The notes under the pieces: model-generated | What the model saw: the letters and a program-made list of their open reading frames with translations, nothing else | Told to the model about the DNA's origin: nothing | The model's database searches: none | Program-made: the position numbers and the translations under genes | Part shown: one piece after another, positions 1-61,804 of the stretch | How the letters are laid out: every line of letters begins with the position of its first letter | Numbering within the stretch: the stretch's first letter is position 1 | From: a virus | Taxonomy: Duplodnaviria > Caudoviricetes | Virus record (IMG/VR): IMGVR_UViG_3300012920_000040 | Span: 1 to 61,804 of that record | Strand: one strand, 5' to 3' | Length of the DNA stretch: 61,804 nt

Positions 1-115
1 AACACGCCTCACCAGGACTAAACAGCGTGTCTAAACAACAGTCCTTCATACCTGCCTCTGAGGGTGAGACAGGAATATCATAACCAGTGTTCCCCGCACT
101 AATACTTAACCCTTT
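1..115 (+). ncRNA. Structured psbA 5' leader, PhotoRC-II-like RNA motif (may be truncated by window edge)
   Basis: Stem ACACGC(2-7)/GCGTGT(25-30); loop CTCACC(8-13) complementary to GGTGAG(63-68); stem CCTG(51-54)/CAGG(70-73); directly upstream of psbA, the known context of PhotoRC motifs. Confidence 0.7.
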
Positions 116-122
116 TGTTCAA

Positions 123-1202
123 ATGACTACAACACTTACAAGACAACAATCACAATCCACCTGGGAACAGTTTTGCCAGTGGGTTACTTCAACCAACAAC
201 CGTCTGTACGTTGGTTGGTTTGGTGTGCTGATGATCCCAACTCTGTTGGCAGCCACTGTATGCTTCATCACTGCTTTCGTCGCTGCTCCCCCTGTGGACA
301 TTGATGGAATCAGAGAACCTGTTGCTGGTTCACTTATGTATGGTAACAACATCATTTCTGGTGCTGTTGTTCCTTCTTCCAACGCAATTGGTCTTCACTT
401 CTACCCCATTTGGGAAGCTGCCTCACTTGATGAGTGGCTCTACAATGGTGGTCCTTACCAACTGGTAGTTTTCCACTTCCTCATTGGCATTTTCTGCTAC
501 ATGGGTCGTGAGTGGGAACTGTCCTACAGACTGGGTATGCGCCCCTGGATCTGTGTTGCTTACTCTGCTCCTGTAGCAGCAGCATCTGCAGTCTTCCTGG
601 TATATCCCTTTGGTCAAGGTTCTTTCTCTGATGGTATGCCCCTTGGCATCTCAGGTACATTTAACTTCATGCTTGTATTCCAGGCTGAGCACAACATCCT
701 GATGCACCCCTTCCACATGCTGGGAGTTGCTGGTGTCTTTGGTGGTTCACTGTTCTCTGCTATGCATGGTTCACTGGTTACATCTTCACTGGTTCGTGAA
801 ACCACTGAAACTGAGTCCCAGAACTATGGTTACAAGTTTGGTCAAGAAGAAGAGACCTACAACATTGTTGCTGCTCATGGATACTTTGGTCGCCTGATCT
901 TCCAGTATGCATCCTTCAACAATTCACGTTCACTTCACTTCTTCCTGGCAGCATGGCCTGTTGTTGGAATCTGGTTCACTGCACTTGGTGTCAGCACCAT
1001 GGCATTCAACCTTAATGGTTTCAACTTCAACCAGTCCATCATCTCCAATCAGGGACAAGTCCTGAACACCTGGGCAGATGTTCTTAACAGAGCAAACCTG
1101 GGTATGGAAGTTATGCATGAAAGAAATGCTCACAACTTCCCCCTGGACCTGGCAGCTGCTGAGTCCACTCCTGTTGCACTGACTGCACCTGCTGTTGGTT
1201 GA
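123..1202 (+). CDS. psbA: Photosystem II D1 protein
   Basis: [35 protein letters not shown] motifs; ATG at 123; no intron. Confidence 0.99.
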
Positions 1203-1226
1203 TAGGACACACAACTGAATAAAAAG

Positions 1227-1252
1227 AAAGGGACCCATGAGGTCCCTTTTTT
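1227..1252 (+). terminator. Rho-independent terminator after psbA
   Basis: AAAGGGACC-CATGA-GGTCCCTTT followed by T run. Confidence 0.9.
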
Positions 1253-1345
1253 AATGTCTTTATATCAAAACAAAGTTGAAATAATACTTAAAAAATTTGA
1301 ATAGATAGGGTGATGCAAGTATCATATAGAGAGCATCCAATACAC

Positions 1346-2677
1346 ATGGCAACCATAATTATATTTGGTGCAACAGGTGACCTTTGTAGAAGGAAACTTA
1401 TACCTGCTTTGCATACACTCTTCCAATCTAATCTTCTTCCAGAAGAGTTTGCAATTGTAGGAGCTTCAAGATCAAAGAAAACAACTAAGCAGTGGATTAA
1501 ATCCCTTGGTAATTATCCACAAGAGTTTCAAGAGCGTTTATCATATGTGTCTGCTGATCTCTCAGACCAGAAGACATTGAAGAAACTCCAGAGAGATGGT
1601 GATGTTACATACTTCCTTTCAGTACCACCTGAAAGATATGGGGATGCAATTGTCAACCTTAAAGAGGCAGGACTAGTAAATGACCCAGAAAGAACCCGTG
1701 TTGTTATTGAGAAACCCTTTGGGCACAACTTTAAATCTGCTAGTGATCTACAGTCAGTGGTGGAGCGACATCTACGCGAAAAACAAGTCTATCGCATTGA
1801 CCATTATCTCGGTAAAGATACTGTTAATAACATCCTTGCCACCCGCTTTAGCAATATTCTATTGGAACCACTTTGGAGCAGGCAGTATGTAGAAGAGGTT
1901 CAGATCTTTGCTACTGAAACAATAGGGTGTGAAGGACGCTCTCAATATTATGACAATGCTGGAGCAGTCAGAGACATGCTTCAGAACCATATGCTTCAAG
2001 TGTTAGCACTGATTGCAATGGAGGCACCATGTAAGAATAATGCTAGGGAAATTAGAAGAGAGAAAACAAAAGTTCTTGCTGCCACAAGATTGGGTAACAG
2101 ATTCCTCACTGGTCAATACCTTGGATACAAAGAAGAGGAAGGTGTAGATGAGTTTAGTATGACACCTACATTTGTGGCAGGTGATATGTACATTGACAAC
2201 TGGAGATGGATGGGTGTTCCATTTCATTTCATGACAGGAAAATGTTGTCCAGTTGATTGTGTAGAGGTGGTTATTAAATTCAAGGCACCACCTCAAACAC
2301 TATTTGAAGGTCATGTATGTGATGATAGAATTGTATTGAGGTTACAACCAGACCCTCATCTTGATATGAGAATTGATATAAAAGCACCTGGTCTTGGTGA
2401 TATGGTTGAACCTGCTACACTTCAGTACCACTATCCAAAAGACAGAGCAGTTGATGGTTATGTTAGACTTTTAAAAGATGCCATCAGTGGTGACCAATCA
2501 CACTTTGTTCATGCAGAGGAAGTGCTTGAGTCCTGGAGAATTGTTGATGACTTACTATGTGTAGGTGAGCATTGTCCAGTCAGAACTGCACCCTATGTTT
2601 ATCACAAAGGACTGTGGGGACCACATCACAAAACAGAACAAATTACCAAGTGGGACTTTCCACTCAAATTAATTTAG
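1346..2677 (+). CDS. zwf: Glucose-6-phosphate 1-dehydrogenase
   Basis: IFGATGDL, EKPFG, RIDHYLGK, RDMLQNH motifs; likely ATG at 1346. Confidence 0.98.
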   Translation: MATIIIFGATGDLCRRKLIPALHTLFQSNLLPEEFAIVGASRSKKTTKQWIKSLGNYPQEFQERLSYVSADLSDQKTLKKLQRDGDVTYFLSVPPERYGDAIVNLKEAGLVNDPERTRVVIEKPFGHNFKSASDLQSVVERHLREKQVYRIDHYLGKDTVNNILATRFSNILLEPLWSRQYVEEVQIFATETIGCEGRSQYYDNAGAVRDMLQNHMLQVLALIAMEAPCKNNAREIRREKTKVLAATRLGNRFLTGQYLGYKEEEGVDEFSMTPTFVAGDMYIDNWRWMGVPFHFMTGKCCPVDCVEVVIKFKAPPQTLFEGHVCDDRIVLRLQPDPHLDMRIDIKAPGLGDMVEPATLQYHYPKDRAVDGYVRLLKDAISGDQSHFVHAEEVLESWRIVDDLLCVGEHCPVRTAPYVYHKGLWGPHHKTEQITKWDFPLKLI

Positions 2678-2684
2678 AGAATAT

Positions 2685-3191
2685 ATGAAACATTTTAATT
2701 TATTTGTTTTAAATATTACAGTTTCAATTATTGATTATCTTTATAGAGGAAGACACTTCCAAAGATTTTGGGTTCTTGAAGAGGTTGCAAGAGCACCTTA
2801 CTTTGCTTTCTTAAGTGTGCTTCATTTACGTGAGTCATTAGGTTTACGTGGTGAGTGGCACATTTACTTAATGAAAGAACACTTTGAGCAATCAGTAAAT
2901 GAAACAGAGCATTTAGAATTTATGGAAAGTAAGGGTGGGAACAAGTATTGGATTGATAGATTTGTAGCTAGACATCTTGTGCTATTGTACTACTGGATTA
3001 ATGTTTTCTATTATATTGTGTCTCCAAGATCTGCTTACCACCTCTCTTATGAAATAGAATTACATGCAGCAGATACATATGCACATTATCTTGCATATGA
3101 AGATAGGAATGATGAGGATATCATAAGAATTATGAATGATGAGATTCAGCATTTTCAAGAACTACAACACGCAATGGAGTTAATCAAATGA
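2685..3191 (+). CDS. ptox: Plastoquinol terminal oxidase (alternative oxidase family)
   Basis: RFWVLEEVARAPYFAFLSVLHL, NETEHL, DEIQH di-iron motifs. Confidence 0.95.
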   Translation: MKHFNLFVLNITVSIIDYLYRGRHFQRFWVLEEVARAPYFAFLSVLHLRESLGLRGEWHIYLMKEHFEQSVNETEHLEFMESKGGNKYWIDRFVARHLVLLYYWINVFYYIVSPRSAYHLSYEIELHAADTYAHYLAYEDRNDEDIIRIMNDEIQHFQELQHAMELIK

Positions 3192-4222
3192 AAGTAGGTT
3201 TAATTGGTCTTGGAAGAATGGGCGAGGGTATGTCTCGTCGTATGATGGCACAAGAGATTAAGGTGTGGGGTTATAGAAGGAACTATGAAAAAGCACAGGA
3301 AGCATATGAGAATGGATATGTAGATGGTGTTACCACAACCATTGAGCACTTAGTAAAAACAGTTCACTCTGACAACATGTGTGGGAGTGTGCCTGGTATT
3401 TTTATGATGGTAGTACCAGCAGAGAATGTTGAGGATACAATCAATGAACTTCTACAACATTGTCATGAAGGAGATATTATTATTGATCATGGCAATAGCA
3501 ACTTTAAAGATACTCGCAGGAGAGCAGAAAGGTTATCTAAGTTGGGCATCCACTATGTTGACTGTGGCACTAGTGGTGGAGTTTATGGTCTTGAGCGTGG
3601 ATATTGTCTTATGGTTGGTGGTACAACTGGGGCAGTATCAGTATGCTCCCCCATTTTCAGGGCTCTTGCACCAGGTATTGGAGCAGCAGAAAGAACAGAT
3701 CCATATACACATGCCACAAGTGCTGAGTATGGTTGGTTACACTGTGGTGGACCTGGGGCTGGTCACTTTGTGAAAATGGTACACAATGGCATTGAATATG
3801 GGATGATGCAGGCATATGCAGAAGGGTTTAACATCTTACAGGAAGCTAATGCAGGATCTAAATACATCTCCACAGGAGACGCAGAGGTTGCCCCTATGGA
3901 CAATCCAGAGGACTACTGCTATGATATTAATGTTGCTGAGGTTGCTGAGTTATGGCGTAGGGGCAGCGTCGTTGGCAGTTGGTTACTTGATCTTACTGCA
4001 GACGTCATGCGAAATGATCCTGAGTTATGCAAATTCAATGGAGGGGTTTCAGACAGTGGTGAGGGTAGGTGGACTGTCCACGCTGCTGTTGATCTCGGTG
4101 TTCCTGCCCCTGTCATTAGCAGTGCTCTGTATGAAAGGTTTAACTCAAGAGGACTAGGCAACTTTGCAAACAGAGTTCTAAATGGTATGAGATCTATGTT
4201 TGGAGGTCATGATGTTAGGTAA
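3188..4222 (+). CDS. gnd: 6-phosphogluconate dehydrogenase (short form)
   Basis: GLIGLGRMG, DCGTSGG, GHFVKMVHNGIEYG, FGGH motifs. Confidence 0.97.
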   Translation: MKVGLIGLGRMGEGMSRRMMAQEIKVWGYRRNYEKAQEAYENGYVDGVTTTIEHLVKTVHSDNMCGSVPGIFMMVVPAENVEDTINELLQHCHEGDIIIDHGNSNFKDTRRRAERLSKLGIHYVDCGTSGGVYGLERGYCLMVGGTTGAVSVCSPIFRALAPGIGAAERTDPYTHATSAEYGWLHCGGPGAGHFVKMVHNGIEYGMMQAYAEGFNILQEANAGSKYISTGDAEVAPMDNPEDYCYDINVAEVAELWRRGSVVGSWLLDLTADVMRNDPELCKFNGGVSDSGEGRWTVHAAVDLGVPAPVISSALYERFNSRGLGNFANRVLNGMRSMFGGHDVR

Positions 4223-4343
4223 AATTTTACTCTTCACATGTATTCCCTTTTCTCTCATCACTCTTTACTTTGGGACTAAAGGAGGTTATTATGATACTGA
4301 TCTCTATGATGGAGATGGAACAGCACACAAGGTACTAAAATGA
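4212..4343 (+). CDS. ndhP: NdhP-like small subunit of NDH-1L (43 aa, not in ORF track)
   Basis: Manual translation MLGKILLFTCIPFSLITLYFGTKGGYYDTDLYDGDGTAHKVLK: one TM helix then FGTxxGxYDTDxYxGxGxAH, as in cyanobacterial NdhP; GGAGG SD at 4202-4206; ATGA overlap with talC. Confidence 0.85.
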   Translation: MLGKILLFTCIPFSLITLYFGTKGGYYDTDLYDGDGTAHKVLK

Positions 4344-5029
4344 AAATCTTTCTAGACACAGCAGACACATCTATTATTGCTGAGCACTTTGAAACAGGAT
4401 TGGTTGATGGTGTTACCACTAACCCATCTTTAATTAAGAAGTCAGGGCGTGATCCAGAAGATGTATATCAAGAGATCAAAGATATTGGTGTAAGAGACAT
4501 CAGTATGGAAGTGATGGGTGATGCTAATGAGATGTATCAAGAAGGAATGCGTCTCAGAGATAAGTTTGGTGAGGTGTCTACCATCAAACTCCCTATGACA
4601 AGAGATGGTCTGAGAGTCTGTAAGGAGTTGAACAGAGAACTGATCAGGACTAATGTCACACTGATCTTCTGTGCCTCTCAGGCAGTCCTGGCTGCCAAGG
4701 CAGGGGCAACCTATGTCAGTCCCTTTGTAGGCAGGTTGGATGACCAGTCAGTGGCAGGTCTGGAGGTTGTCAGGAGCATCAGTGGACTGTATCAAGTCCA
4801 TAACATCAGAACTCAGGTGCTTGCTGCTTCCATCAGAAGTGTTCAACGTGCAGTAAGGTCATGGTATAATGGTGCAGAGATTGTCACTATGCCACCCAGT
4901 GTCCTTGATCAAATGTATGATCACATTCTGACTGACAAGGGTCTTGAAATTTTTGAGGCAGATGCTAAAAAAATCTATCACAATGAAGACCCTGCTGATA
5001 TGTACAAATCACAAGAGTATAGGAAGTGA
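4340..5029 (+). CDS. talC: Transaldolase (TalC/Fsa family)
   Basis: KIFLDTAD, GVTTNPSL, YVSPFVGRLDD, LAASIR motifs. Confidence 0.98.
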   Translation: MKIFLDTADTSIIAEHFETGLVDGVTTNPSLIKKSGRDPEDVYQEIKDIGVRDISMEVMGDANEMYQEGMRLRDKFGEVSTIKLPMTRDGLRVCKELNRELIRTNVTLIFCASQAVLAAKAGATYVSPFVGRLDDQSVAGLEVVRSISGLYQVHNIRTQVLAASIRSVQRAVRSWYNGAEIVTMPPSVLDQMYDHILTDKGLEIFEADAKKIYHNEDPADMYKSQEYRK

Positions 5030-5238
5030 CACAATGCATTGATCCATCAGACCCCAGATACTTTACTGAGACATCTAATGGGATATATGATAGGCACCAT
5101 TACAGAATTGTAAATAGTGATGGTCAATCTGTAGTGGTTGACAACTGGGAGGAAGTCAGATCTATCTGGTGGAACAATAAGTTCCTCTCCCATGTTGATG
5201 TCCTAGACATCAGAAAGAAAGCAGGCAAGGGGTTTTGA
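5026..5238 (+). CDS. Hypothetical protein
   Basis: 70-aa ORF coupled to talC stop (GTGA overlap). Confidence 0.75.
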   Translation: MTQCIDPSDPRYFTETSNGIYDRHHYRIVNSDGQSVVVDNWEEVRSIWWNNKFLSHVDVLDIRKKAGKGF

Positions 5239-5239
5239 G

Positions 5240-5278
5240 TATAAATACTCTTCCCCTTTTTTCATTTCCTGCTATACT
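5240..5278 (+). promoter_or_regulatory. T4-type late promoter plus extended -10 upstream of psbD
   Basis: TATAAATA at 5240-5247; TGcTATACT at 5270-5278. Confidence 0.65.
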
Positions 5279-5311
5279 AAATATTAAGAACTATTAAGGA
5301 GGATTCATGTC

Positions 5312-6370
5312 GTGACAACGACCTTATCACCACCACGTACTAATGGGAGTTGGTTTGATGTCCTGGATGACTGGCTTAAACGAGATCGCTTTGTTTTTGT
5401 GGGTTGGTCTGGACTATTACTTTTTCCCACTGCTTATCTTGCCATTGGTGGGTGGCTTACTGGCACAACTTTTGTTACGTCTTGGTACACCCATGGGCTT
5501 GCTAGTTCCTATCTTGAAGGTGCTAACTTTCTTACAGCAGCTGTCTCGACTCCTGCTGATGCTATGGGTCATTCTCTTCTTCTACTTTGGGGTCCTGAAG
5601 CTCAGGGCAGTCTCGTCAGGTGGTTCCAACTTGGGGGACTCTGGAATTTTGTGGCTCTCCATGGTGCATTTGCCCTAATTGGATTCATGCTTCGCCAGTT
5701 TGAACTGGCACGTCTCATTGGAATTAGACCCTACAATGCTATTGCTTTCTCTGGTCCTATTGCTGTTTTTGTCAGCGTTTTTCTCCTATATCCTCTGGGA
5801 CAGTCGTCCTGGTTCTTCGCGCCATCGTTTGGGGTTGCCGCTATTTTCAGGTTCCTACTTTTCCTCCAAGGTTTCCACAACTGGACGCTCAACCCCTTCC
5901 ACATGATGGGTGTTGCAGGAATTCTGGGAGGAGCATTGCTTTCTGCAATCCATGGTGTTACAGTTGAGAACACTCTGTATCAAGATGGTGAACAGGCAAA
6001 TACTTTTAAGGCATTTGACTCCACACAGGAGGAAGAGACTTACAGTATGGTTACTGCGAACAGATTCTGGTCTCAAATTTTTGGTGTTGCTTTTAGTAAC
6101 AAGCGCTGGTTGCATTTCTTTATGCTATTCGTTCCCGTCATGGGTCTATGGGTTAGCTCTATCGGCATTATTGGTCTGGCTCTCAACCTAAGAGCATATG
6201 ACTTTGTGTCACAAGAAATCAGAGCAGCAGAAGATCCAGAGTTTGAAACCTTCTATACCAAAAACATTCTTCTGAATGAAGGTCTCAGGGCATGGTTGGC
6301 ACCTGCTGATCAACCTCATGAGAACTTTGTATTCCCAGAAGAAGTACTACCAAGAGGTAATGCACTGTGA
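5312..6370 (+). CDS. psbD: Photosystem II D2 protein
   Basis: [16 protein letters not shown] ... [12 protein letters not shown]; GTG start after AGGAGG. Confidence 0.99.
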
Positions 6371-6477
6371 TACAATTTGCAATTGGATTAGTGGTGGGGT
6401 ATTTTCTTACCAAACTTATAATCACAGCAGCTAGAACATCAAGAATCTTATATGAAAACTTTAAACATATGGGGTAA
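6367..6477 (+). CDS. Small membrane peptide (36 aa, not in ORF track)
   Basis: GTGA overlap with psbD stop; [36 protein letters not shown] fills the gap to the next gene. Confidence 0.55.
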
Positions 6478-6480
6478 AAA

Positions 6481-6687
6481 ATGTTTGCACTAATTTATTT
6501 TGCATTCTTATTTGCTATTGGTGGTGCCTCCTTTGCTTTGATGTATCACAACATCAAAGGAATCTCAGAGTTGAATAGGAGAAGATCTTCTATTCATCCA
6601 GAGGCACCTGACCCTGGAGAAGAGGTCATGTATGTTGACCTATCCAGAGAGAAACTGGAGAGTCTTTACAAGCAGGGTAATGAGTGA
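6481..6687 (+). CDS. Small membrane protein, DUF2973-like
   Basis: N-terminal TM helix followed by HPE motif. Confidence 0.65.
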   Translation: MFALIYFAFLFAIGGASFALMYHNIKGISELNRRRSSIHPEAPDPGEEVMYVDLSREKLESLYKQGNE

Positions 6688-6693
6688 TATGCT

Positions 6694-6717
6694 AGGGGGG
6701 TATGACCCCCCTTTTTT
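6694..6717 (+). terminator. Rho-independent terminator
   Basis: AGGGGGGT-ATG-ACCCCCCT followed by T run. Confidence 0.85.
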
Positions 6718-7020
6718 ATGGCTGCTAAAAAGAAAGAGCATATAGAAGCTGTCCAACCTGTGTCAGGTAATGGTGTAGATTATGAGGTGATCAGTCGTGT
6801 AGTGACTGAGAATGCACACAGACAATGGCCTGATGTTGAACAAGATCCTTATGATGAGATTGTTGAAGTCAGGAAGAAAACCTGCTATGGTAATCCTGAA
6901 GAAACTTTTGAAACATTTGAGACTGCAAGATACCGTAAGTATCATCCAATCCCTGAACCTATTGTTGATGTTAAGAAAGAAGCAAAGCAAACTGTAAAAA
7001 ATGATTCCAAAAATAGTTGA
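6718..7020 (+). CDS. Hypothetical protein
   Basis: 100-aa ORF in gene-dense same-strand run. Confidence 0.75.
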   Translation: MAAKKKEHIEAVQPVSGNGVDYEVISRVVTENAHRQWPDVEQDPYDEIVEVRKKTCYGNPEETFETFETARYRKYHPIPEPIVDVKKEAKQTVKNDSKNS

Positions 7021-7477
7021 TAATTTTTTAACCAAGCAAGAACTTTCTCGCATTCAAGATGATGTGAAGAAGGGTAAATGGGGATTGCAATCAAGTGTTC
7101 ATAACTCAATCAAATTTCTTATGCTTAATTTGAGTGATGATTTTTATGTGAAAAAATTATTCTCTAAAGTTCAAGATGAGATTGAGGATGAGGTTGAACT
7201 TGAAAGAGTGTATCTCAATGGACAATTTTGTGGAAGAGAGGGTCAGTTGCATACAGATGGATGTGACTTGACTGCTCTCATCTACATCTCTGATTATAAT
7301 CCTGACTGGGGTGGGTTTACACAGATAGTACATTCAGTATCAGACCAAACTATTGTCCCACCTGTACAAAAGAGACTTCTTATTATGAGTGGAAGGGAGT
7401 ACCATAAGGGTTACTCTTATGTTTATCAAACTAATCCTATGAGGGTTACTTTAGCTTACAAGTTGAATCTAAAATGA
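7001..7477 (+). CDS. 2OG-Fe(II) oxygenase (prolyl-hydroxylase-like)
   Basis: HxD (HTD), WGG, distal H (YHKG) and RxT (RVTLAYK). Confidence 0.85.
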   Translation: MIPKIVDNFLTKQELSRIQDDVKKGKWGLQSSVHNSIKFLMLNLSDDFYVKKLFSKVQDEIEDEVELERVYLNGQFCGREGQLHTDGCDLTALIYISDYNPDWGGFTQIVHSVSDQTIVPPVQKRLLIMSGREYHKGYSYVYQTNPMRVTLAYKLNLK

Positions 7478-7638
7478 TTGAGCATGTTGTTATTCATGAA
7501 AAGAAAGAGGTGTGGTTCAAAGGAGACTACCCTACCTGCATGGGATACTCATCCATTGTAGACAAACATTATCCTGGATACAAAGTTTGTATTACTAGTT
7601 GGGATAATTTTTATAAATTAAAAGAGGAACAAAAATGA
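7474..7638 (+). CDS. Hypothetical protein (54 aa, not in ORF track)
   Basis: MIEHVVIHEKKEVWFKGDYPTCMGYSSIVDKHYPGYKVCITSWDNFYKLKEEQK; ATGA overlaps at both ends. Confidence 0.75.
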   Translation: MIEHVVIHEKKEVWFKGDYPTCMGYSSIVDKHYPGYKVCITSWDNFYKLKEEQK

Positions 7639-7880
7639 GCATGAACAATTTTACAGTCTACACAAAAATTGGTTGTCCATATTGCACAAAGGTTACTGGT
7701 GCTTTACAACTTGCAGAGCAGAGATTTGTAGAGTATAAACTGGGAAGAGACTATGAGAAACCAGAGTTCTATTCAAAATTTGGTAAGGGTGCCACCTTCC
7801 CACAAGTTACAGTTGATGGTAAAAATGTAGGTGGATGTGCTGAAACTGTTAAATATCTCAGAGAGAATAAGTTGGTCTGA
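7635..7880 (+). CDS. nrdC: Glutaredoxin
   Basis: CPYC active site, TFPQV, GG motifs. Confidence 0.93.
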   Translation: MSMNNFTVYTKIGCPYCTKVTGALQLAEQRFVEYKLGRDYEKPEFYSKFGKGATFPQVTVDGKNVGGCAETVKYLRENKLV

Positions 7881-8230
7881 TGGAAGAGGAGTTGTATGAT
7901 ATTGCGGAACATGCAATAGACTATGCCTTTAAGGGCAAATTCTTATTGAACATGTATGGATACCTTACATCTATCAAAGCAACCAAGAAGATGGTTGAGA
8001 GGTTCATTGACAGTTCAACTGCCAAAGAGATTAACAGTCTCATCCTTGACCTTGAGGACTACCTTGAGGGTGGGTCAGACAATGCTCACAGACAGTTGAG
8101 AGAAGGGTATGGTCACCTAGGTAAACCAGAGGCAAGAAAAATCAAGGATTATCTTTATGGTATCCTTGAAGATGCATGGAGGTATGAAAGTGAAAAAAGA
8201 CCAGGAAGAAAAAGAAAGTCCACTAAATAA
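7880..8230 (+). CDS. Conserved cyanophage hypothetical protein
   Basis: 116-aa ORF coupled to glutaredoxin. Confidence 0.8.
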   Translation: MEEELYDIAEHAIDYAFKGKFLLNMYGYLTSIKATKKMVERFIDSSTAKEINSLILDLEDYLEGGSDNAHRQLREGYGHLGKPEARKIKDYLYGILEDAWRYESEKRPGRKRKSTK

Positions 8231-8258
8231 AGAAGATTTAGAAGATGACTCTCCCAGA

Positions 8259-8414
8259 ATGAATAGGGGGTTTGAATTGCTTCTAAGAAACAAAAAAAGG
8301 AGGGAACCACCTAAAACTTTAGAGTTAAAGTTTAGGAAAGCTCTCTCCATTTTTGGAAGGAGAGTTGAATTTTTCCTAGACACACACATAGATGTAAGGA
8401 AAAAGGAGGACTAA
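8259..8414 (+). CDS. Small basic hypothetical protein (start uncertain)
   Basis: MNRGFELLLRNKK... downstream of CTAAATA (8223-8229). Confidence 0.6.
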   Translation: MNRGFELLLRNKKRREPPKTLELKFRKALSIFGRRVEFFLDTHIDVRKKED

Positions 8415-8415
8415 C

Positions 8416-8637
8416 ATGTTAGCAGTCACGCTCACCTTTGCTACACTTATTTCAGTCATGTTTTTGATTGTTGGAGGTGTAGTAGGATACCTTCTAAAAG
8501 AGTATGCAATTGACAGAACATCACAATACATTCCCATGCATCCTGAGATGTTTGATGAAAATGGACAAATCATTGCAGATGATGTGTTGGCAGTGAGATT
8601 TGAAAATTCTATTGAAGATCTCCCTGAGGAGGATTGA
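8416..8637 (+). CDS. Small membrane protein with HPEMFDENG motif (DUF2973-like)
   Basis: GGAGG SD, TM helix, HPExxDENG. Confidence 0.75.
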   Translation: MLAVTLTFATLISVMFLIVGGVVGYLLKEYAIDRTSQYIPMHPEMFDENGQIIADDVLAVRFENSIEDLPEED

Positions 8638-8662
8638 CACCCTCTAATAAATATCCTATATT
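8634..8662 (+). promoter_or_regulatory. Sigma70-like promoter with nested late-promoter motif
   Basis: TTGACA-N17-TATATT; AATAAATA at 8646-8653 inside the spacer. Confidence 0.7.
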
Positions 8663-8683
8663 AAATTGAAATCTTGTAAACCA

Positions 8684-9145
8684 ATGGCTAAATCAACAAC
8701 AAAGCTTCCACCTAATCCTTTTGTGCATGAAATTCTTGAGCAGGTCTCAAAGCAGAGGAGTGCTGCAAAAAAGGTGGAAGCATTGAAAGAGTATAGGTCT
8801 GATGCTATTGTGTCACTCCTTATCTGGAACTTTGATGACACTGTTATCTCCATGCTTCCAGAGGGGGAGGTTCCTTATAATAAAAGTGAGGCACCTCTTG
8901 GCACAGACCACACCTCATTGCGTAAAGAGTGGAGAAACCTTTATCACTTTGTGAAAGGTGGTAATGATAGTCTCTCTAAGACTCGCAGAGAAAGCATGTT
9001 CATTCAAATGCTTGAAGGTCTTCACCCTGAGGAAGCAGACATTGTATGTCTTGTGAAAGATAAAGCACTTGGTTCTAAATTTAAAATTACCAAAGCAAAT
9101 GTAGAGGCAGCATACCCTGACATCACATGGGGAGGTAGGTCTTGA
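8684..9145 (+). CDS. Conserved T4-like hypothetical protein
   Basis: LPEGEVPY, RESMFIQMLEGLHPEEA motif typical of T4-like marine phages. Confidence 0.85.
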   Translation: MAKSTTKLPPNPFVHEILEQVSKQRSAAKKVEALKEYRSDAIVSLLIWNFDDTVISMLPEGEVPYNKSEAPLGTDHTSLRKEWRNLYHFVKGGNDSLSKTRRESMFIQMLEGLHPEEADIVCLVKDKALGSKFKITKANVEAAYPDITWGGRS

Positions 9146-9405
9146 GAATTTTAAATGAAGCATGTGACCCTGAGGTTGCAACAGATAAGTCACTACCTAA
9201 CAATGCTTTTCTTGTCAGTTATGTGGAGAAGGATGAGCAAAAGTATGACCTTGTTATGTCCAGTAAAAAGGTAGACATTTTTGACTACTACTGGGATAAG
9301 TACAAGGAAGGTTTGCTTGATATCAAACAAGCAGAGGGTACTATCAATCCTAAACTGTGGAAGTCACAGGAAGAGATGAAGAAAGAAGCAGCAAAAAAGA
9401 AATGA
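9142..9405 (+). CDS. Conserved cyanophage hypothetical protein
   Basis: 87 aa, TTG start after GGAGG, FDYYWD motif. Confidence 0.8.
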   Translation: MRILNEACDPEVATDKSLPNNAFLVSYVEKDEQKYDLVMSSKKVDIFDYYWDKYKEGLLDIKQAEGTINPKLWKSQEEMKKEAAKKK

Positions 9406-9593
9406 ATATTGATAAGGATAAGGGATTTGATGTTGACTTTGACATTCCAAAGGATCAAGTCCAAGAACTTCTTAAGAAGTATAAGAAGATCAAGAAGTAT
9501 CAGAAGTCTTCACTCTTTGCTGTGAAGACCATGGATGGTACTGAGAAGGTTGTCTCCAAGATGATTGAGGAGGCAGAGGAGGAGGGATTTTGA
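9402..9593 (+). CDS. Hypothetical protein
   Basis: ATGA-coupled to upstream gene. Confidence 0.7.
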   Translation: MNIDKDKGFDVDFDIPKDQVQELLKKYKKIKKYQKSSLFAVKTMDGTEKVVSKMIEEAEEEGF

Positions 9594-9793
9594 GAGTCCC
9601 TCTTGAGCACTATGAGGAGGGTGGTAGACCCAGAGACCCTGAGTACATCCTCATGCTCATCTCAGAACTAGAAGGGTCCTATCAGTCCCTGAAGTTCATG
9701 GGTTTCAAAGAAGATGCTGAGATCATCAATGAGATGAAGAAACCATACTACAAACTTTACTTCAAGACCAAGAAAGAAAGGGGCTTGACATAA
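9590..9793 (+). CDS. Hypothetical protein
   Basis: 67 aa, TTGA-coupled, GGAGG SD. Confidence 0.7.
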   Translation: MRVPLEHYEEGGRPRDPEYILMLISELEGSYQSLKFMGFKEDAEIINEMKKPYYKLYFKTKKERGLT

Positions 9794-9814
9794 ATAGCTA
9801 CAATGGTCTATACT
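9785..9814 (+). promoter_or_regulatory. Sigma70-like promoter for the riboswitch unit (nested late-like CATAAATA)
   Basis: TTGACA(9785)-N18-TATACT(9809); predicted +1 near 9821, the start of the aptamer. Confidence 0.8.
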
Positions 9815-9820
9815 AGACCT

Positions 9821-10048
9821 GTCGTTCATCAGACCTTAGGTCTGACGCAAGTAAGTCGCGGAACGGAGCGTTCATCCCATGGCAGAGTTCCTGTTGTACA
9901 CTAGCCTTCTATGTGAAGATGCTGATGCTATCATGCTCAGGATCGAAAAACATGACAGGTTGGAATCCAATATTAAATTGGAACTTGTTAAAACAATTAA
10001 GGAGTCTACTCCTCATTGTCCTTGGGACGCACACGACTAAAGGAACGG
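9821..10048 (+). ncRNA. Double glutamine riboswitch-like element (glnA / Downstream-peptide family)
   Basis: Two CGTTCA...GACGC...GGAACG cores (9823-9865; 9869-10047), stems TCAGACC/GGTCTGA, TCCCA/TGGGA, AGTCG/CGACT; upstream of a YRG-motif gene. Confidence 0.85.
9879..10040 (+). CDS. 53-aa ORF embedded in the riboswitch stem-loop (not in ORF track)
   Basis: MAEFLLYTSLLCEDADAIMLRIEKHDRLESNIKLELVKTIKESTPHCPWDAHD; GGAG at 9865-9868. Confidence 0.7.
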   Translation: MAEFLLYTSLLCEDADAIMLRIEKHDRLESNIKLELVKTIKESTPHCPWDAHD

Positions 10049-10080
10049 ATTAAAAACCCAACTACTTTAGGAGTAAACTA

Positions 10081-10248
10081 ATGAACACACTCAACCTCAT
10101 TAGAAAGCAGATCAAAAAGGCAGCTGCCCTTCATGATGCTCAGATCAGTCACACCTCATATCGTGGTGTTGAGTATGATACTCGTTGTGTAGAGTCTAAA
10201 GAGACTCATGGCACCTTCTGCTACCGTGGAAAGACTTATTCAAAGTGA
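10081..10248 (+). CDS. DUF4278-type small protein (IF17/GifB-related), 55 aa, not in ORF track
   Basis: MNTLNLIRKQIKKAAALHDAQISHTSYRGVEYDTRCVESKETHGTFCYRGKTYSK; two YRGxxY motifs; AGGAG SD. Confidence 0.85.
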   Translation: MNTLNLIRKQIKKAAALHDAQISHTSYRGVEYDTRCVESKETHGTFCYRGKTYSK

Positions 10249-10277
10249 TTGACAATCACAACTGAATAGTTTATACT
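10249..10277 (+). promoter_or_regulatory. Sigma70-like promoter
   Basis: TTGACA-N17-TATACT. Confidence 0.8.
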
Positions 10278-10304
10278 GGGAGGACTTATATCCTCCCTTT
10301 TTTT
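10278..10304 (+). terminator. Rho-independent terminator of riboswitch/DUF4278 unit
   Basis: GGGAGGA-CTTATA-TCCTCCC followed by T7. Confidence 0.9.
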
Positions 10305-10463
10305 ATGGAGAAAGACAATCTTAAAGCCATTCTCAGACAATTAAAAATGATTGTTGACGCCCTTGAGTCAGAGGTGTATTCTGATGTCAGTGCTTACACT
10401 AAGAATGAGGATTACCTTCCTCCCCTAGCAGACTATGATGAGGTATTTGAAGATGACGAATGA
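10305..10463 (+). CDS. Conserved cyanophage hypothetical protein (52 aa, not in ORF track)
   Basis: MEKDNLKAILRQLKMIVDALESEVYSD...DYDEVFEDDE. Confidence 0.75.
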   Translation: MEKDNLKAILRQLKMIVDALESEVYSDVSAYTKNEDYLPPLADYDEVFEDDE

Positions 10464-10683
10464 AGACTGGAGGTACACTGATGATCGTCTTGCCTTGAGG
10501 GGACAATGCCTCTTGGTTCTGATGAATAAATATGGAGGTCCTAGGATTGAGGAGCAAAACTATACCACACAAGACATCTATGAGTGTGCTGACACATGGA
10601 TATCACAGGGCAACAAATCAACAAGTGGAATAGTTGCTTACTTCAATGCCTACTTCAACAAAGGTTACACATCAAATGTATGA
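10453..10683 (+). CDS. Hypothetical protein
   Basis: MTNEDWRY...IYECADTW; GAGG SD. Confidence 0.75.
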   Translation: MTNEDWRYTDDRLALRGQCLLVLMNKYGGPRIEEQNYTTQDIYECADTWISQGNKSTSGIVAYFNAYFNKGYTSNV

Positions 10684-10852
10684 AGAACTAGACTCCTTTG
10701 AAAGAGCTTTACAACATTTTGGTACAAGAGTAGAATTTGCAATTGCCATGGAGATGGGTAGAAAGATTACTCCAGAAGAGGCATACCAACTCATCAAGTC
10801 AGAAGTAAAAGATCTTAAAAAGATTCGCAAACAGGAAAAAACAGTAGAATGA
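10676..10852 (+). CDS. Conserved cyanobacterial/cyanophage hypothetical protein
   Basis: LQHFGTRVE...MEMGRKITPEEAYQLIK. Confidence 0.75.
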   Translation: MYEELDSFERALQHFGTRVEFAIAMEMGRKITPEEAYQLIKSEVKDLKKIRKQEKTVE

Positions 10853-11484
10853 ATACAGCTAAACTTATCTCAGTTACCCCTGATGCTGAGCAGCACATAG
10901 CATATTGTGCACGTGTTTCTAATCCAAACAATCAGGACAGTGAAAAGTTTGCAGGACTTTTAAAGTATTGCATCAAGCACCAGCACTGGTCTATCTTTGA
11001 GCAGGCATTTATGTCCCTTGAGATTACCACTACAAGAGGACTGGCAGCTCAAGTGTTGCGTCATAGGTCATTCACATTTCAAGAATTCTCTCAGAGATAT
11101 GCGAGCACCAATCTCTTGAGCACTAATATTGATCTTCCTGAACTTAGACGCCAGGATGATAAGAACAGACAGAATAGTATTGATGATCTTGACCCTGAGA
11201 TTGTTGACAAACTCAACAGACAGATGATCACCCTATTCAGTTCTGCATCTAATCTCTACAATCAAATGCTGGATGCTGGCGTGGCAAAGGAGTGTGCTCG
11301 TTTTGTTCTCCCTTTGGCAGTTCCAACAAAAATGTACATGTCAGGTTCAATTCGATCTTGGATTCATTACATAGAATTGAGGTCAGCACATGGCACACAG
11401 AAAGAACATATGGATCTTGCTAACTCCTGTAAGGAGATTTTCAAGGAACAGTTCCCAGTCATTGCTGAAGCTCTGGATTGGTAA
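10849..11484 (+). CDS. thyX: Flavin-dependent thymidylate synthase
   Basis: HWSIFE, QVLRHRSFTFQEFSQRY signature. Confidence 0.98.
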   Translation: MNTAKLISVTPDAEQHIAYCARVSNPNNQDSEKFAGLLKYCIKHQHWSIFEQAFMSLEITTTRGLAAQVLRHRSFTFQEFSQRYASTNLLSTNIDLPELRRQDDKNRQNSIDDLDPEIVDKLNRQMITLFSSASNLYNQMLDAGVAKECARFVLPLAVPTKMYMSGSIRSWIHYIELRSAHGTQKEHMDLANSCKEIFKEQFPVIAEALDW

Positions 11485-11508
11485 TAAATATACACACACT
11501 ATGGAGAA

Positions 11509-11757
11509 ATGATGGCACAGTTTGATGTAGTCAACACAAAGACAGGAGAAACCAAAGTCATTGATGTAAGTGTTCATGACATTACACAATGGTATGAAGA
11601 CAATCCTGAATGGAAAAGGGATTGGTCTCAAGGTGCAGCAAGTTCTGTTGGTATGGTTGGTGAAGTGTATGATGTTCTCAAGAGAACTCATCCAGGTTGG
11701 AATGATGTACTAGCCAAAGCATCAAAAGCACCAGGTTCAAACGTAAAACCAATTTAA
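11509..11757 (+). CDS. Conserved hypothetical protein preceding phoH
   Basis: HPGWNDVL...KAPGS motif; GGAG SD; AATAAATA upstream. Confidence 0.8.
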   Translation: MMAQFDVVNTKTGETKVIDVSVHDITQWYEDNPEWKRDWSQGAASSVGMVGEVYDVLKRTHPGWNDVLAKASKAPGSNVKPI

Positions 11758-11761
11758 TTTT

Positions 11762-12526
11762 ATGCCAGCAAAGAAAAAGTCAGGAATTGGAAGCACCAAT
11801 CCAGTGCCATTTGGTATGAGCAACAGAGTTATGAAGAGAAAGAAACCAATCAACCTTGATTTCATCAAGAAGATTGAACCTCTTACAGAAAATCAAACAA
11901 CCTTTTTTGAAAGGTACAAGCAGCAACAAAACCTTGTTGCTTATGGGTGTGCAGGTACAGGTAAGACCTTTATCACCCTCTACAATGCCCTTCTGGATGT
12001 CTTAGACCCTAAGACACCCTATGAGAAGATCTACATTGTCAGGTCCCTTGTACCCACCAGAGAGATTGGTTTCCTTCCAGGTGACCATGAAGACAAGTCA
12101 TCCTTGTACCAGATCCCGTACAAGAACATGGTCAAGTACATGTTTGAGATGCCTGATGACCCTTCATTTGATATGCTCTATGCTAATTTGAAGGCACAAG
12201 GCACCATCTCTTTCTGGTCTACATCATTCATCAGGGGTACAACTCTTGATAATGTGATTGTAATTGTTGATGAGTTCCAGAACCTGAACTTCCATGAACT
12301 TGACTCAATGATTACTAGGGTGGGTGAGAATTCTAAGATTCATTTCTGTGGTGATGCTACTCAGTCTGACTTGACAAAACAGAATGAAAGGAATGGTATT
12401 GCAGACTTTATGAGAATCTTGCAGAATATGCCTTCCTTTGATACAATTGAGTTCTGTGCTGAAGACATCTGCAGAAGTGGTCTTGTCAAGGAGTACATTG
12501 TAGCTAAACTAGAACTAGGTATGTAA
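11762..12526 (+). CDS. phoH: PhoH-family ATPase
   Basis: GCAGTGKT, GFLPGD, IRGTT, DEFQN, CGDATQSD. Confidence 0.97.
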   Translation: MPAKKKSGIGSTNPVPFGMSNRVMKRKKPINLDFIKKIEPLTENQTTFFERYKQQQNLVAYGCAGTGKTFITLYNALLDVLDPKTPYEKIYIVRSLVPTREIGFLPGDHEDKSSLYQIPYKNMVKYMFEMPDDPSFDMLYANLKAQGTISFWSTSFIRGTTLDNVIVIVDEFQNLNFHELDSMITRVGENSKIHFCGDATQSDLTKQNERNGIADFMRILQNMPSFDTIEFCAEDICRSGLVKEYIVAKLELGM

Positions 12527-13212
12527 TGTTTAATCATGTTGAAATAGATTACCCATCTCTCACAAGGGAGATGGTTGATGGTGTTAGGTATTATGATACT
12601 CCTGATGGTGAGAAGTTAGTTTCTATTACATCTGTCATCAGTCATTATAACCGTGAGACATTCAGAGAGTGGAGAGCAAGGGTTGGTAATGATGAGGCAA
12701 ACAGAGTTACCAAACAAGCGACCAGTCGTGGCACAGACATGCACACACTGACTGAACATCATCTGTTGAATAAAAAACTTCCCACTGTTCAACCACTCTC
12801 TGAGTTTTTATTCAAACAATCCAAACCTTACCTTGATAATATTGATAACATCCATGCTATTGAGCAGTCCTTATACAGTAAGGAACTAGGAATTGCTGGG
12901 AGTGTTGACTGTATTGCTGAGTACACTGGTGAGTCAGGTGAACCTGAACTTGCTGTCATTGATTTCAAGACCAGTAAGAAACCTAAGCCTGAGGCATGGG
13001 TTCAAGGTTATTATGTACAATGTGCTGCCTACGCTTGCATGTTATATGAGATGACTGGTATAATGGTAAAGAAATTTGTAATTATTATGTCCTGTGAGGA
13101 TGGGCAGGTTGAAATTTATGAACAGTATAACAAAAGAAAGTACATCAACTTACTCTCAGAATATATTAGAGAATTTGTTGAATTCAAACTACAGGAATAT
13201 GGAAAAACCTGA
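12526..13212 (+). CDS. PD-(D/E)xK exonuclease
   Basis: RGTDMH, AGSVDC, VIDFKTS, Q-x-x-AY motifs. Confidence 0.92.
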   Translation: MFNHVEIDYPSLTREMVDGVRYYDTPDGEKLVSITSVISHYNRETFREWRARVGNDEANRVTKQATSRGTDMHTLTEHHLLNKKLPTVQPLSEFLFKQSKPYLDNIDNIHAIEQSLYSKELGIAGSVDCIAEYTGESGEPELAVIDFKTSKKPKPEAWVQGYYVQCAAYACMLYEMTGIMVKKFVIIMSCEDGQVEIYEQYNKRKYINLLSEYIREFVEFKLQEYGKT

Positions 13213-13468
13213 TGAACTCAATGTTGACAAGATCATAGAGAACAAGTTCTACTGCACACGTAGATTCTCTGAGGAGATTGAAAAGATCGCCAAAGAGAAT
13301 AAAGATATGAAGTACATGGACTCAATTGTTCTTTTCTGTGAAAGAAACAACATTGACATAGAATCAATCCCTAAATTGATTTCAAAACCATTGAAAGATA
13401 AATTGAGAGCAGAAGCAACTGAACTCAATCTGCTGAAGAAAACTTCTCATGCTAAACTACCTTTATGA
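13199..13468 (+). CDS. gp33: Late transcription coactivator gp33
   Basis: YMDSIVLFCE...KLISKPLKDKL; synteny exonuclease-33-59-32. Confidence 0.9.
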   Translation: MEKPDELNVDKIIENKFYCTRRFSEEIEKIAKENKDMKYMDSIVLFCERNNIDIESIPKLISKPLKDKLRAEATELNLLKKTSHAKLPL

Positions 13469-14076
13469 TTCCTAAAGTGAAACCCTTTGATGTGTACAAG
13501 AGTTATCTTGGATTGAAAAATCACTTTACAAAAGAGAAGTATGACTACCAAAAGTATGGTGGAAAGTCTAGAGCATCACTAGAGTCTTTTTATAAAAGGC
13601 GTGATAGATTTTTCTTTGAGAAACTTAGTAGACAAAAGAATGACAGTGAAGTAGTAGAATTCTTTGTCTCAAACTTTGTCACCTGTGATGATCCACAGTC
13701 CCTTTGGATTGGTGAGATTGTCAGGAATGGTGAGCAGAATTACACTGACTGGAAGAGGAGACTACAGTCTCTGTCATACACTTTCAAGTCAGAGATTGAA
13801 GATGTCTTTACAGGTAAAGACTTTGATGCTATGTTTAGGATTGAGGGGACCAAGCACCCTCAAATCATAAAGGAATTCCTGGGAAAGAATCTTTCTCTTG
13901 AAACTTTTGTCATCCTAAACAAGGTGATTGGGTTCAAAGATAACTTTGATAAGAAGTTGTCAGACCCTGTTTGGAAGTTCTTGTCTATGAGAATTAGCAA
14001 GTATGATTCCTTTATACATATTGATGTATTCAAATTTAAAAAGATCCTGAAGGAGGTTATTGTCCATGGCACTTGA
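13465..14076 (+). CDS. gp59: Helicase loader gp59
   Basis: YLGLKNHF..YDYQKYGGK, FFEKLS. Confidence 0.93.
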   Translation: MIPKVKPFDVYKSYLGLKNHFTKEKYDYQKYGGKSRASLESFYKRRDRFFFEKLSRQKNDSEVVEFFVSNFVTCDDPQSLWIGEIVRNGEQNYTDWKRRLQSLSYTFKSEIEDVFTGKDFDAMFRIEGTKHPQIIKEFLGKNLSLETFVILNKVIGFKDNFDKKLSDPVWKFLSMRISKYDSFIHIDVFKFKKILKEVIVHGT

Positions 14077-14251
14077 TAATGCAACTGTGCTTGAAAATTT
14101 GGTGGCACAAAAGTCAGAACTTGAGAAGTCTCTTGAAAGCAATAGAGAAATGTATCTCAAAGTTTGTGGTGCAATTGAAGTTCTCCAACAAATTGAAGAA
14201 GCAAATGCTGCACCTGAGGTATCAGAGACAGAGGTAGTAGGAGAGGAATGA
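14066..14251 (+). CDS. Hypothetical coiled-coil protein
   Basis: GGAGG SD; GAIEVLQQIE. Confidence 0.7.
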   Translation: MALDNATVLENLVAQKSELEKSLESNREMYLKVCGAIEVLQQIEEANAAPEVSETEVVGEE

Positions 14252-14580
14252 GTTTCTTTGAGTCAGATATAGTTCAAGCTGAGATGAAGGAGATTGCTGA
14301 ACTCCAGGAGCAAATTTACATGAAAGTGTTTGAGTTTGCTTCAATGACTAATGAGGATAAGATTGAGCATGTTGAAATGCTTGAGAATCTTCTTAAGAAG
14401 CAGCAGGTTCTTTACACCAGACTGAAATTATCTGATGACCCAGAGGCAAAGGTTATGAGGGATAATATCCTTCAGTCTGCCAAGGCACTGGGGTTCCCTG
14501 CTGATGTTGACCTGGCATATGTGTTCAATAATATGACACACATTGTGGACAACATGAAAAAGTCCTTGGGTGAGGGTTGA
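14248..14580 (+). CDS. DUF1825-like protein
   Basis: MSFFESDIVQAE...RLKLSDDPEA. Confidence 0.88.
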   Translation: MSFFESDIVQAEMKEIAELQEQIYMKVFEFASMTNEDKIEHVEMLENLLKKQQVLYTRLKLSDDPEAKVMRDNILQSAKALGFPADVDLAYVFNNMTHIVDNMKKSLGEG

Positions 14581-14605
14581 CACCCCACCCCATCCATCCT
14601 ATATT
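14577..14605 (+). promoter_or_regulatory. Sigma70-like promoter upstream of gene 32
   Basis: TTGACA-N17-TATATT. Confidence 0.75.
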
Positions 14606-14670
14606 AGAGGCTGCCTGATCCTCCACCAAGCTAAAGGGCACAGACCAAATACATTTAATACGAGGTACAA

Positions 14671-15612
14671 ATGGGTTTTTCAGACCTTAAAAAACAGTCT
14701 TCTCTTGGTTCCCTGACAGCTAAGCTGGTCAAGGAAGTAGAAAAATCAAATAAAGGGGGAGGTGGTACAGATGACCGCCTCTGGAAACCAGAGATGGACA
14801 AAAGTGGTAATGGATATGCTGTTATTCGTTTCCTGCCTGCACCTGAAGGGGAAGATCTTCCTTGGGTGAAACTGTTCTCCCACGCCTTCCAGGGTCCTGG
14901 TGGTTGGTACATTGAGATCTCTTTGACTACCATTGGTGGCAAAGATCCTATTGGTGAACTCAACCGTGAGTTGTGGAACAGTGGCAGTGATGCTAACAAA
15001 GAGATTGTGCGCAAGCAGAAGCGCAAACTGTCCTTCTATGCCAACATCTATGTTGTGCAGGACAAAGCAAACCCACAGAATGAAGGCAAAGTCTTCCTGT
15101 ATAAGTTTGGTAAGAAGATCTTTGACAAGATCATGGAAGCAATGCAACCTGAGTTTGAGGATGAGACTCCCATCAACCCCTTTGACTTCTGGCAGGGTGC
15201 TAACTTCAAACTGAAGTTGAAGAAAGTTGCAGGTTACTGGAACTATGATGCTTCTGAATTTGCACCAACAAGTCCACTGCTGGATGATGATGATGCAATG
15301 GAAGCCATCTGGAAGAAGCAGTATTCACTCACTGCTTTCACAGCACCTGATCAGTTCAAGTCCTATGATGAACTGAAGAAGCGTCTTGATTATGTACTGG
15401 GCACTAAGCCCCAACGCAGCAATCCAGTAGAGGAAGAGACAGAGTATGACAACTATGCAGCCACTGAACGTAAATCAGTTAGTGAAGAGGAGGTCATGCA
15501 AAAGCTTGAAGACTCTTACAAGGCAGCAAAGGAACCAACTCTCCCAGACACATCCTCTTCTGATGACGACGATGATCCTATGTCTTACTTTGCAAAACTT
15601 GCTGACAGTTGA
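14671..15612 (+). CDS. gp32: Single-stranded DNA-binding protein gp32
   Basis: DKSGNGYAVIRFLP, FGKKIFDKI, NPFDFWQGANFKLK, acidic tail. Confidence 0.97.
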   Translation: MGFSDLKKQSSLGSLTAKLVKEVEKSNKGGGGTDDRLWKPEMDKSGNGYAVIRFLPAPEGEDLPWVKLFSHAFQGPGGWYIEISLTTIGGKDPIGELNRELWNSGSDANKEIVRKQKRKLSFYANIYVVQDKANPQNEGKVFLYKFGKKIFDKIMEAMQPEFEDETPINPFDFWQGANFKLKLKKVAGYWNYDASEFAPTSPLLDDDDAMEAIWKKQYSLTAFTAPDQFKSYDELKKRLDYVLGTKPQRSNPVEEETEYDNYAATERKSVSEEEVMQKLEDSYKAAKEPTLPDTSSSDDDDDPMSYFAKLADS

Positions 15613-15633
15613 GGAAATTCAATAATTGATTTC

Positions 15634-15668
15634 AAAATCCTGGGAAAAATTTTTCCAGGATTTTTTTT
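15634..15668. terminator. Hairpin between convergent gp32 and gp53 (probably bidirectional terminator)
   Basis: AAAATCCTGG...CCAGGATTTT with T run. Confidence 0.75.
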
Positions 15669-15682
15669 GTCTATTAGATTTT

Positions 15683-16351
15683 TTATTCAAACATTCTAAT
15701 GTTCTCACCCCTTACCAAACTGCGTGAGACATATTGTGATGATCCCTCTAGGTAGGGCATTTTTTGCTCTAACTCATCAATAACTAAACCAACATAAAAA
15801 TCTTTGAGTAAGTATATATTTCTCTTGCTATCTTCTAACTTACTTTCATACTCAAAATTAGTTACAGGTAATACTCTACTGATAGTTTGTTGTTGCTGTA
15901 ATCCTTCATCATAAAATGTTATTGAGAAATTCTCTGGAACCTCAAGACCACCAGGCATAATGACATCACCTGTGCTATCAAGAATTCTTACTGACTCATA
16001 GTGATGCACTTGTACAAACTCTGACTCAGTGCCATACTTGTCAAGCATATAGTTTTGGAAACTCTCATTTGTAAGAGGCCATTCAGTTTCAATGTTGACT
16101 ATGTTATTGGTCAACAATATAATCCAATCTAAGTTTGCATCCTTATAGAATTTCCTTGCTACATTATCTGGTCTGTCATCACCCTCAATTTTATACTGAG
16201 AAAAGTTTGCAATGTTATTAAGCAATGCAGAATTAATTTCACCTCTCTTGAAGAGGTTTTTTGTTGTAGTGTACTCACCAATAATCCTGGCATCAGGTGT
16301 TCTACTGACATAATCAAAATTAGGTATATAACTAAAATATTTTTGTGCCAT
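15683..16351 (-). CDS. gp53: Baseplate wedge protein gp53
   Basis: YFSYIPN, DRPDNVA..FY..LDWIILLTN..EWPL, HHYE. Confidence 0.93.
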   Translation of the reverse strand: MAQKYFSYIPNFDYVSRTPDARIIGEYTTTKNLFKRGEINSALLNNIANFSQYKIEGDDRPDNVARKFYKDANLDWIILLTNNIVNIETEWPLTNESFQNYMLDKYGTESEFVQVHHYESVRILDSTGDVIMPGGLEVPENFSITFYDEGLQQQQTISRVLPVTNFEYESKLEDSKRNIYLLKDFYVGLVIDELEQKMPYLEGSSQYVSRSLVRGENIRMFE

Positions 16352-16353
16352 TT

Positions 16354-17925
16354 TTAGAATCCCATGTCTGTTGCAGAATCACCATACTCATCAGCATATA
16401 TTGGATTGAGTTCAGTAAATGATAATGTAATTTCATATGCTGTAAGTGAACCTGTGGAACCAAACACCATGTATGAACCATCTGGTGTATAGTTTACATT
16501 GAAAGATGTCAAGGCACAGGGTTTAATCTTATTTAGATAGGGATGTTGACCCCCACCTTTATATTGATACTGAATATCAAATACCCTTGGACTCATAAGG
16601 AATAGTTCTTTACCCCTTTGAACAGCACTGTTTCTTTTAAATGCCCTAATCATTTTTCTAATTGATTGTGACTCATCTTTATTTCTAGGTGTCAGTCTAA
16701 AGTTAAAGTTAAATGATCTAAGTGATGGACCACTGAATAGCAACTCAAGGTTAGGATTAATGATAGCACCAGTAGATCTTCCAAGTATATTTGCACCTAC
16801 TGCTTGACCTGCAAAAAATGCCACCAATGCTGCTTTAGTTGTGTCATTTTTATTAATTAAATTATTAATAGCATCTTTTCCCTGTTGGATTGCACCTTTC
16901 AATCTCAGATTACTACCCTCACCTATAAGTTCAATTATTCCACCAGAAAGGTCAGCAAAACCTTTTTGAATATCATTGAGTTGGTCTGAAGTCCAACTCA
17001 CTGAATTTGTTTCAGAAATTGTTGGTTGTATAGGTAAAATTATTGTTTCATATTTTGTACCAGCATGTGTATATGTTTTTGTTGTTAAACTTACACCACT
17101 AGGATTGTAATCATATGCAGTGAATGAAACAAAATCATACTCAAGACCTGCTGGTGGTTCTATTGAGGGATAAGTTATAAGAGCACCCTCATCTCCACCT
17201 GTGTTTGTGCTTCCATCAAATGCATCTATATTTACATCATTAACAGTAATAGGTTCACTGCTTTCATCATCTCTAGTATCATCACCTGTGGTGCCACCAC
17301 CACCATTATTGCCATCTAAACTTCCTGTTCCTGTGGAAGAATCAGTTCCAGTGCCAATATTGTCACCTCCTGATCCATCTCCAGCACCACCATCACCAGA
17401 ATTAGACCCATTGCCACCACCACTTAGTGGAACTGTTGCTAATGAATCATTATCTGGATCAGGTAAAGCAGTTGGATTAACAACTCTTGTATTAGTTACA
17501 GTCCCATCAGAATTTACTCTTTCCTGATTTCCTGTTGGGTTTGATGTAAATGGTACTCTGTTATCATAGAATCCCTGTCTTTCATTTAAACTTGATGTAC
17601 CTGGTTTGTTTAGAACAGCTGCTCTATCATTGTTAAATTTTCTTGCTCCATCACCAAAGAATTGATTCTCAAATTGCGCTTCAGTGTAAGGGAGTTGACC
17701 ATTATCATCTCTTTCATTATTAATTTCTCTTCTATATCTTGCACTATCTACTAGACGCCAATCACTCTTACCATCTTTTGGCACAGATTCTGCTATTAGC
17801 ACACCACCAAGTCCACCCAATGGTCCAAATCCTTTACTATAGATTTGAATTCTACCAGTGGTTGTATTAGTATAGGTGTCTACTGCTACTCCATTCCAAG
17901 TACTTTCTTGAAAAATTTCTGCCAT
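16354..17925 (-). CDS. gp48: Baseplate tail-tube cap gp48-like, with N-terminal extension and Gly/Ser/Asp linker
   Basis: NPNLELLFSGPSLRSFNFNF, KPCALTSFNVNYTPDG; likely ATG at 17925 after minus-strand CTAAATA. Confidence 0.88.
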   Translation of the reverse strand: MAEIFQESTWNGVAVDTYTNTTTGRIQIYSKGFGPLGGLGGVLIAESVPKDGKSDWRLVDSARYRREINNERDDNGQLPYTEAQFENQFFGDGARKFNNDRAAVLNKPGTSSLNERQGFYDNRVPFTSNPTGNQERVNSDGTVTNTRVVNPTALPDPDNDSLATVPLSGGGNGSNSGDGGAGDGSGGDNIGTGTDSSTGTGSLDGNNGGGGTTGDDTRDDESSEPITVNDVNIDAFDGSTNTGGDEGALITYPSIEPPAGLEYDFVSFTAYDYNPSGVSLTTKTYTHAGTKYETIILPIQPTISETNSVSWTSDQLNDIQKGFADLSGGIIELIGEGSNLRLKGAIQQGKDAINNLINKNDTTKAALVAFFAGQAVGANILGRSTGAIINPNLELLFSGPSLRSFNFNFRLTPRNKDESQSIRKMIRAFKRNSAVQRGKELFLMSPRVFDIQYQYKGGGQHPYLNKIKPCALTSFNVNYTPDGSYMVFGSTGSLTAYEITLSFTELNPIYADEYGDSATDMGF

Positions 17926-17942
17926 TGTTACAAGACGTCCAT

Positions 17943-18347
17943 TTAGATATTTAGTTTGAATTTTTGATATGGAATTTGTCTCATAGTTTGTATCTCTGAA
18001 GGGTAGATGATGTAAGGATACCCTACAATCTCCTCCCAAGAATAGTTCCTCACTGAACCCCAATGATAATTTAATCCCTTGAATCCCCAAGTCTCAACAC
18101 CCAGACAAGCAATCAGAGGGTGCTCATCATACTCAATTCTTTGTGTCTTTGGTTTATACACATAGGTATAGAACTTGCCAGGAAGAGGCACAGTATCTAT
18201 TGACATATCTCTGTCACCACTCTCAAGCACCCCAATAATCTCTGTCATCATGTCATCTACATCTGTATTAAGCAGGATGTCATTGACTGTTGACTCTGAG
18301 AATCTATCAATGGTGCTATTCTGATATAGTTCTAGTTCTTCATCCAC
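17943..18347 (-). CDS. gp2: DNA end protector gp2-like
   Basis: PGKFYTYVYKPKT..YDEHPL..GFKGLNYHW. Confidence 0.75.
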   Translation of the reverse strand: MDEELELYQNSTIDRFSESTVNDILLNTDVDDMMTEIIGVLESGDRDMSIDTVPLPGKFYTYVYKPKTQRIEYDEHPLIACLGVETWGFKGLNYHWGSVRNYSWEEIVGYPYIIYPSEIQTMRQIPYQKFKLNI

Positions 18348-18882
18348 TTGGCAATGCTTTCCTTGCTGCCTGTGGATTTATCTGTGGTCTGGCAGGAGTA
18401 CCAGAGATTGCCTTCCTTTCAGGTGCTGGTTTGATTGCAGGTTTCTTTTTAGCACCAGCCATAGCAGTTGATGCTGGTCTAGCAGCAATTTGTTTGTGCT
18501 GTGGTGGTTGCTTAGAGGCAGCAGTTTTCTTAGCAACCATTGAATCCTGAGCAGGTTTCTTCTGAGGTTGTGATGCCTTTGTGATAGCACCACCTTTCTC
18601 ACGCTTAGGTGTTGCTGTCTTGTTTGCCTGTCTATACTTCTGTGGTTTTCTATCCTTCTGCTTACCAGGACCATCAGGTTTAGTTGCTAATGGTTTCTTC
18701 TTAATGTCTTTTTCTCTTTTTTCTTTTGCTTTCTTTCTCTTACCAATCCAATCAATAGATTTATGCTCTTTATCTTGAGGATAATCCTGAGCACTGGAAC
18801 CACCTTTGAATGATCCAGACGCAGAGATTGCTTTCTGAGTTGCCCCAGCAGCATCTTCTTGGAATTGATAGAAAGATTTCAT
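18340..18882 (-). CDS. Lys/Ala/Pro-rich basic protein, candidate internal head protein
   Basis: N-terminus MKSFYQFQE resembles T4 capsid-targeting sequence; late promoter directly upstream. Confidence 0.6.
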   Translation of the reverse strand: MKSFYQFQEDAAGATQKAISASGSFKGGSSAQDYPQDKEHKSIDWIGKRKKAKEKREKDIKKKPLATKPDGPGKQKDRKPQKYRQANKTATPKREKGGAITKASQPQKKPAQDSMVAKKTAASKQPPQHKQIAARPASTAMAGAKKKPAIKPAPERKAISGTPARPQINPQAARKALPSG

Positions 18883-18901
18883 TATCTTTTTTAGTTATTT
18901 A

Positions 18902-19573
18902 TTAAGTGGTAGTTACTCTTCTCTTGACATATCTAGAGTAACCCATGGTAACATCCATGTTCAAAAACTCACCTGCAGGACCATAACTCAATTCAATTGG
19001 TGCTATCAATTTAGGATACGCTTTAAGAAGATTAACTTCTATCTCAGGTTTTTGTTTCCTGTTTGATTTAATATCTGTTCCTGTGTCTTTTTCAAATTTT
19101 GTAATAAAAATGTCAGCAATGTAATCATCATAATAATTTGGTCTATATGTTGCTCCAACATTATAGTATGCTGCTAAATTATCAGCACCATCATCAGCCA
19201 TACCAGACATAAAATCTTGCCATGACTCAAAGAAAGATACAACTTTATAATCAGGATCTACAATAAAAGACATTGTAATTTCTGTATCATAACCTCTTCT
19301 GTATGGAATCTCTTCTACTTGACCTTGAATATCAGAACTCACAGAATGAGTCAGGAAAGATGTTCCAGGCAGGGATGTTCTGTGACATCTAAACTCAATA
19401 TTCTGACCATCAATTGAATATATAATGCCTCTGCTTGCCAGTAAAGCATTCACCAGTGGAGGTGGTTGCAACCTAACAATGTAACTATTAGGCGTTGCAA
19501 TATTTAAGATCTTTGACTTTAGAGCAGTTGTCTTTACTGGACCAGGTGCTGGTCCACCACCAGGGAAAGGCAT
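18902..19573 (-). CDS. Tail tube-fold protein (gp54 tube initiator / gp19-like)
   Basis: CxxTSLPG, PYRR, FFESWQ, YYDDY, AYP..I..IELSY. Confidence 0.8.
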   Translation of the reverse strand: MPFPGGGPAPGPVKTTALKSKILNIATPNSYIVRLQPPPLVNALLASRGIIYSIDGQNIEFRCHRTSLPGTSFLTHSVSSDIQGQVEEIPYRRGYDTEITMSFIVDPDYKVVSFFESWQDFMSGMADDGADNLAAYYNVGATYRPNYYDDYIADIFITKFEKDTGTDIKSNRKQKPEIEVNLLKAYPKLIAPIELSYGPAGEFLNMDVTMGYSRYVKRRVTTT

Positions 19574-19610
19574 CTAAATACTTTACTACTATCATTACTA
19601 TGTATAACTG

Positions 19611-20090
19611 ATGCCAAGGAGAAACAAATGGCACCAAGGTAGGTTTCACCCACAATTCCCAGAGAAGTATATGGGAGATACTTCTAACATTGTGTATAGA
19701 AGTAGTTGGGAACTTCACTTCCTTAGATGGTGTGACAGGAATGATGCTGTGTTGAAGTATGCAGCAGAAGAATTTTCAATACCTTATGTGAGTCCTGTTG
19801 ACAACAGAACACATAGGTATTATCCTGATGGTATCGTGCAAATCAAGCACAGAAATGGTGAGATCAAGAGATATATAATTGAGATTAAACCTGCTAGACA
19901 GTGTGTTGAACCAAAAAAACCTGCTAGGATGACAAAGACATTCATTGCTGAGGCAAAAACCTATGCTGTGAACCAAGCAAAGTGGCAAGCAGCATCTGAG
20001 TTTGCCAAGGACAATGGTATAGAATTCAAAGTTCTTACAGAGAATGACTTAGGTATTCCACCACCAAAAAAGTCTAGAAAACGCAAATAA
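19611..20090 (+). CDS. gp4: Head completion nuclease gp4
   Basis: KYMGD..IVYRSSWE, HRYYPD, IEIKP, NQAKW. Confidence 0.95.
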   Translation: MPRRNKWHQGRFHPQFPEKYMGDTSNIVYRSSWELHFLRWCDRNDAVLKYAAEEFSIPYVSPVDNRTHRYYPDGIVQIKHRNGEIKRYIIEIKPARQCVEPKKPARMTKTFIAEAKTYAVNQAKWQAASEFAKDNGIEFKVLTENDLGIPPPKKSRKRK

Positions 20091-20112
20091 ATATAACGAC
20101 TGAAGTGATATT

Positions 20113-20832
20113 ATGCCTTTACCTAAAATTGCTACACCAACATATGACTTGGAGTTGCCTTCTACAAAACAAAAAATTAAGTTTAGACCTTTCTTAGTTA
20201 AGGAAGAGAAGTTACTTGTTCTTGCATTGGAAAGTGAAGATACAAAACAAATTACTAATGCTATCAAAACAGTCATCAAATCTTGCATCTCCACAAGAGG
20301 TGTGAAGGTTGAGGATCTTCCTACTTTTGATATTGAATTTTTATTCCTGAACATCAGAGGTAAGTCTGTTGGTGAGGAGGTTGAACTTAGTATTATTGCA
20401 CCTGATGATGGTGCTACTCCTATTCCAGTTAGTATTAATCTTGATGACATCAAGGTTATTGAGAATGAAAACCACAACAAACAAATCAAACTTGATGATG
20501 AACTTATGATGGACATGAAGTATCCATCACTGGATCAATTCATTAGGAATAACTTTGATCAAGTTGATACAACTGATGTTGAAAAATCATTTGAACTTAT
20601 TGCCACTTGTATTGACAAAATTTATAATGCAGAAGAGGTCTGGTCAACTGCTGACTGCACAAAGAAAGAGGTTGTAGAGTTTCTTAATCAGATGAGTTCT
20701 ACTCAGTTTAAGGATGTTGAGAAATTTTTTGACACCATGCCTAAACTATCACACACATTGGATGTTACCAATCCAGTCACTAAGGTCACTAGCACTGTCA
20801 CATTAGAAGGGTTGTCAAGTTTTTTCGGATAG
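20113..20832 (+). CDS. gp26: Baseplate hub assembly protein, gp26-like
   Basis: MPLPKI.TPTY.L.LPS, FRPFLVKEEK, IRGKSVGE, EGLSSFF. Confidence 0.9.
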   Translation: MPLPKIATPTYDLELPSTKQKIKFRPFLVKEEKLLVLALESEDTKQITNAIKTVIKSCISTRGVKVEDLPTFDIEFLFLNIRGKSVGEEVELSIIAPDDGATPIPVSINLDDIKVIENENHNKQIKLDDELMMDMKYPSLDQFIRNNFDQVDTTDVEKSFELIATCIDKIYNAEEVWSTADCTKKEVVEFLNQMSSTQFKDVEKFFDTMPKLSHTLDVTNPVTKVTSTVTLEGLSSFFG

Positions 20833-20843
20833 GTCTTTCCCAT

Positions 20844-21011
20844 ATGGACCTTGAAAGTTATTTTAGATTAAATTTTGCCTTGATGCAGTACCATAAATAT
20901 TCATTAACTGAGATTGAAAACATGATGCCATGGGAGCGTGATGTTTATGTTGGACTTCTACAGCAACACCTAGAGGAAGAAGAACAAAAAGCAAAGGCAC
21001 GTAATGGATAG
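20844..21011 (+). CDS. gp51: gp51-like baseplate hub assembly ORF (55 aa, not in ORF track; possibly a frameshift extension of gp26)
   Basis: MDLESYFRLNFALMQYHKYSLTEIENMMPWERDVYVGLLQQHLEEEEQKAKARNG. Confidence 0.85.
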   Translation: MDLESYFRLNFALMQYHKYSLTEIENMMPWERDVYVGLLQQHLEEEEQKAKARNG

Positions 21012-23661
21012 TAAGGTAGTAAAACTACTTAAAATATATGAGAACGAGACTGGGAAGGATTTACTTTCCAAACTTAATGCAGATCGTCTCAAAAAATTAG
21101 GGTTCTACTACGAAAATTTATCTGAGGATGAGCAGCAGGATATAGATCTAAAGATCATAACTGGGGAAGACAATGACTTTATTGATGTATGCCTGGGACT
21201 TGCAGGATACTTTGATGAAGTAGAATATGATCAAGGACTAAGGGATTTAACAGAGGATGTCATAGAGGAGGAGGGTGGTGGTTCAACTGCTCTCGCAGTA
21301 ATTCCTAGGACAGAAGAACCAGCAAGTGATGAAGACCTAGTAAGTGAGGATATTGATCCCAGAATATTAAGATTACTTGGTCTTGAGGATGTATTTGATA
21401 TTGATTATGATACTTATAAGACTCTTCTAAAAGAGAAGATGGCTGCTGGCAGGATGACTGACAGTCAGATGCCTACTGAGGAAGTAGAACTTCTTACAGA
21501 TGAATTCAAGAGAGTAAAGTCAAAGACAGGTAGGTTCTCAGTCAAGAAGAAAACTGTCAGTGTAGATAGTTTCTTTGATAGAGGTGGGGCAGCAGAGACA
21601 GACAGCACTTCTGATAAACCTGTTGTAACTCCTGCTGGTCTCTTGCCATCAGCACAAAAAATTAGTAAGACTGTTGAGGATGAGCAGGAGGAAGCACAGG
21701 TTGAGGACAAAGATAACTTCAACCAGAAAGTATTGGCGCCTTCTCTTCAGAAAATTGATGACAATATTCAGAGCATACTTGACACACTCAAGAAACAGTA
21801 TGATCTTGAAAAGAAAGAGGCAAAAAGAGATGAGAGAATCGCTGATAAAGAGAGAGCAGATAAGAGAGAAGCAAAACTTGAGAGTGGTTCAAAATCAAAA
21901 GGTATAAATTTTTCTAGTCTTAAAAATGTAGCCAAACCAGTCACTGATTTGTTTGGCATGATGCAGAAGTTCCTCATCAACACATTGCTTGGTGGGATCT
22001 TAATGAGAGTGATGGATATCATCAATGATCCTCACAAATATCTTAACCCAATCAAACAATTCTTTATCAATATCATTGAGTGGGTAGAAGATACAGTACA
22101 ATTTATAGTTGATATACCATATAACATATACAATAGTATTGCTACCAATCTAAATGCTGGTATAGATGCAATTGAATCAGCAATCAATAATGCTCTTGCA
22201 TTTTTTAAACAAGGTCCATTAGACCCTGGTCCTAGATTACCAAAGTTAGATCCTCCTGTGATAGACATTCCAATCCCAGATTTCTTACAACTTCAACCCA
22301 CCAATGCACAGACACAAGCACAGTCGCAGAAGGAAGGTGGTGAAGTAGAATCTAATCCTGCTACAATGGTGATGAATAATATTCTTGTTGGTTCACCTGC
22401 AATGTCATCAGACACACCTCAAGGAAATACAACTCTTCAGGTGTCACCAACTTTAACAACAGGTGGTGTAAATGTTGCACCATCTGGACCTACCCCTATT
22501 GATGTCAGCATGGGAGGAAGGATTGAGAATAGATCAATCAATAAGGTTAAGGGTATGGGTGTGGATACACAACTTGTTGCTGCACAACCTGGTGAAATTA
22601 TGATGAGTGTCCCAGCAGTTCAAGCAATTGGTGCTGAGAATTTACTTGCTGCTAATGCTGCTGCTGGTGGAACAAACAAACCCAAGTTTGGTAAGTTCAT
22701 GGGTATGCAGGGTGGTGGTATGATTGGTAGACAGGGTTCTGCACCCATCAGAGACTTTGGTATGGGTGGTGGTGCTGGTAGGAAGGGATATATTCTTGTG
22801 CCTGGTCATGCTGCTGGTGGTGGAGCACCTGGTGAGATGGAGATGGTTGTTGATTTGACTCAAAATGTTGTTGATAATTTGAAGAATAGATTTGGTAATG
22901 ATATACCCATCAAAATTATGAATATGCACGCTGAAACTCCTAATACTTATGCTGCATTTAGCAAACAACAGGACAAACTAAAGGAACTTGAGAAGCAGGG
23001 TTATGAGGTTATTGAGATTCATATGGATGCTTCCCTTGAATCAGGACAGGGGACAGGAAGAGGTTTGATTGCTCCTATGCCAGGAACTGATGCTATTAAT
23101 CCTGTTGAGGCAGACTTTGCAAGAACTGCTGGTGCATTTACAAGGGAACATAGAGGTGGTCTTGCTGCTACCAATAGAGGTGTAAGCATTATTGAACTAG
23201 GTAATATGTCTCCTGAATTACAGAAAAGATATGCTCCTAATCAAGTGCAAGGCACTCCTGGTATTGCTAAGGATCAACTTGATATTATTACCAAACCCCT
23301 TGAGGATTCACTGATTAGGGGAATGAAACTTAAAACTTCTGCTAATGTTGTTGCTTCAGACTTTACTATGGGAGCAGGTGCTATAGATGCTTTTGATTCT
23401 GCTGGAACATCACCAGCACCAAGAGTTGTTCCTACAATTACTAGCACTCCTGCTGCACAAGTTACTGCCACTCAGGTTTATTCACAGACACCTAATAGAG
23501 AGACTAATGTTCAAATAGTTCCTGTACCAAGTGGAAATGAAAAGAGACCAGCATCAAGTTCTGCTGAGGCATCACAAAAACTTGTTCCTCCATTAAATGC
23601 AGAGGATGCAAACAACTTTGACATGATTGTTATTAAATCTATCTATAACATAGTGAGTTAA
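21004..23661 (+). CDS. Tape-measure-like protein with N-acetylmuramoyl-L-alanine amidase (Amidase_3-like) domain
   Basis: Coiled-coil and amphipathic N-half; ILVPGH..GE, IEIHMD, IIELGNM zinc-amidase pattern. Confidence 0.75.
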   Translation: MDSKVVKLLKIYENETGKDLLSKLNADRLKKLGFYYENLSEDEQQDIDLKIITGEDNDFIDVCLGLAGYFDEVEYDQGLRDLTEDVIEEEGGGSTALAVIPRTEEPASDEDLVSEDIDPRILRLLGLEDVFDIDYDTYKTLLKEKMAAGRMTDSQMPTEEVELLTDEFKRVKSKTGRFSVKKKTVSVDSFFDRGGAAETDSTSDKPVVTPAGLLPSAQKISKTVEDEQEEAQVEDKDNFNQKVLAPSLQKIDDNIQSILDTLKKQYDLEKKEAKRDERIADKERADKREAKLESGSKSKGINFSSLKNVAKPVTDLFGMMQKFLINTLLGGILMRVMDIINDPHKYLNPIKQFFINIIEWVEDTVQFIVDIPYNIYNSIATNLNAGIDAIESAINNALAFFKQGPLDPGPRLPKLDPPVIDIPIPDFLQLQPTNAQTQAQSQKEGGEVESNPATMVMNNILVGSPAMSSDTPQGNTTLQVSPTLTTGGVNVAPSGPTPIDVSMGGRIENRSINKVKGMGVDTQLVAAQPGEIMMSVPAVQAIGAENLLAANAAAGGTNKPKFGKFMGMQGGGMIGRQGSAPIRDFGMGGGAGRKGYILVPGHAAGGGAPGEMEMVVDLTQNVVDNLKNRFGNDIPIKIMNMHAETPNTYAAFSKQQDKLKELEKQGYEVIEIHMDASLESGQGTGRGLIAPMPGTDAINPVEADFARTAGAFTREHRGGLAATNRGVSIIELGNMSPELQKRYAPNQVQGTPGIAKDQLDIITKPLEDSLIRGMKLKTSANVVASDFTMGAGAIDAFDSAGTSPAPRVVPTITSTPAAQVTATQVYSQTPNRETNVQIVPVPSGNEKRPASSSAEASQKLVPPLNAEDANNFDMIVIKSIYNIVS

Positions 23662-23664
23662 GAC

Positions 23665-26600
23665 ATGGCACTTCCTATGTTAGCTGGTAGTTTAGTAAAG
23701 GGTTTGCTTGGTGGTGCTGGCAAGAAAGTTGGTGGCGCTTTAGTTAAAACTAAGGATAAAAAAATTAAAAAGGTTGTTAAAGAGCAGGTCAAAACTGAGA
23801 ACAAACCCAGTTTTACTAGTGTATCTGAGTCTGTTTACAAGACAGTTGCTCAACAGAAAAAAATAACTGCAGGAACATTTAAACCTGAGACTGATGAGGC
23901 AAAAGTAGACAGTAAAGTATCTAATGAATCTCTTAAAACTCAATTAGATAATCTTATTGAGAATACATCAAAACTAGACAATGTATTCAAGCAGCAACTG
24001 AAAGAGGATACTCAGAATGCTAAGAAGAAAGATGCTGCACTGGCAAAACAAAGAGCAGAAAGAAGAGAGAGAAAACTAGAGACCACGCCAAAGAAAAAAC
24101 TGATTGGTGGTGTGGGACTAGGTTCAGGACCAATGAACCTCATGGATATGATTGGCAAGTTCTTACTCAACACATTGTTGGGTGGACTTGCTCTGCTGAC
24201 TTTAAATAACCTACCTAAGATTACAAATTTCTTAGATAAGTATGGTCAAAATCTATATCTTATCTTTAATGGTATAAGGTTAGGATTATATGGACTGAAG
24301 TCTTTCTTTGGTGGTGTCCTTAAACTATCTGGAAAAATATTTAAGTCAGGTCTTAAACTGGTTGGAAAACTTATAAGAAGTTCAGCAAGATTACTTGGTA
24401 GAGGAATCAAGAGTGGATTCCTGAAACTGGGTGATGCTATTGTTGATTTTGCAAGAGGAACTGTAAATCTTATTAGAAGATTAGCAGGTAAACCTCCCCT
24501 TCCACCAAGAAGAGGAAAACCTGGTGGTAGAAATGCTGCAAAACCTGGAACAAGATTAAAACCAAAGCAAAGAACTGCCACTGCATCCAAAGCAGCAAGG
24601 AAAAGATATGCTCAGAGATATGGTCCTGAGGCAGCAAAGAGAAGATTTCAAGGTAATGTTCAGAGACCTACTGGACAAACTACAAGGTTACCTAAACCTA
24701 GGAATAGATTTTTAACAAAGTTATTTGGTCCTAAAACAGCAGGTGAAATTAAGAAAGCATCACCTGTACTTAAGAAAGTTTCAAAGGCAGCAAAAGGTGT
24801 AAGGATTCCTATTATTGGACCCATACTTGTTGCCATCAGCTCAATGCTGGCTGATGATCCAGTTAAAAAAACCATGTTCAAAGCAGTTGGTACTGGTTTG
24901 GGTGAGGCACTTGGCACACTCATTCCAATTCCTGTTATTGGAACAATTGTTGGTGGATTAATAGGTGAGTATGGTGGTGATTTACTTTACACTTTCTTAG
25001 AGGGTGGTGGTATATCTGGTGTCCAGAATAAAATGGCACAGGATTGGAACAATACTCTAAAGACTGGTGCAAAGTTTAAAGATTATATTGGTCAATCTTT
25101 TAATAGATATAGTGAATCACTACCCAAAGTAGAGATTCCTGAGTTACCTGGTTGGTTGAAACGTGCTGACTTCTTGGGTTGGCTTCAGAAGATTCCCTTC
25201 TGGGGTCAAGAGATACCTGATCCAAAATTCTTCCTTGACCCAAGAAATATACCTAAGAATATTGGTCTGATGAAGGATGCATTGTTCCCTCCTAAGGGAA
25301 TGGTTCCAGAGACAGGTAAGGTAGAAGATCTTGACCTTGATTTAAGTGATGCCCCACCACCACCTGTACTTCCTCCTCCACCTGGTGCTGCTTCTTCACC
25401 TGCTGCAGTCACTACTGCTGGTAGAGTAACTGGTGGCAATGCAGATTTCTGGACACTGGTAGCAGTTGCATCATTGGAAGATAGTGATGCCCAAGGTAGA
25501 GCAGATGTAGCACAATCAATCTACAACAGAGCAGCATCAGGTGCTTATGGTGGTGGTCAAAAAAATATAAGGAAACTTATCATTGCTGATAAACAATATC
25601 AACCCACCTGGGACTATCCAAGGAAGAATCCTGCTGGTGAGAAAGCAAATCCTGAGTGGCTTTCTATTGTAGATGCTCAGACTGCTGCTGCAGCAGCAGG
25701 AAAGTCTGTTGCATTTATGGAGCAAGCAGCAAAAGATATTATGAATCCAACCCTTCAAAAGAGGGCAAAGGAATTTGTAGGAGGAAGAACTGACTTCACA
25801 AACTACTCTAAAACTAACAGAAGAGGTCAGATTTATAGACAAACAGGTGGCAGAAACAATTACTTTGGGTGGGATTGGAACTATTCAGGTAATGTTGTTG
25901 GTAGGATTCCAACATTTGATGCTGCTCAACCATCTCAACAATCCACACAAGCAAGAGCAGCTGAAATTGTAAGCAGAGTTCCTGCTGGACAAAGATCATT
26001 GGTTACCAAAGTTCCATTTGCAGACTTCTCACGTACAGCAGCAGAGGGTGGAAGAGGAAGAGTTGGTTTGACTGATGTTTATGATCCTGCAGGCACAATT
26101 AATAGCAGAGGAAGACCACATTATGGAGTTGACATTGGAACCAATTATCAAAAAGGTTTTGGATTCAGTTTCAAACTATCAGGAACAGTGGGTCAGCGTG
26201 AGAATACATCAGTTGGTGGATATGGTGTCACTATTAAGTGTGGAAATATTGAATTCCGTTGTATTCATTTAGCAGGACCATCATTTGTATCACCAGGTGC
26301 AGCATATAATGGTGAAGTTGTTGGTGAGATTGGAAATACAGGTACTAGTTCAAGAGGTGAACATCTTCACTTAGAGGTGTATGTAAATGGTGATATGACA
26401 GATCCACGTCCTTACCTTAAGTATCTTGAGATAGGTAAAATTGGAGCATCAGATGGCACTGCAACCAGGGCAACAATTGCTCCTTCAAGAGCAAGCACAA
26501 CCACTGCTGCTGCCTCTAGAGTATCAAGAACTGCATCATATGATTCAGGTGGCGCAATTTCAATCCCTATGCCTGTTGCCTCTGGAGGAAGACAAGGACA

Positions 26601-26709
26601 AGCTATTGTAAAAGAAAAGGTTATTGACTCTGCAGAATCAAGTTTAATTGATGTAGTAAATAGTTACCATACTGCTCAGTTAATGGCTAATTTATATAAG
26701 CAAGGATAA
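23665..26709 (+). CDS. Tape-measure-like protein with SleB/Hydrolase_2-like and M23 peptidase domains
   Basis: ASLE..DVAQSIYNR..QYQP; HYGVD and HLHLEV. Confidence 0.78.
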   Translation: MALPMLAGSLVKGLLGGAGKKVGGALVKTKDKKIKKVVKEQVKTENKPSFTSVSESVYKTVAQQKKITAGTFKPETDEAKVDSKVSNESLKTQLDNLIENTSKLDNVFKQQLKEDTQNAKKKDAALAKQRAERRERKLETTPKKKLIGGVGLGSGPMNLMDMIGKFLLNTLLGGLALLTLNNLPKITNFLDKYGQNLYLIFNGIRLGLYGLKSFFGGVLKLSGKIFKSGLKLVGKLIRSSARLLGRGIKSGFLKLGDAIVDFARGTVNLIRRLAGKPPLPPRRGKPGGRNAAKPGTRLKPKQRTATASKAARKRYAQRYGPEAAKRRFQGNVQRPTGQTTRLPKPRNRFLTKLFGPKTAGEIKKASPVLKKVSKAAKGVRIPIIGPILVAISSMLADDPVKKTMFKAVGTGLGEALGTLIPIPVIGTIVGGLIGEYGGDLLYTFLEGGGISGVQNKMAQDWNNTLKTGAKFKDYIGQSFNRYSESLPKVEIPELPGWLKRADFLGWLQKIPFWGQEIPDPKFFLDPRNIPKNIGLMKDALFPPKGMVPETGKVEDLDLDLSDAPPPPVLPPPPGAASSPAAVTTAGRVTGGNADFWTLVAVASLEDSDAQGRADVAQSIYNRAASGAYGGGQKNIRKLIIADKQYQPTWDYPRKNPAGEKANPEWLSIVDAQTAAAAAGKSVAFMEQAAKDIMNPTLQKRAKEFVGGRTDFTNYSKTNRRGQIYRQTGGRNNYFGWDWNYSGNVVGRIPTFDAAQPSQQSTQARAAEIVSRVPAGQRSLVTKVPFADFSRTAAEGGRGRVGLTDVYDPAGTINSRGRPHYGVDIGTNYQKGFGFSFKLSGTVGQRENTSVGGYGVTIKCGNIEFRCIHLAGPSFVSPGAAYNGEVVGEIGNTGTSSRGEHLHLEVYVNGDMTDPRPYLKYLEIGKIGASDGTATRATIAPSRASTTTAAASRVSRTASYDSGGAISIPMPVASGGRQGQAIVKEKVIDSAESSLIDVVNSYHTAQLMANLYKQG

Positions 26710-28013
26710 TGGCATTACAAAACGCACCTGCAGGTGCAGGTAACATTTCTAAATTTAAAATATCCTCTAATGTCAGTGGAGATGCAGTTGACTTAGGTGG
26801 AGGTGTTGTTGACTTTAAATATTATGAGAGTGTGCTGTCAAATGTTATCACTGCAACTGCTACAGTAGTTGAGACTGGATTCAAAGCAGAGGGAGATAAG
26901 GTACAATCTACAAAAGGTATTCTTGACAACCTCCCAATTAGAGGTGGTGAAAGATCTGATATTGTTATAGAAGATAATGTTGGTGGCAAGATTAGGTTTG
27001 ATGTCAATGGTTTGTATGTAAACAGAGTAAGAAATGCAGCACCTGGTACATCTCAGGACTTATACTTCTTAGACTTTGCTCCAAAGGAACACTTTGCTAA
27101 TGAGCAAACCAGAGTCATGGCAAGATATGAGGGTAAGATATCTGATCATGTTGCAGAGGTTCTAGGTTTGGTTGGTGCTAAGATTGAGAAGATTGATAGC
27201 ACTGCCTCTGTATATAATTTTGTAGGTAATGATAGGAAGCCTTTTTATACTTGCACTTGGTTAGCATCTAAAGCTTACCCTGATGAAGGTGTTGGTAACA
27301 GAGCAGCATACTTATTCTATCAAACTAGAGATGGATATAATTTTAGATCTATTGATAAATTGTTTGAGCAATCACCAGTAAGAAAATTTATCTACAACAA
27401 CACTGGTCTTACACCAGAAGGTTATGATGGCAACATCATTAAGTATAGTATTGATAAAGATATTGAACTTAGAAAAAATCTTACACTTGGAACCTATAAT
27501 AATAGGTGTGTGTACTTTGATTTTATGGCAATGAATTATTTTGTCAAAGAATTTAAGTATGACCCAGGTGAATTAGGCACTGCTGGAAAATTGTTTGCTG
27601 CTGATACAGTTGCTAAAGAGTTCACAGAGTCACCCTCCAGACTGATGTCACATGTATTTGACATTGGAGTTAATCCAAAAGGAACAGGTGATGAGCAGTT
27701 AGAAAACTGGAAGGCAGCACCACAAGAACCAAACTATGATGCTGAAAATACATTTGTGCAATCTCCTATGAGATACAACCAGATGTTTACAATTAGAATT
27801 AACATCATGCTTCCTCTTGACCTGAGGATTAAAGCAGGTGATGTTCTTATGTGTGATTTTCCACAGGTTGAGGGTGAAAGAAATAAGGACACAAATAAAG
27901 AATCAGCAGGCATATATATGGTAGCAAGTGTGTGTCACAATCTCTCTGCAACTGAGAGTTTCACAAGTCTCTCACTTGTAAGAGACTCATATCAGAAGAA
28001 ACAAGGACTGTAA
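26709..28013 (+). CDS. Baseplate hub-like protein (gp27/late-control D position)
   Basis: YYESV, FYQTRDGYNFRSID, GIYMVASVCH..LVRDS; directly before gp5. Confidence 0.7.
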   Translation: MALQNAPAGAGNISKFKISSNVSGDAVDLGGGVVDFKYYESVLSNVITATATVVETGFKAEGDKVQSTKGILDNLPIRGGERSDIVIEDNVGGKIRFDVNGLYVNRVRNAAPGTSQDLYFLDFAPKEHFANEQTRVMARYEGKISDHVAEVLGLVGAKIEKIDSTASVYNFVGNDRKPFYTCTWLASKAYPDEGVGNRAAYLFYQTRDGYNFRSIDKLFEQSPVRKFIYNNTGLTPEGYDGNIIKYSIDKDIELRKNLTLGTYNNRCVYFDFMAMNYFVKEFKYDPGELGTAGKLFAADTVAKEFTESPSRLMSHVFDIGVNPKGTGDEQLENWKAAPQEPNYDAENTFVQSPMRYNQMFTIRINIMLPLDLRIKAGDVLMCDFPQVEGERNKDTNKESAGIYMVASVCHNLSATESFTSLSLVRDSYQKKQGL

Positions 28014-30775
28014 TGTTTGATCAAGGACTATTCCAATCACATTTTGTAGGAAGAGATGGATTTATCTGGTGGATAGGTCAAGTTGCTAGCGAGGAATCCT
28101 GGAAAAACAATATTCCTGGCACTCCTTTAGATGATAACAGTGAGATTCAGGGATTTGGTGAGAGATATAGAGTCAGGATTATGGGTTACCATACTGCTGA
28201 CATCTCAGCAATACCTGATGAAGAATTGCCTTGGGCATATGTAATGTATCCTGTGACAGCAGGTAGTGGTGCTAGATCATCAACACAATCTGCTAATTTA
28301 GCACAGGGTTCTTTTGTCACTGGATTTTTTATTGATGGTGAGAATGCTCAACTCCCAATTATTATGGGATGTATTGGATACAATGATTTACAAGCAGTCA
28401 ATAAGAACCTACCCCCTACAAGATTCTTACCCTTCAGTGGTTACACAGAGAATGATTATGTTTCATATTCTGCTCAAAAGGCAGAGTCAGGTGGAGAACA
28501 AGTAGAACAGAATGCATCACAGGTTGATGGAGTTGGAAAAGTTGTAGAGGCAGCAGCATCAGGAGCTGGTGCTAGTATCAATGCTACTCTTAGTGAGAGT
28601 GTTCAGGCAGGTAAGAGTGTAAAAGATGCAGCATCTGCAATATCAGCACAAGAATCAGCAGCACCACTTGCTTCAGCTGAGGACTGTGAACCTATTCCAC
28701 TTGGAAGAATCCAAAAACAAATGGCAAATGCCATTGTAGAAGTTCAAAAAGCACAGGCATCAATCTACAAATATCAAGCAGCAGTACAAAATAATATAGC
28801 TGACATTCAAAAATTTATTAATGAGAAAATACAAATAGCATCTGAGAAAATTGCTGAATCATTGAAGTGGGTCTTTGTTCAAGCACAGAAGTTTGTAATT
28901 GAAAAAACAAGTGAGGTAATGAAGAACACATACTATTTGTTGTTCCCTAATGAGAGACCAGGATTGAAGACAGCAGTTGATAGTGTTCTTGACTTGATTG
29001 CTTGTCTGTTCAGAAAATTAATTGCTGGACTGTTAGGAATGGTCAAAGCATTTATGGAAGAGGCAGCAGGTAAAGTAATCAATGCTGCTCAATGTCTTGT
29101 AGAAAACTTTGTTGCCTCAACTCTTGGTCAAATCATTGCTAAGGTAAGCAATGCTGTCAATCAAGCACTCAGTTCTATTACTTCACTTGTAGGACAAGCA
29201 GCATCTCTTGCTGGTGATGTCCTGGGTTTGATTGTTGACCTTCTCTCATTCCTCTCCTGTGATGAGAAACCAGAATGCTCATCAATTAATGAGTGGAATA
29301 TTTTAAGTGGTGGAAATCAAATTGACTTTGGTGACATTGAATCATTGATTGGCAAAGCAAAGAATTTTGCCTCAGGATTTGATAATGCCACTGACCTTGA
29401 CAACTTTGATTTTGATTTAAACTTTGATAATATTTTTGCTGAGGGGAGTTGTGACATTGGACCTATCTTATGTGGTCCACCTGTAGCCTCATTTACTGGT
29501 GGGTTTGGAGCAGCAGGTAATTTAATTATTGGTGCTGCTGGTGAGGTGTTGGGTGTAGATATGCTCTCATTTGGTGTAGGATATGAAGGAACATCATATG
29601 GTAGCGTAGTTGATGCTTGTGGTAAAGGTTCAGGCGCAGTTATCAAACCAGTATTTGGTGAGGTTGAGGTAGTTGATCCTGATGACCCACAACCTACAAC
29701 AGATTTGCCAACTACAACTGACCCAAGACCTGATGATCAAAAACTACCACCTGGTAGCACCACTATTGGAATTATTGACATCACTATTGATGAACCAGGT
29801 AGTGGTTACTTACCTGCCCCTGATGGTAGCAAAGGAGGAAATGAAAATACTTGGGCAGAACCTGATGATACAATTGTAAAAGGACCAGATGGAACATATC
29901 TTGTGCCTGCTCCTCCTGGTGAGGTCATCACTGTGAATCCAGGTGATGTAGTTACCTTGCCCCCATCAACAACTGTTATTACTGAACCACAACCTGGTGG
30001 TGGTTTTGTTCCTACAAATCCTGGCACTGGATTACCTGGTGGTGGGACTCAACCAGTCCCTGGCACTCCTGGTGGTGGTCCTGGTACAATCACCCCTGTC
30101 ACTCCTGGCACTCCATTCACCCCTGGTCCTGGTGGTGGTACAACTCCTGGCATCCCTGGTGGTGGAGGAGGCACCCCTGGTGTTCCTGGCACTCCTGGTG
30201 GTGGAAGCACTCCTGGTGGTCCTGGTGGTGGAGGAGGCACCCCTGGTGTTCCTGGCACTCCTGGTGGTGGAAGCACTCCTGGTGGTCCTGGTGGAACTCC
30301 TGGTGGACCTGGTGATGGTGGTCAAGGTGGTGGAGAGGAAATTCCTGGTGGTATAGATTATGTTGTTCAACTTCCTGGTGTTTTCACAACACCCAAACCT
30401 GACCTTGAAAATGTCTCTCAACTATACCCCTCTTCAGGAAGTGGTTCTTATCCAGTCATCCTATACCTTTGTGAAGTTAGAGTTATTGAGTCTGGAATTA
30501 GATACAAATCTACTGATGAACTTATAATTGAACCTGATATTGGTGCCAAGGGTGCATTCACCGTTGATAAACAAGGAAGGATTACATCAGTCAAAATAAC
30601 TGAGAGTGGTGAGGGATTCACTGAGTATCCTAGAATTATTATTAGATCAGAGACAGGTTATAATGCTGTATTGAGACCAAAACTTTGTATAGATAGAATT
30701 GGTGAGGATAGATTCAAATCACCTGGAATTCAAGATCAGATTGTAACAGTTATTGATTGTGTAGGTAAGTTCTGA
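28013..30775 (+). CDS. gp5: gp5-like baseplate hub/spike protein (N-terminal OB fold)
   Basis: GRDGFIWWIGQV, RVRIMGYH, LPWA, GFFIDG..QLPIIMG. Confidence 0.85.
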   Translation: MFDQGLFQSHFVGRDGFIWWIGQVASEESWKNNIPGTPLDDNSEIQGFGERYRVRIMGYHTADISAIPDEELPWAYVMYPVTAGSGARSSTQSANLAQGSFVTGFFIDGENAQLPIIMGCIGYNDLQAVNKNLPPTRFLPFSGYTENDYVSYSAQKAESGGEQVEQNASQVDGVGKVVEAAASGAGASINATLSESVQAGKSVKDAASAISAQESAAPLASAEDCEPIPLGRIQKQMANAIVEVQKAQASIYKYQAAVQNNIADIQKFINEKIQIASEKIAESLKWVFVQAQKFVIEKTSEVMKNTYYLLFPNERPGLKTAVDSVLDLIACLFRKLIAGLLGMVKAFMEEAAGKVINAAQCLVENFVASTLGQIIAKVSNAVNQALSSITSLVGQAASLAGDVLGLIVDLLSFLSCDEKPECSSINEWNILSGGNQIDFGDIESLIGKAKNFASGFDNATDLDNFDFDLNFDNIFAEGSCDIGPILCGPPVASFTGGFGAAGNLIIGAAGEVLGVDMLSFGVGYEGTSYGSVVDACGKGSGAVIKPVFGEVEVVDPDDPQPTTDLPTTTDPRPDDQKLPPGSTTIGIIDITIDEPGSGYLPAPDGSKGGNENTWAEPDDTIVKGPDGTYLVPAPPGEVITVNPGDVVTLPPSTTVITEPQPGGGFVPTNPGTGLPGGGTQPVPGTPGGGPGTITPVTPGTPFTPGPGGGTTPGIPGGGGGTPGVPGTPGGGSTPGGPGGGGGTPGVPGTPGGGSTPGGPGGTPGGPGDGGQGGGEEIPGGIDYVVQLPGVFTTPKPDLENVSQLYPSSGSGSYPVILYLCEVRVIESGIRYKSTDELIIEPDIGAKGAFTVDKQGRITSVKITESGEGFTEYPRIIIRSETGYNAVLRPKLCIDRIGEDRFKSPGIQDQIVTVIDCVGKF
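30155..30294 (+). repeat. Perfect 66-bp tandem duplication in Gly/Pro/Thr tract of gp5
   Basis: 30155-30220 equals 30221-30286 (PGGGGGTPGVPGTPGGGSTPGG), partial third copy. Confidence 0.92.
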
Positions 30776-31359
30776 TGGCAGAATTAAAAAACTATCATAC
30801 TATTAGGTATGGTCAGGCTGATGGTGAACTTAGATTTGGTCACATCACTGGTGATAATGTTCAATCAGCAGTGATGCTGAGATCAGGAAGATCTGGCAAT
30901 CATTACATCACATTGGATGTATCAGGTGAAGACCACAGAAAACATGGAACTCTGTGTAGGTCTACTGGATCATTCCAAATAAAAGCAGGTGACAATGTAG
31001 AGAAGGACAAACCTGGTGTTTACATTGAGGCAAATAGTGGTGACCTTATTTTAAGAGCACCAAGTGGAAGAGTGAGGATTGAGGGAGTTGATATTGATAT
31101 GGTTGCCAGTGGTCCCAATGGGGAGAGAGGTAACATTACCATGAGTGCCAATGAAAAAATCATTGCTAAAGCACAGATCATTAACATAAGTAGCAAAGTT
31201 AGTACAACAGTATTTTCTGAGAAAACTGTTGAGGTCATTGGTAATGGTATCCTAAATTGTTATGGTGGTATGTTTGAGTGTATTGATGGTGCCACAAAAT
31301 TAAATGAGTCTAAGGGTGGCAGTTCAGATTTTGAAAACCAAAGGAGGAAAATTATCTAA
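30775..31359 (+). CDS. Putative spike beta-strand repeat protein
   Basis: Alternating hydrophobic beta repeats (IEANSGDLILRAPSGRVRIEG); follows gp5. Confidence 0.6.
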   Translation: MAELKNYHTIRYGQADGELRFGHITGDNVQSAVMLRSGRSGNHYITLDVSGEDHRKHGTLCRSTGSFQIKAGDNVEKDKPGVYIEANSGDLILRAPSGRVRIEGVDIDMVASGPNGERGNITMSANEKIIAKAQIINISSKVSTTVFSEKTVEVIGNGILNCYGGMFECIDGATKLNESKGGSSDFENQRRKII

Positions 31360-32027
31360 TGGATGTACCTGATTTAAATATACGCAAAAGATTATTTGTT
31401 GGAGAAGGTAAACCAGAAATTTTGGGTAGAGGACCCTTGGAAGTTAGGGGTTCTGCTTATACTGAAGGTCCAAGCATCACAGGCAACCCCACTGAGTTTA
31501 ATAATGTAAATCCATTTGAACTTGGTGCCACAATGGCAGGGCAAAATGCCAACATTGAGATGAAACCTTTCCCTTTCTATGCATTCATTGCTAAGACATT
31601 TGCTAGGGTAAAGGGGTTCTTAAAATCTGATAAACTTTTTATCTCTGAGGGAATAAGATGTAAAGTTTTATTTGCTGAGGTCATTTTATCTAAGACTAAA
31701 AACTTTTGTATTCCTCACCCTCAAAAGAAAGGTTACAACTTAGTCTACTCCTGTCTTGAGGGACCAGAGAATGGTGTCTATGTAAGAGGAAGACTGAGAG
31801 GTGATGATGTTATTAGATTGCCTGAGGTGTGGAAAGGTTTTGTAACTGAAGACTCAATTACTGTGTCACTGACACCAGTTGGCATGGATCAAGGTCTTTA
31901 TGTAAAAGGAATGCAACAGTATCAAATTCTTGTTGCTGCCAAACCAGGAGTACCAATTGATTGTTTCTATCATGTGTATGCTGAGAGAAATGATGTACCT
32001 AAATTAGTAACAGAGAGGCCACAATAA
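31359..32027 (+). CDS. Structural protein with C-terminal intramolecular-chaperone-like domain
   Basis: KNFCIPHP..L.YSCLEGPE.GVYVRG..LP..W..V..ITVSLTP. Confidence 0.65.
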   Translation: MDVPDLNIRKRLFVGEGKPEILGRGPLEVRGSAYTEGPSITGNPTEFNNVNPFELGATMAGQNANIEMKPFPFYAFIAKTFARVKGFLKSDKLFISEGIRCKVLFAEVILSKTKNFCIPHPQKKGYNLVYSCLEGPENGVYVRGRLRGDDVIRLPEVWKGFVTEDSITVSLTPVGMDQGLYVKGMQQYQILVAAKPGVPIDCFYHVYAERNDVPKLVTERPQ

Positions 32028-32893
32028 TGCTTGGAGATTTTGACATTGCTACAGTCCCACAACCATTTAAGTTTAAACACTTTGGAACTTTTGCTGGACC
32101 ACAATACTTAGATAAGTCTGCCTTTGATTATGATTTGACATCAAAAGAAGGGGTATGGCATACATTACTACCACAAGATACCTCATTCAAAAGATTAGAC
32201 CTTGGTGCTTATCTGTTTAATAACGAGGCAGACTATATTGGTTTCCACTGTGACTTTGTAAGCACAGCACAGATGACACTGGAAGCATCTTATGGTAACA
32301 TTCCAGTCTTCAATGTCTTCTGCACTCAAACCAATATCACAGGAAATATTTACGCCCTTGGAGATATTGTTGCTGTTGGTAACATCAATGCCAATGGTAA
32401 TTTCTCATACACAGGTGCAATGACCTTCAATGGAGGATTTAACTTGAGTGGTGTTGGTGATGTAGCATCAAGAATCAATGCAAACACATCAATTGCTAAC
32501 TCTAAAAAGGGTTTTGACATTACTCATCCAACAAAGGATGGGCATAGACTGAGATACATTTGTATTGAGGGACCAGAGGCAGAAGTTTATATGAGAGGTA
32601 AGTTGATAGGAGCTAGCACCATTCAATTACCTGATGTCTGGAAGGATTTAGTTGACCCTGATAGTATTGGTGTCACACTCACACCCATGGGTTCATACCA
32701 AGAGTTGTTTGTAGAGTCAATCAACTGGGGTTCAAAAATCAATGTAAAGAATGCCTCTTCTGGTCCTATTAATTGCACATATGTTGTGTATGGAACAAGA
32801 AAAGATGTTGAGAGGAACATTCCTGAGTATAAGGGCTTGACAATGGCAGACTATCCAGGAGATAATAGTGAATATAATATCAATGGATTATGA
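32027..32893 (+). CDS. Structural protein, paralogous C-terminal domain to upstream gene
   Basis: KGFDITHP..LRYICIEGPEAEVYMRG..LPDVW. Confidence 0.65.
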   Translation: MLGDFDIATVPQPFKFKHFGTFAGPQYLDKSAFDYDLTSKEGVWHTLLPQDTSFKRLDLGAYLFNNEADYIGFHCDFVSTAQMTLEASYGNIPVFNVFCTQTNITGNIYALGDIVAVGNINANGNFSYTGAMTFNGGFNLSGVGDVASRINANTSIANSKKGFDITHPTKDGHRLRYICIEGPEAEVYMRGKLIGASTIQLPDVWKDLVDPDSIGVTLTPMGSYQELFVESINWGSKINVKNASSGPINCTYVVYGTRKDVERNIPEYKGLTMADYPGDNSEYNINGL

Positions 32894-33546
32894 TTCATGA
32901 AGTTTTTCCTCTAGCAATATACCAGGGGAAAGTTGAAGGTCATGATAAATTCAAAGATAATGTAGATGATTTGCGTGAGTATTGGTTTGATGGATATGAG
33001 AATGAGAGTCCAGAGTATTCAGGAAAAATATTTGTACATTTAAAGTATAAATCACTCTTCAATTCTATTAAGAAAAATATTGATGAATACTTTTCTGAAA
33101 TGAATGTTGATACATCATATCTCTCCTATCACATCATCAAATCTTGGGTTGGGTGCCACTTCAAAGACACTCCAGAATTAAAACCTCATCATCACAATGA
33201 ATCTAACATTAGTTTTGTCTATTATCTAAAGAGTAATAGTACCTCTGATAAATTTGTTATCTCACAAAGAGATAATAGAAATGAAGCAGTGGGTGGTTTG
33301 TTTGAGACTGGTCAAAGAAATTTAATTACATCATATAATAAGTACAACTGCAATTACTACACAGTAACACCAAAGGAGGGAACCATCCTTCTTTTCCCAA
33401 GTGATACATTACATCATACCTGGAAGTTTACTGAAAGATATGATGAAAGGATTGTCATTGCTGGTGATATTAGAATTACACTAAAGCAAAACAACCCTGA
33501 GTATCATCAAGGTTGCACACACCCAACACAGTGGTTGGAGTTATGA
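32890..33546 (+). CDS. 2OG-Fe(II) oxygenase-like protein
   Basis: SW, PHHH..ISFVYY, PKEG.ILLFPS.TLH, RIVIAG. Confidence 0.82.
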   Translation: MIHEVFPLAIYQGKVEGHDKFKDNVDDLREYWFDGYENESPEYSGKIFVHLKYKSLFNSIKKNIDEYFSEMNVDTSYLSYHIIKSWVGCHFKDTPELKPHHHNESNISFVYYLKSNSTSDKFVISQRDNRNEAVGGLFETGQRNLITSYNKYNCNYYTVTPKEGTILLFPSDTLHHTWKFTERYDERIVIAGDIRITLKQNNPEYHQGCTHPTQWLEL

Positions 33547-33854
33547 CCTGTTATAAATTTGTCACTGATGATAGAGTACCAATTCTTATTGAGCACTCTA
33601 AAATCTGTAGTCCTCCACCAAACCCAGAATATGTGGACAAGGTTGACACATCATATCCTGGTATTATCATTGAATATGATGGGGGATATCTATTGGAAGA
33701 TGGTCTTCACAGAATGGCTAAACTTCAGAAACAGGGTATCTTTGAATCATTGTTTTATGTTGTGACCATTGAAGAATATAAAAAAGGTGTGGTCCATATG
33801 ATGTTCCAGGGAGAACCAATTTCCTTGGGTGAATGGAATCATAATCAACTCTAA
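33543..33854 (+). CDS. Small ParB/Srx-like protein
   Basis: YPGIII...LLEDGLHR resembles the DGxHR motif. Confidence 0.55.
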   Translation: MTCYKFVTDDRVPILIEHSKICSPPPNPEYVDKVDTSYPGIIIEYDGGYLLEDGLHRMAKLQKQGIFESLFYVVTIEEYKKGVVHMMFQGEPISLGEWNHNQL

Positions 33855-33875
33855 ATATCTAAAAAAATAATTGAA

Positions 33876-34925
33876 ATGTCATCAGGATTTGCAGTTACAT
33901 CTTATGAGGGCAAGACACCAGCAGTTGGTATTCTTTCTGCCCAAACAATAGCAATTGATGAATTGAATAACCCATCCATTGCTGCTCCTCAAACTACGCT
34001 TGAGATCAACCAAGACAGATACGCCATGCTCTTGGAACCATGTGAAAATATTGATACTCAAATTATTAGTAGATTGGATCAGATTACAACAGACAAGACT
34101 AGTCTAGTTAATAACAGCAGTCATCCAAATTGGGTGGCAAATAGGCAGACTTATCCCTCAGAAAGTGCTGCTAGAAGTGCAGCAGAGAGTGCCTTTGGTG
34201 ATACTCTTACTGAGTCAGAGGGTATGACCAGACTACTGATGATTGCTCCTCCTGTGAGTGGAAGTATCAGTGCTGGTGCTGGAGTTACACAAGCAAATGG
34301 TGCTGCAGGAACAGTTCAAATTACTCAAAGTTACTCACCTGGTAGCACATTTGAGATTATTGTCAGAGGTGTTACTGGTTCCTTTGGTATTGGGTCTGTG
34401 TTTGGTCCTTCTGGTGTAATCACTGATTGTTCAGGGACAGATTTTGTTGGTACAGGTAGAGTCTATCCTGACAATGTAATCCTTACATTCTATCCTAGTC
34501 TTGAACCTCCCACTAGTGGTGTAGATAATCCATTTGACCCAGAGGAACTGCCACCTCTGAATAGTGGCAATAATGGAGTTGGTGTAGCAAATACATTCTA
34601 TAGGAATTCACTGACTAACCCTGGTAGTGGTCCAAATTCTGGTCTTGTTTACAGCACTAGTTCTTTAAATGATATTGGATATGTCTATTTAAATGCTGCT
34701 GGTCAGACACCCACTATCAGTGCCCTTATCTCAAATGTTGGGGCAGAAAGAACAGCACTTGCTGACCCTAATAATGCTGTTGATGTTATTAAGCGTGATA
34801 AGAGAGCACTAGCACAGAATGTTCATGCGCTTGTTAGAACAGGTAATTTATTAACAACTAGACAAGCAAATCTAAGGACAGCAGTGGGAATCCTTGAGGA
34901 CCCACAGTATGGTGGACCATATTAA
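33876..34925 (+). CDS. Hypothetical virion structural protein
   Basis: 349 aa, preceded by CTAAATA late-like motif. Confidence 0.7.
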   Translation: MSSGFAVTSYEGKTPAVGILSAQTIAIDELNNPSIAAPQTTLEINQDRYAMLLEPCENIDTQIISRLDQITTDKTSLVNNSSHPNWVANRQTYPSESAARSAAESAFGDTLTESEGMTRLLMIAPPVSGSISAGAGVTQANGAAGTVQITQSYSPGSTFEIIVRGVTGSFGIGSVFGPSGVITDCSGTDFVGTGRVYPDNVILTFYPSLEPPTSGVDNPFDPEELPPLNSGNNGVGVANTFYRNSLTNPGSGPNSGLVYSTSSLNDIGYVYLNAAGQTPTISALISNVGAERTALADPNNAVDVIKRDKRALAQNVHALVRTGNLLTTRQANLRTAVGILEDPQYGGPY

Positions 34926-34970
34926 AACTGGCACATTGCCCTTGACACTGCCCATTCACTGCCCTATAAT
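34926..34970 (+). promoter_or_regulatory. Consensus sigma70 early promoter with upstream AACTGGCACA element
   Basis: TTGACA(34942)-N17-TATAAT(34965). Confidence 0.88.
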
Positions 34971-34992
34971 TACAAGGTAACATAGAGGTTTT

Positions 34993-35226
34993 ATGACCAT
35001 CCCATCCCCTGATGACTACCTTATTGACAATGAAGGTGATGAGTATTTGATGAGGGTTGTCATTGATACCAGTCTCAGCAAGTTTTATCTTTACTCTAAT
35101 GAAGGTGAAACCAGAACTGTTGACTGTGATAACACTGACCAGTTTATGAATGTCCTTGAGTTAATCAATGCAGTGGTTCCTGATGAATGCATTGCATATG
35201 CTGAACCAGTTGTGTCAAAAGTCTAA
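34993..35226 (+). CDS. Conserved cyanophage hypothetical protein
   Basis: GAGG SD; FYLYSNEG..VDC..QFMNVL. Confidence 0.8.
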   Translation: MTIPSPDDYLIDNEGDEYLMRVVIDTSLSKFYLYSNEGETRTVDCDNTDQFMNVLELINAVVPDECIAYAEPVVSKV

Positions 35227-35356
35227 GCCATATATTATTTCAACTTTCAATTCAAAAAAAGTCCAAAAAAATATCCTGGGTAAAAAATGCCCTATTACTT
35301 TTTTATGAATAACTATAATGATGCCCTATACCAAGCAATCTTGGAATGTTACCAGT

Positions 35357-35539
35357 ATGAGAAGAGAAACCAGACAATCTATGGAAATGTTATTTGCTGC
35401 GAAATGGAACTTACCCAAAGCGGCAAACAACTGCAATTTAACCTTAAAGGAGATGAAAATCACATTTAATGAATATTGCAATTTAAACCCTCCTACCTAT
35501 AATGAGAAAGGTGAATATATTGGGAGTGTGGCGGAATAG
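35357..35539 (+). CDS. Conserved cyanophage hypothetical protein (overlaps tRNA)
   Basis: MEMLFAAKWNLPKAA..C.LT.KEMKITFNEYC. Confidence 0.7.
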   Translation: MRRETRQSMEMLFAAKWNLPKAANNCNLTLKEMKITFNEYCNLNPPTYNEKGEYIGSVAE

Positions 35540-35606
35540 GTAGACGCACCAGACTTAAAATCTGTTGAGCATTATGCTCGTGGGGGTTCAATTCCCCCCA
35601 CTCCTA
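35522..35606 (+). tRNA. trnL: tRNA-Leu(TAA), CCA not encoded
   Basis: Acceptor GGGAGTG/CACTCCT, anticodon loop CTTAAAA, long variable arm GAGCA/TGCTC, T arm GGGGG-TTCAATT-CCCCC. Confidence 0.95.
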
Positions 35607-35664
35607 TTTTGATGTGAATTTTGCATTATTCAAGATGATATAATACTTCTAATACTAACCTAAT

Positions 35665-35985
35665 ATGTCTACACTAGCATTACACAAATATGACAAAATA
35701 TATGCAAAATCAAGAAACCCATACAAAACACAAGAACATGTTAAATACAAGGAGGAGAAGGAAATACAGTTAAGACTGTATTTTAGATGCGAGTCCAGTC
35801 ATTACACTAAGCACATGAAAGTCAATTTCTGGTATTCCAATGATATGGAAGAATGGAGGTGGACACTCACCTCAGATGAAGATATCACTCTTCAAGAGAG
35901 TGGTAACAGAGAAGAACTTCGTGATGCTATGAATGATGTTGCCAATACAGTAGAGTATCTACTTGACAATGATATGATAAAGTGA
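35665..35985 (+). CDS. Hypothetical protein (start possibly 35815)
   Basis: C-half MKVNFWYS..WRWTL..QESG..AMNDVANTVEY. Confidence 0.65.
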   Translation: MSTLALHKYDKIYAKSRNPYKTQEHVKYKEEKEIQLRLYFRCESSHYTKHMKVNFWYSNDMEEWRWTLTSDEDITLQESGNREELRDAMNDVANTVEYLLDNDMIK

Positions 35986-35991
35986 TATAAT
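35963..35991 (+). promoter_or_regulatory. Consensus sigma70 promoter
   Basis: TTGACA-N17-TATAAT with extended TG. Confidence 0.88.
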
Positions 35992-35996
35992 TCACA

Positions 35997-36052
35997 AGTG
36001 TGAAGGAAGTTGCACTTAGTGCTAATCAAGGGGACTTAGGTCCCCTTTTTTT
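35997..36052 (+). ncRNA. Candidate ~55-nt small RNA
   Basis: Bounded by consensus promoter and terminator; no ATG-started ORF; 5' GTGTGAAGGAAGT. Confidence 0.65.
36028..36052 (+). terminator. Rho-independent terminator
   Basis: GGGGAC-TTAG-GTCCCC followed by T7. Confidence 0.9.
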
Positions 36053-36093
36053 ATGAATAAATAACTCATAACGGATTATAGTGCGTAAGAAAG

Positions 36094-39000
36094 ATGCCTC
36101 TTAGCAGACTTGATAATTTCCTTAAAAACGTACGTGGCAATATTCTGTATGTTGACCCCAACAACTTGGATGCTACAGACGGTATTGAGAATCAGGGAAA
36201 TTCCATTGCTCGTCCATTCAAAACCCTGCAAAGGGCATTAATTGAAGCAGCTAGATTCTCCTATCAGAGGGGACAAGATAATGACAGGTTTGAGAAGACA
36301 ACAGTTATGCTTCTCCCTGGTGAACATGCCATTGATAATAGACCTGGTTGGATTCCCACAGGAACAACTGCAACCCCAAACACATTTTTGCTGAGAAATG
36401 GTCAGACTGCTACTGACTTTCCTGCGCTGAGCAACACTAGTGATTTTAATGTTTTTGCTGAAAACAATATTCTCTACAAGTTCAATAGTATTCATGGTGG
36501 CATCATCATCCCCAGAGGTGTGTCAATTGTTGGTTCTGATTTAAGAAAAACCAAAATTAGACCACTTTATGTTCCAAACCCCAAAAATGATGATATTGAA
36601 AGGTCTGCAATTTTCAGGGTAACTGGTGCTTGTTATTTCTTCCAGTTCTCTATTTTTGATGCTAAACCCACAAGAGGTGTATATAGAGATTATACAACAA
36701 ATAAAGCAGCACCCACATTCTCACACCACAAACTAACCTGTTTTGAATATGCTGATGGCATCAATCCAGTTAGTATTAATGATGAATTCAACACCTACAC
36801 AACAAGTCGCACTGACTTGGAGATGTATTATGAGAAAATAGGTAGAGCTTATGGTCCTGCTAGTGGTAGAGAAATCTCACCAAACTTCCCTGACCCTGGT
36901 GTAGATATTCAACCCAGAATTGATGAATTTAGGATTGTTGGTCCTATTGGTGGTGGTGTTGGTATCAGCAGTATTAAGGCAGGTGATGGCAACAACCCAT
37001 CTACTCTTATCAATGTTAAGACCTCAGCAGGTATTGAGGGTCTTAATGTAGATACAAATGTCATTATCAATAATGTAACTGACCCCAGATACAATGGAAC
37101 CTTCCTTGTTAAGGAAGTTTTGGATACTAATGCTAATGGTGTAACTGAATTTTCCTATGAAGTTCCTGTAACACCAGCAAATGCTCTCCCCAATCCACTG
37201 GGTTCAAGTATTGACCTTTCTACTGATACAGTATCCAGTGCATCACCCTATGTCTTTAATATCTCACTGAGATCAATCTTTGGCATGTGTGGTATGCACG
37301 CTGATGGATCTAAAGCAACTGGATTCAAGTCAATGGTTGTGGCTCAATTCACTGGAATCAGCCTTCAGGTTGATGACAATGCATTTGTGAAGTATAACTC
37401 ATCAAGTGGCACATTTGATGACTCCACTACTGTTCCTAATCTGCATACAGACATTAATGCAGTTTATAAACCATCATATGAGAACTTCCACATCAAGGCA
37501 TCTAATAATGGTTTGATGCAGTTGGTATCCATCTTTGCTATTGGATTCTCTGACCAGTTTGTTGTAGATAGTGGTGGTGATTTTTCAGTCACCAACTCAA
37601 ACTCCAACTTTGGTCAAATCGCTCTTAAATCCACTGGTTTTAGAAGAGATGCATTTTCACAGGATGATGTTGGATACATTACTCAAATTATTCCTCCTAA
37701 GACCCTTAAACCAGGTTTCTCAACAATTGAATTCCCATCAATTGATATTACCAAAACAGTAGGTGTTGGTAATGCATCAAGAATGTATCTGTATCAGTAT
37801 GAGAGTAGGGATGTAAAACCACCCTCAATTGTTCAAGGATATAGATTTGGTGCTAATCATGGTGAGAATCTATTTGCTGTGATTCCAACTAATGGTCAAC
37901 CAGTTGCTTTCTCAGCAAGAGTCATCATGGATGACACTGCAACTGATAATAGCAGACCAACAGGATATAAGAGGTCTGTTGTTGGTAGAAATGTATCAAG
38001 TGGAAATAGTATCACAAGTTCCACACTTACATTCCTTGAAAATCACCAGTTCAAACAGGGTGAGTCAATCAGAGTTATTGCAAATAATGGTAGACTGCCT
38101 GATGGTCTTAAGGCAAATAGACTTTACTATGCAATTGTTGATGGTCTGAACCCTGACCAACTGCGTATTGCACAGTCTATTAATGACTCACAAACTGCCT
38201 CTAATGTACAAATCAATAATTTGGGTGGTACATTGTATGTTGAGAGTAGAGTAAGTGACAAGACACCTGGAGACCCTGGACATCCCATTCAGTATGATGA
38301 TGCTGAAACACAATGGTTTGTAAATGTTTCCTCAGCATCTACTGAGAACAACCTGTATAACAAACTTGTATTGGGTGGTTTGGGTCCATCTTCACCTAGA
38401 ACATTTATTGTCAGAACTAATGATGTAAGACAATCAGATGATAGAATTCATAAGTTTAGATATGTAATTCCTGCTAACACAGGTATCACATCAGCAAGAC
38501 CTCCCCTTGATGGATTTACTATTCAGGAGTCAGGAGATGTTTCTGGTGCAAATGATACAGAAGTAGCACTTGCCTTCAACCCAGCATCAGTTGAGATGAA
38601 CAATGATGCTCAGATGAGAAACTTCAGTTTCATTGCTAAGACATCATATACAAATGGAATTGCATTCTATGATTGTGAAAGACCTCATGGTTTATCAATT
38701 GGTTCTAGTGTAGAAATTAATAATGTTAGAAGTACAAACTTCCCAACTGTTGGTGCTGGTCAGTCAGGATATAATGGTGTATATGAGGTAGCAGGTATTA
38801 CCAGTGAGAAGACATTCTTTGTAACTGACATCCCTTCATCACCTGGTTCATTCATCAACAATACATCTCAGAGAAACACTTCTCTCCCCACATTTAGGAG
38901 AAAGAAATTTAATGAAGATTACTATGTTTATGATGTAGAAACAATCAATGAGTATGTTAATGGAGAGCAGGATGGTATCTATTATATCAGTGTGTTGAAT

Positions 39001-41019
39001 GCCTCTAACACTCCTGATGTTTCACCATTCAATATTAATGAGTATAGTCTTTCACAACCACTCCAGCAATATTATCCTCAGATTGACAGAGACAATCCAA
39101 AGTCATCTGTACAATCAACTAAGACTTATGCTCTTCCAACTAATATTGGTGAGACTGTTGTTAATGATCCTAAGTTTAGTGTCACACAAGAAACATTGTT
39201 TGACTTCTTCAAGGATTCTGGAGTTGGTGTTGCACTAACTGATATTGTTTCAAACCCAGTTGGTACTGCTTACACTATCTTTACACAGTATGACCATGGA
39301 TTGAACAAAATCTCAGTTGCTAATGTTGATAATGGTGGTTCAGGATATGGTGATGGAACTGCTACAATTCAATATTACTACAATGCTAAACTTGAGAATA
39401 CTCAACCTGGTTCAATTGGTAGATTTGCAACTGCAAGAGTAACAGTTGATGGAACATCTGCTGGTGAAATTATTGATTGTGAAATTATGGATGGTGGTTC
39501 AGCATTTGTTGCTGGTGACACATGTAGAATTACTGGTATCACCACTACAGCAGGATTTACCTTTGCTACAGTCAATGTAAGTCAAATTAGAGAGAATAGA
39601 GGTGATACTATTCAGGTAACTGGTATTGGTGATTATAATGGAAGAATGTACAATAAGTTGTACAGAATTGCTGCTATCTCTGGAACTAAACAAATTGATG
39701 TATTGCCCATCAATGAGTCACCTGGTATCTCTACTTTAGGATTAGGTCTTGATGTAGCAAAAGATGGATCCATGAGTCTTATTGGACCAACATATAATGC
39801 TCTTAGAATTGTAGATAATGGATTTATGTATGACCAGGTTTCTGGCATTGCTACCTTAACTACACAACAAAATAATGATATTAGAGTTAATAACACAGTA
39901 ACAGTCAGCAGAGCAGATGCTGACCTGTACAATGGTAATTTTGTTTGCATTGACAAAATTGGTCTTACTACTGTTGTTTTGGATGTAGGTATTGCAACAG
40001 TTACACCTGCTGCTAATGATGGTATTCTTATCCATCCAGGTGGTTATGATACAAACTTTGGTGACCTGGTTGTTGAGAATGGTAGACTACATGGCAGAGA
40101 AACACAAATCTATGCTGGTATCTCCACTGTATTGTTCCAACCAATTACAAGTTCAACTACTGATACCATCAGTATTGAGAACATGCCAAGATTTGACCTT
40201 AAAATTGGTGACTATCTGAGAGTTAATGATGAGTTGATGAGAATTAAGCAAACAGTAAGTAGAGTTGCCACTGATACCACAGTTAAGGTATTCAGAGGTG
40301 TTTATGGTAGTGTTGCTGACACTCACCCAGTTGGTTCTGTTATTAAAAAAGTTAAGTTCTATCCTCTTGAGTTTAGAAGAAACTCTATTATCAGAGCATC
40401 TGGTCACACATTTGAATATATTGGATATGGACCTGGTAACTACTCCACAGCATTCCCAGATAGACAGACTAGACAGTTATCTTTGTCAGAACAAATTAAC
40501 GTTCAGTCAATGAAAATCTCTGGTGGTGTTGTAAACTACACTGGCATGAATGACAGAGGTGACTTCTTCATTGGTAACAAGAGAATTGCTTCTAACACTG
40601 GTAGAGAGCAAGTCTATGACACACCAGTACAAACAGTTTGTGGTGAAGACCCATACTCTGGTGGTTCAGTTTCTGATACCTCTGACTTCAACTATGTTGA
40701 CTCCTCTATTCTCAAGGTTGAGAGAAACATGGTTATTGATGGTGGTGACAAAGGAGACATCCTTTCAGAGTTCAATGGACCTGTTTCATTCTCCAAGAAG
40801 ATTGTAAGCACATCACCAGAGGGTGTTGAGGCAAATAGTCTGTTTATCCAGGGTAATGCCCAAGTTTCAAGAAAAGTTACTGTTGGTATTGCTACTCCTA
40901 CAGAAGCAGGAACACCTGGTGACATTGTATTTGCTGCTAACCCAACAAATGGTGGCACTGTTGGTTGGGTTTACACAACAGGTAACAATTGGAAGACATT
41001 TGGAGCCATTGAGAGCTGA
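36094..41019 (+). CDS. Large virion structural protein (1641 aa) with beta-helix-like regions
   Basis: MPLSRLDNFLKN..PFKTLQRALIEA, GSDLRKT, TNSNSNFG; AATAAATA upstream. Confidence 0.85.
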   Translation: MPLSRLDNFLKNVRGNILYVDPNNLDATDGIENQGNSIARPFKTLQRALIEAARFSYQRGQDNDRFEKTTVMLLPGEHAIDNRPGWIPTGTTATPNTFLLRNGQTATDFPALSNTSDFNVFAENNILYKFNSIHGGIIIPRGVSIVGSDLRKTKIRPLYVPNPKNDDIERSAIFRVTGACYFFQFSIFDAKPTRGVYRDYTTNKAAPTFSHHKLTCFEYADGINPVSINDEFNTYTTSRTDLEMYYEKIGRAYGPASGREISPNFPDPGVDIQPRIDEFRIVGPIGGGVGISSIKAGDGNNPSTLINVKTSAGIEGLNVDTNVIINNVTDPRYNGTFLVKEVLDTNANGVTEFSYEVPVTPANALPNPLGSSIDLSTDTVSSASPYVFNISLRSIFGMCGMHADGSKATGFKSMVVAQFTGISLQVDDNAFVKYNSSSGTFDDSTTVPNLHTDINAVYKPSYENFHIKASNNGLMQLVSIFAIGFSDQFVVDSGGDFSVTNSNSNFGQIALKSTGFRRDAFSQDDVGYITQIIPPKTLKPGFSTIEFPSIDITKTVGVGNASRMYLYQYESRDVKPPSIVQGYRFGANHGENLFAVIPTNGQPVAFSARVIMDDTATDNSRPTGYKRSVVGRNVSSGNSITSSTLTFLENHQFKQGESIRVIANNGRLPDGLKANRLYYAIVDGLNPDQLRIAQSINDSQTASNVQINNLGGTLYVESRVSDKTPGDPGHPIQYDDAETQWFVNVSSASTENNLYNKLVLGGLGPSSPRTFIVRTNDVRQSDDRIHKFRYVIPANTGITSARPPLDGFTIQESGDVSGANDTEVALAFNPASVEMNNDAQMRNFSFIAKTSYTNGIAFYDCERPHGLSIGSSVEINNVRSTNFPTVGAGQSGYNGVYEVAGITSEKTFFVTDIPSSPGSFINNTSQRNTSLPTFRRKKFNEDYYVYDVETINEYVNGEQDGIYYISVLNASNTPDVSPFNINEYSLSQPLQQYYPQIDRDNPKSSVQSTKTYALPTNIGETVVNDPKFSVTQETLFDFFKDSGVGVALTDIVSNPVGTAYTIFTQYDHGLNKISVANVDNGGSGYGDGTATIQYYYNAKLENTQPGSIGRFATARVTVDGTSAGEIIDCEIMDGGSAFVAGDTCRITGITTTAGFTFATVNVSQIRENRGDTIQVTGIGDYNGRMYNKLYRIAAISGTKQIDVLPINESPGISTLGLGLDVAKDGSMSLIGPTYNALRIVDNGFMYDQVSGIATLTTQQNNDIRVNNTVTVSRADADLYNGNFVCIDKIGLTTVVLDVGIATVTPAANDGILIHPGGYDTNFGDLVVENGRLHGRETQIYAGISTVLFQPITSSTTDTISIENMPRFDLKIGDYLRVNDELMRIKQTVSRVATDTTVKVFRGVYGSVADTHPVGSVIKKVKFYPLEFRRNSIIRASGHTFEYIGYGPGNYSTAFPDRQTRQLSLSEQINVQSMKISGGVVNYTGMNDRGDFFIGNKRIASNTGREQVYDTPVQTVCGEDPYSGGSVSDTSDFNYVDSSILKVERNMVIDGGDKGDILSEFNGPVSFSKKIVSTSPEGVEANSLFIQGNAQVSRKVTVGIATPTEAGTPGDIVFAANPTNGGTVGWVYTTGNNWKTFGAIES

Positions 41020-41048
41020 TAAATAAAACTAACGTTGACCTTAGATAA

Positions 41049-44000
41049 ATGGGTATCGATAAGGATTTTGTCATACGCAATGGCATAGAAGTAAACGAGG
41101 ATCTACTATATGCTGACGCTGTTAATGACAGGGTTGGCATTGGTACATCAGTTCCAGAGTGTACATTAGATGTTGTAGGTAATATTTGTGGTAGTGCTCA
41201 GATATCTGCTGCCACAACTGTTGTTTCCCAAAACCTTTCAGTTTCTGGTTTTGCCACAGTATTTGAGCAACTAGATGTTGGAGTTGGTGGTACAGTTTTA
41301 ACTGTAAGTGTTGTTAACCAAAATGTTGGTGTTAATTCAACACAACCATTCTATACTCATGAAATTATTGGTCCTGTATCAACTGGTCAGACTGCAGGTT
41401 ATATTTTTGGTGACCTATTAGTAACTGGTGACATTACAGCAACAAATCTGAATGGTCAGATTACTGCTGGTGGTACTGTTACCTTCAATGATGTTACTGT
41501 CACCAATGTTCTAGATGCTAATGATAGCAAAATCTATAGTAGATTTGATGTAGAGAGAGTTGGAAATCTATTCAACTTTGTGACAGATGGTGACCCACCT
41601 GGTATTGGTTTTACTCAAAACACTACAAACCCTGAACTATTTTTGCTCAGAGGTAAGAGATACCAGTTCCATGCAAATACTCCTGGTTTCCCATTCTACA
41701 TTAAGACGCAACCAACTGCAAATCTAGATGATTTGTATGATGGAGGTGTCTTCAATAATGGTGCTCAGGTGGGTATTGTCACATTTGAGATTCCATTTAA
41801 TGCTCCTAATATACTATACTACCAGGCATCAAACGTTGCAGGTATGGGTGGAACAATCTACCTGAACAATGACTATAAGACACTAAATGTTGCTATTGCA
41901 ACTGTAACTAATTTCCTTGATGCCTCAAATGCAGACTTTGAATACATCAATGTAACTGGATTTGGTACAATTGCCAACTTTGCTGATACTGGTGGCACAA
42001 CAATCAGTGCTGGTATTGTTACTGCCAATAAGTTTGTAGGTGTTACTACAGGTGGTGATGCTGTTAGTATTCATCAAAAGAATGATGATGTAGCATATCA
42101 GGTTACTTTTACTGATGTAATTCCAGGATTTTCTGGTTTAGGTTCTAACTATCAATTATTGAATATTGATTCTGATGACACTGACCTTACTTATAATCCA
42201 TCAAACAAAACTCTCACTGCCAGAAACTTTGCTGGTATTGCCACTGGTGGAGAGAGAATTAAGGTAAGAAAAGAATCATCAAATAATAACTTCCAGATTC
42301 ATTTCAGTGATAATTCAGCAACTGGATATGAATTAGTAAGAATTGATAGTGACTCATCTGAACTCACTTATAATCCCTCATCAAACACTTTAAATGTCTC
42401 AAATATTTCAGTAGACAAGTTTGTTGGTGATATCTATGCTGATAATGGCACATCACAGATTCTAGAGAATGGCACTGATGGCACAAATGCTACCTTTACT
42501 GGTCAGGCATCAAATGCCACCAATGTAAATATTCTGAATGATGAGAGCACAAATGCTGGTCATTTTGTCAACTTCTCCAATACAACCTCTGGTAACCAGA
42601 GAATTCAAGCAGATAGTCAATTTGTTTACAATCCTAGCACTGGTCATCTGACAGTTCCTGAGGTATTTGCATTCTTGGCAGGCACTGCTGATGATGCCTT
42701 AAATATTGATATTGATCAAAGAAATAATAATCAGAACTATCAGGTAGGATTTACTACTGCTAATGGAACAGGTTTCCAGAGAATGTATATTGACTCAGAT
42801 ACTGGTCAATTTACTTATAACCCCTCTACTGGAAGACTGACTGTTACCTCATTTGCTGGTGATGGCAATAACATTACCAATGTTAGTGTAACAAATATTA
42901 CTGGTGGTTTAGGTGATGTTATTAACATTGACCTCATTCAGGATGCATCAACAACACAACAGGGTGTTGTTCAATTAAGTAATGCCATTGATGGTACTAG
43001 ACAGAATATTGCTGCTTCTGAGAAGGCAGTAGGTGACCTTAAGATTCATGCTAACAATGCATCCAATCTTTCTAATGGTACTGTCAACAATGATAGATTA
43101 CTTAAGGCATCACTGACTCAGCAGGGTATTGTCTCACTGAGTGATAGTATTGATGGCACTAGTCAAACTATTGCTGCTTCTGAAAGAGCAGTTGGTTTGC
43201 TGAATGCTCATGCTGGAAATGCATCTAACCTTACTGAAGGTTTGGTAAATATTAACTTGATTCAAGATGCATCAACTACAGTGCAGGGTGTTGTTCAATT
43301 AAGTAACGCCATTGATGGTGATAGACAAAATATTGCTGCTACTGAAAAAGCTGTTGGTGACTTAAAGAATTATGTTGACACCACACCTGTCAACCCTGAT
43401 AACCTTCCAAAAGCATCCTATACTTTACAAGGTATTGTTCAATTAAGTCAAAAATTTGACTCTGAGTCAACTAATGCAGCTAATTTAGCATTTACTGAGC
43501 AAGGTGCTGTAAAACTAAGAGCACATGCAAATAATGCTTCTAATTTAACTTCTGGTATTGTTGACAATGCCAGATTAAATGTGGCATCTTATACTCAACA
43601 AGGTATCACTGATTATACTAAAAACTTTAAGACAGATGATGATGGTTCTGCACTTAGTGGTACAGGTGCTAATGATCTCAGGAAACATGCTGCTAATGCT
43701 AGTAACTTAACTTCTGGCACTGTATCTAATGATAGACTGAATAAAGCAAGCACTACTGCTCAAGGTATTGTTCAATTAAGTAATGCTATTGATAGCACAT
43801 CTCAGACTGTTGCTGCTTCTTCAAAAGCTGTAAATGATTTGAGATTAGCAACTCAAAATGGTGGCAATATTACTGAGGGTACAATTAATTCAGATAGAAT
43901 TAATAGAGCAACTTACACTGTGGTTGGTGTTACCAAACTAAGTAAGACTTTCACAGGTGATGCTGATAGTGATTCTGATGATTTGGCATTCAGTGAAGAG

Positions 44001-44777
44001 GGTGCTATCAACCTCAGAAAACATGCCAATAATGCCTCTAATTTATCATCTGGAACTGTTAATAATGACAGACTGAATAAAGCAAGCACCACAACACAAG
44101 GTATTGTTTTACTTGATAATACTTTCCCACCAGATAGCACTTCTACATCTGAGACATTTACATCTAATGTAATAACTCAAATTTATAATGCAGCAATTAA
44201 TGCAACTCTGCCAGCTGGCACAGTCATGGTATTTGTGCAGAAAAACGCTCCAACTGGTTGGACAAGGCAGACAGGTAATGCTGGTAGAGCAATGAGAATT
44301 GTTGGTGGAGGTTCTTCACCTTTTGGTGGATCAACAAATAATACTGGTAGTAGCTTCACTTCTGTCTTCAAACAACACACTGTTCCACTACCAAGTCATA
44401 ATCATAGCACTCAGGTTGGAGACGAGCAGGGTAATCACAAACATGGTGGTTCTGCTGACACAGGTGGTCAACATAATCATGAATTTGCTGATAATGGACA
44501 TGCTCATGGTTTTGAGAATGCTTTTGAGGAAGAGGGTGAATCTGCTTCAGGTGATGGTTCAGAAAACCAAGATGGTAGAGCAAAAGAAAGCACTACTAAT
44601 AAGAAGCAGGCAGGTATCCAATTCAATATGGATAATGGTCACAAACACCAGATTGACACTGGAAACCAGCAAGGTTCACACGCCCACAATGTACAAATAG
44701 ATAGTGAAGGAGAAAGTAGTCCTAATATTGACTTTAGAATTAAGTATGTTAATGTAATTCTTTGTTCTAAGGACTAA
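41049..44777 (+). CDS. Tail fibre protein with fibre repeats, collar-like domain and His-rich tip
   Basis: ASTTxQGxVQLSNAID..AASEKAV repeats; PAGTVMVF..APTGW; multiple HxH motifs. Confidence 0.85.
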   Translation: MGIDKDFVIRNGIEVNEDLLYADAVNDRVGIGTSVPECTLDVVGNICGSAQISAATTVVSQNLSVSGFATVFEQLDVGVGGTVLTVSVVNQNVGVNSTQPFYTHEIIGPVSTGQTAGYIFGDLLVTGDITATNLNGQITAGGTVTFNDVTVTNVLDANDSKIYSRFDVERVGNLFNFVTDGDPPGIGFTQNTTNPELFLLRGKRYQFHANTPGFPFYIKTQPTANLDDLYDGGVFNNGAQVGIVTFEIPFNAPNILYYQASNVAGMGGTIYLNNDYKTLNVAIATVTNFLDASNADFEYINVTGFGTIANFADTGGTTISAGIVTANKFVGVTTGGDAVSIHQKNDDVAYQVTFTDVIPGFSGLGSNYQLLNIDSDDTDLTYNPSNKTLTARNFAGIATGGERIKVRKESSNNNFQIHFSDNSATGYELVRIDSDSSELTYNPSSNTLNVSNISVDKFVGDIYADNGTSQILENGTDGTNATFTGQASNATNVNILNDESTNAGHFVNFSNTTSGNQRIQADSQFVYNPSTGHLTVPEVFAFLAGTADDALNIDIDQRNNNQNYQVGFTTANGTGFQRMYIDSDTGQFTYNPSTGRLTVTSFAGDGNNITNVSVTNITGGLGDVINIDLIQDASTTQQGVVQLSNAIDGTRQNIAASEKAVGDLKIHANNASNLSNGTVNNDRLLKASLTQQGIVSLSDSIDGTSQTIAASERAVGLLNAHAGNASNLTEGLVNINLIQDASTTVQGVVQLSNAIDGDRQNIAATEKAVGDLKNYVDTTPVNPDNLPKASYTLQGIVQLSQKFDSESTNAANLAFTEQGAVKLRAHANNASNLTSGIVDNARLNVASYTQQGITDYTKNFKTDDDGSALSGTGANDLRKHAANASNLTSGTVSNDRLNKASTTAQGIVQLSNAIDSTSQTVAASSKAVNDLRLATQNGGNITEGTINSDRINRATYTVVGVTKLSKTFTGDADSDSDDLAFSEEGAINLRKHANNASNLSSGTVNNDRLNKASTTTQGIVLLDNTFPPDSTSTSETFTSNVITQIYNAAINATLPAGTVMVFVQKNAPTGWTRQTGNAGRAMRIVGGGSSPFGGSTNNTGSSFTSVFKQHTVPLPSHNHSTQVGDEQGNHKHGGSADTGGQHNHEFADNGHAHGFENAFEEEGESASGDGSENQDGRAKESTTNKKQAGIQFNMDNGHKHQIDTGNQQGSHAHNVQIDSEGESSPNIDFRIKYVNVILCSKD
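42940..44130 (+). repeat. Degenerate tail-fibre repeats (about 8 copies)
   Basis: Recurring AS.T.QG.V.L...HANNASNL.SG.V.N.RL. Confidence 0.85.
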
Positions 44778-45111
44778 TTTCTGGAGGATGAGGAGGAATC
44801 ATTGGTGGGTTCAGAGGGGTTACCTGAGCAGGAATAACCCCTTGCTGCTCAAGACCAGCAATATATAATTGTTGATTTACTTCATTTGCTTTTACAACTT
44901 CATTTCTAAAACTTTCCACAGCTGCACCAGTTTGATTTGCCTTAGACGCAATCTCAATTGACATCATAGGCATCCAAGCTATTGCACATCTCCACTCAGA
45001 AAAATCTGCTCCAGTTTGAGGGTCTGTACCCTGAACTTGTATATACCATGCACACTTATGTTCCTTACAATTTTTCTGAATAAGGGGACACCATTCACCA
45101 CCTTTTGCCAT
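44767..45111 (-). CDS. Cys-rich conserved hypothetical protein (possible fibre partner)
   Basis: CPL..C..HKCAW..G.DPQTG..W.CA..WMP; own late motif on minus strand. Confidence 0.8.
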   Translation of the reverse strand: MAKGGEWCPLIQKNCKEHKCAWYIQVQGTDPQTGADFSEWRCAIAWMPMMSIEIASKANQTGAAVESFRNEVVKANEVNQQLYIAGLEQQGVIPAQVTPLNPPMIPPHPPEISP

Positions 45112-45137
45112 GCTAAATATATCTCTCTTTTTGAAAT

Positions 45138-45162
45138 TATTTATCTGGGCATCTTATAAATA
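45138..45162. promoter_or_regulatory. Back-to-back divergent late promoters
   Basis: GATAAATA on minus (45138-45145), TATAAATA on plus (45155-45162). Confidence 0.75.
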
Positions 45163-45189
45163 AAACTAACGGACACAGCAGTGTAGAGA

Positions 45190-48100
45190 ATGTCATTACT
45201 TAGGGCTGACAGAGTTGCCAATAGATTTAATAACACTGGCCCTATCATTGTAGGTCCTTCCACAGTCCATGGTGATTTTACAATTACTGGGGACCTAATT
45301 GTAGCTGGAATTGCAGTAACTAATAGCATTCAGATTGGTGCTGCACTCACTGTTAAAGACTTAATTGTACAGCAACAGACAAATTTAAACAACTTAAATG
45401 TAACAGGAGTTACAACTGCTGGCATCATCACAGGTGCAACTTTCTTTGGTGAAGGATCAAATATTTCTGGTATTGTTACTACAATAACCAGTTCAAGAGG
45501 CATTCAGATTACCCCTGGAAGTGGTAAGGGAACTGTAAATATTTTTGCTGTAGATGTAGTAGAAGCAGGATTTGCTAATGTTGCTGCTGGTGCTACAAAC
45601 TTAACTGGTGGTGACCAGGGTAGAATTCCTTATCAGATCAATCCTGGAGAGACAGGTTTCTCTGCTACTGGTAATGTAGGTGAGATTCTGTTGTCTGGTG
45701 GGACTGGCTCACCCACTTGGTCAAGTCTGGCAGCAATTAATGTTGCCTATGCTGATAGTGCAGGTATCTCAACAGATATATTTGGTGGTTCTGCTGGTAG
45801 AATTGTCTATCAAGCAGGTATTGACCAGACAGATTTTGTTCCAGTAGGTGCCACTGGCAGAATTTTACAAGCAAATGGATCAAGTTCTCCATCCTGGTTG
45901 GATGCTAGAGTAGGTTTAAGTGTATCCTTTGCTAAATTTGCTGGTGTATCAACTAATGTAACTGGTGGCATTGCATCAGTTACTCATCTTTCTGTTGGTG
46001 AGAATGGTAGTGGTATTGCTACATTCTTTGGACCAATTCAAGGTGTTGATATCAATCTAACTGGTGTTACAACCACCACTACCTTACAAGTTTCTTCTGC
46101 TGCCACTATTCCCAGTCTGACCTTATCAACTGGTCCTGGTGTAGGTGTAACTGCCATCCTTGATGAGGATGACCTTGCATCAGATAGAGCAGATGCCCTG
46201 GCAACACAACAATCAATCAAAAAATATGTTGATGACCAGGTAACAGCACAAGACCTTGATGGTACTACTGATGATGGCATTTTTGCTGTTGACCTTGATA
46301 GTCAAACACTTGACCTTCGTGGTGATGCAAATCAGGTCTATGTAACTGCTTCTGGTCAGCAAGTAAATATTGGTTTTACTACTGATGTCACCATTGCTAA
46401 TGACCTGACTGTAACAGGTAATGCTGGTATTGGTAGTCTGAGTGTTACTGGAATCTCTACAATCCAGACACTTGGTATCAATGGTGTTCTGACTACACCT
46501 TTTGCTAACATCACTGGTGTTGCCACAGTAACCAGATTAAATTCAACTCAGAATGAGTTTACTGATATTAATCTGACTGGCATTGCCACTGCTAGAATGC
46601 TTGATGTAACTGGTGTTACATCTACTGCTAACCTAAGAGTAACAGGACTCACAACTGTTACTAGATTTGAATCCACAGGTATTGCTACATTCAAGAATGA
46701 TATCTATCTTACCTCTGGTAATACTTTCTACAATGCTAACTTAAGCAATCCCAATTTTGTTGGTGTTGCCACTGCTCAAAGATTTGAGTTTGATGTTGCA
46801 GATGGTCCTTATGCCAATGTAACTGGCATTGCAACCATTGCAAATATTCAATCAACCACTGTCAATGTATCTGGTGTATCCACATTCAGTGACAATGTTG
46901 GTATAGCAAGTCTGAATGTAAGTGGCATTTCTACACTTCAGACTCTTGGTGTTACAGGTGTAACAACCACTCAGATGCTTCAGGTAACTGGCATCACATC
47001 AATCAATAACCTGAGTGTCACTGGTGTTGCCACATTCACTGGTGAACTTGATATCAGTGGTAACATTGGCATCAACTCTGCTGTTCTTACCGGTCTCACA
47101 ACAATCAGTGAACTGGATGTAAGTGGTGATGCATCAATCACAGGTAATGCTGGCATTGGCAGTCTTAATGTAACTGGCATTACAACATTATCCAGTGTCA
47201 CTGTAACAGGTAATGCTGGTATTGGTAGTCTTAATGTAACTGGTATTTCTACATTTAATGAGGATATTCAAGGAACAGACTTAACTCTCTCAGGAAATGC
47301 TGGTATTGGTAGTCTGAATGTGACAGGCATCACCACATTATCAAATGTTACTGTAACAGGTAATGCTGGAATTGGAAGTCTTAATGTTACAGGAATCTCA
47401 ACCTTCTCCAATACAACCACTACTGGTAATGCTGGAATTGGAAGTCTGAATGTAACTGGAGTATCCACATTTACTGGTCTTGTAGAAGTACAGAACAATC
47501 TGACAGTTGGTGGAAACCTTGGCATCTCAAGTCTTAATGTTACTGGCATATCTACATTCTCTGATATCACAGTAACAGGTAATGCTGGTATTGGTAGTCT
47601 GAATGTAACAGGTGTTTCTACCCTTGGAGTTACAACTGCTACCAGTCTTTCACTTAATGAATTAATTGTTGCTGGTCTCACCACAACTGCCACATTAAAT
47701 GTTGGTGATTTAGCAGGTATTGGTGCCACAATAGATGGAAATGGTGATGCAGTATTTGCTGGCATTATTACAGCAGCAGGTCTTAATATTACTGGCAGTA
47801 GTGGTAGTGCTTCATTTTCTGATATCACTGTTTCTGGTAATGCAGGTATTGGCAGTCTGAATGTCACTGGTATTTCAACCTTTACCAATACAGTCACCAC
47901 TGGTAATGCTGGCATTGGTAGTCTGAATGTTACTGGCATCTCTACATTCTCTAATATTACTGTTACAGGTAATGCAGGAATTGGCAGTCTCAATGTTACT
48001 GGTATCACAACTCTTGGAATTACAACAATCAGTGACTCACTTTATGTAAGTGGCATTGCTTCTGTTGGTACAATGATTACAATGTACCCAAGCAGTGGTA

Positions 48101-51100
48101 TTGTAAGTGCCACATCATTCTATGGTGATGGTTCTAACCTGACTGGTGTTGTTGGTCTGGTATCTGTTACCAACATTCTGTTTGTCACACCTGATGGTGA
48201 TGATAATAATGATGGTTATCTGGTATCAACTGCTAAGAGAACTGTTGGTTCTGCTCTGACAGTAGCAGAGGCATCCACAGTAATTAAAATTTCTGCTGGT
48301 GCTTATCTTGAGAACAACCCCATCATTCTGCCTGAGCAGGTTACTCTCCTTGGAGATAGTTTGAGAGAAGTATCCATTGTTCCACAGAATCCTGATGAAG
48401 ACCTCATCTATGTTGCTAATGGCAGTTATGTTGAGAACATTTCCTTCACTGGGGCATTAAATGAAGGCAAAGCAATTATTGCCTTTAATCCCAACAAACC
48501 ATCTTATGTGACACAGGGACCATACATTAGAAACTGCACAAACTTCATCTCCAACAGTATTGGTATGAAGATTGATGGTGCTCATGTAGTTGGTGACACC
48601 AGAGCAATGAATGTTGACTCCTACACTCAACTAAATCAGGGTGGTATTGGTGTTTCAATCTCAAATGAAGGTTATGCTCAGTTAGTTTCTATCTTTACCA
48701 TCTATAATGACCAGAGTATTGTTTGTACTTCTGGTGGTCAATGTGACCTGACTAACTCCAACTCTTCCTTTGGTAGATTAGGTCTGGTTGCTGATGGTAT
48801 TGGACCCACTAACTTCATTGGAACTATCACTGAGTTCCAAGCTGCTGGTCAAAATACCTTCCCAATTGATATTAGCACTGAAACAATCTCTGTATCAGAT
48901 GCAGCATATGAAAAAACTTCTGGTCTGACAACCATCACTACTCATAAGAATCATGGATTCCAAGTAGGGATGAGCATCAACCTTGCTGGTCTTGGTTTCA
49001 CCTGTCCTCCTTATCCACATACATTTAGCAGTGGTGTTGCTAATGCTATCATCAACTCTGATGTAGCAGGATACATCACTCCTCAGACTGGATCAACAGG
49101 AACATCATATGACCCAGCAACTGGTCTTCTTGTTATTGATGCTAACACAAATCATGGTTTGAGTGCTGATACCACATTCACTGCTACAACTGGAACTGGA
49201 TATGAGCCTTCAACTGGTATTCTGACTGTTGTTACCACTCTTGCTCATGGAATGTCAACTGGTGATTATGTCAAAATTGTTGAGGATTCATTGAGATTCA
49301 CTTGTGCTAAGGATGGCAATACTACAAACCATGACTATCCTAGAGCAAATGACCCAATCAATAATAAGTGGAAGCAAGTTATTGTTACCAATGCTACCAC
49401 ATTCACCATTAATGTTGGTAAGTCTTCTGACACCTCTCTTCATACTTGGGTAAGTGCTGTTGCAGATGGTATCCTGAGAGCAAATAGTCTCATTAGTATT
49501 GTTGATGGTGGCATCACATTTACATGTGCTCAGGATGGTAATACAACAAACCATGCTTATCCTAGATTTACTGACCCTGCATCAGGTAAAATCTTTGGTG
49601 TTGAGGCTGTAACAGCACAGACAATTACTGTTAATATTGGCAAGTCACCTTCTGGTGGATTGCATAATTTTGTAAGTGCTGTTGCTGATGCTGTAGTTGT
49701 AAGAAACAATCAGGCATCATATACTGCTGTTAATGGAACAACTTATGATGGTCCTACTGGTCAACTTGTCTTGGATGTTAATACAGCACATGGATTGACT
49801 GCTGCAACTTCACTGACTGCTGACAATGGCACAACATATATTCCTTCAACTGGTCTTCTGACTGTTGTTACTTCTGGTGCTCATGGATTAGCAACTGGTG
49901 ACCTGGTTAAGTTTGACAAGCAATCACTAACATTCACCTGCACATCTGATGGTAACACTGCTCAAATTGCTTATCCCAGAGCAACTGACCCAGTATTCAA
50001 TAAGTGGAAGCAAGTCACTGTAGTCAATGCCACTCAGTTCACTGTATTCATTGGTAAAACAGTAACAGGTGATTATGAACACACATTTGTTTCTGGTGCT
50101 GCTGGTGGTATTAAGAGAGCAAATAGCATGATTACTCTTACAGACAATTCTGTAAGTTTCACCTGCACCAAAGATGGTAACACTGTTGTTAAGTCATATC
50201 CTGCTTACACTGACCCTGCATCTTGCAGAATCTTAGGTGTAGAAGCAGTAACTGCTGATACTATCACAGTCAATGTTGGTCCTGCCAACTTGGCAACCTT
50301 CCCAGATAACTTTGGCAATATCTTTACTGTCAGTAAGATAAACAGTCTTACACAGTTTGAGACATTTGTTGGGTTCTCAACTATTACTCATGGTTATGAC
50401 AGTGGTGGTAATACCAACAACTTTGTCACCAGACCTTATGATGGTCAGGTTGTCTACTTTGACAGCATCTTTAACACTATCAGTGGTGTCACAATCACTA
50501 ATGGTGGCAGTGGATACACACAACCACCACAAGTTACATTCTCTGACCCATCTGAATCTTGGGGCATCAAAGCAACAGGAAATGCTGAAATTACCAATGG
50601 TAGAGTGACTGGAGTAACAATGATTTCTAATGGTAGAGGTTACACTGGAACACCTACTGTAACCATTGCTGGTGCTGCTACAGGCACACCTGATATCTTA
50701 CCTACATACTATGTGGTTAGTAGTGCTACTCCTATTTCCCAGGGTATATCTACTGTCACATTTACTGATAATGTGCCTTATGCACTTGGTGTTGGAAATA
50801 CAGTTCCATTCTTTAAGCAGAGTAGAGTATTAGCATCCAGCCAAGCATTTGAATACATTGGTTCTGGTAATACATTCCCTGATGCTCTCCCTGCTCGTGG
50901 TGGTGTTGCTATCCCAGAAAATGAAATTGTGAATAAGAATGGAGGTCTGGTCATCTTTACTTCAACTGACCAGGCAGGTAACTTCAAAATTGGTGAAGGT
51001 GTCATCATCAACCAACTTGAAGGTTCAATTACTGGTGATGCTTACAATAGAAGTCTCTTTGCCAACATTACACCTTACATTCTCGCATTAGGAGGAGATT

Positions 51101-51105
51101 CATAA
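45190..51105 (+). CDS. Giant repetitive fibre/structural protein (1971 aa)
   Basis: Thr/Gly/Val-rich beta repeats, GDSLR beta-helix-like region, TSTDQAGNFKIG C-terminus. Confidence 0.85.
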   Translation: MSLLRADRVANRFNNTGPIIVGPSTVHGDFTITGDLIVAGIAVTNSIQIGAALTVKDLIVQQQTNLNNLNVTGVTTAGIITGATFFGEGSNISGIVTTITSSRGIQITPGSGKGTVNIFAVDVVEAGFANVAAGATNLTGGDQGRIPYQINPGETGFSATGNVGEILLSGGTGSPTWSSLAAINVAYADSAGISTDIFGGSAGRIVYQAGIDQTDFVPVGATGRILQANGSSSPSWLDARVGLSVSFAKFAGVSTNVTGGIASVTHLSVGENGSGIATFFGPIQGVDINLTGVTTTTTLQVSSAATIPSLTLSTGPGVGVTAILDEDDLASDRADALATQQSIKKYVDDQVTAQDLDGTTDDGIFAVDLDSQTLDLRGDANQVYVTASGQQVNIGFTTDVTIANDLTVTGNAGIGSLSVTGISTIQTLGINGVLTTPFANITGVATVTRLNSTQNEFTDINLTGIATARMLDVTGVTSTANLRVTGLTTVTRFESTGIATFKNDIYLTSGNTFYNANLSNPNFVGVATAQRFEFDVADGPYANVTGIATIANIQSTTVNVSGVSTFSDNVGIASLNVSGISTLQTLGVTGVTTTQMLQVTGITSINNLSVTGVATFTGELDISGNIGINSAVLTGLTTISELDVSGDASITGNAGIGSLNVTGITTLSSVTVTGNAGIGSLNVTGISTFNEDIQGTDLTLSGNAGIGSLNVTGITTLSNVTVTGNAGIGSLNVTGISTFSNTTTTGNAGIGSLNVTGVSTFTGLVEVQNNLTVGGNLGISSLNVTGISTFSDITVTGNAGIGSLNVTGVSTLGVTTATSLSLNELIVAGLTTTATLNVGDLAGIGATIDGNGDAVFAGIITAAGLNITGSSGSASFSDITVSGNAGIGSLNVTGISTFTNTVTTGNAGIGSLNVTGISTFSNITVTGNAGIGSLNVTGITTLGITTISDSLYVSGIASVGTMITMYPSSGIVSATSFYGDGSNLTGVVGLVSVTNILFVTPDGDDNNDGYLVSTAKRTVGSALTVAEASTVIKISAGAYLENNPIILPEQVTLLGDSLREVSIVPQNPDEDLIYVANGSYVENISFTGALNEGKAIIAFNPNKPSYVTQGPYIRNCTNFISNSIGMKIDGAHVVGDTRAMNVDSYTQLNQGGIGVSISNEGYAQLVSIFTIYNDQSIVCTSGGQCDLTNSNSSFGRLGLVADGIGPTNFIGTITEFQAAGQNTFPIDISTETISVSDAAYEKTSGLTTITTHKNHGFQVGMSINLAGLGFTCPPYPHTFSSGVANAIINSDVAGYITPQTGSTGTSYDPATGLLVIDANTNHGLSADTTFTATTGTGYEPSTGILTVVTTLAHGMSTGDYVKIVEDSLRFTCAKDGNTTNHDYPRANDPINNKWKQVIVTNATTFTINVGKSSDTSLHTWVSAVADGILRANSLISIVDGGITFTCAQDGNTTNHAYPRFTDPASGKIFGVEAVTAQTITVNIGKSPSGGLHNFVSAVADAVVVRNNQASYTAVNGTTYDGPTGQLVLDVNTAHGLTAATSLTADNGTTYIPSTGLLTVVTSGAHGLATGDLVKFDKQSLTFTCTSDGNTAQIAYPRATDPVFNKWKQVTVVNATQFTVFIGKTVTGDYEHTFVSGAAGGIKRANSMITLTDNSVSFTCTKDGNTVVKSYPAYTDPASCRILGVEAVTADTITVNVGPANLATFPDNFGNIFTVSKINSLTQFETFVGFSTITHGYDSGGNTNNFVTRPYDGQVVYFDSIFNTISGVTITNGGSGYTQPPQVTFSDPSESWGIKATGNAEITNGRVTGVTMISNGRGYTGTPTVTIAGAATGTPDILPTYYVVSSATPISQGISTVTFTDNVPYALGVGNTVPFFKQSRVLASSQAFEYIGSGNTFPDALPARGGVAIPENEIVNKNGGLVIFTSTDQAGNFKIGEGVIINQLEGSITGDAYNRSLFANITPYILALGGDS
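47130..48020 (+). repeat. ~22-aa tandem repeat TGNAGIGSLNVTGISTF
   Basis: About ten copies visible in protein and DNA. Confidence 0.9.
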
Positions 51106-51106
51106 A

Positions 51107-51457
51107 ATGGCACTAGCCCTTAACAATTATCAGACAATCACTGGTATTGTCACAGCAAACACTGAAAATGTTGGTATTTACACAGCACCAACTGGTTATA
51201 GTGCTATTGTCCTTTTAGCACAAGCAACCAATACTGGTAGTGACACTCAAACTGTTAATTTTTCACATGTAAGATCAAGAACAGGTACTGCTGTCACCAC
51301 TGAAATTTTATTGGGATTCCCAGTTCCTAAAAATGATGCTGCTAATCTCTTAGCAGGTAAACTGGTTTTAGAGACTGGTGATTCACTTGTTATAAAATCC
51401 AGTAGCAATACTGATGTGAAATTTATCTCATCTATCCTAGAGACACTTAATCAGTAA
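51107..51457 (+). CDS. Small structural protein
   Basis: YTAPTG..IVL...GKLVLETGDSL..SILE; AGGAGG SD. Confidence 0.8.
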   Translation: MALALNNYQTITGIVTANTENVGIYTAPTGYSAIVLLAQATNTGSDTQTVNFSHVRSRTGTAVTTEILLGFPVPKNDAANLLAGKLVLETGDSLVIKSSSNTDVKFISSILETLNQ

Positions 51458-51465
51458 TAGAAAAA

Positions 51466-53466
51466 ATGACAAGGTACGCCAGCAAAGACTTTAAGGACCT
51501 TAAAGTAGGTATAGATAATTTTAGTGATGGCAAAACATCACTAGAAGTGGTTGGTCGTCTTGGGGTCAACACTGACTTTGCTCAACAAGAATTTCATGTT
51601 GAGGGTTCAGCATATTTTTCAAATAGCATTGGTATTGGAACAACAGCACCAGGTGATGTTGTAGATGTTGCTAATAGAGAAAAAATTAGTGTTGGTATTG
51701 TTACTGCTAATGAATATTATGGTTCTGGTCTAGGACTGACTGGAATTACTAGTGCAGGGTCTGCAGTTAATATATTTGGTGGAGGAGCAGGACAACTTTT
51801 ATATCAAGAAGCAACTGGTATAACAACATTCTTTGAGAATGGTTCAACAGGACAAGGTTTATATTCTAGAGGACCAGGACAACCTCCACAATGGTTGCCA
51901 GTGGCACCTGCTGGTGCTATTGAGGGTATTACTTTATTTGATGAAGGATCACTTGTAGCAACAGCAGGTAGTTTTGGTGCTCTTAACATTGTAGGTAATA
52001 ATCTAAGTGTAATTGGTGTTGTAACATCTGGAGAAGTAGGTGTTGCCACAATTACTTTAGATAGTAATGTTATATTTAATACTCTTACTATCAATGGGGT
52101 AGCAACTGCTAGCACAATTACTGGTGCTGATTACTTTGGTACTGGTGATAACATCACTGGAATTGTCACCAGTTTTGCTATTAGTGGTGCAGGATTAACA
52201 TTTGCTTCAACCCAAGTATTAGGTTCACAAGGTAAGGGTGTAGTCACACTGACTGCAATTGCAACCACAGAGAATGTAAGGTCAGATACTTTATTTGTCT
52301 CTGGCATCAGCACTCTCAACAATGCCAATATCACTGGCACTGTTCAGAATGGCACATTCAATAATACAAATCTGACTGGTGTTACATCAATTGCCAATCT
52401 AGATGCAAATGATATTGATGTTGAATTTTTAAGAGTTGGCACTGCCTCAACATTTGGTAATGTAAACATCACTGGCACTGTTCAGAATGGCACATTTAAT
52501 AATACAAATCTGACTGGTGTTACCACAATTGCCTCTCTTGATGCAACACATGTTGATGCTGAAACAATATTTGTAAGTGTTGGTGGTACAATTCAAGGTG
52601 ACTTAACAGTTACTGGAACACTTACATATGATGATGTAACAGAAATTGACTCCATTGGCATTATTACTGCTAGGGATGGCATTAATATTGGCGATCCTGC
52701 ATCACCAATTGGAATTGCTGCTACTCTTACAGCAGCAGGTGGTGCAGTATTTACAGGTATTGTTACTGCTCCAAGTTATGATGGTAGTGGTATTAACTTA
52801 ACAGGTATTGTTACCTCTATTACAGCAGGTGAAAATATTTCAATTGACCAGTCTACAGGCAATGTAACTGTCACTGGATTAGCAAAAACTGATAATATTA
52901 CTGCTGACCAACTGGTTGTCATTGGTGTTTCTACACTGAGTGGTGGTGTTAATGTTGGCGGCACTGACCCCAATGTTGCAATTGGTGTTACTATTGAGAA
53001 TACTGGTAATGCACAATTTGCTGGTATTATTACAGCAACCAATTTCTATGGTGAAGGTTCTAATATCAGTGGCATTGTTACATCACTTGTTGCTGGTGAA
53101 AATATTTCAATCTCAGGTGCAACAGGTCAAGTAACAATTACTGGACTTGCTAAAACTGATAACATCAATGCTGACCAACTAACAGTTATTGGTGTATCTA
53201 CCCTTGGTGGTGGTGTTAATATTGGTGGAACAACACCCAATGTTGCCATTGGTGCTACACTTGAGAATACTGGTGATGCTCAGTTTGCTGGTATTGTTAC
53301 ATCTAAGAATCTTGTAGTGACTGAAAATGTTGCTATTGGAACTGATGCCTTAAATCCAAGTTTTGCTCTTGAGGTTAAAGGTGATGTCAACATTGATGGT
53401 CAATTAAGCAGCAATAGCAACACTGTTCCATCATTGGCAATGGTTATTGCCCTTGGTGGTTTTTGA
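51466..53466 (+). CDS. Fibre-like structural protein with internal duplications
   Basis: NITGTVQNGTFNNTNLTGVT x2; GIVTS..AGENISI..AKTDNI.ADQL block x2; ends VIALGGF. Confidence 0.8.
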   Translation: MTRYASKDFKDLKVGIDNFSDGKTSLEVVGRLGVNTDFAQQEFHVEGSAYFSNSIGIGTTAPGDVVDVANREKISVGIVTANEYYGSGLGLTGITSAGSAVNIFGGGAGQLLYQEATGITTFFENGSTGQGLYSRGPGQPPQWLPVAPAGAIEGITLFDEGSLVATAGSFGALNIVGNNLSVIGVVTSGEVGVATITLDSNVIFNTLTINGVATASTITGADYFGTGDNITGIVTSFAISGAGLTFASTQVLGSQGKGVVTLTAIATTENVRSDTLFVSGISTLNNANITGTVQNGTFNNTNLTGVTSIANLDANDIDVEFLRVGTASTFGNVNITGTVQNGTFNNTNLTGVTTIASLDATHVDAETIFVSVGGTIQGDLTVTGTLTYDDVTEIDSIGIITARDGINIGDPASPIGIAATLTAAGGAVFTGIVTAPSYDGSGINLTGIVTSITAGENISIDQSTGNVTVTGLAKTDNITADQLVVIGVSTLSGGVNVGGTDPNVAIGVTIENTGNAQFAGIITATNFYGEGSNISGIVTSLVAGENISISGATGQVTITGLAKTDNINADQLTVIGVSTLGGGVNIGGTTPNVAIGATLENTGDAQFAGIVTSKNLVVTENVAIGTDALNPSFALEVKGDVNIDGQLSSNSNTVPSLAMVIALGGF

Positions 53467-53491
53467 TAAATAACTAAAAAGTATTGATACG

Positions 53492-54019
53492 ATGGCAGAG
53501 TCATTTACAAATTCATTAACAGCAGCAGCTGGTATAGTGACTAGCAGCACTTCTGGCAGTATTGGTGCTGGTGTTACAATCATTAGTGGTATCTCTACTG
53601 CTATGGTTCAGGTTGGAGATATGGTGAACACCCAACATTTTAGGGGTGGTGCAAAAGTTGCTTATATTGATGCTGGTCAAGTAAGATGTGATAAGACATC
53701 TACAAATACTGCTGCTGCCACTGGGCAGAGAGTAGAATTTCTTGGTCCCACAACTGCTTTTACAGCAACTCAAAAGTCTATTCTTGTTGGTGGCACATTT
53801 GCTAACCTAACAAACAATAGCATTAATCTTTTTGTTGAGATTGGTATTGGCAATACCTTTGCTAATATTGCTAATGACATCCCTGTTCCTACTGGGTCTT
53901 CATTTGTTATCAGTGATGCTGGTAAGACAATCTTGAGACAAAATGAGGAGATTAGAATTTATTGTGATGCAAATCAAGCTTTAGACGCTAGTCTCAGCAT
54001 TTTAGAGGGAGTATCTTGA
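53492..54019 (+). CDS. Small structural protein (related to 51107-51457)
   Basis: IPVPTGSS..GKTIL...SILE. Confidence 0.78.
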   Translation: MAESFTNSLTAAAGIVTSSTSGSIGAGVTIISGISTAMVQVGDMVNTQHFRGGAKVAYIDAGQVRCDKTSTNTAAATGQRVEFLGPTTAFTATQKSILVGGTFANLTNNSINLFVEIGIGNTFANIANDIPVPTGSSFVISDAGKTILRQNEEIRIYCDANQALDASLSILEGVS

Positions 54020-54020
54020 T

Positions 54021-54779
54021 ATGCTAGGTAACAATGGTTATATTGGACGTTCACCTAGTGATTCAACAGTAATCGTTGCTCGCCAGGTATATCAACCCTC
54101 TGCCCCACAAACAGTTTTTGCATTTGCTGCAAAGTATCAACCAGGATATTTTGAAGTATATCTTAATGGTACAAAATTAGTCACAGGTATTGACTATAAT
54201 GCAACTGATGGAAATAACTTTTCATTAGTTGTTCCTTGTATTGCTGGTGATGTCATTGAAACAATGGCATATAAAGCATTTAACATTGGTAATATTAGAG
54301 AGGCACTTGGCAACTTTACAGTTGGCGGTGATGTTGCAGTCACTGGCAGTCTAGATGTTGTTCAAGACCTTGAAGTTCAGGGTATTACAACCATCAGTGG
54401 TATATGCACCACTTTCATCTCTGCTGTAGGTATTGCATCAGAGGGTGTTCAGGTTGGTCAGGGCATCACCAACATCAACTTCATTGGTAGTGGTAACACT
54501 TTTGCTGTCAATGGTGGAACTGTAGATGTAAAGATTGAAGGTGGTGCTGGTGTTGGTACTGCTATCAAATATACAAGTGGTGTAAAGAGTCCATTCAGTT
54601 TCATTGATGCAACCACAAAGGTGACTGAAGATATTGTGCTTGATGCCAATAATGCTGGTGCTAATGACTCTTATATTGTAGTTCAGGAACCAACTATCAT
54701 TGTTGCCACTGGTGTAGGTATGACAGTTGGTTTGGGTAAGACCCTTGTCACTGATTTATATCAACTTGGTGACCTATAA
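54021..54779 (+). CDS. Fibre-associated structural protein
   Basis: GYIGR.P, QTVF..Y..G..VYLNG.KL..DY.ATDG module. Confidence 0.78.
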   Translation: MLGNNGYIGRSPSDSTVIVARQVYQPSAPQTVFAFAAKYQPGYFEVYLNGTKLVTGIDYNATDGNNFSLVVPCIAGDVIETMAYKAFNIGNIREALGNFTVGGDVAVTGSLDVVQDLEVQGITTISGICTTFISAVGIASEGVQVGQGITNINFIGSGNTFAVNGGTVDVKIEGGAGVGTAIKYTSGVKSPFSFIDATTKVTEDIVLDANNAGANDSYIVVQEPTIIVATGVGMTVGLGKTLVTDLYQLGDL

Positions 54780-54799
54780 ATACCTAAAAAGAAGTAGAA

Positions 54800-55501
54800 A
54801 TGTCTAAGATTAATGTAAGCACTATTACTAATAGGACTGGCACTTCTGGTCCAGTGCTTTCTGGTGTGACGACTGCTACTAATGGATTTCATGTTACTAG
54901 TGGTAATATTGGAGTAGGAACTGATAATCCAGGGGTCGAATTAGATGTAATAGGAACAGCAAGATTTACTGAACAATGTACAATTGTTGATGGTGATTTA
55001 GTTATTGGTACTAATGGTCACGGTATTGACTTCTCTGCTACTGATGATGCAAGTGGTTCTACATCTGAACTCCTTGATGATTATGAAGAAGGTACTTGGA
55101 CACCATCTTTAGGTAATACTGGATATACTTACACATATGACAGTCAAATTGGTACTTATAGAAAAATTGGTAATCAAGTAACACTTTGGTATAGAATAGC
55201 GGTAAGTGCTAGATCTGGAAGTGCTAGTGGTGGCACTCCTATTGTAGTGATACCATTTACTAGTGATAACTCGTTTAACCCTACTAATTTTTTAATCCCT
55301 ACACCTACACAATATTGTCAATGGAAAGATGATATTACCGCATCAGCTGGTACTAAAACACTTTTTTCACAAGGTTTTGGAAATAATGCCAACGGATATT
55401 TTTGGATAAATGATCCAAGTATAGACAGTGGTGCTTCTCCAGCCTCCAATATGGGATCTAGTTTTCAACTTTCTGGTGTGTTTACATATACATCGACTTA
55501 A
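54800..55501 (+). CDS. Short fibre/receptor-binding-like protein (DDYEEG family)
   Basis: GNIGVGTDNP, GIDFSA..LLDDYEEGTWTP, YRKIGNQV. Confidence 0.78.
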   Translation: MSKINVSTITNRTGTSGPVLSGVTTATNGFHVTSGNIGVGTDNPGVELDVIGTARFTEQCTIVDGDLVIGTNGHGIDFSATDDASGSTSELLDDYEEGTWTPSLGNTGYTYTYDSQIGTYRKIGNQVTLWYRIAVSARSGSASGGTPIVVIPFTSDNSFNPTNFLIPTPTQYCQWKDDITASAGTKTLFSQGFGNNANGYFWINDPSIDSGASPASNMGSSFQLSGVFTYTST

Positions 55502-55538
55502 TATATAACCATTAGATAAATAACTAAAAAGTATTGAG

Positions 55539-57155
55539 ATGTCTAAGATTCAAGTCAATGATATAGTCAATCATTATGACACTGGAGCTCCTCAGTTTCC
55601 AAAAGGAGTTGCTGTGAGTGGAGGTTCTACCATTGGTGTGGATGTAGGCACTGGTGCTAGTGTTTATTCACCATCTAATAATGTATTGACATTAGGAACT
55701 AATAATACAGAAAAACTTCGTATAGATTCTTCTGGTTTGATCGCAAATAATGGTAGAGTATCATCAAGTTATGGTTCTCCAAATCTCTTAATTTCTGGAA
55801 CAGACTCTACATTAACCTTGATGGGTGACGGTAGCACTAATAGTTCAAGTTTTACTGGAATTAAATTCCGTGTTGCTGGTGAGTCCACAGGAGATTATAC
55901 AAAGGCAGGTATTTTTTCTAGAAGAGAAGGTAGTTATAATGATCTTTCTATAATATTTGCTCTTAATACTGATGCTAATGCTAATTCAGTTGCAATATCT
56001 GATGAAAAACTTCGTATAACTTCCACTGGTGATGTTGGCATAGGAACTGATAACCCTTATAGTGCAGCAAATTATAAAAGTCTAACCTTTGATGATACGA
56101 ATGGTGGTCAAATTAGATTTAGAAATGCTGGGACTGATAAGGGTCTAATTTTTAATAATGCATCTGAGTTTCAAATATACTCATTTGCTAATACGCCTAT
56201 GGTTTTTAAATCAGCGGCAACTGAAAGTTTTCGTTTAGACACCAGTCAAAGATTTTTATCAGGATGGGGTGCTACAGCATTTGATGGTCCTAGTAATAGT
56301 CAGGATATTTCTGTAGTTGGTACATCATCTAATAATGGTATTCAAGTAGGTAGATATAATTCTGACTATGGAGCCTATGCTCTTACGATCTTTAGAAGTA
56401 GGGGAGCTAGTGTAGGTACAAACCTTCCTACATTATCTAATGATGAAGTAGGACATATTACTTGGTGGGGAGATGATGGAACGAATTGGAGAGATATAGC
56501 TGAAATTACTGGTTCTTGTGACGGTAACACAGATTCAACGAGTTCTCCTGGTAAAATTATCTTCAAGACCACTAAAGAAAATGAGATTGATTCTACTCAG
56601 GCCATGACAATCAAGGCCAATCATAATGTAGAGATTCATGATGGTAATATTGTATTTGAAACTAGTGGCAATGGTATTGACTTCTCTGCCACTGGTAATA
56701 GTACAGGAACAGTGACTTCTGAACTTCTTGATGATTATGAAGAAGGCACATTTACTCCTAATGTGACTTTTGGGGGCAATAGTGTTGGATTAACATACAG
56801 TTCTCTAAGAGGAGGTTCCTATACTAAAGTTGGTAGGTTGGTCACCTGTTATATTGCATTTGAAATTTCTAATAAAGGTTCTTCTTCTGGTAATTTAATG
56901 ATTACTGGGTTACCATTTACCTCCCTTGACCTCGTGCCAAATACTTCTATTGAAGGTGGTGGAAGTTCAGTTTATATGGCCGGTGTAACTGGTACTATTA
57001 TTGGAAATGTTATGGCGGCAGTAGTTAATACTCAATCTTATTTTGATGTTTACTATAGACCTTCTACAACTGCATCTTCTGTGAGCAGTTTTTCTAATGC
57101 TAATGCAACAAATGCATTGTCAATGAGATTTCAAATTTCATACCCCGCAGCCTAA
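55539..57155 (+). CDS. Fibre/receptor-binding-like protein (DDYEEG family)
   Basis: EKLRI.S.G repeats, GIDFSA..LLDDYEEGTFTP, YTKVGRLV. Confidence 0.8.
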   Translation: MSKIQVNDIVNHYDTGAPQFPKGVAVSGGSTIGVDVGTGASVYSPSNNVLTLGTNNTEKLRIDSSGLIANNGRVSSSYGSPNLLISGTDSTLTLMGDGSTNSSSFTGIKFRVAGESTGDYTKAGIFSRREGSYNDLSIIFALNTDANANSVAISDEKLRITSTGDVGIGTDNPYSAANYKSLTFDDTNGGQIRFRNAGTDKGLIFNNASEFQIYSFANTPMVFKSAATESFRLDTSQRFLSGWGATAFDGPSNSQDISVVGTSSNNGIQVGRYNSDYGAYALTIFRSRGASVGTNLPTLSNDEVGHITWWGDDGTNWRDIAEITGSCDGNTDSTSSPGKIIFKTTKENEIDSTQAMTIKANHNVEIHDGNIVFETSGNGIDFSATGNSTGTVTSELLDDYEEGTFTPNVTFGGNSVGLTYSSLRGGSYTKVGRLVTCYIAFEISNKGSSSGNLMITGLPFTSLDLVPNTSIEGGGSSVYMAGVTGTIIGNVMAAVVNTQSYFDVYYRPSTTASSVSSFSNANATNALSMRFQISYPAA

Positions 57156-57178
57156 TAAATAACTAAAAAGTAGATAAA

Positions 57179-58627
57179 ATGTCAAGAGCTCGCAAACTAG
57201 CTGGTTTTGGTTCTGCTATTGGACAGGAACAAAATCCTGTTAACATCCAAATTGGTGTAATGACTGCCACCAAATTGTTTGGTGATGGTTCAGAACTTAC
57301 TGGCACTCCTGGTGGTCTTGGCACTGCTTTAAGTTTGGACTTGAGTAGTCCATTAAATAAATTTTATTTTACTGACCAGAACCTATCAATTGGTGCCACA
57401 ATTACTGTAGACCCACCTGCATCTGCAAGGGTGGCATATACACAGTATGCAAATATCCTGATGTCAGGTGATGCTGACCTGATTGTAGGTGATGATGATG
57501 ACGTCATTGTTGATATTCTTGGCATCTCAACATTAGCTGATGCACCTGGAATTCTTCAGAATGGTAGTGGTAGAATCAGAGTAGATAATATTACTGACAA
57601 GCAAGGTTTTAGCTCACCTGCATTCCCTTATGGTCTGACTGTAAATGCTGGTGCTGCTGCTACATTCTCTGGCACTGCAGAATTTGGTGGAGCAGTTACA
57701 CTTTCTAGTGCAAGTGCCTCTGGTGCTATCACAGGCACTGGTTCAACTGCTGCTCCATTTATTTCAAGAACTGGTGATACAGATACAGGTCTATATTATC
57801 CAGCAAATGGTGTAATTGCTATTTCTAATGATGGAAATGAATCTCTAAGAATTTCTCAATCATCTAACTATCCAATTGTTGCTATTGGTACAGATAATCC
57901 TACTACTAGTGTATTGGGGTTACAAATTTATAGACAATCAGCAGCAAATATATTACTTACAAGTAATACAAGTGTATCTCAAGCAATTTTTAGATCTAAT
58001 ACTGGAAACACAGATAAAAAAATTATTGCTGTTAGAAACACAATTGATACTGGTGAAAGCAATCTCATAATTGGAACACAAAATGATTCATATGGTTCTT
58101 TTAGTGAGAAATTAAGAATTACCCATGGTGGTGAAGTTAGAGTTGCCACAGGAAGCACATTACAATTAGGCACTCAATCTTACTCTAATAATGTTATCTA
58201 TAACTATGAAAATGTTGCTGGTGGTGGTATTGGTAGATATTATGTTTCTGATAATTTAAATGCTGGTGAAAAAACTAGATTTAATTTTACAGGGACAAAT
58301 AGAAAGGGATGTATGATTACAATTAATGCTGTTGGTTCTTGGGCAGCATCTAACACAGGAAATAATCATCCTGCTGCACAGTTCATGGTAAGAGTCTTTA
58401 CTAATAGTGCAGGTACTGCTGCTGATAGTTCAACATTAACCTTACCATTTGCATATGTTTATGATGCTACTAACTACACATTCACTAACAATGGTGGTTT
58501 CAGTTATTCAATTGATATACAAAACCCAACTGCTGATGATGGAGTAATTTTCACATATGAAGTCATTATTAACAATGCTAGAATTGATTCAAAACATGTC
58601 TTAGTGTCATCAACCACTGTCTCATAA
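57179..58627 (+). CDS. Fibre-like structural protein
   Basis: MSRARKLAGF N-terminus, GDTDTGLY, EKLRIT. Confidence 0.78.
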   Translation: MSRARKLAGFGSAIGQEQNPVNIQIGVMTATKLFGDGSELTGTPGGLGTALSLDLSSPLNKFYFTDQNLSIGATITVDPPASARVAYTQYANILMSGDADLIVGDDDDVIVDILGISTLADAPGILQNGSGRIRVDNITDKQGFSSPAFPYGLTVNAGAAATFSGTAEFGGAVTLSSASASGAITGTGSTAAPFISRTGDTDTGLYYPANGVIAISNDGNESLRISQSSNYPIVAIGTDNPTTSVLGLQIYRQSAANILLTSNTSVSQAIFRSNTGNTDKKIIAVRNTIDTGESNLIIGTQNDSYGSFSEKLRITHGGEVRVATGSTLQLGTQSYSNNVIYNYENVAGGGIGRYYVSDNLNAGEKTRFNFTGTNRKGCMITINAVGSWAASNTGNNHPAAQFMVRVFTNSAGTAADSSTLTLPFAYVYDATNYTFTNNGGFSYSIDIQNPTADDGVIFTYEVIINNARIDSKHVLVSSTTVS

Positions 58628-58648
58628 ATAACTAAAAAGTATAAACCC

Positions 58649-59899
58649 ATGGGACTGAGTTTAAGAGGACAAACATCTGGTGCTATTGATATCAATGCAC
58701 CAAATGCTGCGGGTAACAATACTATCACATTGCCTGGCAGCAATGGTGCTGCAAACCAGTTCTATAAGAATAGTGCTACTGCTGGCACTTTAACTCATTC
58801 CACAATGGTTGAGTTGTCTACTGGTTTTGTTGGTATCAATGATAATAGTCCAGATACAAGACTATCAGTTAATTCTGGAGCAACAGACGTAGTTGCTAAA
58901 TTTACTTCGTCTGATTCTAATGCATGGATTCAATTAAGAGATAACACTACAACAGACACTGGTGTTATGGTGGGTGCTAATGGTGATAATCTTTTACTTC
59001 GTGCAGGATCAAATGAAAGAGTTCGTATAACTTCTACTGGCACTCTTGACTTTAGATCTGTAGATGGAGTTGGAATAAATTTTCTTGAGAGTGGATATAT
59101 CAATATTGATTCTGATAATAATGACTCAAATAGAAACTTTACTTTTTTTGATGCCAAAGATACTGGTAGTCAGAAGTATTTGATGATACTCACTGATAGT
59201 GGTAATATTGGCATCAACACTAACACTCCTGATAAAAAACTCACTGTATTTACAGATAGCAACACTGGATATAGCACTGAAACAAATAACACTCCTGGAA
59301 CAAATTCATTAATTAAACTTTTTAACAAGAATGGTAGTGATGGCACTGGTGTTAATAACTATGCTGCCATTGAATTTGCAGTTGCAAATGGTGCTACATC
59401 ATCTGGTTATTTAGGATATACAAGAACTGGTGATAATGCAGGTGCATTCTTTATGAAGCAGAGGAATACTTCTACTGCTTATCCTGAAACAATTAGATTC
59501 CCCTCCAGTGGTGGTATCACATTTGGTGGTGGTGCAAATGCTGCAAATACAATAGATGATTATGAAAAAGGTACTTATACAATAACTAGTTCTGGTATCT
59601 TAAACCAAGGAACTCTTCAAACTGATGATTATATCAAGATTGGTGACCAAGTAACATATTTGATAAACCTTTACGCATCAGGTAATAATATGTCATGGAG
59701 CACTGGAGCAACTATTTCATTTGGTGGATTCGCACCCATTGCTAATTTCCATACCACTGCATCCTTGGCCTGGTATAAGAGTGATGGAACTACTGATTTC
59801 CAACCTAATTATTTTAATTCAATTGGTGAAATTATTCTTCGTTCAGCACAGACTAGTGTCAGACATTTGTGGGGATTTGTTACCTTCGTGGCTCAATGA
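58649..59899 (+). CDS. Fibre/receptor-binding-like protein (DDYExG family)
   Basis: AP..AG.NTITLP, ERVRITSTG, IDDYEKGTY, YIKIGDQV. Confidence 0.78.
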   Translation: MGLSLRGQTSGAIDINAPNAAGNNTITLPGSNGAANQFYKNSATAGTLTHSTMVELSTGFVGINDNSPDTRLSVNSGATDVVAKFTSSDSNAWIQLRDNTTTDTGVMVGANGDNLLLRAGSNERVRITSTGTLDFRSVDGVGINFLESGYINIDSDNNDSNRNFTFFDAKDTGSQKYLMILTDSGNIGINTNTPDKKLTVFTDSNTGYSTETNNTPGTNSLIKLFNKNGSDGTGVNNYAAIEFAVANGATSSGYLGYTRTGDNAGAFFMKQRNTSTAYPETIRFPSSGGITFGGGANAANTIDDYEKGTYTITSSGILNQGTLQTDDYIKIGDQVTYLINLYASGNNMSWSTGATISFGGFAPIANFHTTASLAWYKSDGTTDFQPNYFNSIGEIILRSAQTSVRHLWGFVTFVAQ

Positions 59900-59943
59900 T
59901 AAATACCTCTGCCTAAACCTGTTTAGTTCGGAGGACAATCCTA

Positions 59944-60231
59944 ATGGCACTTACTGAAAGATTTGAAAACGACAAAATTGAAGTCGTTGGTTCATACAAA
60001 GCTGTACAAGTACGTAGAGCAGAAGTTATTGAGAAAGATGGTGTAGAAATTGCACGTTCTTTTCACAGACATGCATTAGCATGTGGTTCACTTGATGAGA
60101 GTGATAACTTTGTAGATACAGACATCAGTGGAGAAGATGCTGATGTGCAAGCAATTTGTAATGCTGCATGGACTCAAGCAGTCAAAGATGCTTACAAAGC
60201 ATATCTGATTGCCAACAAACCTGCTGGATAA
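59944..60231 (+). CDS. Conserved small protein, possible fibre chaperone
   Basis: DKIEVV..VQVR..I.KDGVE..RSFHR..VQAICNAAWT; GGAGG SD. Confidence 0.8.
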   Translation: MALTERFENDKIEVVGSYKAVQVRRAEVIEKDGVEIARSFHRHALACGSLDESDNFVDTDISGEDADVQAICNAAWTQAVKDAYKAYLIANKPAG

Positions 60232-60253
60232 ATAACTAAAAAGTTATATCAAG

Positions 60254-61312
60254 ATGAGCACTCTTAAAACCAATAATATTGAGCATCTTGATGCCACCAG
60301 TCCATCCATTGAGGTGAGTGCTGCTGGTGGCATTCAAGTTGGTGGTGCATTGACTGCTACAACTGGCACATTTTCTGGAAATGTGTCAATTGCTGGCGTT
60401 TTGTCTTATGAGGATGTAACCAATATTGATTCTGTTGGAATTATTACTGCACAAGCAGGTATTCATGTTACTGGTGGAAATGTTGGTGTTGGAACTGCAA
60501 GTCCAAGTGATAGATTAGAAGTTAGAGGTGACACTGCCACTGACTCTGCAGGTGTAATTATCATATCAAGTGGAGATGAAGCTCTAGTAGGTGGTGATGT
60601 AATTGGTCAAATTAATTTTAAAGACTATGATGCTAATGCTCATGCAGGTGGTGATCAAGATAACTTTGTTACAATAAAAGCAATTGCAAAACATGAAGTT
60701 AGTGATGGTGGTTCATTTGATGGTTCTGATGGTGAAGGATATGATTTAACATTCAATACCAGTATTAGAATTGGATCAAACTCACCATTTTCTGAAAGAG
60801 AAGGAATTCGTCTGACCAAAGATTTAAATGTTGGATTTGGTAATACAGTCCCTACCTCCAAACTTGAACTTAATTCAAGTGGTTCCTATGGACATAAAGG
60901 AACTGTTAGTGGTAGACCAATGGATAGAAAAACTTTCATCAGAAAGTTTAGTTCTAACACCACATCAACAGTTGCTGTTATAGATGGATTACAGGCAAAT
61001 GGTTTCTCAGGATCTCAGTTAAGTGGTTTCTTTATTAAATTCACATATCGCTCAATGCTTGGATTTAATGGTGCTGGTGGAGGTCATGGAGAGCGTATGA
61101 TAAGTGGAAGATATAATAGAACTGCTGATGAGTGGTTATTTGATAGTGAGACTACTGCTCTTGTTGGTGATGCGCAAGAACCAACTTTATCCTGCTCAGA
61201 TAATAGTGATGGAACTTGTAATGTAAGTGTTACAACTCCTGCCTCTACTCATGCTTTTGGAGAATTTTTGTTGGTGGCATGGGATTGTGGTATTGACTCT
61301 CCTACCACTTGA
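60254..61312 (+). CDS. Fibre-like structural protein
   Basis: YEDVTNIDSVGIITA, GNVGVGTASP..LEV. Confidence 0.78.
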   Translation: MSTLKTNNIEHLDATSPSIEVSAAGGIQVGGALTATTGTFSGNVSIAGVLSYEDVTNIDSVGIITAQAGIHVTGGNVGVGTASPSDRLEVRGDTATDSAGVIIISSGDEALVGGDVIGQINFKDYDANAHAGGDQDNFVTIKAIAKHEVSDGGSFDGSDGEGYDLTFNTSIRIGSNSPFSEREGIRLTKDLNVGFGNTVPTSKLELNSSGSYGHKGTVSGRPMDRKTFIRKFSSNTTSTVAVIDGLQANGFSGSQLSGFFIKFTYRSMLGFNGAGGGHGERMISGRYNRTADEWLFDSETTALVGDAQEPTLSCSDNSDGTCNVSVTTPASTHAFGEFLLVAWDCGIDSPTT

Positions 61313-61337
61313 TAAATAACTAAAAAGTATTACCATA

Positions 61338-61804
61338 ATGTCTAGAGCAAGTAATCTAGCTGGATTTATTACTGCAATATCACCCACAATTGATTTAAGT
61401 GTGGGTGTTTTGACAGCTACCACCTTTGATTTGGGTGGAACTATTTCATTTGATAGTATTTCTGCTACTAGCAATATTGCTATTGGTGGTACTGTTGCTG
61501 GTGTTACCACTATCACTGGCACTGGTATTAATCAACCTCTGGGCATTAACACTTTAGGACAGACAGAATTTACAGGTGCTGTTGATTTTAATTCATCAGT
61601 AACCATTGCAGGTGTAACTACAATCAATTCAGATGGAGTTCAATCCACTGGAATTGGAACTTTTAGAAGTGTTGCAATTGGAACTGATAATCCAGGTAGT
61701 ACTCAAATTTATGCATCATCTAAAGGTTACACCACTGTATCAATTCGCACTGATGATGATGCAACAGGATGGCCTCTCTTACAATTTGTTGATGAAAGGG
61801 GAGG
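61338..61804 (+). CDS. Fibre-like structural protein, partial (runs off window)
   Basis: ATG at 61338, MSRASNLAGF similar to the 57179 N-terminus; same leader motif. Confidence 0.75.
   Translation, partial: MSRASNLAGFITAISPTIDLSVGVLTATTFDLGGTISFDSISATSNIAIGGTVAGVTTITGTGINQPLGINTLGQTEFTGAVDFNSSVTIAGVTTINSDGVQSTGIGTFRSVAIGTDNPGSTQIYASSKGYTTVSIRTDDDATGWPLLQFVDERG

Follow-up and report, generated by a model that had tools for sequence, protein, structure and literature searches.

A predicted two-unit glutamine riboswitch with a common helix and a gene nested in one hairpin, heading a small mRNA of an ocean cyanophage

The sequence of an ocean cyanophage (the window, a 61,804-nucleotide stretch analysed in full) points to a small mRNA headed by a predicted glutamine-sensing RNA switch in which two sensor units have one helix in common. 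A hairpin of the switch wraps a real 53-codon gene, so that identical letters act as sensor and as codons (Table 1). Judged by its nucleotides the element is a variant of a known riboswitch class, predicted to bind the ligand of that class, and the layout of the variant is new. The layout is also common: tblastn matches the nested protein to 311 phage records, 307 of them with a coverage of at least 80%, and 147 distinct elements were retrieved. The isolate S-SM2 is among the phages that carry it. Our reading as a whole, namely a double-unit glutamine riboswitch with a nested bound fold, ON control of a downstream DUF4278-like gene and a further gene in its loop, seems to us on balance probable. 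Riboswitch aptamers are usually compact and non-coding, and lie upstream of the gene that they control. In the literature searched we found no aptamers with a common helix, no conserved gene within an aptamer hairpin and no set of five codons dictated by a sensor; nor was the layout itself described there.

Between 9823 and 10048 the window sequence holds two glutamine-aptamer units, each consisting of CGUUCA, a hairpin, CGC, an 11-nt linker and GGAACGG. The pattern CGTTCA-N10-30-CGCA-N8-12-GGAACGG occurs once in the window (0.00 expected from 100 shuffles), and the only two copies of GGAACGG on both strands of the 61.8 kb are within this element. Every component listed in the original prediction, which had been made from the letters of this DNA, was found where it had been placed, including the absence from either core of a P3 hairpin of its own: both units lack a third stem, their linkers pair with each other instead, and the sole third helix joins the linker of unit 1 to that of unit 2. 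Independent aptamers in tandem would each be structurally complete alone; here the third helix exists only between the units.

Table 1. Features of the element and its flanks, with window positions
Feature	Position	Strand	Remarks
Sigma-70-type promoter, TTGACA (9785-9790), 18-nt spacer, TATACT (9809-9814)	9785..9814	+	consensus scan, 11/12 matches
a: first CGUUCA, 5' strand of P1/PK helix of glutamine aptamer	9823..9828	+	aligns to RF01739 positions 3-8; G5-A9 invariant in A1
Unit 1 hairpin UCAGACC-UUA-GGUCUGA	9829..9845	+	equals P2 of glutamine-I, P1 of glutamine-II
CGC groove strand (9846-9848), then AAGUA with loop-E strand AGUA (9850-9853)	9846..9853	+	RF01739 consensus match
L1: AGUCG, 5' strand of shared helix	9854..9858	+	pairs with 10034-10038
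a': first GGAACGG, 3' strand of P1/PK helix	9860..9866	+	invariant in A1; partner 9823-9827 (interlocked) or 9869-9873 (nested)
GGAG, ribosome-binding site of nested ORF	9865..9868	+	shares last two G of first GGAACGG
b: second CGUUCA	9869..9874	+	invariant in A1
UCCCA, 5' strand of unit 2 hairpin stem	9875..9879	+	pairs with 10023-10027; last base is A of nested ORF AUG
Nested gene, 53 codons, phrog_504	9879..10040	+	tblastn, PHROG, pS/pN
UGGGA, 3' strand of unit 2 hairpin stem	10023..10027	+	within codons W49-D50 of nested ORF
Unit 2 CGC (10028-10030) and 3-nt connector	10028..10033	+	sequence; connector ACA here, AAA in most relatives
L2: CGACU, 3' strand of shared helix	10034..10038	+	in codons N/H52-D53 and first base of stop
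CUAAAG, predicted 5' strand of SD-sequestering helix	10037..10042	+	overlaps L2, loop-E triplet, first G of second GGAACGG
AAA, predicted loop-E partner of AGUA	10039..10041	+	GAA in relatives with UGA stop; GAA form fits GAAG of RF01739 consensus
b': second GGAACGG	10042..10048	+	invariant in A1
CUUUAG (10065-10070), predicted 3' strand of sequestering helix, overlapping AGGAG ribosome site (10069-10073)	10065..10073	+	pairs with 10037-10042
DUF4278-like gene, 55 codons, phrog_545, presumed regulated gene	10081..10248	+	PF14105 sub-threshold; PHROG 123.3 bits
Terminator-like hairpin (10278-10297), then T run	10278..10304	+	consensus scan; function predicted

The helices were evaluated in a main sample of 147 unique elements from relatives (136 with an ORF-size loop, 11 with a short hairpin) and in an alignment of 109 sequences, A1. 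Most loci (L051-L170) were retrieved with GACGCAAGTA and CGGAACGG fixed in the search pattern, which makes invariance there a matter of construction; the 48 loci found via the protein carry identical letters at the same positions. The shared helix AGUCG/CGACU, proposed in the original prediction as the link between the cores, is paired in 147/147 unique elements and 100% paired in A1, with compensatory changes at two positions: five elements carry AGUCA/UGACU and two AAUCG/CGAUU, giving seven double compensatory cases, and another five have G-U forms. The unit 2 stem UCCCA/UGGGA, for which a covariation test had been proposed, changes on both sides at all five of its pairs in A1, and its first four pairs are present in 146 of the 147 unique elements, in 10 combinations. 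The unit 1 hairpin is variable in sequence and keeps its pairing in relatives; in A1, two-sided changes affect its third pair in 13 sequences and its fourth pair in 7. Jointly, the scores of the three tested helices are reached in 0 of 500 shuffles, with 97.7% of cells paired in A1 versus 30-51% in slid controls. The four P1-type strands never vary, and covariation is therefore silent on which of them pairs with which.

The loop of the unit 2 stem holds an intact ORF, as had been claimed, and stem covariation together with a clear coding signature identifies it as a real gene. Its protein matches phrog_504 (84 bits, category 'unknown'), and 130 relatives make up one BLAST family; a Pfam search gave no match, an Atlas search gave unnamed clusters only, and the AlphaFold2 model consists of two helices (pLDDT 76.6). 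ORF-size loops have a length that is a multiple of three in 131 of 136 cases. The interior of the ORF has a pS of 0.661 and a pN of 0.291, versus a pS of 0.000 for the last five codons, where 2080 pairs contain zero synonymous changes because these codons are aptamer nucleotides; the earlier proposal that the end of the ORF supplies the 3' aptamer strands thus agrees with the substitution pattern. So does the assignment of GGAG as its Shine-Dalgarno sequence with the distribution of that motif, which follows the presence of the ORF (131/136 unique elements with an ORF-size loop versus 0/11 with a short hairpin; Fisher p 3.7e-13, kinship ignored). At four loci (L044, L075, L089, L108) the nested ORF ends 15-28 nt early and the RNA motif is intact. 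Different small genes are found among the relatives in the unit 1 hairpin loop, in the unit 2 hairpin loop and in the joint between the units.

Assignment to the glutamine riboswitches draws on two published systems. In glutamine-II, according to the consulted part of its structural description (PMC6698751), CGUUCA, CGC and GGAACGG build the glutamine pocket, which is essentially the same in glutamine-I; C19 pairs with G41, and the family is known to have a capping pair that joins the junction strand to the base following GAACG. By analogy, we infer that the phage variant would bind L-glutamine. The strands of the glutamine-I P1 helix, CGUUC/GAACG, are present here in two copies each, with a hairpin right after each CGUUCA, and both hairpins covary. 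The order AGUA, AGUCG/CGACU, A/GAA reproduces a P3 flanked by AGUA and GAA, as a long-range helix and not a hairpin, and loop E (AGUA with A/GAA) probably forms. The segment 9846-9853 fits the RF01739 consensus CGGAAGUA except for a G to C change, CGC being the form in the glutamine-II consensus; with this change the phage long-range capping pair can be C:G (CGC...GAACGG), versus G:C (CGG...GAACGC) in 33 listed cyanobacterial singlets. In unit 2, C209 and G210 of CGC are invariant and C211 is at least 90% conserved in A1, with CGA in a few relatives (e.g. L125, L130).

The Synechocystis gifB/IF17 leader, a glutamine-I or glnA RNA (RF01739), has the strands CGUUCA, a hairpin, ACG-AAGUA, a third helix and GAAGGAACG in common with the phage element, as far as the consulted text of PMC6212724 describes it; a DUF4278 gene follows in both, and the ON logic, in which the ribosome site is freed, is probably common as well. 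That source presents both glutamine riboswitch types as ON switches ahead of DUF4278 genes. The phage differs in that its third helix is not a hairpin, its second strand lying 175 nt off and the helix enclosing a second set of pocket strands and a gene, and in that the predicted sequestering helix draws on loop E, G35 and the 3' strand of P3 instead of the tail after P1. With glutamine-II (Downstream-peptide motif, RF01704; PMC6698751, in the part consulted) it shares the CGC groove strand and GGAACGG, the position of the element ahead of short DUF4278 ORFs, known from marine picocyanobacteria, and, in unit 1, the placement of GGAACGG between the strands of the following helix. That order is the one of the glutamine-II H-type pseudoknot, and the invariant strands give no partner; the distance differs, about 170 nt (the second unit and the gene) separating the phage GGAACGG from the 3' strand of the helix.

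The Rfam search suggested along with the original prediction gave a divided result. The window stays under the cut-offs, with 22.6 bits for RF01739 at 9821-9869 (gathering cut-off 35), nothing that reaches gathering, and no RF01704 match at E up to 10 (gathering cut-off 33), yet 7 of 9 natural ORF-less relatives pass RF01739 in the nested reading at 38.4-43.6 bits. RF01704 scores of relatives are 20.1-30.6 bits in one set and 25.4-32.7 bits in another, all under 33, the exceptions among the nine compact relatives being L095 (35.7) and L080 (34.0); a stand-alone unit of 'C-GGAACGG' type in L113 scores 35.1 bits. Standard Rfam scans miss the gene-bearing form, so that the extent to which phages exploit nitrogen signals of the host may be underestimated. 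Cooperative or two-site glutamine sensing could be studied in the natural compact forms, and competition between translation and ligand sensing on a single mRNA in those that bear the gene.

The original prediction did not include what reads, from its base pairs, as the expression platform: a helix CU(A/G)AAG/CUU(U/C)AG that would sequester the Shine-Dalgarno sequence of the DUF4278-like gene. Of 143 unique elements, 140 have all six pairs; in A1 pairing of the helix reaches 99.8%, its variable pair being AU in 47 sequences, GC in 43 and GU in 19. A nested-gene stop UAA always occurs with CUUUAG (56/56), and UGA occurs with C or U. The MFE structure (-75.8 kcal/mol, z -2.76) includes this helix. 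GAG comes directly after the 3' strand of the helix in 132 of the 143 elements, and an ATG lies 9-11 nt downstream of that strand in 137. In ensemble calculations L1 and L2 have an unpaired fraction of 0.3 for a transcript ending at 10050, and of 0.7 and 0.4 once the sequestering 3' strand is present. By masking the ribosome site of the DUF4278-like gene in competition with the 3' half of the aptamer, the helix makes a glutamine ON switch most likely. The gene itself had been called DUF4278-type; it does resemble PF14105, at 23.1 bits and E 9.4e-5, but falls under the gathering cut-off of 25.3, and 'DUF4278-like' is hence the better name. Among relatives, 24 of 32 match PF14105 at E of 0.01 or less (best 1.2e-5).

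In the mechanism that we favour, the bound fold is most likely nested: the first CGUUCA would pair with the last GGAACGG (9823-9827/10043-10047), giving a canonical glutamine-I three-way junction with the shared helix as P3, and the inner GGAACGG and CGUUCA would close a second, permuted unit inside the outer junction. The inner helix is closed by just 3-4 nt in this fold, which may crowd a second ligand site. With ligand absent, the six-pair helix 10037-10042/10065-10070 would hide the ribosome site of the DUF4278-like gene; a glutamine-stabilised fold would claim the 5' strand of the helix for the aptamer, leaving the site free. The DUF4278-like protein is related to glutamine-synthetase inactivating factors, and high host glutamine would in this way turn on its translation. 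In the nested gene the ribosome site falls in the 2-nt joint, the AUG in the stem and the last five codons in the aptamer, so that a ribosome and the folded sensor should be mutually exclusive on any one mRNA, and a ribosome terminating at the nested-gene stop would also open the sequestering helix. Repression of the nested ORF by folding, and unfolding of the aptamer by its translation, as suggested earlier, would follow from this geometry; by partition function, accessibility of the nested ribosome site and AUG shifts little with transcript length. The nested fold has a computed energy of -70.0 kcal/mol versus -64.5 for the OFF skeleton. Such energies cannot separate it from an interlocked fold, since the latter is a pseudoknot and beyond ViennaRNA scoring.

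An interlocked arrangement was the form in which the cores had first been described, and the data allow it as one of two topologies. Each CGUUCA would pair with its neighbouring GGAACGG (9823-9827/9861-9865 and 9869-9873/10043-10047), as in the glutamine-II pseudoknot, and the shared helix, whose covariation does support that part of the original proposal, would bridge the units as a pseudoknot with a ligand site stacked on each of its ends. The succession CGUUCA, hairpin, CGC, helix 5' strand, GGAACGG, helix 3' strand is the order of the glutamine-II consensus, and strand exchange between two molecules was seen in the glutamine-II crystal (both from the consulted part of PMC6698751). The two linkers are of equal length, unit 1 takes its local fold in the MFE structure and would be the first to form as the RNA is transcribed, local units pass the RF01704 cut-off in 2 of 9 compact relatives, and the stand-alone unit of L113, being of the same type, favours local pairing. 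We nevertheless consider interlocking rather unlikely. RF01739 favours the nested reading, giving local units only 24-34 bits, and the conserved AGUA and GAA fit loop E only if the unit 1 CGC serves the helix with the last GGAACGG. The second CGUUCA, moreover, starts 2-3 nt past the first GGAACGG in 145 of 147 unique elements, a joint that, in interlocked units, must reach across the entire shared helix and that, in nested ones, is of ordinary hairpin-loop length.

It is improbable, in our estimate, that the outer glutamine-I junction is the single working aptamer and the inner set a decayed duplicate, a stable spacer or the start region of the nested gene. There is just one loop E (AGUA with GAA), RF01739 handles the inner unit as a mere P3 insertion, and the tight closure of the inner helix and the occasional CGA in unit 2 point the same way; but CGUUCA and GGAACGG of the inner set do not vary in any of the 109 sequences of A1, where a spacer hairpin would be expected to covary like the unit hairpins, nor do they in compact forms without the nested gene. 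More improbable still is a riboswitch-derived leader that no longer senses glutamine and acts through translational coupling of the two genes, or through mRNA stability or processing. The nested-gene stop lies within the sequestering 5' strand, so that termination could by itself free the downstream site, and the window scores under the Rfam cut-off. Against such a loss of sensing, all pocket nucleotides from the solved structures are unchanged though the nested proteins are only 50-58% identical, and the compact forms, which have no nested gene to couple, retain both leader and sequestering helix.

A bolder extension of the favoured mechanism, which we regard as rather unlikely, would make the double aptamer both a device with two inputs and a landing pad for genes. 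The helices acted on by glutamine would be those acted on by ribosomes that translate the nested gene. Translation of this gene early on, while transcription is under way, would keep the sensor from closing and would itself expose the downstream ribosome site, and once translation ceased the RNA would fold, the start of the nested gene would be shut, and control of the DUF4278-like gene would pass to host glutamine. If this is true, two ligand sites on one common helix might give a steep response, and riboswitch loops might be a recurrent niche for phage insertion and expression of new microproteins.

Tandem glutamine riboswitches are known: Sherlock and others (PMC9481103) report 157 doublets and 4 triplets, with two or three aptamers placed serially before one gene, as here. 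The tandems in the available part of that paper are separate neighbours with pseudo-cooperative control, and no nested gene is mentioned in it; the phage units, by comparison, share a covarying helix. Some of the doublets may nonetheless have the present arrangement. A glnA RNA is also listed for the cyanomyovirus S-CREM1, as a single ordinary element of 99 nt and 44.0 bits (PMC9964418, Table 4, in the part consulted); compared by these published figures alone, its length and score resemble those of the compact nested forms (87-97 nt, 38-44 bits). In a cyanobacterial sample with few marine picocyanobacteria, RF01739 hits at or above cut-off occur in 92 of 151 genomes, and the 33 best-scoring loci listed are all singlets with their own P3 hairpin. 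A loose host-genome pattern, CGCAAGTA-N6-GGAACGG, gave at least 120 loci in 596 Gb of contigs; there was no real aptamer among the matches listed, 4 of 120 lying near GTTCA by chance.

The original prediction gave the element its own transcription unit. The promoter (11/12 matches) and the terminator-like hairpin speak for this, and by the promoter position the transcript should start at about 9820-9822, immediately before the first CGUUCA. TTGAY-N15-19-TANNNT is present 60 nt or less upstream of GTTCA in 111 of 152 unique relatives, with a gap of 7-10 nt between -10 box and GTTCA in 108 of the 111. The -35 box, on the other side, overlaps the final codons of the upstream gene (stop at 9791-9793) and no terminator was predicted over 9300-9785, so read-through from upstream is possible and the unit is only in part shown to be independent. 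No NtcA box of the form GTA-N8-TAC lies within 9700-9830. Among sequencing runs none contains half of the words of the stretch, and the largest share in RNA libraries, present there as contigs alone, is 0.04. In four RNA libraries, relatives are represented by contigs that span the DUF4278-like gene and conserved portions of the aptamer; one of these contigs has a compact form. They give neither strand nor start site and do not prove transcription. A second promoter-like site at 10249-10277 overlaps the start of the terminator-like hairpin, and one relative (L059) is arranged alike.

The window covers part of the genome of a T4-like cyanophage, an assignment resting on a PhotoRC-II RNA (positions 1-86, clipped by the window start; 41.7 bits against a cut-off of 39), a tRNA of 85 nt whose extra arm is long (35522-35606; 59 bits), and Synechococcus myoviruses as the nearest relatives. 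The element array predicted at 9785-10304 was found in full and comprises two units, bounded by the strands CGUUCA and GGAACGG (a and a' in unit 1, b and b' in unit 2) and followed by a DUF4278-like gene. GGAACGG occurs in the 61.8 kb only at a' and b', and the composite motif CGTTCA-N10-30-CGCA-N8-12-GGAACGG occurs once, against 0.00 expected. Rfam at gathering cut-off makes no call in 9785-10304; under relaxed thresholds unit 1 matches the glutamine-I riboswitch model (glnA RNA, RF01739) end to end, scoring 22.6 bits where the cut-off is 35.

Elements of the riboswitch region (window coordinates, + strand)
Feature	Position	Basis
Promoter TTGACA-18-TATACT	within 9785-10304, first element	11/12 consensus matches
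a, CGUUCA	9823-9828	sequence
Unit-1 hairpin	9829-9845	sequence
CGC-AAGUA	9846-9853	sequence
L1, AGUCG, then C	9854-9858	sequence
a', GGAACGG, then AG	9860-9866	sequence
b, CGUUCA	9869-9874	sequence
UCCCA; final base is first base of the 53-codon ORF's ATG	9875-9879	sequence
53-codon nested ORF	9879-10040	ORF call
UGGGA	10023-10027	sequence
CGC-ACA	10028-10033	sequence
L2, CGACU, then AAA	10034-10038	sequence
b', GGAACGG	10042-10048	sequence
55-codon DUF4278-like ORF	10081-10248	domain search
Terminator-like hairpin	10278-10297	prediction

The protein of the nested ORF, a phrog_504 member by PHROG match with a predicted fold of two helices and a low-confidence tail, is matched by tblastn, at identities below 60%, in 311 phage records; in 307 the match spans 80% or more of the protein. 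By way of this protein we fetched 48 IMG/VR loci and phage S-SM2, and at least 120 further loci were fetched with the DNA pattern GACGCAAGTA-N5-CGGAACGG; removal of duplicates left 147 distinct elements with both units. Letters inside the pattern are fixed by construction in the pattern-fetched loci, and the protein-fetched loci, free of this bias, carry the same conserved letters. The layout is widespread in cyanomyoviruses.

Both long-range helices of the original prediction are real, as compensatory changes among these relatives show. L1 and L2, the strands proposed to link the two cores, pair in 147/147 elements (AGUCG/CGACU 135, AGUCA/UGACU 5, GGUCG/CGACU 4, AAUCG/CGAUU 2, AGUCG/CGAUU 1), and L2 was absent from every search pattern used. 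The stem closing around the ORF (UCCCA/UGGGA in the window) keeps its first four pairs in 146/147 elements through ten combinations, including UCCU/AGGA (17), CCCC/GGGG (4) and GAUU/AAUC (1). Covariation was counted in 109 distinct sequences aligned with MAFFT, with 500 shuffles and slid-partner controls: 97.7% of cells were paired, versus 93.4% in shuffles and 30-51% with slid partners, and 9 pairs were changed on both sides versus 3.3 in shuffles, with none of the 500 shuffles attaining any of five measures. In this alignment L1/L2 is 100% paired with two pairs doubly changed, and all five pairs of the ORF-closing stem are doubly changed.

Covariation is silent on the partners of a, a', b and b' because these four strands are invariant, and folding energies do not separate the two possible arrangements. 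We lean somewhat toward a nested fold, with a paired to b' and a' to b. RF01739 reads compact, ORF-less relatives as a single glutamine-I junction of canonical form, in which L1/L2 serves as P3 and the inner unit is a 38-48-nt insert; 7 of 9 such relatives thereby score 38.4-43.6 bits, above the cut-off, versus 24-34 bits for local units. AGUA and GAA flank L1/L2 as expected of loop E, and the a'-b joint has an ordinary hairpin loop length (2-3 nt in 145/147), both of which we count for nesting. The originally proposed interlocked double aptamer, with a paired to a' and b to b', keeps its shared-helix link; in its favour, the element order is that of the glutamine-II pseudoknot, the two linkers are 11 nt each, and unit 1 folds locally first; moreover, local units pass the glutamine-II cut-off (Downstream-peptide RNA, RF01704; 33 bits) in 2/9 compact relatives, and a stand-alone unit of the same type exists in relative L113. 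We regard interlocking as rather unlikely.

The nested ORF is a gene whose ends are overprinted on the sensor. The 130 ORFs from unique elements form one BLAST family, 127 of them with an ATG directly after CGUUCA plus four bases and all with a C-terminal xDA(N/H)D or near variant, and 131/136 long loops are a multiple of three in length. In the 65 sequences that are 53 codons long, mean pS was 0.661 and mean pN 0.291 for interior codons, as opposed to a pS of 0.000 across 2080 pairs in the last five codons, which had been predicted to supply the 3' aptamer strands. Codon choice is similarly frozen in the tail compared with the interior: GAC for Asp (253/256 versus 74/379), GCA for Ala (129/129 versus 169/405) and AAC for Asn (109/111 versus 57/262). 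In four relatives (L044, L075, L089, L108) the ORF stops 15-28 nt early, leaving the xDAND tail untranslated with aptamer letters unchanged, which indicates that the constraint acts on the RNA. The a'-b joint reads AG, creating GGAG, in 131/136 ORF-carrying and 0/11 ORF-less elements (uncorrected for relatedness), marking GGAG as the ribosome site of the ORF. The original interpretation is therefore supported in part, namely for the long-range helices, the ORF as a gene, its GGAG and its overprinted tail.

The window layout, with a short hairpin in unit 1 and an ORF in unit 2, accounts for 103 of the 147 elements; 29 have a loop of ORF size in each unit (as do 2 more in which the first CGUUCA falls outside the fetched DNA), 3 an ORF in unit 1 only, 2 an extra insert between units, and 8 are compact with short hairpins in both. 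The compact elements are each ~90 nt long and immediately precede the DUF4278-like gene; the base architecture thus occurs without a nested gene. The unit-1 ORF (31 unique cases, including L039, L041, L055, L060 and L063) is a small gene distinct from that in unit 2, 65-68 codons long in 27/31, beginning MLxxLLA with its ATG in the stem's 5' strand and its stop (UAG, UGA, or UAA then GA) in the 3' strand, 2-3 nt ahead of CGC in 23/31; these stems covary (UCUC/GAGA, UCUU/AAGA). In two relatives (L124, L164) the inter-unit joint, normally 2-3 nt, holds an insert of 64 or 99 nt, possibly with a very short ORF. L113 is a three-unit array of a stand-alone unit (RF01739, 35.1 bits), a gene-holding unit and a closing unit, the last two sharing a covarying AGUCA/UGACU helix.

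The expression platform, absent from the original prediction, is probably a sequestering helix between CU(A/G)AAG (10037-10042), made of the final two bases of L2, the last two of the stop codon, an A and the opening G of b', and CUU(U/C)AG (10065-10070), a strand that shares bases with AGGAG, the ribosome site of the DUF4278-like gene. All six pairs form in 140/143 unique elements with sufficient downstream DNA. A UAA stop faces U in 56/56 cases and UGA faces C or U; in the alignment the helix is 99.8% paired, its variable pair being AU 47, GC 43 and GU 19. The minimum-energy fold of 9821-10085 includes it (-75.8 kcal/mol, z -2.76). With the transcript ending at 10050, L1 and L2 are mostly paired in the ensemble (0.3 unpaired), and adding the 3' sequestering strand frees them (0.7 and 0.4 unpaired). 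Given this release and the strand overlap, aptamer and sequestering helix compete for 10037-10042. Because glutamine riboswitches preceding DUF4278 genes are described as ON switches (PMC6212724; PMC6698751), ON would be the natural direction here. Nine relatives (L047, L049 [S-SM2], L058, L081, L098, L111, L116, L136, L148) carry a ~40-nt insert with its own hairpin, e.g. GGAUCCUGCGAAAGCAGAGAAGG, downstream of the last GGAACGG and ahead of the sequestering strand, so the loop of this helix also tolerates insertions.

RF01739 scores above cut-off in 92/151 sampled cyanobacterial genomes, and each of the 33 host hits inspected is a singlet that has a P3 hairpin of its own. P2, which in phage is the gene-bearing hairpin, differs in length among them, and their long-range pair is G:C, in contrast to C:G in phage. 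Cyanophage glnA RNAs and tandem glutamine riboswitches are already published (PMC2864571, PMC9964418, PMC9481103). A literature search excluding Ames and Breaker 2011 and Ren et al. 2015 found no published shared helix, nested fold or gene inside the aptamer. The window element appears to be a glutamine riboswitch of novel architecture, whose gene-carrying form is invisible to routine scans.

GTA-N8-TAC, the NtcA-box pattern, occurs 24 times in the window versus 12.05 expected (0/100 shuffles reach 24), with none of the 24 near the riboswitch promoter. The -10 box of that promoter lies at the centre of an inverted repeat, GGTCTA-TAC-TAGACC (9805-9819); relatives have the same type of repeat in other letters (e.g. 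GGTATATAATACC, GTGTTATAATAACAC, GAGTCTATAATGACTC), and it therefore appears to covary. A second strong promoter-like site, TTGACA-17-TATACT (11/12 matches, within 10249-10304), directly follows the DUF4278-like stop, its -10 box adjoining the terminator hairpin; its transcripts would be without the hairpin's 5' arm, and those from upstream would run into the complete terminator. Relative L059 has this arrangement too.

Follow-up and report, generated by a model that had tools for sequence, protein, structure and literature searches.

A candidate small RNA of T4-like cyanophages with a seed complementary to the anticodon arm of host tRNA-Val(CAC)

Organization of the Locus

The window, i.e. the whole stretch of DNA analysed, comprises 61,804 nt (positions 1-61,804 of IMG/VR record IMGVR_UViG_3300012920_000040; Duplodnaviria; Caudoviricetes), and the features described here lie on its + strand. 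A phage tRNA-Leu(UAA) gene (35521-35607), which in other phages is directly preceded by the seed-hairpin unit described below, is followed by a 106-aa ORF (35665-35985; phrog_2818, annotated as of unknown function) with its TGA stop codon at 35983-35985. The last codons of this ORF are overlapped by the -35 box and spacer of a sigma-70-type promoter (35963-35991), which consists of TTGACA (35963-35968), a 17-nt spacer and TATAAT (35986-35991), matches the consensus at 12/12 positions and carries the TG of an extended -10 at 35983-35984. Perfect promoters of the TTGACA-N17-TATAAT kind occur twice in the window, at 34942 and 35963, both on the + strand; first-order Markov simulations (n = 300) give a mean of 0.093 per window, with two or more in 3/300. 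Between 35986 and 36093 there is no ORF of at least 20 aa on the + strand, and the only ORFs there are mechanical ones on the - strand.

The RNA is predicted to start at 35997 or 35998, a position inferred from the -10 spacing. Its 5' end would be formed by the seed GUGUGAAGGAAGU (35998-36010), which is antisense to nt 26-38 of host tRNA-Val(CAC). The seed is followed by a spacer (36011-36018), part of which is collinear with the antisense of the tRNA D-arm (GCACU vs GCGCU), and by a second antisense block, GUGCUAAUC (36019-36027), complementary to tRNA-Val(CAC) nt 5-13 (GAUUAGCAC). An intrinsic terminator (36028-36052) provides the 3' end of the predicted ~55-nt RNA; it comprises an 8-bp hairpin (36028-36047) with five G-C pairs and a loop of 4 nt, and a run of seven T (36046-36052). 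The fold of the 57-nt RNA has a predicted energy of -18.5 kcal/mol (z -2.51), and 3/200 shuffled sequences are equally stable. Outside the RNA, at 36056-36063, lies AATAAATA, which we take to be a T4-type late-promoter-like box for the tail-fibre gene (36094-41019; phrog_529, E 6e-301); its ATAAATA is invariant in 7/7 phages. A preliminary description of this DNA, made from the letters alone, had listed the promoter, the ORF-free gap, the terminator and a late motif between the terminator and the next gene, and all of these are found in place. With its own promoter, no ORF and an intrinsic terminator, the locus at 35963-36052 is supported by its sequence as a stand-alone sRNA gene, the transcript of which is predicted.

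An RNA Family in T4-like Cyanophages

The unit is kept in 7/7 related phages, while its flanks and terminator stem differ. Each of these phages retains TTGACA, UGUGAAGGAAG and the terminator, and the stem sequence varies among three groups with its pairing maintained. The preliminary description had proposed a stand-alone non-coding RNA gene running from promoter to terminator, and had suggested looking for such units in other cyanophages; the seven relatives and at least 84 promoter-associated copies support such a gene, together with conservation of its 5' seed. These copies come from 127 motif occurrences, drawn from the window, six phage loci and 120 viral contigs, of which 84 have TTGACA-N16-18-TAnnnT located 4-14 nt upstream of the seed. 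A tRNA lies within 150 nt downstream of 50 of the 84 (38 Gly and 12 Leu, as counted from the listing), 25 have a T-run only, and nine have neither tRNA nor T-run.

Family members precede the tail-fibre gene, follow g23 or form the leader of phage tRNA-Gly/Leu genes. At least four genomic settings, unrelated to one another, contain the seed-hairpin module; in each it lies on the transcribed strand, either where a transcript begins or within a 3' UTR, and exact copies are present once per complete phage genome (5/5 genomes). The hairpin after the seed has a mean z of -2.98 in 73 distinct elements vs -0.19 in 32 controls, and 5/15 consensus pairs show compensatory changes. The invariance of the seed within the family is partly by construction, since members were gathered with exact-seed patterns; independent support comes from synteny and from 1-mismatch searches in 15 complete genomes/records. 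Syn9, Syn19 and S-SM2 are among the members. The reference phages carrying the element are 10/15 of those isolated on Synechococcus and 0/6 of those isolated on Prochlorococcus, counts that are not phylogenetically independent (4/10 carriers are near-identical), and the element is absent from 5/15 Synechococcus phages. The genome-wide search of P-TIM68, S-SCSM1 and S-T4 covered the GGAAG allele only.

Two properties that had been proposed for the RNA apply to part of the family. Early timing fits the window's lineage, with its sigma-70-type promoter, but a late-promoter-like ATAAATA/CTAAATA box stands before the seed in Syn9, Syn19 and S-8S53; promoter class thus varies by lineage between early-type and late-type, and therefore no one timing suits all. 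A 5' hairpin (AGUGUGA/UUGCACU) is the minimum free energy fold in the window but is not conserved in the S-SM2 group, in whose consensus structure the seed is single-stranded.

No Rfam family covers the element, whether at the gathering score in the window and in 14 family loci or at E up to 10 over 35900-36120, where the sub-threshold matches are driven by the terminator. The element belongs to a large and apparently undescribed RNA family, which T4-like cyanophages carry in a single copy per genome. A reading of GAAGGAAG as a mini-ORF or Shine-Dalgarno site was rejected, as the short frames downstream differ per lineage (by eye, in the seven-phage alignment). A one-mismatch copy of the seed at window position 1927 lies inside a long ORF, has neither promoter nor hairpin, and was set aside as chance.

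One metagenome relative has a CC insertion after 35997 together with a 3-nt deletion, which is the RB11-B form. The single-letter metagenome differences listed fall in the promoter spacer, at 36017-36018 and at 36027, and none of them is in the seed (35998-36010). The sequencing runs comprise 19 of DNA and one of RNA; the RNA run consists of oligo-dT contigs, which are blind to RNA ends, and none of them lies over 35978-36031.

Yfr1 and tRNA-Val(CAC) as Candidate Partners

The preliminary description had read the RNA as a sponge for the host sRNA Yfr1. On this account the RNA would take up Yfr1 (and Yfr10) via GUGUGA/GGA/GU with two bulged A residues, and Yfr1 targets would be de-repressed, as they are by Yfr2. 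ACUCCUCACAC, the Yfr1 motif, occurs in single-stranded form in all host genomes tested (5/5), each of which has one site that Rfam matches to Yfr1 (RF01116); the two-bulge pairing is arithmetically correct; and some copies have an upstream GG, as in the anti-Yfr1 sequence. There is also a precedent, as host Yfr2 is an anti-Yfr1 sRNA that pairs with another abundant small RNA and counters Yfr1 through its 5' motif (PMC6778093). Predicted net binding to Yfr1 ranges from -6.8 to -12.5 kcal/mol over 18 elements. For the window RNA, however, the predicted ddG is -11.9 kcal/mol, which is equalled by 22/300 shuffled seeds and is weaker than the host Yfr2-Yfr1 benchmark of -16.5. Moreover, the perfect anti-Yfr1 motif GTGTGAGGAGT stands behind a promoter in 7/34 viral hits vs 84/127 for the GAAGGAAG seed, and the viral units combining a promoter with GTGTGAGGAGT gave no Cyano-1 match in the five loci scanned.

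A better fit is provided by tRNA-Val(CAC). Over 13 contiguous nucleotides the seed at 35998-36010 is the perfect antisense of A26, the 5' strand of the anticodon stem and the whole anticodon loop, and the two A residues that are bulged in the Yfr1 pairing are exactly those needed for this perfect antisense. The predicted ddG for the window RNA and tRNA-Val(CAC) is -23.5 kcal/mol net of unfolding, a value matched by 0/300 shuffled seeds, although cofold energies ignore tRNA tertiary structure and modifications. All 18 family members compared (18/18) are predicted to bind the tRNA better than Yfr1 (mean -18.0 vs -10.7 kcal/mol). On the host side, the locus in which the motif recurs is tRNA-Val(CAC) in reverse complement (11/30 host loci fetched); aragorn, run on nine of those 11, identified an identical tRNA-Val(CAC) in 9/9. 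The two marine Synechococcus genomes G001 and G002 have the same tRNA-Val(CAC) anticodon arm.

Complementarity extends beyond the searched 11-mer in 85/86 promoter-associated elements (median 15 nt, maximum 19), compared with 7/43 control occurrences, and some variants regain complementarity to the tRNA past a 1-nt bulge, e.g. UCGCGCUA. The first 33 nt of the window RNA align to the antisense of tRNA nt 5-39; among 82 comparisons covering 41 host tRNAs this alignment ranks first, and its score is reached by 1/2000 shuffles. The second block, GUGCUAAUC, is confined to the window's clade (5/81 distinct elements). The window contains three other antisense 13-14-mers of host tRNAs, all of chance length. 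Because a 13-mer chance match is expected somewhere in 62 kb, the case for the tRNA rests on position, family flanks and alleles. The seed is complementary to one host tRNA beyond chance, and the seed flanks, the second block and the second seed allele track the sequence of the tRNA and not that of Yfr1. It is more likely that the RNA pairs with tRNA-Val(CAC) than that it soaks up Yfr1. These in silico comparisons do not support Yfr1 as the selected partner, weak cross-pairing with it may occur, and the sponge is the least probable of the readings considered here. Mature tRNAs are modified, tightly folded and mostly bound by EF-Tu, synthetase or ribosomes, which counts against pairing.

Seed Alleles and Host tRNA Alleles

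Besides GGAAG, the seed has a second allele, UGUGAAGGAUG (GGAUG), with the same architecture; it is promoter-associated in 22 of 107 occurrences, with ~18 genuine-looking by eye. Among elements with UCCG upstream, CA stands in front of UCCG in 8/12 distinct GGAUG seeds vs 1/20 GGAAG seeds, and the GGAUG seed together with the CAUCCG flank is the exact 17-nt antisense of the host allele CAUCCUUCACACGGAUG. Neither the GGAUG allele nor the CAUCCG flank has a counterpart in Yfr1. The host tRNA alleles occur once per genome each, one in 48 and the other in seven of 301 cyanobacterial genomes, and the reversed-pattern controls gave 0. The 17-mer tRNA arm was absent, within two mismatches, from most of the small genomes searched. 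Seed variants appear to follow host tRNA variants, with two alleles on each side, the pairing of alleles being by sequence and not by known phage-host pairs. Any sequence antisense to a stem is again a stem, so part of the allele change seen on both sides could come from a hairpin that the phage RNA forms with itself.

Proposed Mechanism and Alternatives

We favour, at a probability of about 0.55, the reading that host tRNA-Val(CAC) is sequestered by a ~55-nt phage sRNA, which is encoded by a single-copy gene at this locus and composed of a single-stranded 5' seed, a short spacer and the hairpin of the terminator. From the observed anatomy, family, complementarity, co-variation with host tRNA alleles and codon bias, the following mechanism can be proposed. 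The RNA would be transcribed in large amounts; its source would vary with the phage, being a consensus sigma-70 promoter, a late-type promoter or the 3' UTR downstream of the major capsid gene, or the leader of phage tRNA transcripts. In vivo it would nucleate on the exposed 7-nt anticodon loop and zip into the stem and beyond. The tRNA-Val(CAC), unfolded or sequestered, would be impaired in anticodon recognition, GUG decoding and probably charging. Translation would then be tilted towards phage messages, because GUG is the commonest valine codon of the host and the rarest of the phage, and phages with tRNA arrays carry tRNA-Val(UAC). GUG makes up 50% of valine codons in the ORFs of the host G001 loci vs 10% in the window ORFs, and the phage tRNAs in the fetched loci (n = 316) include 21 Val(UAC) and 0 Val(CAC). 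As tRNA-Val(UAC) can read GUG by wobble, loss of tRNA-Val(CAC) would slow GUG decoding and not stop it. A broader form of the proposal is held more tentatively, at somewhat short of even odds: many marine and freshwater cyanomyoviruses, Syn9, Syn19 and S-SM2 included, would make an abundant sRNA that withdraws the major valine tRNA of the host from translation by pairing with its anticodon arm, amounting to an RNA-run, codon-selective host shut-off in which seed alleles co-evolve with host tRNA alleles and the phage tRNA-Val(UAC) covers the needs of the phage.

Pairing with tRNA-Val(CAC) might also occur without inhibition. The RNA could shield the anticodon loop against a host anticodon nuclease or some other defence directed at tRNAs, serve as a sensor of tRNA status, or use the tRNA to protect its own 5' end, and any of these would yield the same complementarity and allele tracking as sequestration. 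The linkage of the unit to phage tRNA clusters, with 50/84 copies directly before a tRNA, is in keeping with such a role, and tRNA-targeting defences with phage counter-measures are established elsewhere, e.g. PrrC and T4 Pnk/Rnl (PMC3014915). A masked anticodon would, however, be non-functional as well, so protection and inhibition are hard to separate; the hairpin of the tRNA-linked copies has neither a T-run nor an alternative fold competing with the seed, and therefore a switch is not evident. We know of no anticodon nuclease specific for tRNA-Val, and consider non-inhibitory pairing unlikely. A decidedly unlikely reading is that the RNA is a trans-acting sRNA directed at host or phage mRNAs, or at another sRNA, with CUUCCUUCACA-like sites, its likeness to the tRNA being a matter of ancestry (a captured antisense tRNA fragment). 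A 5' seed with a terminator is the standard layout of such sRNAs, the 11-mer is found 1-3 times per host genome in 118/151 genomes, non-tRNA sites included, and the seed looks purine-rich and Shine-Dalgarno-like when read by eye. Yet the non-tRNA host sites lie in unrelated coding contexts without conserved flanks (19/30 loci), no copy of the motif in sense orientation occurs in the window, and both the flanks and the alleles of the seed go with the tRNA; in a relic, complementarity would not be restored time and again through differently bulged arrangements.

The element could finally act other than in trans, as a promoter-terminator insulator between the early genes and the late tail-fibre gene or as a DNA site (an operator, or a recombination or attachment relic of a tRNA gene), which is very unlikely. 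The terminator does also end the transcript of the upstream ORF and shield the late gene, temperate phages carry tRNA-gene fragments at their attachment sites, and in the tRNA-array copies the promoter spacer is a co-varying palindrome to which a protein could bind. Against this, the module recurs once per genome and on the transcribed strand in its unrelated settings, T4-like cyanomyoviruses are lytic, and the promoter region is unlike the antisense of the rest of the tRNA (mean 9.9 vs 9.6 in shuffles). The latter comparison also led to rejection of a decayed, whole inverted tRNA gene, since the antisense of the 3' half of the tRNA is not recognisable in the promoter region. A phage attachment site in a tRNA gene is not supported either, the likeness being limited to the loop and 5' side with none upstream of the seed.

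Relation to Known RNA Systems

The closest formal counterpart is Yfr2/Cyano-1 (RF01701), likewise a short RNA in which a conserved single-stranded 5' motif beginning GUGUGA is followed by a stem-loop. The Yfr2 motif UGUGUGAGGAGU is, however, a perfect anti-Yfr1 sequence, whereas the phage motif GUGUGAAGGAAGU has two extra A; the phage RNA also lacks a GGAAACA-type loop, is phage-encoded and is complementary to a tRNA. Host Cyano-1 loci score 42.7-57.4 bits, and no Cyano-1 match was obtained at E up to 10 over 35900-36120 or at the gathering score in the window or the 14 family loci, which also speaks against the sponge. Phage-encoded sRNAs acting on host mRNAs have reportedly been found. The candidate resembles seed-type bacterial and phage sRNAs in having a promoter of its own, a 5' seed that is conserved, a body that varies and a terminator hairpin, but its predicted partner is a mature tRNA and not an mRNA, and the complementarity covers 13-19 nt of a structured arm.

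Inter-molecular pairing that unfolds a tRNA, as is proposed here, has a parallel in the E. coli tRNA-LysT/tRNA-ArgU heterodimers, in which pairing unfolds the tRNA, lowers its availability and affects decoding; there both partners are host tRNAs joined through the T and acceptor arms with a modest predicted energy of -8.6 kcal/mol (bioRxiv 10.64898/2026.09.02.748885), whereas here a dedicated phage RNA would pair with the anticodon arm. T-box leaders also read a specific tRNA via its anticodon, but do so with a 3-4-nt specifier and acceptor-end pairing in a cis-acting antiterminator switch, while pairing of the phage RNA would open up the anticodon stem. Rfam gave no T-box match in the window or over 35900-36120, and the consensus structure is a single hairpin with no switch evident. 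Small non-tRNA RNAs that are co-transcribed with tRNAs and set free when these are processed are exemplified by the stable RNAs C and D of the T4 tRNA cluster and by E. coli 3'ETS-leuZ, which derives from the spacer of a tRNA transcript; the 50/84 family copies that are tRNA-Gly/Leu leaders resemble them, although 3'ETS-leuZ sponges sRNAs and not tRNAs. According to literature of the 1960s-70s, T-even infection selectively inactivates a major host leucine tRNA. In that case, as in the one proposed, a T4-like phage removes a host tRNA for a codon that is common in the host and rare in the phage, and brings tRNAs of its own; the agent there is cleavage by a protein endonuclease and here would be an antisense RNA.

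Implications

Accounts of phage-host conflict over tRNAs usually centre on proteins (anticodon nucleases and repair enzymes) and on phage tRNA genes. If sequestration of tRNA-Val(CAC) is correct, an antisense RNA against one host tRNA would add a new layer to this conflict and would be, as far as the literature search reaches, the first virus-encoded antisense regulator of a tRNA. It would also offer a route by which an AT-rich phage favours its own messages in a GC-rich host, and would assign a function to a conserved, unannotated element of well-studied cyanophages. The locus further serves as a caution that a short, bulged match to a famous sRNA motif can hide a perfect match elsewhere. The anti-tRNA idea can be tested directly in Syn9 and Synechococcus, where the outcome of infection is decided by tRNA supply (PMC11726456). 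The Syn9 RNA is predicted to be ~50 nt long, to map near 119.42 kb (119.40-119.48 kb) and to start at or just before CCGUGUGAAGG.

An RNA gene upstream of the tail fibre gene

Reading of the sequence from 35400 to 36700, with a consensus scan, places a -35 box TTGACA at 35963-35968 (+) and, after a 17-nt spacer, a -10 box TATAAT at 35986-35991 (+), with TG two bases ahead of it. About 40 nt past this promoter lies a terminator hairpin (36028-36047, +; 8 pairs, 5 of them G-C, loop of 4) followed by seven T. No + strand ORF of at least 20 aa was found between the promoter and the downstream tail fibre ORF (36094-41019, +). Upstream are tRNA-Leu(UAA) (35521-35607, +) and an ORF of unknown function (phrog_2818; 35665-35985, +), the last codons of which contain the -35 box. 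The layout of promoter, ORF-free interval and terminator given in the preliminary description is therefore borne out. Promoters matching at 12/12 positions occur twice in the window (34942 and 35963) against a mean of 0.093 in first-order Markov simulations of the window, and 3 of 300 simulated windows reached two or more. The predicted 57-nt RNA has a folding energy of -18.5 kcal/mol (z -2.51). The RNA gene is confirmed as a sequence feature, from which its transcription is predicted.

The second perfect promoter, TTGACA-N17-TATAAT at 34942-34970, lies 1 kb upstream and precedes an ORF of unknown function (phrog_662; 34993-35226); the region of small ORFs and tRNA houses both perfect promoters of the window. 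A near-consensus promoter (TTGCAA-N16-TATAAT, 10/12 matches; 35476-35503) stands directly 5' of tRNA-Leu(UAA). The leader of this tRNA lacks the seed, the conserved motif at the predicted 5' end of the RNA, which does precede tRNA-Leu in other phages.

Conservation among phages

The window, an entire viral contig of 61.8 kb, includes psbA-, psbD-, zwf-, gnd- and talC-like ORFs. Its nearest named relatives are the Synechococcus myoviruses RB11-B, S-B05, S-B43 and RN05-S (approximately 75% identity), followed by S-SM2 and Bellamy. When the homologous interval was aligned across the window and these six phages, TTGACA, UGUGAAGGAAG and an ATAAATA box ahead of the fibre gene were invariant. Each of three groups has its own version of -10 box, spacer and entire terminator stem, and stem pairing is kept nonetheless.

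Promoter-seed units, which the preliminary description had proposed seeking in cyanophage genomes, recur widely. An IMG/VR scan for TTGACA, 20-45 nt and TGTGAAGGAAG matched at least 120 contigs; these, as listed, together with six phage loci and the window gave 127 motif occurrences for inspection. Among the matches listed, 84 of 127 have TTGACA-N16-18-TAnnnT ending 4-14 nt 5' of the motif, and the other 43, in unrelated and mostly coding contexts, served as controls. A phage tRNA lies within 150 nt downstream in 50 of the 84 promoter-bearing copies (38 Gly and 12 Leu, counted by hand), a T-run only in 25 and neither in 9, again among the matches listed. Folded against shuffles, the 40 nt 3' of the seed give a mean z of -2.98 in the promoter-bearing set (z < -2 in 44/73 distinct elements) and -0.19 in controls (3/32). 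The seed is unpaired in a consensus structure built from eleven S-SM2-type copies, where compensatory changes affect 5 of the 15 pairs in the hairpin. Exact copies number one per genome in 5/5 complete phage genomes or records, where one-mismatch matches are no more frequent than a reversed-pattern control. No Rfam family matched the element in the window or the family loci scanned.

The module lies directly 3' of the g23 stop codon in S-8S53 and SynMITS9220M01, sharing the g23 terminator. In Syn9 (119,424) and Syn19 it lies approximately 400 nt past g23 and is preceded by an ATAAATA box. Every setting of the module would predict high expression, as would suit stoichiometric pairing with something as plentiful as a tRNA.

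Host tRNA-Val(CAC) or Yfr1 as partner

The searched 11-mer was found in 118/151 host-family genomes. Of 30 host loci fetched, 11 have it within a tRNA gene, in reverse complement. In the 9 of these loci given to Aragorn the gene is tRNA-Val(CAC), identical in 9/9; its anticodon arm is shared by marine Synechococcus MIT S9451 and S9452. In the window, A26, the 5' strand of the anticodon stem and the complete anticodon loop have their antisense in the seed GUGUGAAGGAAGU (35998-36010, +), and tRNA nt 5-13 have theirs in a second block, GUGCUAAUC (36019-36027, +). This second block is restricted to the window's clade (5/81 distinct elements). RNA nt 1-33 are collinear with the antisense of tRNA nt 5-39, the top result of 82 comparisons (41 host tRNAs in both orientations), with an alignment score reached by 1 of 2000 shuffles. 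The promoter region, set against the remainder of the tRNA, showed no likeness. Since chance should yield a 13-mer match to one host tRNA or another within 62 kb, and three other 13-14-mers were seen in the window, the case for the tRNA rests on position and family. Among the matches listed, antisense extends beyond the searched 11-mer in 85/86 promoter-associated elements (median 15, maximum 19), whereas contiguous complementarity is just 11 in 36/43 controls. With a -10 box 10-11 nt away from the motif, the extra letters CCG or UCCG prolong the antisense; UG, UGC or UGCG are frequent 3' of the seed, and in some copies antisense resumes after a one-base bulge (AUGCG; UCGCGCUA).

The preliminary description had named the host small RNA Yfr1 as the partner. 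Its motif is present in 5/5 cyanobacterial genomes tested (reached through phage PsbD), with one site per genome being an Rfam Yfr1 match. Cyano-1 RNAs account for four further sites; their 5' end, UGUGUGAGGAGU, perfectly complements the Yfr1 motif, in agreement with the countering of Yfr1 by Yfr2 through a conserved 5' motif described by Lambrecht et al. (PMC6778093). Compared with that Yfr2 motif, the phage seed has two extra A residues. Cofolding of the window RNA with Yfr1 gives -11.9 kcal/mol, equalled by 22/300 shuffled seeds, against -16.5 kcal/mol for host Yfr2 with Yfr1. With tRNA-Val(CAC), the net predicted binding of the window RNA is -23.5 kcal/mol, and 0/300 shuffled seeds do as well; over 18 family members the means are -18.0 for the tRNA and -10.7 for Yfr1, the tRNA being better in 18/18. 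The partner was thus probably misnamed for an RNA gene that is itself real, and a small RNA directed against host tRNA-Val(CAC) is the best-supported reading. We infer that it would be expressed, pair with the tRNA in cells and affect translation.

Few viral contigs have a perfect anti-Yfr1 motif behind TTGACA (34 matches, 7 with the promoter pattern). This motif, GTGTGAGGAGT, stands at the transcript start behind a promoter in two groups of viral loci (L278/L289/L293 and L269/L281/L286/L296), one of which has it approximately 70 nt 5' of tRNA-Leu(UAA). Cyano-1 had no match at gathering score in the five loci scanned (L293, L278, L289, L269, L286). These loci, rather than the window RNA, would be the candidates for a phage anti-Yfr1 RNA.

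Paired seed and tRNA alleles

Host genomes have two alleles of the anticodon arm, each once per genome. Allele CUUCCUUCACACGGAAG is found in approximately 85/151 family genomes (hand count) and 48/301 genomes phylum-wide, and CAUCCUUCACACGGAUG in 3/151 and 7/301; reversed-pattern controls gave 0 in the phylum search (301 genomes). Searches of the host family's small genomes did not find the arm in most of them. The seed matching the second allele, UGUGAAGGAUG, has the promoter pattern in 22/107 occurrences among the matches listed. On visual inspection, 16 of the 22 stand 5' of tRNA-Gly and have a hairpin, 1 is of the window's tail fibre type, 1 is of another type and 4 look like chance. Among the matches listed, CA stands ahead of UCCG-flanked seeds in 8/12 distinct GGAUG elements vs 1/20 GGAAG elements, and CA, UCCG and the GGAUG seed together are antisense to the second host allele, exactly and over 17 nt. 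GGAAG seeds mostly begin with G at the CA position, which would fit a requirement that transcripts start with a purine. Both the relation in sequence to the tRNA and its co-variation are shown. As a stem's antisense also forms a stem, the two-sided change could be partly self-structure; the two seed alleles nevertheless correspond exactly, by sequence, to the two host tRNA alleles.

Distribution, codon use and novelty

The element is present in 10/15 Synechococcus-isolated reference phages (Syn9, Syn19, S-SM2, Bellamy, S-B05, S-B43, RB11-B, RN05-S, S-8S53, SynMITS9220M01) and 0/6 Prochlorococcus-isolated ones (P-SSM2, P-SSM4, P-HM1, P-HM2, P-RSM4 and P-TIM68, the last searched genome-wide for the GGAAG allele only), counts that are not independent, four carriers being near-identical. 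It was not found in S-PM2, S-RSM4, S-CRM01, S-SCSM1 and S-T4 (the last two genome-wide for the GGAAG allele only).

In ORFs of at least 200 aa, GUG makes up 50% of valine codons (31.6 per 1000) in loci of a marine Synechococcus host (G001) vs 10% (7.2 per 1000) in the window; a table in PMC9964418 gives a similar contrast for S-CREM1 and its host. The 316 phage tRNAs in the fetched loci include 21 Val(UAC) and 0 Val(CAC). Infection of Synechococcus WH5701 by Syn9 is reported to be decided by tRNA supply (PMC11726456), and in E. coli complementary RNA has been proposed to sequester tRNA (bioRxiv 10.64898/2026.09.02.748885). For T4-like cyanophages, PMC9964418 gives CfrI, PhotoRC-II, wcaG, manA, glnA and abiF as non-coding RNAs. 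The literature searched in full text yielded no account of a tRNA-antisense phage RNA or of this element, and the claim of novelty extends no further than that literature.

Additional observations

A PhotoRC-II RNA (RF01717, 41.7 bits) occupies window 1-86, cut by the 5' end of the window, directly 5' of the psbA-like ORF (87-1202). One viral contig (L011; 10.5 kb of sequence) has 22 tRNA genes and a permuted cyanobacterial-type tmRNA (RF01851, 141.9 bits), which ties such tRNA-array contigs to cyanobacterial hosts. The tRNA-linked copies (L009, L015, L018, L024 and others) have a palindromic 17-nt spacer between their -35 and -10 boxes, with co-varying arms (GACAAGA..TCTTGTC, GACATAA..TTATGTC, GACAGAAT..ATTCTGTC); this palindrome could serve as an operator or be a hairpin in the trailer of the preceding tRNA. 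Ten copies (L022, L039, L060, L078, L079, L097, L116, L054, L065, L073) have a longer structured insert 3' of the seed, in which a second seed-like stretch (CCUGUGAAGGGAAACC) may be displayed in a loop as another tRNA-binding site. In many cyanomyoviruses (L373-L384), UCACAU-like letters come after the g23 stop region CAUGUGA and form a small hairpin ahead of the g23 terminator; the anti-tRNA seed takes the place of this short 3' UTR in S-8S53 and SynMITS9220M01.

Follow-up and report, generated by a model that had tools for sequence, protein, structure and literature searches.

A CG deficit focused on YCGR suggests CG-directed pressure on one group of ocean cyanophages

Introduction

What could strip nearly every CG dinucleotide from a phage genome while leaving GC abundant? 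The question is raised by a 61,804-nucleotide stretch of viral DNA (positions 1..61804, hereafter the window), a fragment that covers about 30% of the genome of a T4-like cyanomyovirus and is CG-depleted from end to end. The window carries replication and baseplate genes of T4 type alongside the photosynthesis genes of cyanophages, and its closest records are Kyanoviridae, which places it in that family; Pfam matches are to psbA, zwf, PTOX, gnd, talC, psbD, thyX, phoH, gp59, gp32 and baseplate genes (T4_baseplate, gp53). Prochlorococcus and Synechococcus and their T4-like phages are among Earth's most abundant host-virus pairs, and to our knowledge little is known about the intracellular defenses of these hosts. 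The original prediction from the sequence offered two explanations for the deficit, decay of methylated CG or selection against a CG-targeting defense.

The deficit and codon usage

The window contains 251 CG, an observed/expected ratio (o/e) of 0.107. As predicted, TG (1.435) and CA (1.405) are frequent and the GC dinucleotide is abundant (0.89), and the bias does hold across the window, since every 2-kb interval lies between 0.00 and 0.25, though unevenly. Region 36094-53466 has 31 CG (o/e 0.047). Its four giant fiber-like genes, all on the plus strand, are 36094-41019, 41049-44777, 45190-51105 and 51466-53466, with 10, 10, 4 and 4 CG respectively; o/e is 0.055 in the first and 0.016 in the third, for which counts by eye of about 10 and about 4 prove exact. 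Phage_fiber_2 repeats (Pfam) are found in gene 41049-44777.

Does protein or codon composition account for so few CGs? Across the window, 84 CG are observed at codon positions 1-2 against 430 expected (0.195), 36 against 505 at positions 2-3 (0.071), and 81 against 868 at the 3-1 junctions (0.093), in keeping with the near absence of NCG codons and NNC-GNN junctions noted at the outset. Arginine is indeed mostly AGA (441 codons, against 116 AGG and 84 CGN). Outside the 39 large ORFs, o/e is 0.153. When synonymous codons were shuffled in the four giant genes, the mean CG counts were 102, 65, 128 and 33, and 0 of 500 shuffles in each gene were as low as the observed count. A composition artefact is ruled out by the codon-position control, the non-ORF DNA and the shuffles, so that the proposed check on amino-acid and codon composition leaves the deficit unexplained by either.

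Focus on YCGR

Which CGs have been lost? The deficit depends strongly on flanking bases, and the same dependence is seen in the complete cultured phage P-TIM68 and in L083, a near relative of the window. The o/e of YCGR is lowest in P-TIM68 (0.014), followed by the window (0.022) and L083 (0.042); in the three sequences it is 0.10-0.13 for mixed contexts and 0.16-0.21 for RCGY. The purge is thus about 50-fold for YCGR, about 8-fold for CG with one such flank and about 5-fold for RCGY. Only 13 YCGR tetramers, between 1809 and 59931, remain in the window of the roughly 590 expected from base composition, starting at 1809, 4095, 5546, 6162, 9943, 11352, 20825, 41056, 47090, 54936, 55493, 56980 and 59928. 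YCGR remains the lowest context at codon positions 2-3 plus 3-1 (0.027 and 0.018, against 0.143 and 0.173), and the same order of contexts holds in DNA outside ORFs (about 0.05 against 0.2-0.3).

The two flanks do not act separately. If they did, YCGR would be commoner than it is: the observed/fitted ratio under independent flanks is 0.55 for the window (p 0.001), and P-TIM68 is lower still at 0.31 (p 6e-20). Loss rates that simply add up over the two strands would put mixed sites at 0.040 and 0.027, against 0.111 and 0.133 observed, and this 3-5 fold discrepancy at mixed contexts leads us to reject sunlight-type or per-strand YCG mutation. With arginine codons left out, YCGY and RCGR are about equal on the coding strand (0.089 versus 0.071; 0.115 versus 0.100), a duplex symmetry that argues against an RNA-level cause. 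Vertebrate viruses, in which CpG is suppressed through ZAP/TLR9 evasion or host methylation, likewise have CG well under compositional expectation; the ZAP/TLR9-type sensors, however, are vertebrate-only according to the available portion of PMC11282364, and here the host is cyanobacterial and the signal is on duplex DNA.

Is this restriction-site avoidance of a familiar kind? Avoidance of palindromes such as GGCC and AGCT is the usual mark of restriction pressure, and both are avoided in the CG-depleted genomes (0.09-0.11 and 0.28-0.36), the window and P-TIM68 among them. YCGR too falls short of the frequency expected from its sub-words, equally on the two strands, and the resemblance to phages that avoid restriction sites, as far as these are covered in the available part of PMC6286503, extends to short symmetric words rarer than their parts predict, with GGCC, AGCT and CCGG all avoided. 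The present word differs from the usual case in that it is a degenerate 4-mer and the avoidance reaches the bare CG dinucleotide. The non-palindromic CCGA/TCGG (0.015-0.018) is depleted equally to CCGG and TCGA, so that the deficit is not a sum of classical 4-bp palindrome avoidances. Avoidance of AvaI-type CYCGRG sites was also considered; it could clear only 1/16 of YCGR sites, and none of the 21 YCGR sites in P-TIM68 has those flanks. We know of no cognate restriction system for YCGR.

Related phages

How widespread is the trait? The median CG o/e of 80 related T4-like cyanophage loci is 0.54; of 202 viral-contig loci, 19 are under 0.3. Comparison with other T4-like cyanophages thus does not refute the original prediction, related loci being far higher, except that a few relatives, such as P-TIM68, are equally low. 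As CG o/e among the 202 loci drops from 0.6-0.8 to below 0.2, YCGR drops from 0.59 to 0.04, mixed contexts from 0.78 to 0.19 and RCGY from 0.48 to 0.19. The depleted lineages (the window, its relatives L082 and L083, and P-TIM68 with its own relatives) are scattered patchily within one marine T4-like cyanophage clade; the sister phage S-B05 is not depleted (0.49).

P-TIM68 (Haifavirus, Kyanoviridae; KM359505 / NC_028955) has 630 CG in 197,361 bp, a genome-wide o/e of 0.11, and shares with the window the TG/CA excess, the YCGR focus, the avoidance of GGCC and AGCT and, in a quick tree, the same gp32 clade. The two phages are otherwise not close, with only 25 reciprocal-best orthologues and about 49% identity between their baseplate proteins. 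P-TIM68 has Prochlorococcus MIT9515 as host, whereas the closest cultured relatives of the window infect Synechococcus. Our literature searches turned up nothing on the loss of CG or YCGR in cyanophages and no description of the CG deficit of P-TIM68, of which there is no mention in the listed titles and abstracts of papers that name this phage.

One might think that CG is lost without any reader, through DNA mechanics such as bendability and dense packaging, or through a context bias of replication. A shortage of CG is widespread among low-GC genomes without CG methylation and in bacteria is tied to DNA bendability, to judge from the accessible text of PMC11282364, and some deficit is seen in all the cyanomyoviruses sampled (RCGY 0.2-0.6). 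Sister phages, however, share the virion architecture and the replication genes and yet have fivefold more CG, and the extra loss is concentrated on one symmetric four-base motif. Nor would such a bias explain the link to isolation host described below, and we regard it as distinctly improbable.

Hosts

Do the phages simply mirror their hosts? CG o/e is 0.53-1.08 in 80 cyanobacterial loci and 0.45-0.91 in 20 stretches of Prochlorococcaceae genomes, where TG and CA are near 1.0 in the low-GC ones. YCGR o/e in hosts is 0.5-1.1, and YCGR exceeds RCGY in 40 of 42 host loci, equals it in one and is lower in one, the reverse of the phage pattern. Phage CpG content is reported to be host-like in general (PMC11282364, in the part available, citing earlier work), but none of 100 host stretches lies below 0.45. 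With hosts at 0.45-1.08, the window at 0.107, and the order of contexts opposite, we reject host mimicry as scarcely credible. The deficit is best read as avoidance of a DNA motif by particular lineages, and is neither a by-product of proteins and codons nor a copy of host composition.

There is nevertheless a link to the host. In a set of 20 phages, phylogenetically non-independent and sampled from differing genome regions, the YCGR/RCGY ratio is below 1 in 8 of 10 isolated on Prochlorococcus, myoviruses and podoviruses together, versus 1 of 10 isolated on Synechococcus.

Methylation and deamination

A strong CG deficit with gains of TG and CA is the classical signature of cytosine methylation. 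Host or phage enzymes might methylate CG, preferentially YCGR, at C5, with unrepaired T:G mismatches in virions then yielding TG and CA. Wojciechowski et al. in 2013 reportedly described CpG-specific methyltransferases in Mollicutes, with CpG under-representation, and the Mollicutes (M.MpeI, M.SssI) resemble the window in their strong CG deficit, low GC and TG/CA gain. At four-fold sites before G-starting codons it is T (0.668) and not C (0.009) that is found, with the pyrimidine share, 0.677, much as in S-B05 (0.691). C5-methyltransferases are known in 38 of 301 host genomes and in related phages such as S-B05 and MED4-213, 8 of 80 contigs carrying the S-B05-type enzyme are CG-poor, and the window covers only 30% of its genome.

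The enzyme itself is harder to find. No methyltransferase is visible in the window, as first noted, and there is no PF00145 (C5-methyltransferase) match in the window, in five depleted fragments or in complete P-TIM68, whose methylases are of PF01555 (N6/N4-type) and Dam types; Mollicutes differ in having a CpG-specific C5 enzyme, and the phage deficit is set apart by its strong dependence on flanking bases. CG is not scarce in the other 72 of the 80 contigs bearing the S-B05-type enzyme, nor in S-B05 itself. A phage C5-methyltransferase is thus rejected as the cause, since none was found in the window, the five depleted fragments or P-TIM68, and the S-B05-type enzyme is found on depleted and non-depleted contigs alike. 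Hosts with C5 enzymes have CG at 0.45-0.91 and no TG/CA excess. For the one Prochlorococcus C5 enzyme examined, the best PDB matches are the cytosine methyltransferases 3lx6/3me5, then M.HhaI, with 4dkj, which we take to be the CpG enzyme M.MpeI, far weaker. The additive per-strand loss expected of a mutational process is the very model that fails at mixed contexts, and an o/e of 0.014 would probably require a rate excess of roughly 100-fold. In P-TIM68, codon positions 1-2 and 2-3 hold 0 YCGR against 558 expected, which appears to be below what mutation bias alone would reach. Methylation with deamination is weakened by these findings, and we now consider it unlikely.

Substitutions speak less clearly. 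At 370 CG sites of S-B05 the window has TG at 165, AG at 76, CG at 49, CA at 30, CT at 30 and CC at 11. Because synonymous sites are saturated, this comparison and the TG/CA excess fit mutation and selection equally. L082 and L083, the nearest relatives of the window, are 99.98% identical to each other and either is only 77% identical to the window, so that no sister pair is fit for a polarized substitution spectrum. Contigs from four other runs differ from 41805-61804 at 1091 positions; among the 40 differences listed, none creates and none destroys a CG, where about 3.8 CG-creating changes would be expected from the 13 T>C and A>G variants in that list. The population variants agree with ongoing avoidance of CG, under selection or mutation alike.

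Selection against a reader

What, then, is the best reading? We favor long-term purifying selection against a DNA-level reader of YCGR and CG, probably a nuclease, and give it a probability of about 0.45. The reader would be a symmetric protein that recognizes YCGR sites in duplex DNA, with an endonuclease the most plausible candidate, encoded by the host (restriction-type) or by the phage itself; C-to-T and G-to-A changes away from CG would leave the TG/CA excess. A synonymous change is available to remove any CG, so that where phage populations are very large even weak selection can all but eliminate a motif. As between the two explanations first offered, selection would be the driver rather than mutation, as it fits better with the duplex YCGR focus and, indirectly, the Prochlorococcus link; methylation is weakened, and the searches turned up no responsible factor for either. 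Among the findings that go against this reading, RCGY and mixed CG are also low, a loss left unexplained by a reader strict for YCGR. The host link is countered by the psbD of the window, which is most similar to that of Synechococcus/Cyanobium (94-95%).

Might the host supply the reader? C5 enzymes (38/301 genomes) and N6/N4 methyltransferases (19/121) occur in a minority of hosts, so that widespread host restriction with a matching protective methylase is not evident, and a core host N6/N4 methylase is rejected on the same count. The one system with Y(5mC)GR specificity known to us is the type IV restriction enzyme McrA of E. coli. The accessible part of PMC7145662 gives EcoKMcrA a preference for YCGR over mixed sites of about 100-fold, and for these over RCGY of at least 25-fold, the same order as the phage deficit. 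The likeness is in specificity only, as McrA requires methylated or hydroxymethylated cytosine. An E. coli McrA query finds matches in 139 of 301 host genomes, and among the matches listed these are HNH domains only (query residues at least 112, mostly 170-268), with the N-terminal Y5mCGR reader domain uncovered; McrA homologues are accordingly rejected as the host reader. HNH nucleases are thus common in hosts, though specificity is not readable from the matches, and no YCGR-reading enzyme was identified in the phage or host sequences searched.

Alternatively, a nuclease of the phage might attack the host DNA, rich in YCGR, for shut-down and nucleotide recycling, the phage genome being spared by absence of the motif. 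The trait is patchy inside one clade, as for a trait that depends on a phage gene, hosts at YCGR 0.5-1.1 are rich targets, and no host methylases are needed, most hosts being without C5 or N6/N4 enzymes. Several nuclease-like ORFs of P-TIM68 have no counterpart in S-B05, among them one that is PvuII-like (47192-47734) and one of HNH type (154483-154881), and 45 of the 162 P-TIM68 ORFs of at least 90 aa have no match in the compared non-depleted sequences, in regions that lie outside the depleted fragments. Comparison of the window with P-TIM68, S-B05, S-H68 and L083, however, gave no candidate gene restricted to depleted phages and no nuclease gene common to the depleted genomes; only a tail protein is common to the window and P-TIM68 yet absent from S-B05. 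Milder YCGR deficits in unrelated Prochlorococcus podoviruses point to the host, not to a gene of myoviruses, and so count against a phage-borne nuclease, which we think quite unlikely.

Selection against a reader can be put more specifically, and more tentatively. Picocyanobacteria, chiefly Prochlorococcus, or their phages may possibly wield an undescribed nuclease-type reader of YCGR, weaker on any CG and acting on unmodified or specially marked DNA, which one abundant cyanophage clade would have escaped by rewriting its whole genome, down to the photosynthesis genes taken from hosts. In the boldest form of this proposal, the reader would be the phage's own shredder of host DNA, with absence of the motif taking the place of DNA modification in telling self from non-self.

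The loss, by a factor of roughly 50, of a single four-base motif throughout a genome records strong, long-lasting molecular pressure. Identifying the reader, whether a restriction enzyme with unusual degenerate specificity, a modification-dependent nuclease or a phage nuclease, would add a principle of defense or counter-defense in the ocean's main primary producers, and could also account for the resistance of some strains to genetic manipulation. P-TIM68 is a cultured system that offers direct testing, and the YCGR/RCGY ratio may help in host prediction for uncultured cyanophage contigs.

Variation along the window

Depletion is strongest at 16-54 kb. The baseplate and tail block (15683..34925) is as strongly depleted as the giant genes, with 2-kb intervals at 0.02-0.16, and at 20-34 kb YCGR is 0.01 and RCGY 0.14. 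Weaker depletion (0.11-0.25) is found in the photosynthesis and pentose-phosphate block at 1-6.4 kb, at 6-16 kb and in fiber-like genes at 54.8-59.9 kb.

The purge extends even into freshly host-derived genes. The metabolic genes psbA, zwf, PTOX, gnd, talC and psbD (87..6370, plus strand) have CG o/e of 0.09-0.38, much lower than the copies in hosts and sister phages; psbA has 11 CG versus 46 in S-B05, and psbD 21 versus 71-79 in Synechococcus.

Fiber-like ORFs at 54800..59899 on the plus strand have relatively more CG (54800-55501, 0.34; 55539-57155, 0.32; 58649-59899, 0.22), and between them lies ORF 57179-58627 at 0.04. Such a pattern resembles a mosaic, with pieces still above the CG level of the genome, and contigs from other runs connect 55.7 kb of the window to 59.0 kb. 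A small local rise in CG also surrounds a structured RNA, the tRNA-Leu (anticodon TAA) at 35521..35607 on the plus strand.

Extent of the CG deficit

Gene content identifies the window, a linear viral-contig record of 61,804 bases estimated to be ~30% complete, as a T4-like cyanomyovirus. Pfam matches include genes of photosynthesis and carbon metabolism (psbA, glucose-6-phosphate dehydrogenase, plastoquinol-oxidase-like protein, 6-phosphogluconate dehydrogenase, transaldolase and psbD). A second group, for nucleotides and replication, comprises ThyX, PhoH, gp59 and gp32; T4 baseplate proteins occur as well, as do giant fibre-like ORFs. Positions 35521-35607 encode the only tRNA, a tRNA-Leu(TAA); upstream of psbA, at 1-86, is a PhotoRC-II RNA motif (41.7 bits) clipped by the window start. 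The closest cultured relatives are the Synechococcus phages S-H68, RN05-S, RB11-B, S-B05 and S-B43, with nucleotide identity of ~78% over 12-23% of a 25-kb query. A TnsA-like endonuclease N-terminal domain is matched (1.6e-22) by the ORF at 19611-20090, whose S-H68 counterpart bears the annotation head completion protein gp4.

The original prediction was that CG is nearly missing from two long genes, and its counts prove exact: 4 in the gene at 45190-51105 (observed/expected, o/e, 0.016) and 10 in that at 36094-41019 (o/e 0.055). Region 36094-53466 has 31 CG (o/e 0.047) and the whole window 251 (o/e 0.107). TG and CA are as frequent as was claimed (o/e 1.435 and 1.405), and the GC dinucleotide stands at 0.89. 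The deficit is present at all codon positions (o/e 0.195 at 1-2, 0.071 at 2-3 and 0.093 at 3-1 junctions), and o/e outside the large ORFs is 0.153. When synonymous codons were permuted inside each of the region's four genes, 500 times per gene, mean CG counts were 102, 65, 128 and 33, versus 10, 10, 4 and 4 observed, and none of the 500 shuffles of any gene came down to the observed count. Amino-acid and codon composition is therefore ruled out as the cause.

Distribution among phages and hosts

How rare is the trait? At 80 viral-contig loci around gp32 homologues the median CG o/e is 0.54 (range 0.16-0.75), against 0.107 in the window; so low a ratio is not typical of T4-like cyanophages. Most of 42 loci around a baseplate protein fall at 0.30-0.53, the closest of them, L082 and L083 (one phage, mutual identity 99.98%), at 0.10-0.11, and three more at 0.14-0.21. 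Over 200 kb of S-B05 the value is 0.49, and S-H68 has 0.455. The low value is shared by the complete genome of the cultured Prochlorococcus phage P-TIM68, with 630 CG in 197,361 bases (o/e 0.11; 0.00-0.23 in 5-kb windows) and TG and CA at 1.29 and 1.35. From these loci and P-TIM68, the CG depletion is real and rare among relatives, yet not confined to the window contig. A literature search of incomplete coverage found no description of CG or YCGR depletion in cyanophages.

In a gp32 phylogeny, a quick tree of a gene that may not stand for such mosaic genomes, all eight rows with CG o/e <0.3 lie inside one well-supported clade of 16, interleaved with eight non-depleted rows including S-B05 and S-H68, which forces at least two changes between the states. 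A purely physical cause of the deficit is improbable; it does not explain the five-fold difference between sister phages.

The deficit is not the host's signature either. Values of 0.53-1.08 are found at 80 cyanobacterial loci around psbD, and of 0.45-0.91 in 20 further stretches (8-20 kb) of Prochlorococcaceae genomes, the low-GC ones having TG and CA near 1.0; on these samples, mirroring of the host as the source of the window's 0.107 is rejected. Host-derived genes are CG-poor as well: for psbA the CG counts are 11 (window) and 4 (P-TIM68), against 46 for S-B05 and 34-38 for two podoviruses; for psbD they are 21 and 3, against 71-79 for Synechococcus and 34-41 for Prochlorococcus.

Sequence context of the missing CG

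In the window, P-TIM68 and L083, CG loss depends on both neighbouring bases. YCGR is rarest (o/e 0.022, 0.014 and 0.042, respectively), mixed sites with one such flank stand at 0.10-0.13, and RCGY at 0.16-0.21. At codon positions 1-2 and 2-3 of P-TIM68 there is no YCGR at all, versus 558 expected. With Arg codons excluded (positions 2-3 plus 3-1), YCGR is at 0.027 and 0.018 in the window and P-TIM68, versus 0.143 and 0.173 for RCGY, and outside ORFs the order is unchanged (~0.05 versus 0.2-0.3). In S-B05 it is reversed (YCGR 0.50-0.60, RCGY 0.38), and YCGR exceeds RCGY in 40 of 42 host loci, one being equal and one lower. Among 202 viral-contig loci, those with CG o/e <0.2 have YCGR 15-fold, mixed sites 4-fold and RCGY 2.5-fold lower than those at 0.6-0.8.

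A log-linear fit that treats the flanks as independent over-predicts YCGR: the window has 0.55 of the fitted value (p 0.001) and P-TIM68 0.31 (p 6e-20). If YCG were lost independently on each strand, mixed sites would be expected at 0.040 and 0.027, versus 0.111 and 0.133 observed. CCGA/TCGG, which is not palindromic, is reduced just as strongly as CCGG and TCGA, and on the coding strand, Arg codons set aside, YCGY is about equal to RCGR. Given this flank interaction and strand symmetry, the signal resembles what recognition of a symmetric tetranucleotide in duplex DNA would leave, on top of a general lowering of CG.

Other words are avoided too. GGCC is at 0.11 in the window and 0.09 in P-TIM68 (0.26 and 0.36 relative to a second-order Markov expectation), and AGCT at 0.28 and 0.36. 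CCGG is absent from 13-25 kb samples (L262, L273-L277) of all six T4-like cyanophages P-SSM2, P-HM1, P-HM2, MED4-213, P-SSM4 and Syn9, and is kept in two podoviruses (0.46 and 1.1).

Proposed selection by a reader of YCGR

The explanation that we rank first, at a probability of roughly 0.45, is that selection would have acted against sites seen by a duplex reader of YCGR/CG. It is placed there because of the flank interaction, the duplex symmetry, the extreme deficit, the other avoided palindromes and a link with the host. That link comes from 20 cultured cyanophages, ten from Prochlorococcus and ten from Synechococcus, each sampled as a whole genome or a 13-29 kb stretch. A YCGR/RCGY ratio <1 occurs in eight of the Prochlorococcus isolates (P-TIM68 0.09, P-HM1 0.29, P-HM2 0.43, P-RSM4 0.47, P-SSM4 0.51, P-SSP7 0.68, P-GSP1 0.68 and MED4-213 0.69; the exceptions are P-SSM2, 1.37, and P-SSM7, 1.05) versus one Synechococcus isolate (S-PM2, 0.96), with Fisher p 0.0055 for phages that are not phylogenetically independent and genome regions that differ. 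The association is a lead rather than a result, and the window's own psbD is nearest to that of Synechococcus/Cyanobium. It does suggest a broader trend linked to Prochlorococcus, with the window and P-TIM68 at its far extreme.

The known system nearest in specificity is E. coli McrA, a likeness in working and not in family membership. It is described as binding Y(5mC)GR ~100-fold better than mixed sites, and those at least 25-fold better than RCGY (PMC7145662). McrA, however, requires a modified cytosine. Among the matches listed from 301 host genomes there was no homologue of the McrA reader domain; only HNH domains matched. An HNH-domain ORF of 132-134 residues, sharing 35-36% identity with McrA's HNH part, recurs near 30.6-30.9 kb of contig 1, at one and the same chromosomal position, in many genomes of Prochlorococcus size (1.6-1.7 Mb; G025, G079, G134, G177, G194, G227, G240, G252, G263, G281, G306), and looks like a conserved small nuclease.

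A nuclease of the phage's own that degrades host DNA, with absence of the motif protecting the phage genome, would account for the patchy spread among phages; this reading is unlikely, and the depleted sequences compared share no candidate gene.

Possible methylation and deamination

Might CG have decayed by methylation followed by deamination? This is possible, if rather doubtful. The TG/CA excess fits, as does the shift from C to T before G. At 370 S-B05 CG sites of identical amino-acid context the window has TG 165, AG 76, CG 49, CA 30, CT 30 and CC 11. These sites come from 37 reciprocal-best ortholog pairs whose synonymous sites are saturated, and among 40 listed of 1091 differences from close variants on contigs of four other runs, none creates or destroys a CG; neither comparison separates selection from mutation.

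Against methylation and decay, the hosts lack a matching signature and no enzyme has come to light. As first read, the window (~30% of the genome) has no C5-methyltransferase (PF00145), nor was one found in five depleted fragments or the complete P-TIM68, whose methylases are two PF01555 (N6/N4), one Dam-type and one small EcoRI-methylase-like ORF. PF00145 is present in non-depleted S-B05, and among 80 contigs whose genes include a close homologue of the S-B05 enzyme the median CG o/e is 0.48, only eight being <0.3. Among host genomes, 38 of 301 have PF00145 and 19 of 121 PF01555. One Prochlorococcus C5 enzyme best matches PDB 3lx6 and 3me5, then M.HhaI; 4dkj, which we take to be M.MpeI, is far weaker. 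The survey gives CG-specific methylation no support; an enzyme of unknown family, or one encoded in the other 70% of this genome, is possible.

S-B05 (L248-L257, L127) has a GC dinucleotide o/e of 0.63, and the 80 enzyme-carrying contigs (L286-L365) have medians of 0.62 for GC, 0.08 for GCGC and 0.15 for CCGG, a different pattern of avoidance, possibly tied to the C5-methyltransferase or its cognate system. The eight CG-poor carriers (0.15-0.28; L318, L323, L363 and five others of L286-L365), two with YCGR at 0.02-0.07, indicate that this enzyme and the depleted state can coexist. Host C5-methyltransferase-domain ORFs of 680-730 residues have a similar position in several small genomes (G134, G227, G263 and G306, contig 1, 359-375 kb, and others) and occur in larger ones too; in G194 and G281 shorter ones, of 373 aa, are located at 346-363 kb.

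P-TIM68 carries a restriction-modification-like cassette at 46248-48278 (14249-16279 of locus L258), made up of a PF01555 methylase (3e-58), the small EcoRI-methylase-like ORF and a PvuII-endonuclease-like ORF whose match is weak (E 0.002, below cut-off). Beyond it, at a distance of 4 kb, is an ORF with an anti-restriction annotation.

In the window itself, contigs of the four other runs join ~55.7 kb to ~59.0 kb, skipping ~3 kb, and depth peaks sharply at 59814-60480, which suggests that 54500-60500 holds paralogous fibre modules, recombining or differing in number from strain to strain. The fibre-like ORFs there have a higher CG content than their neighbours.
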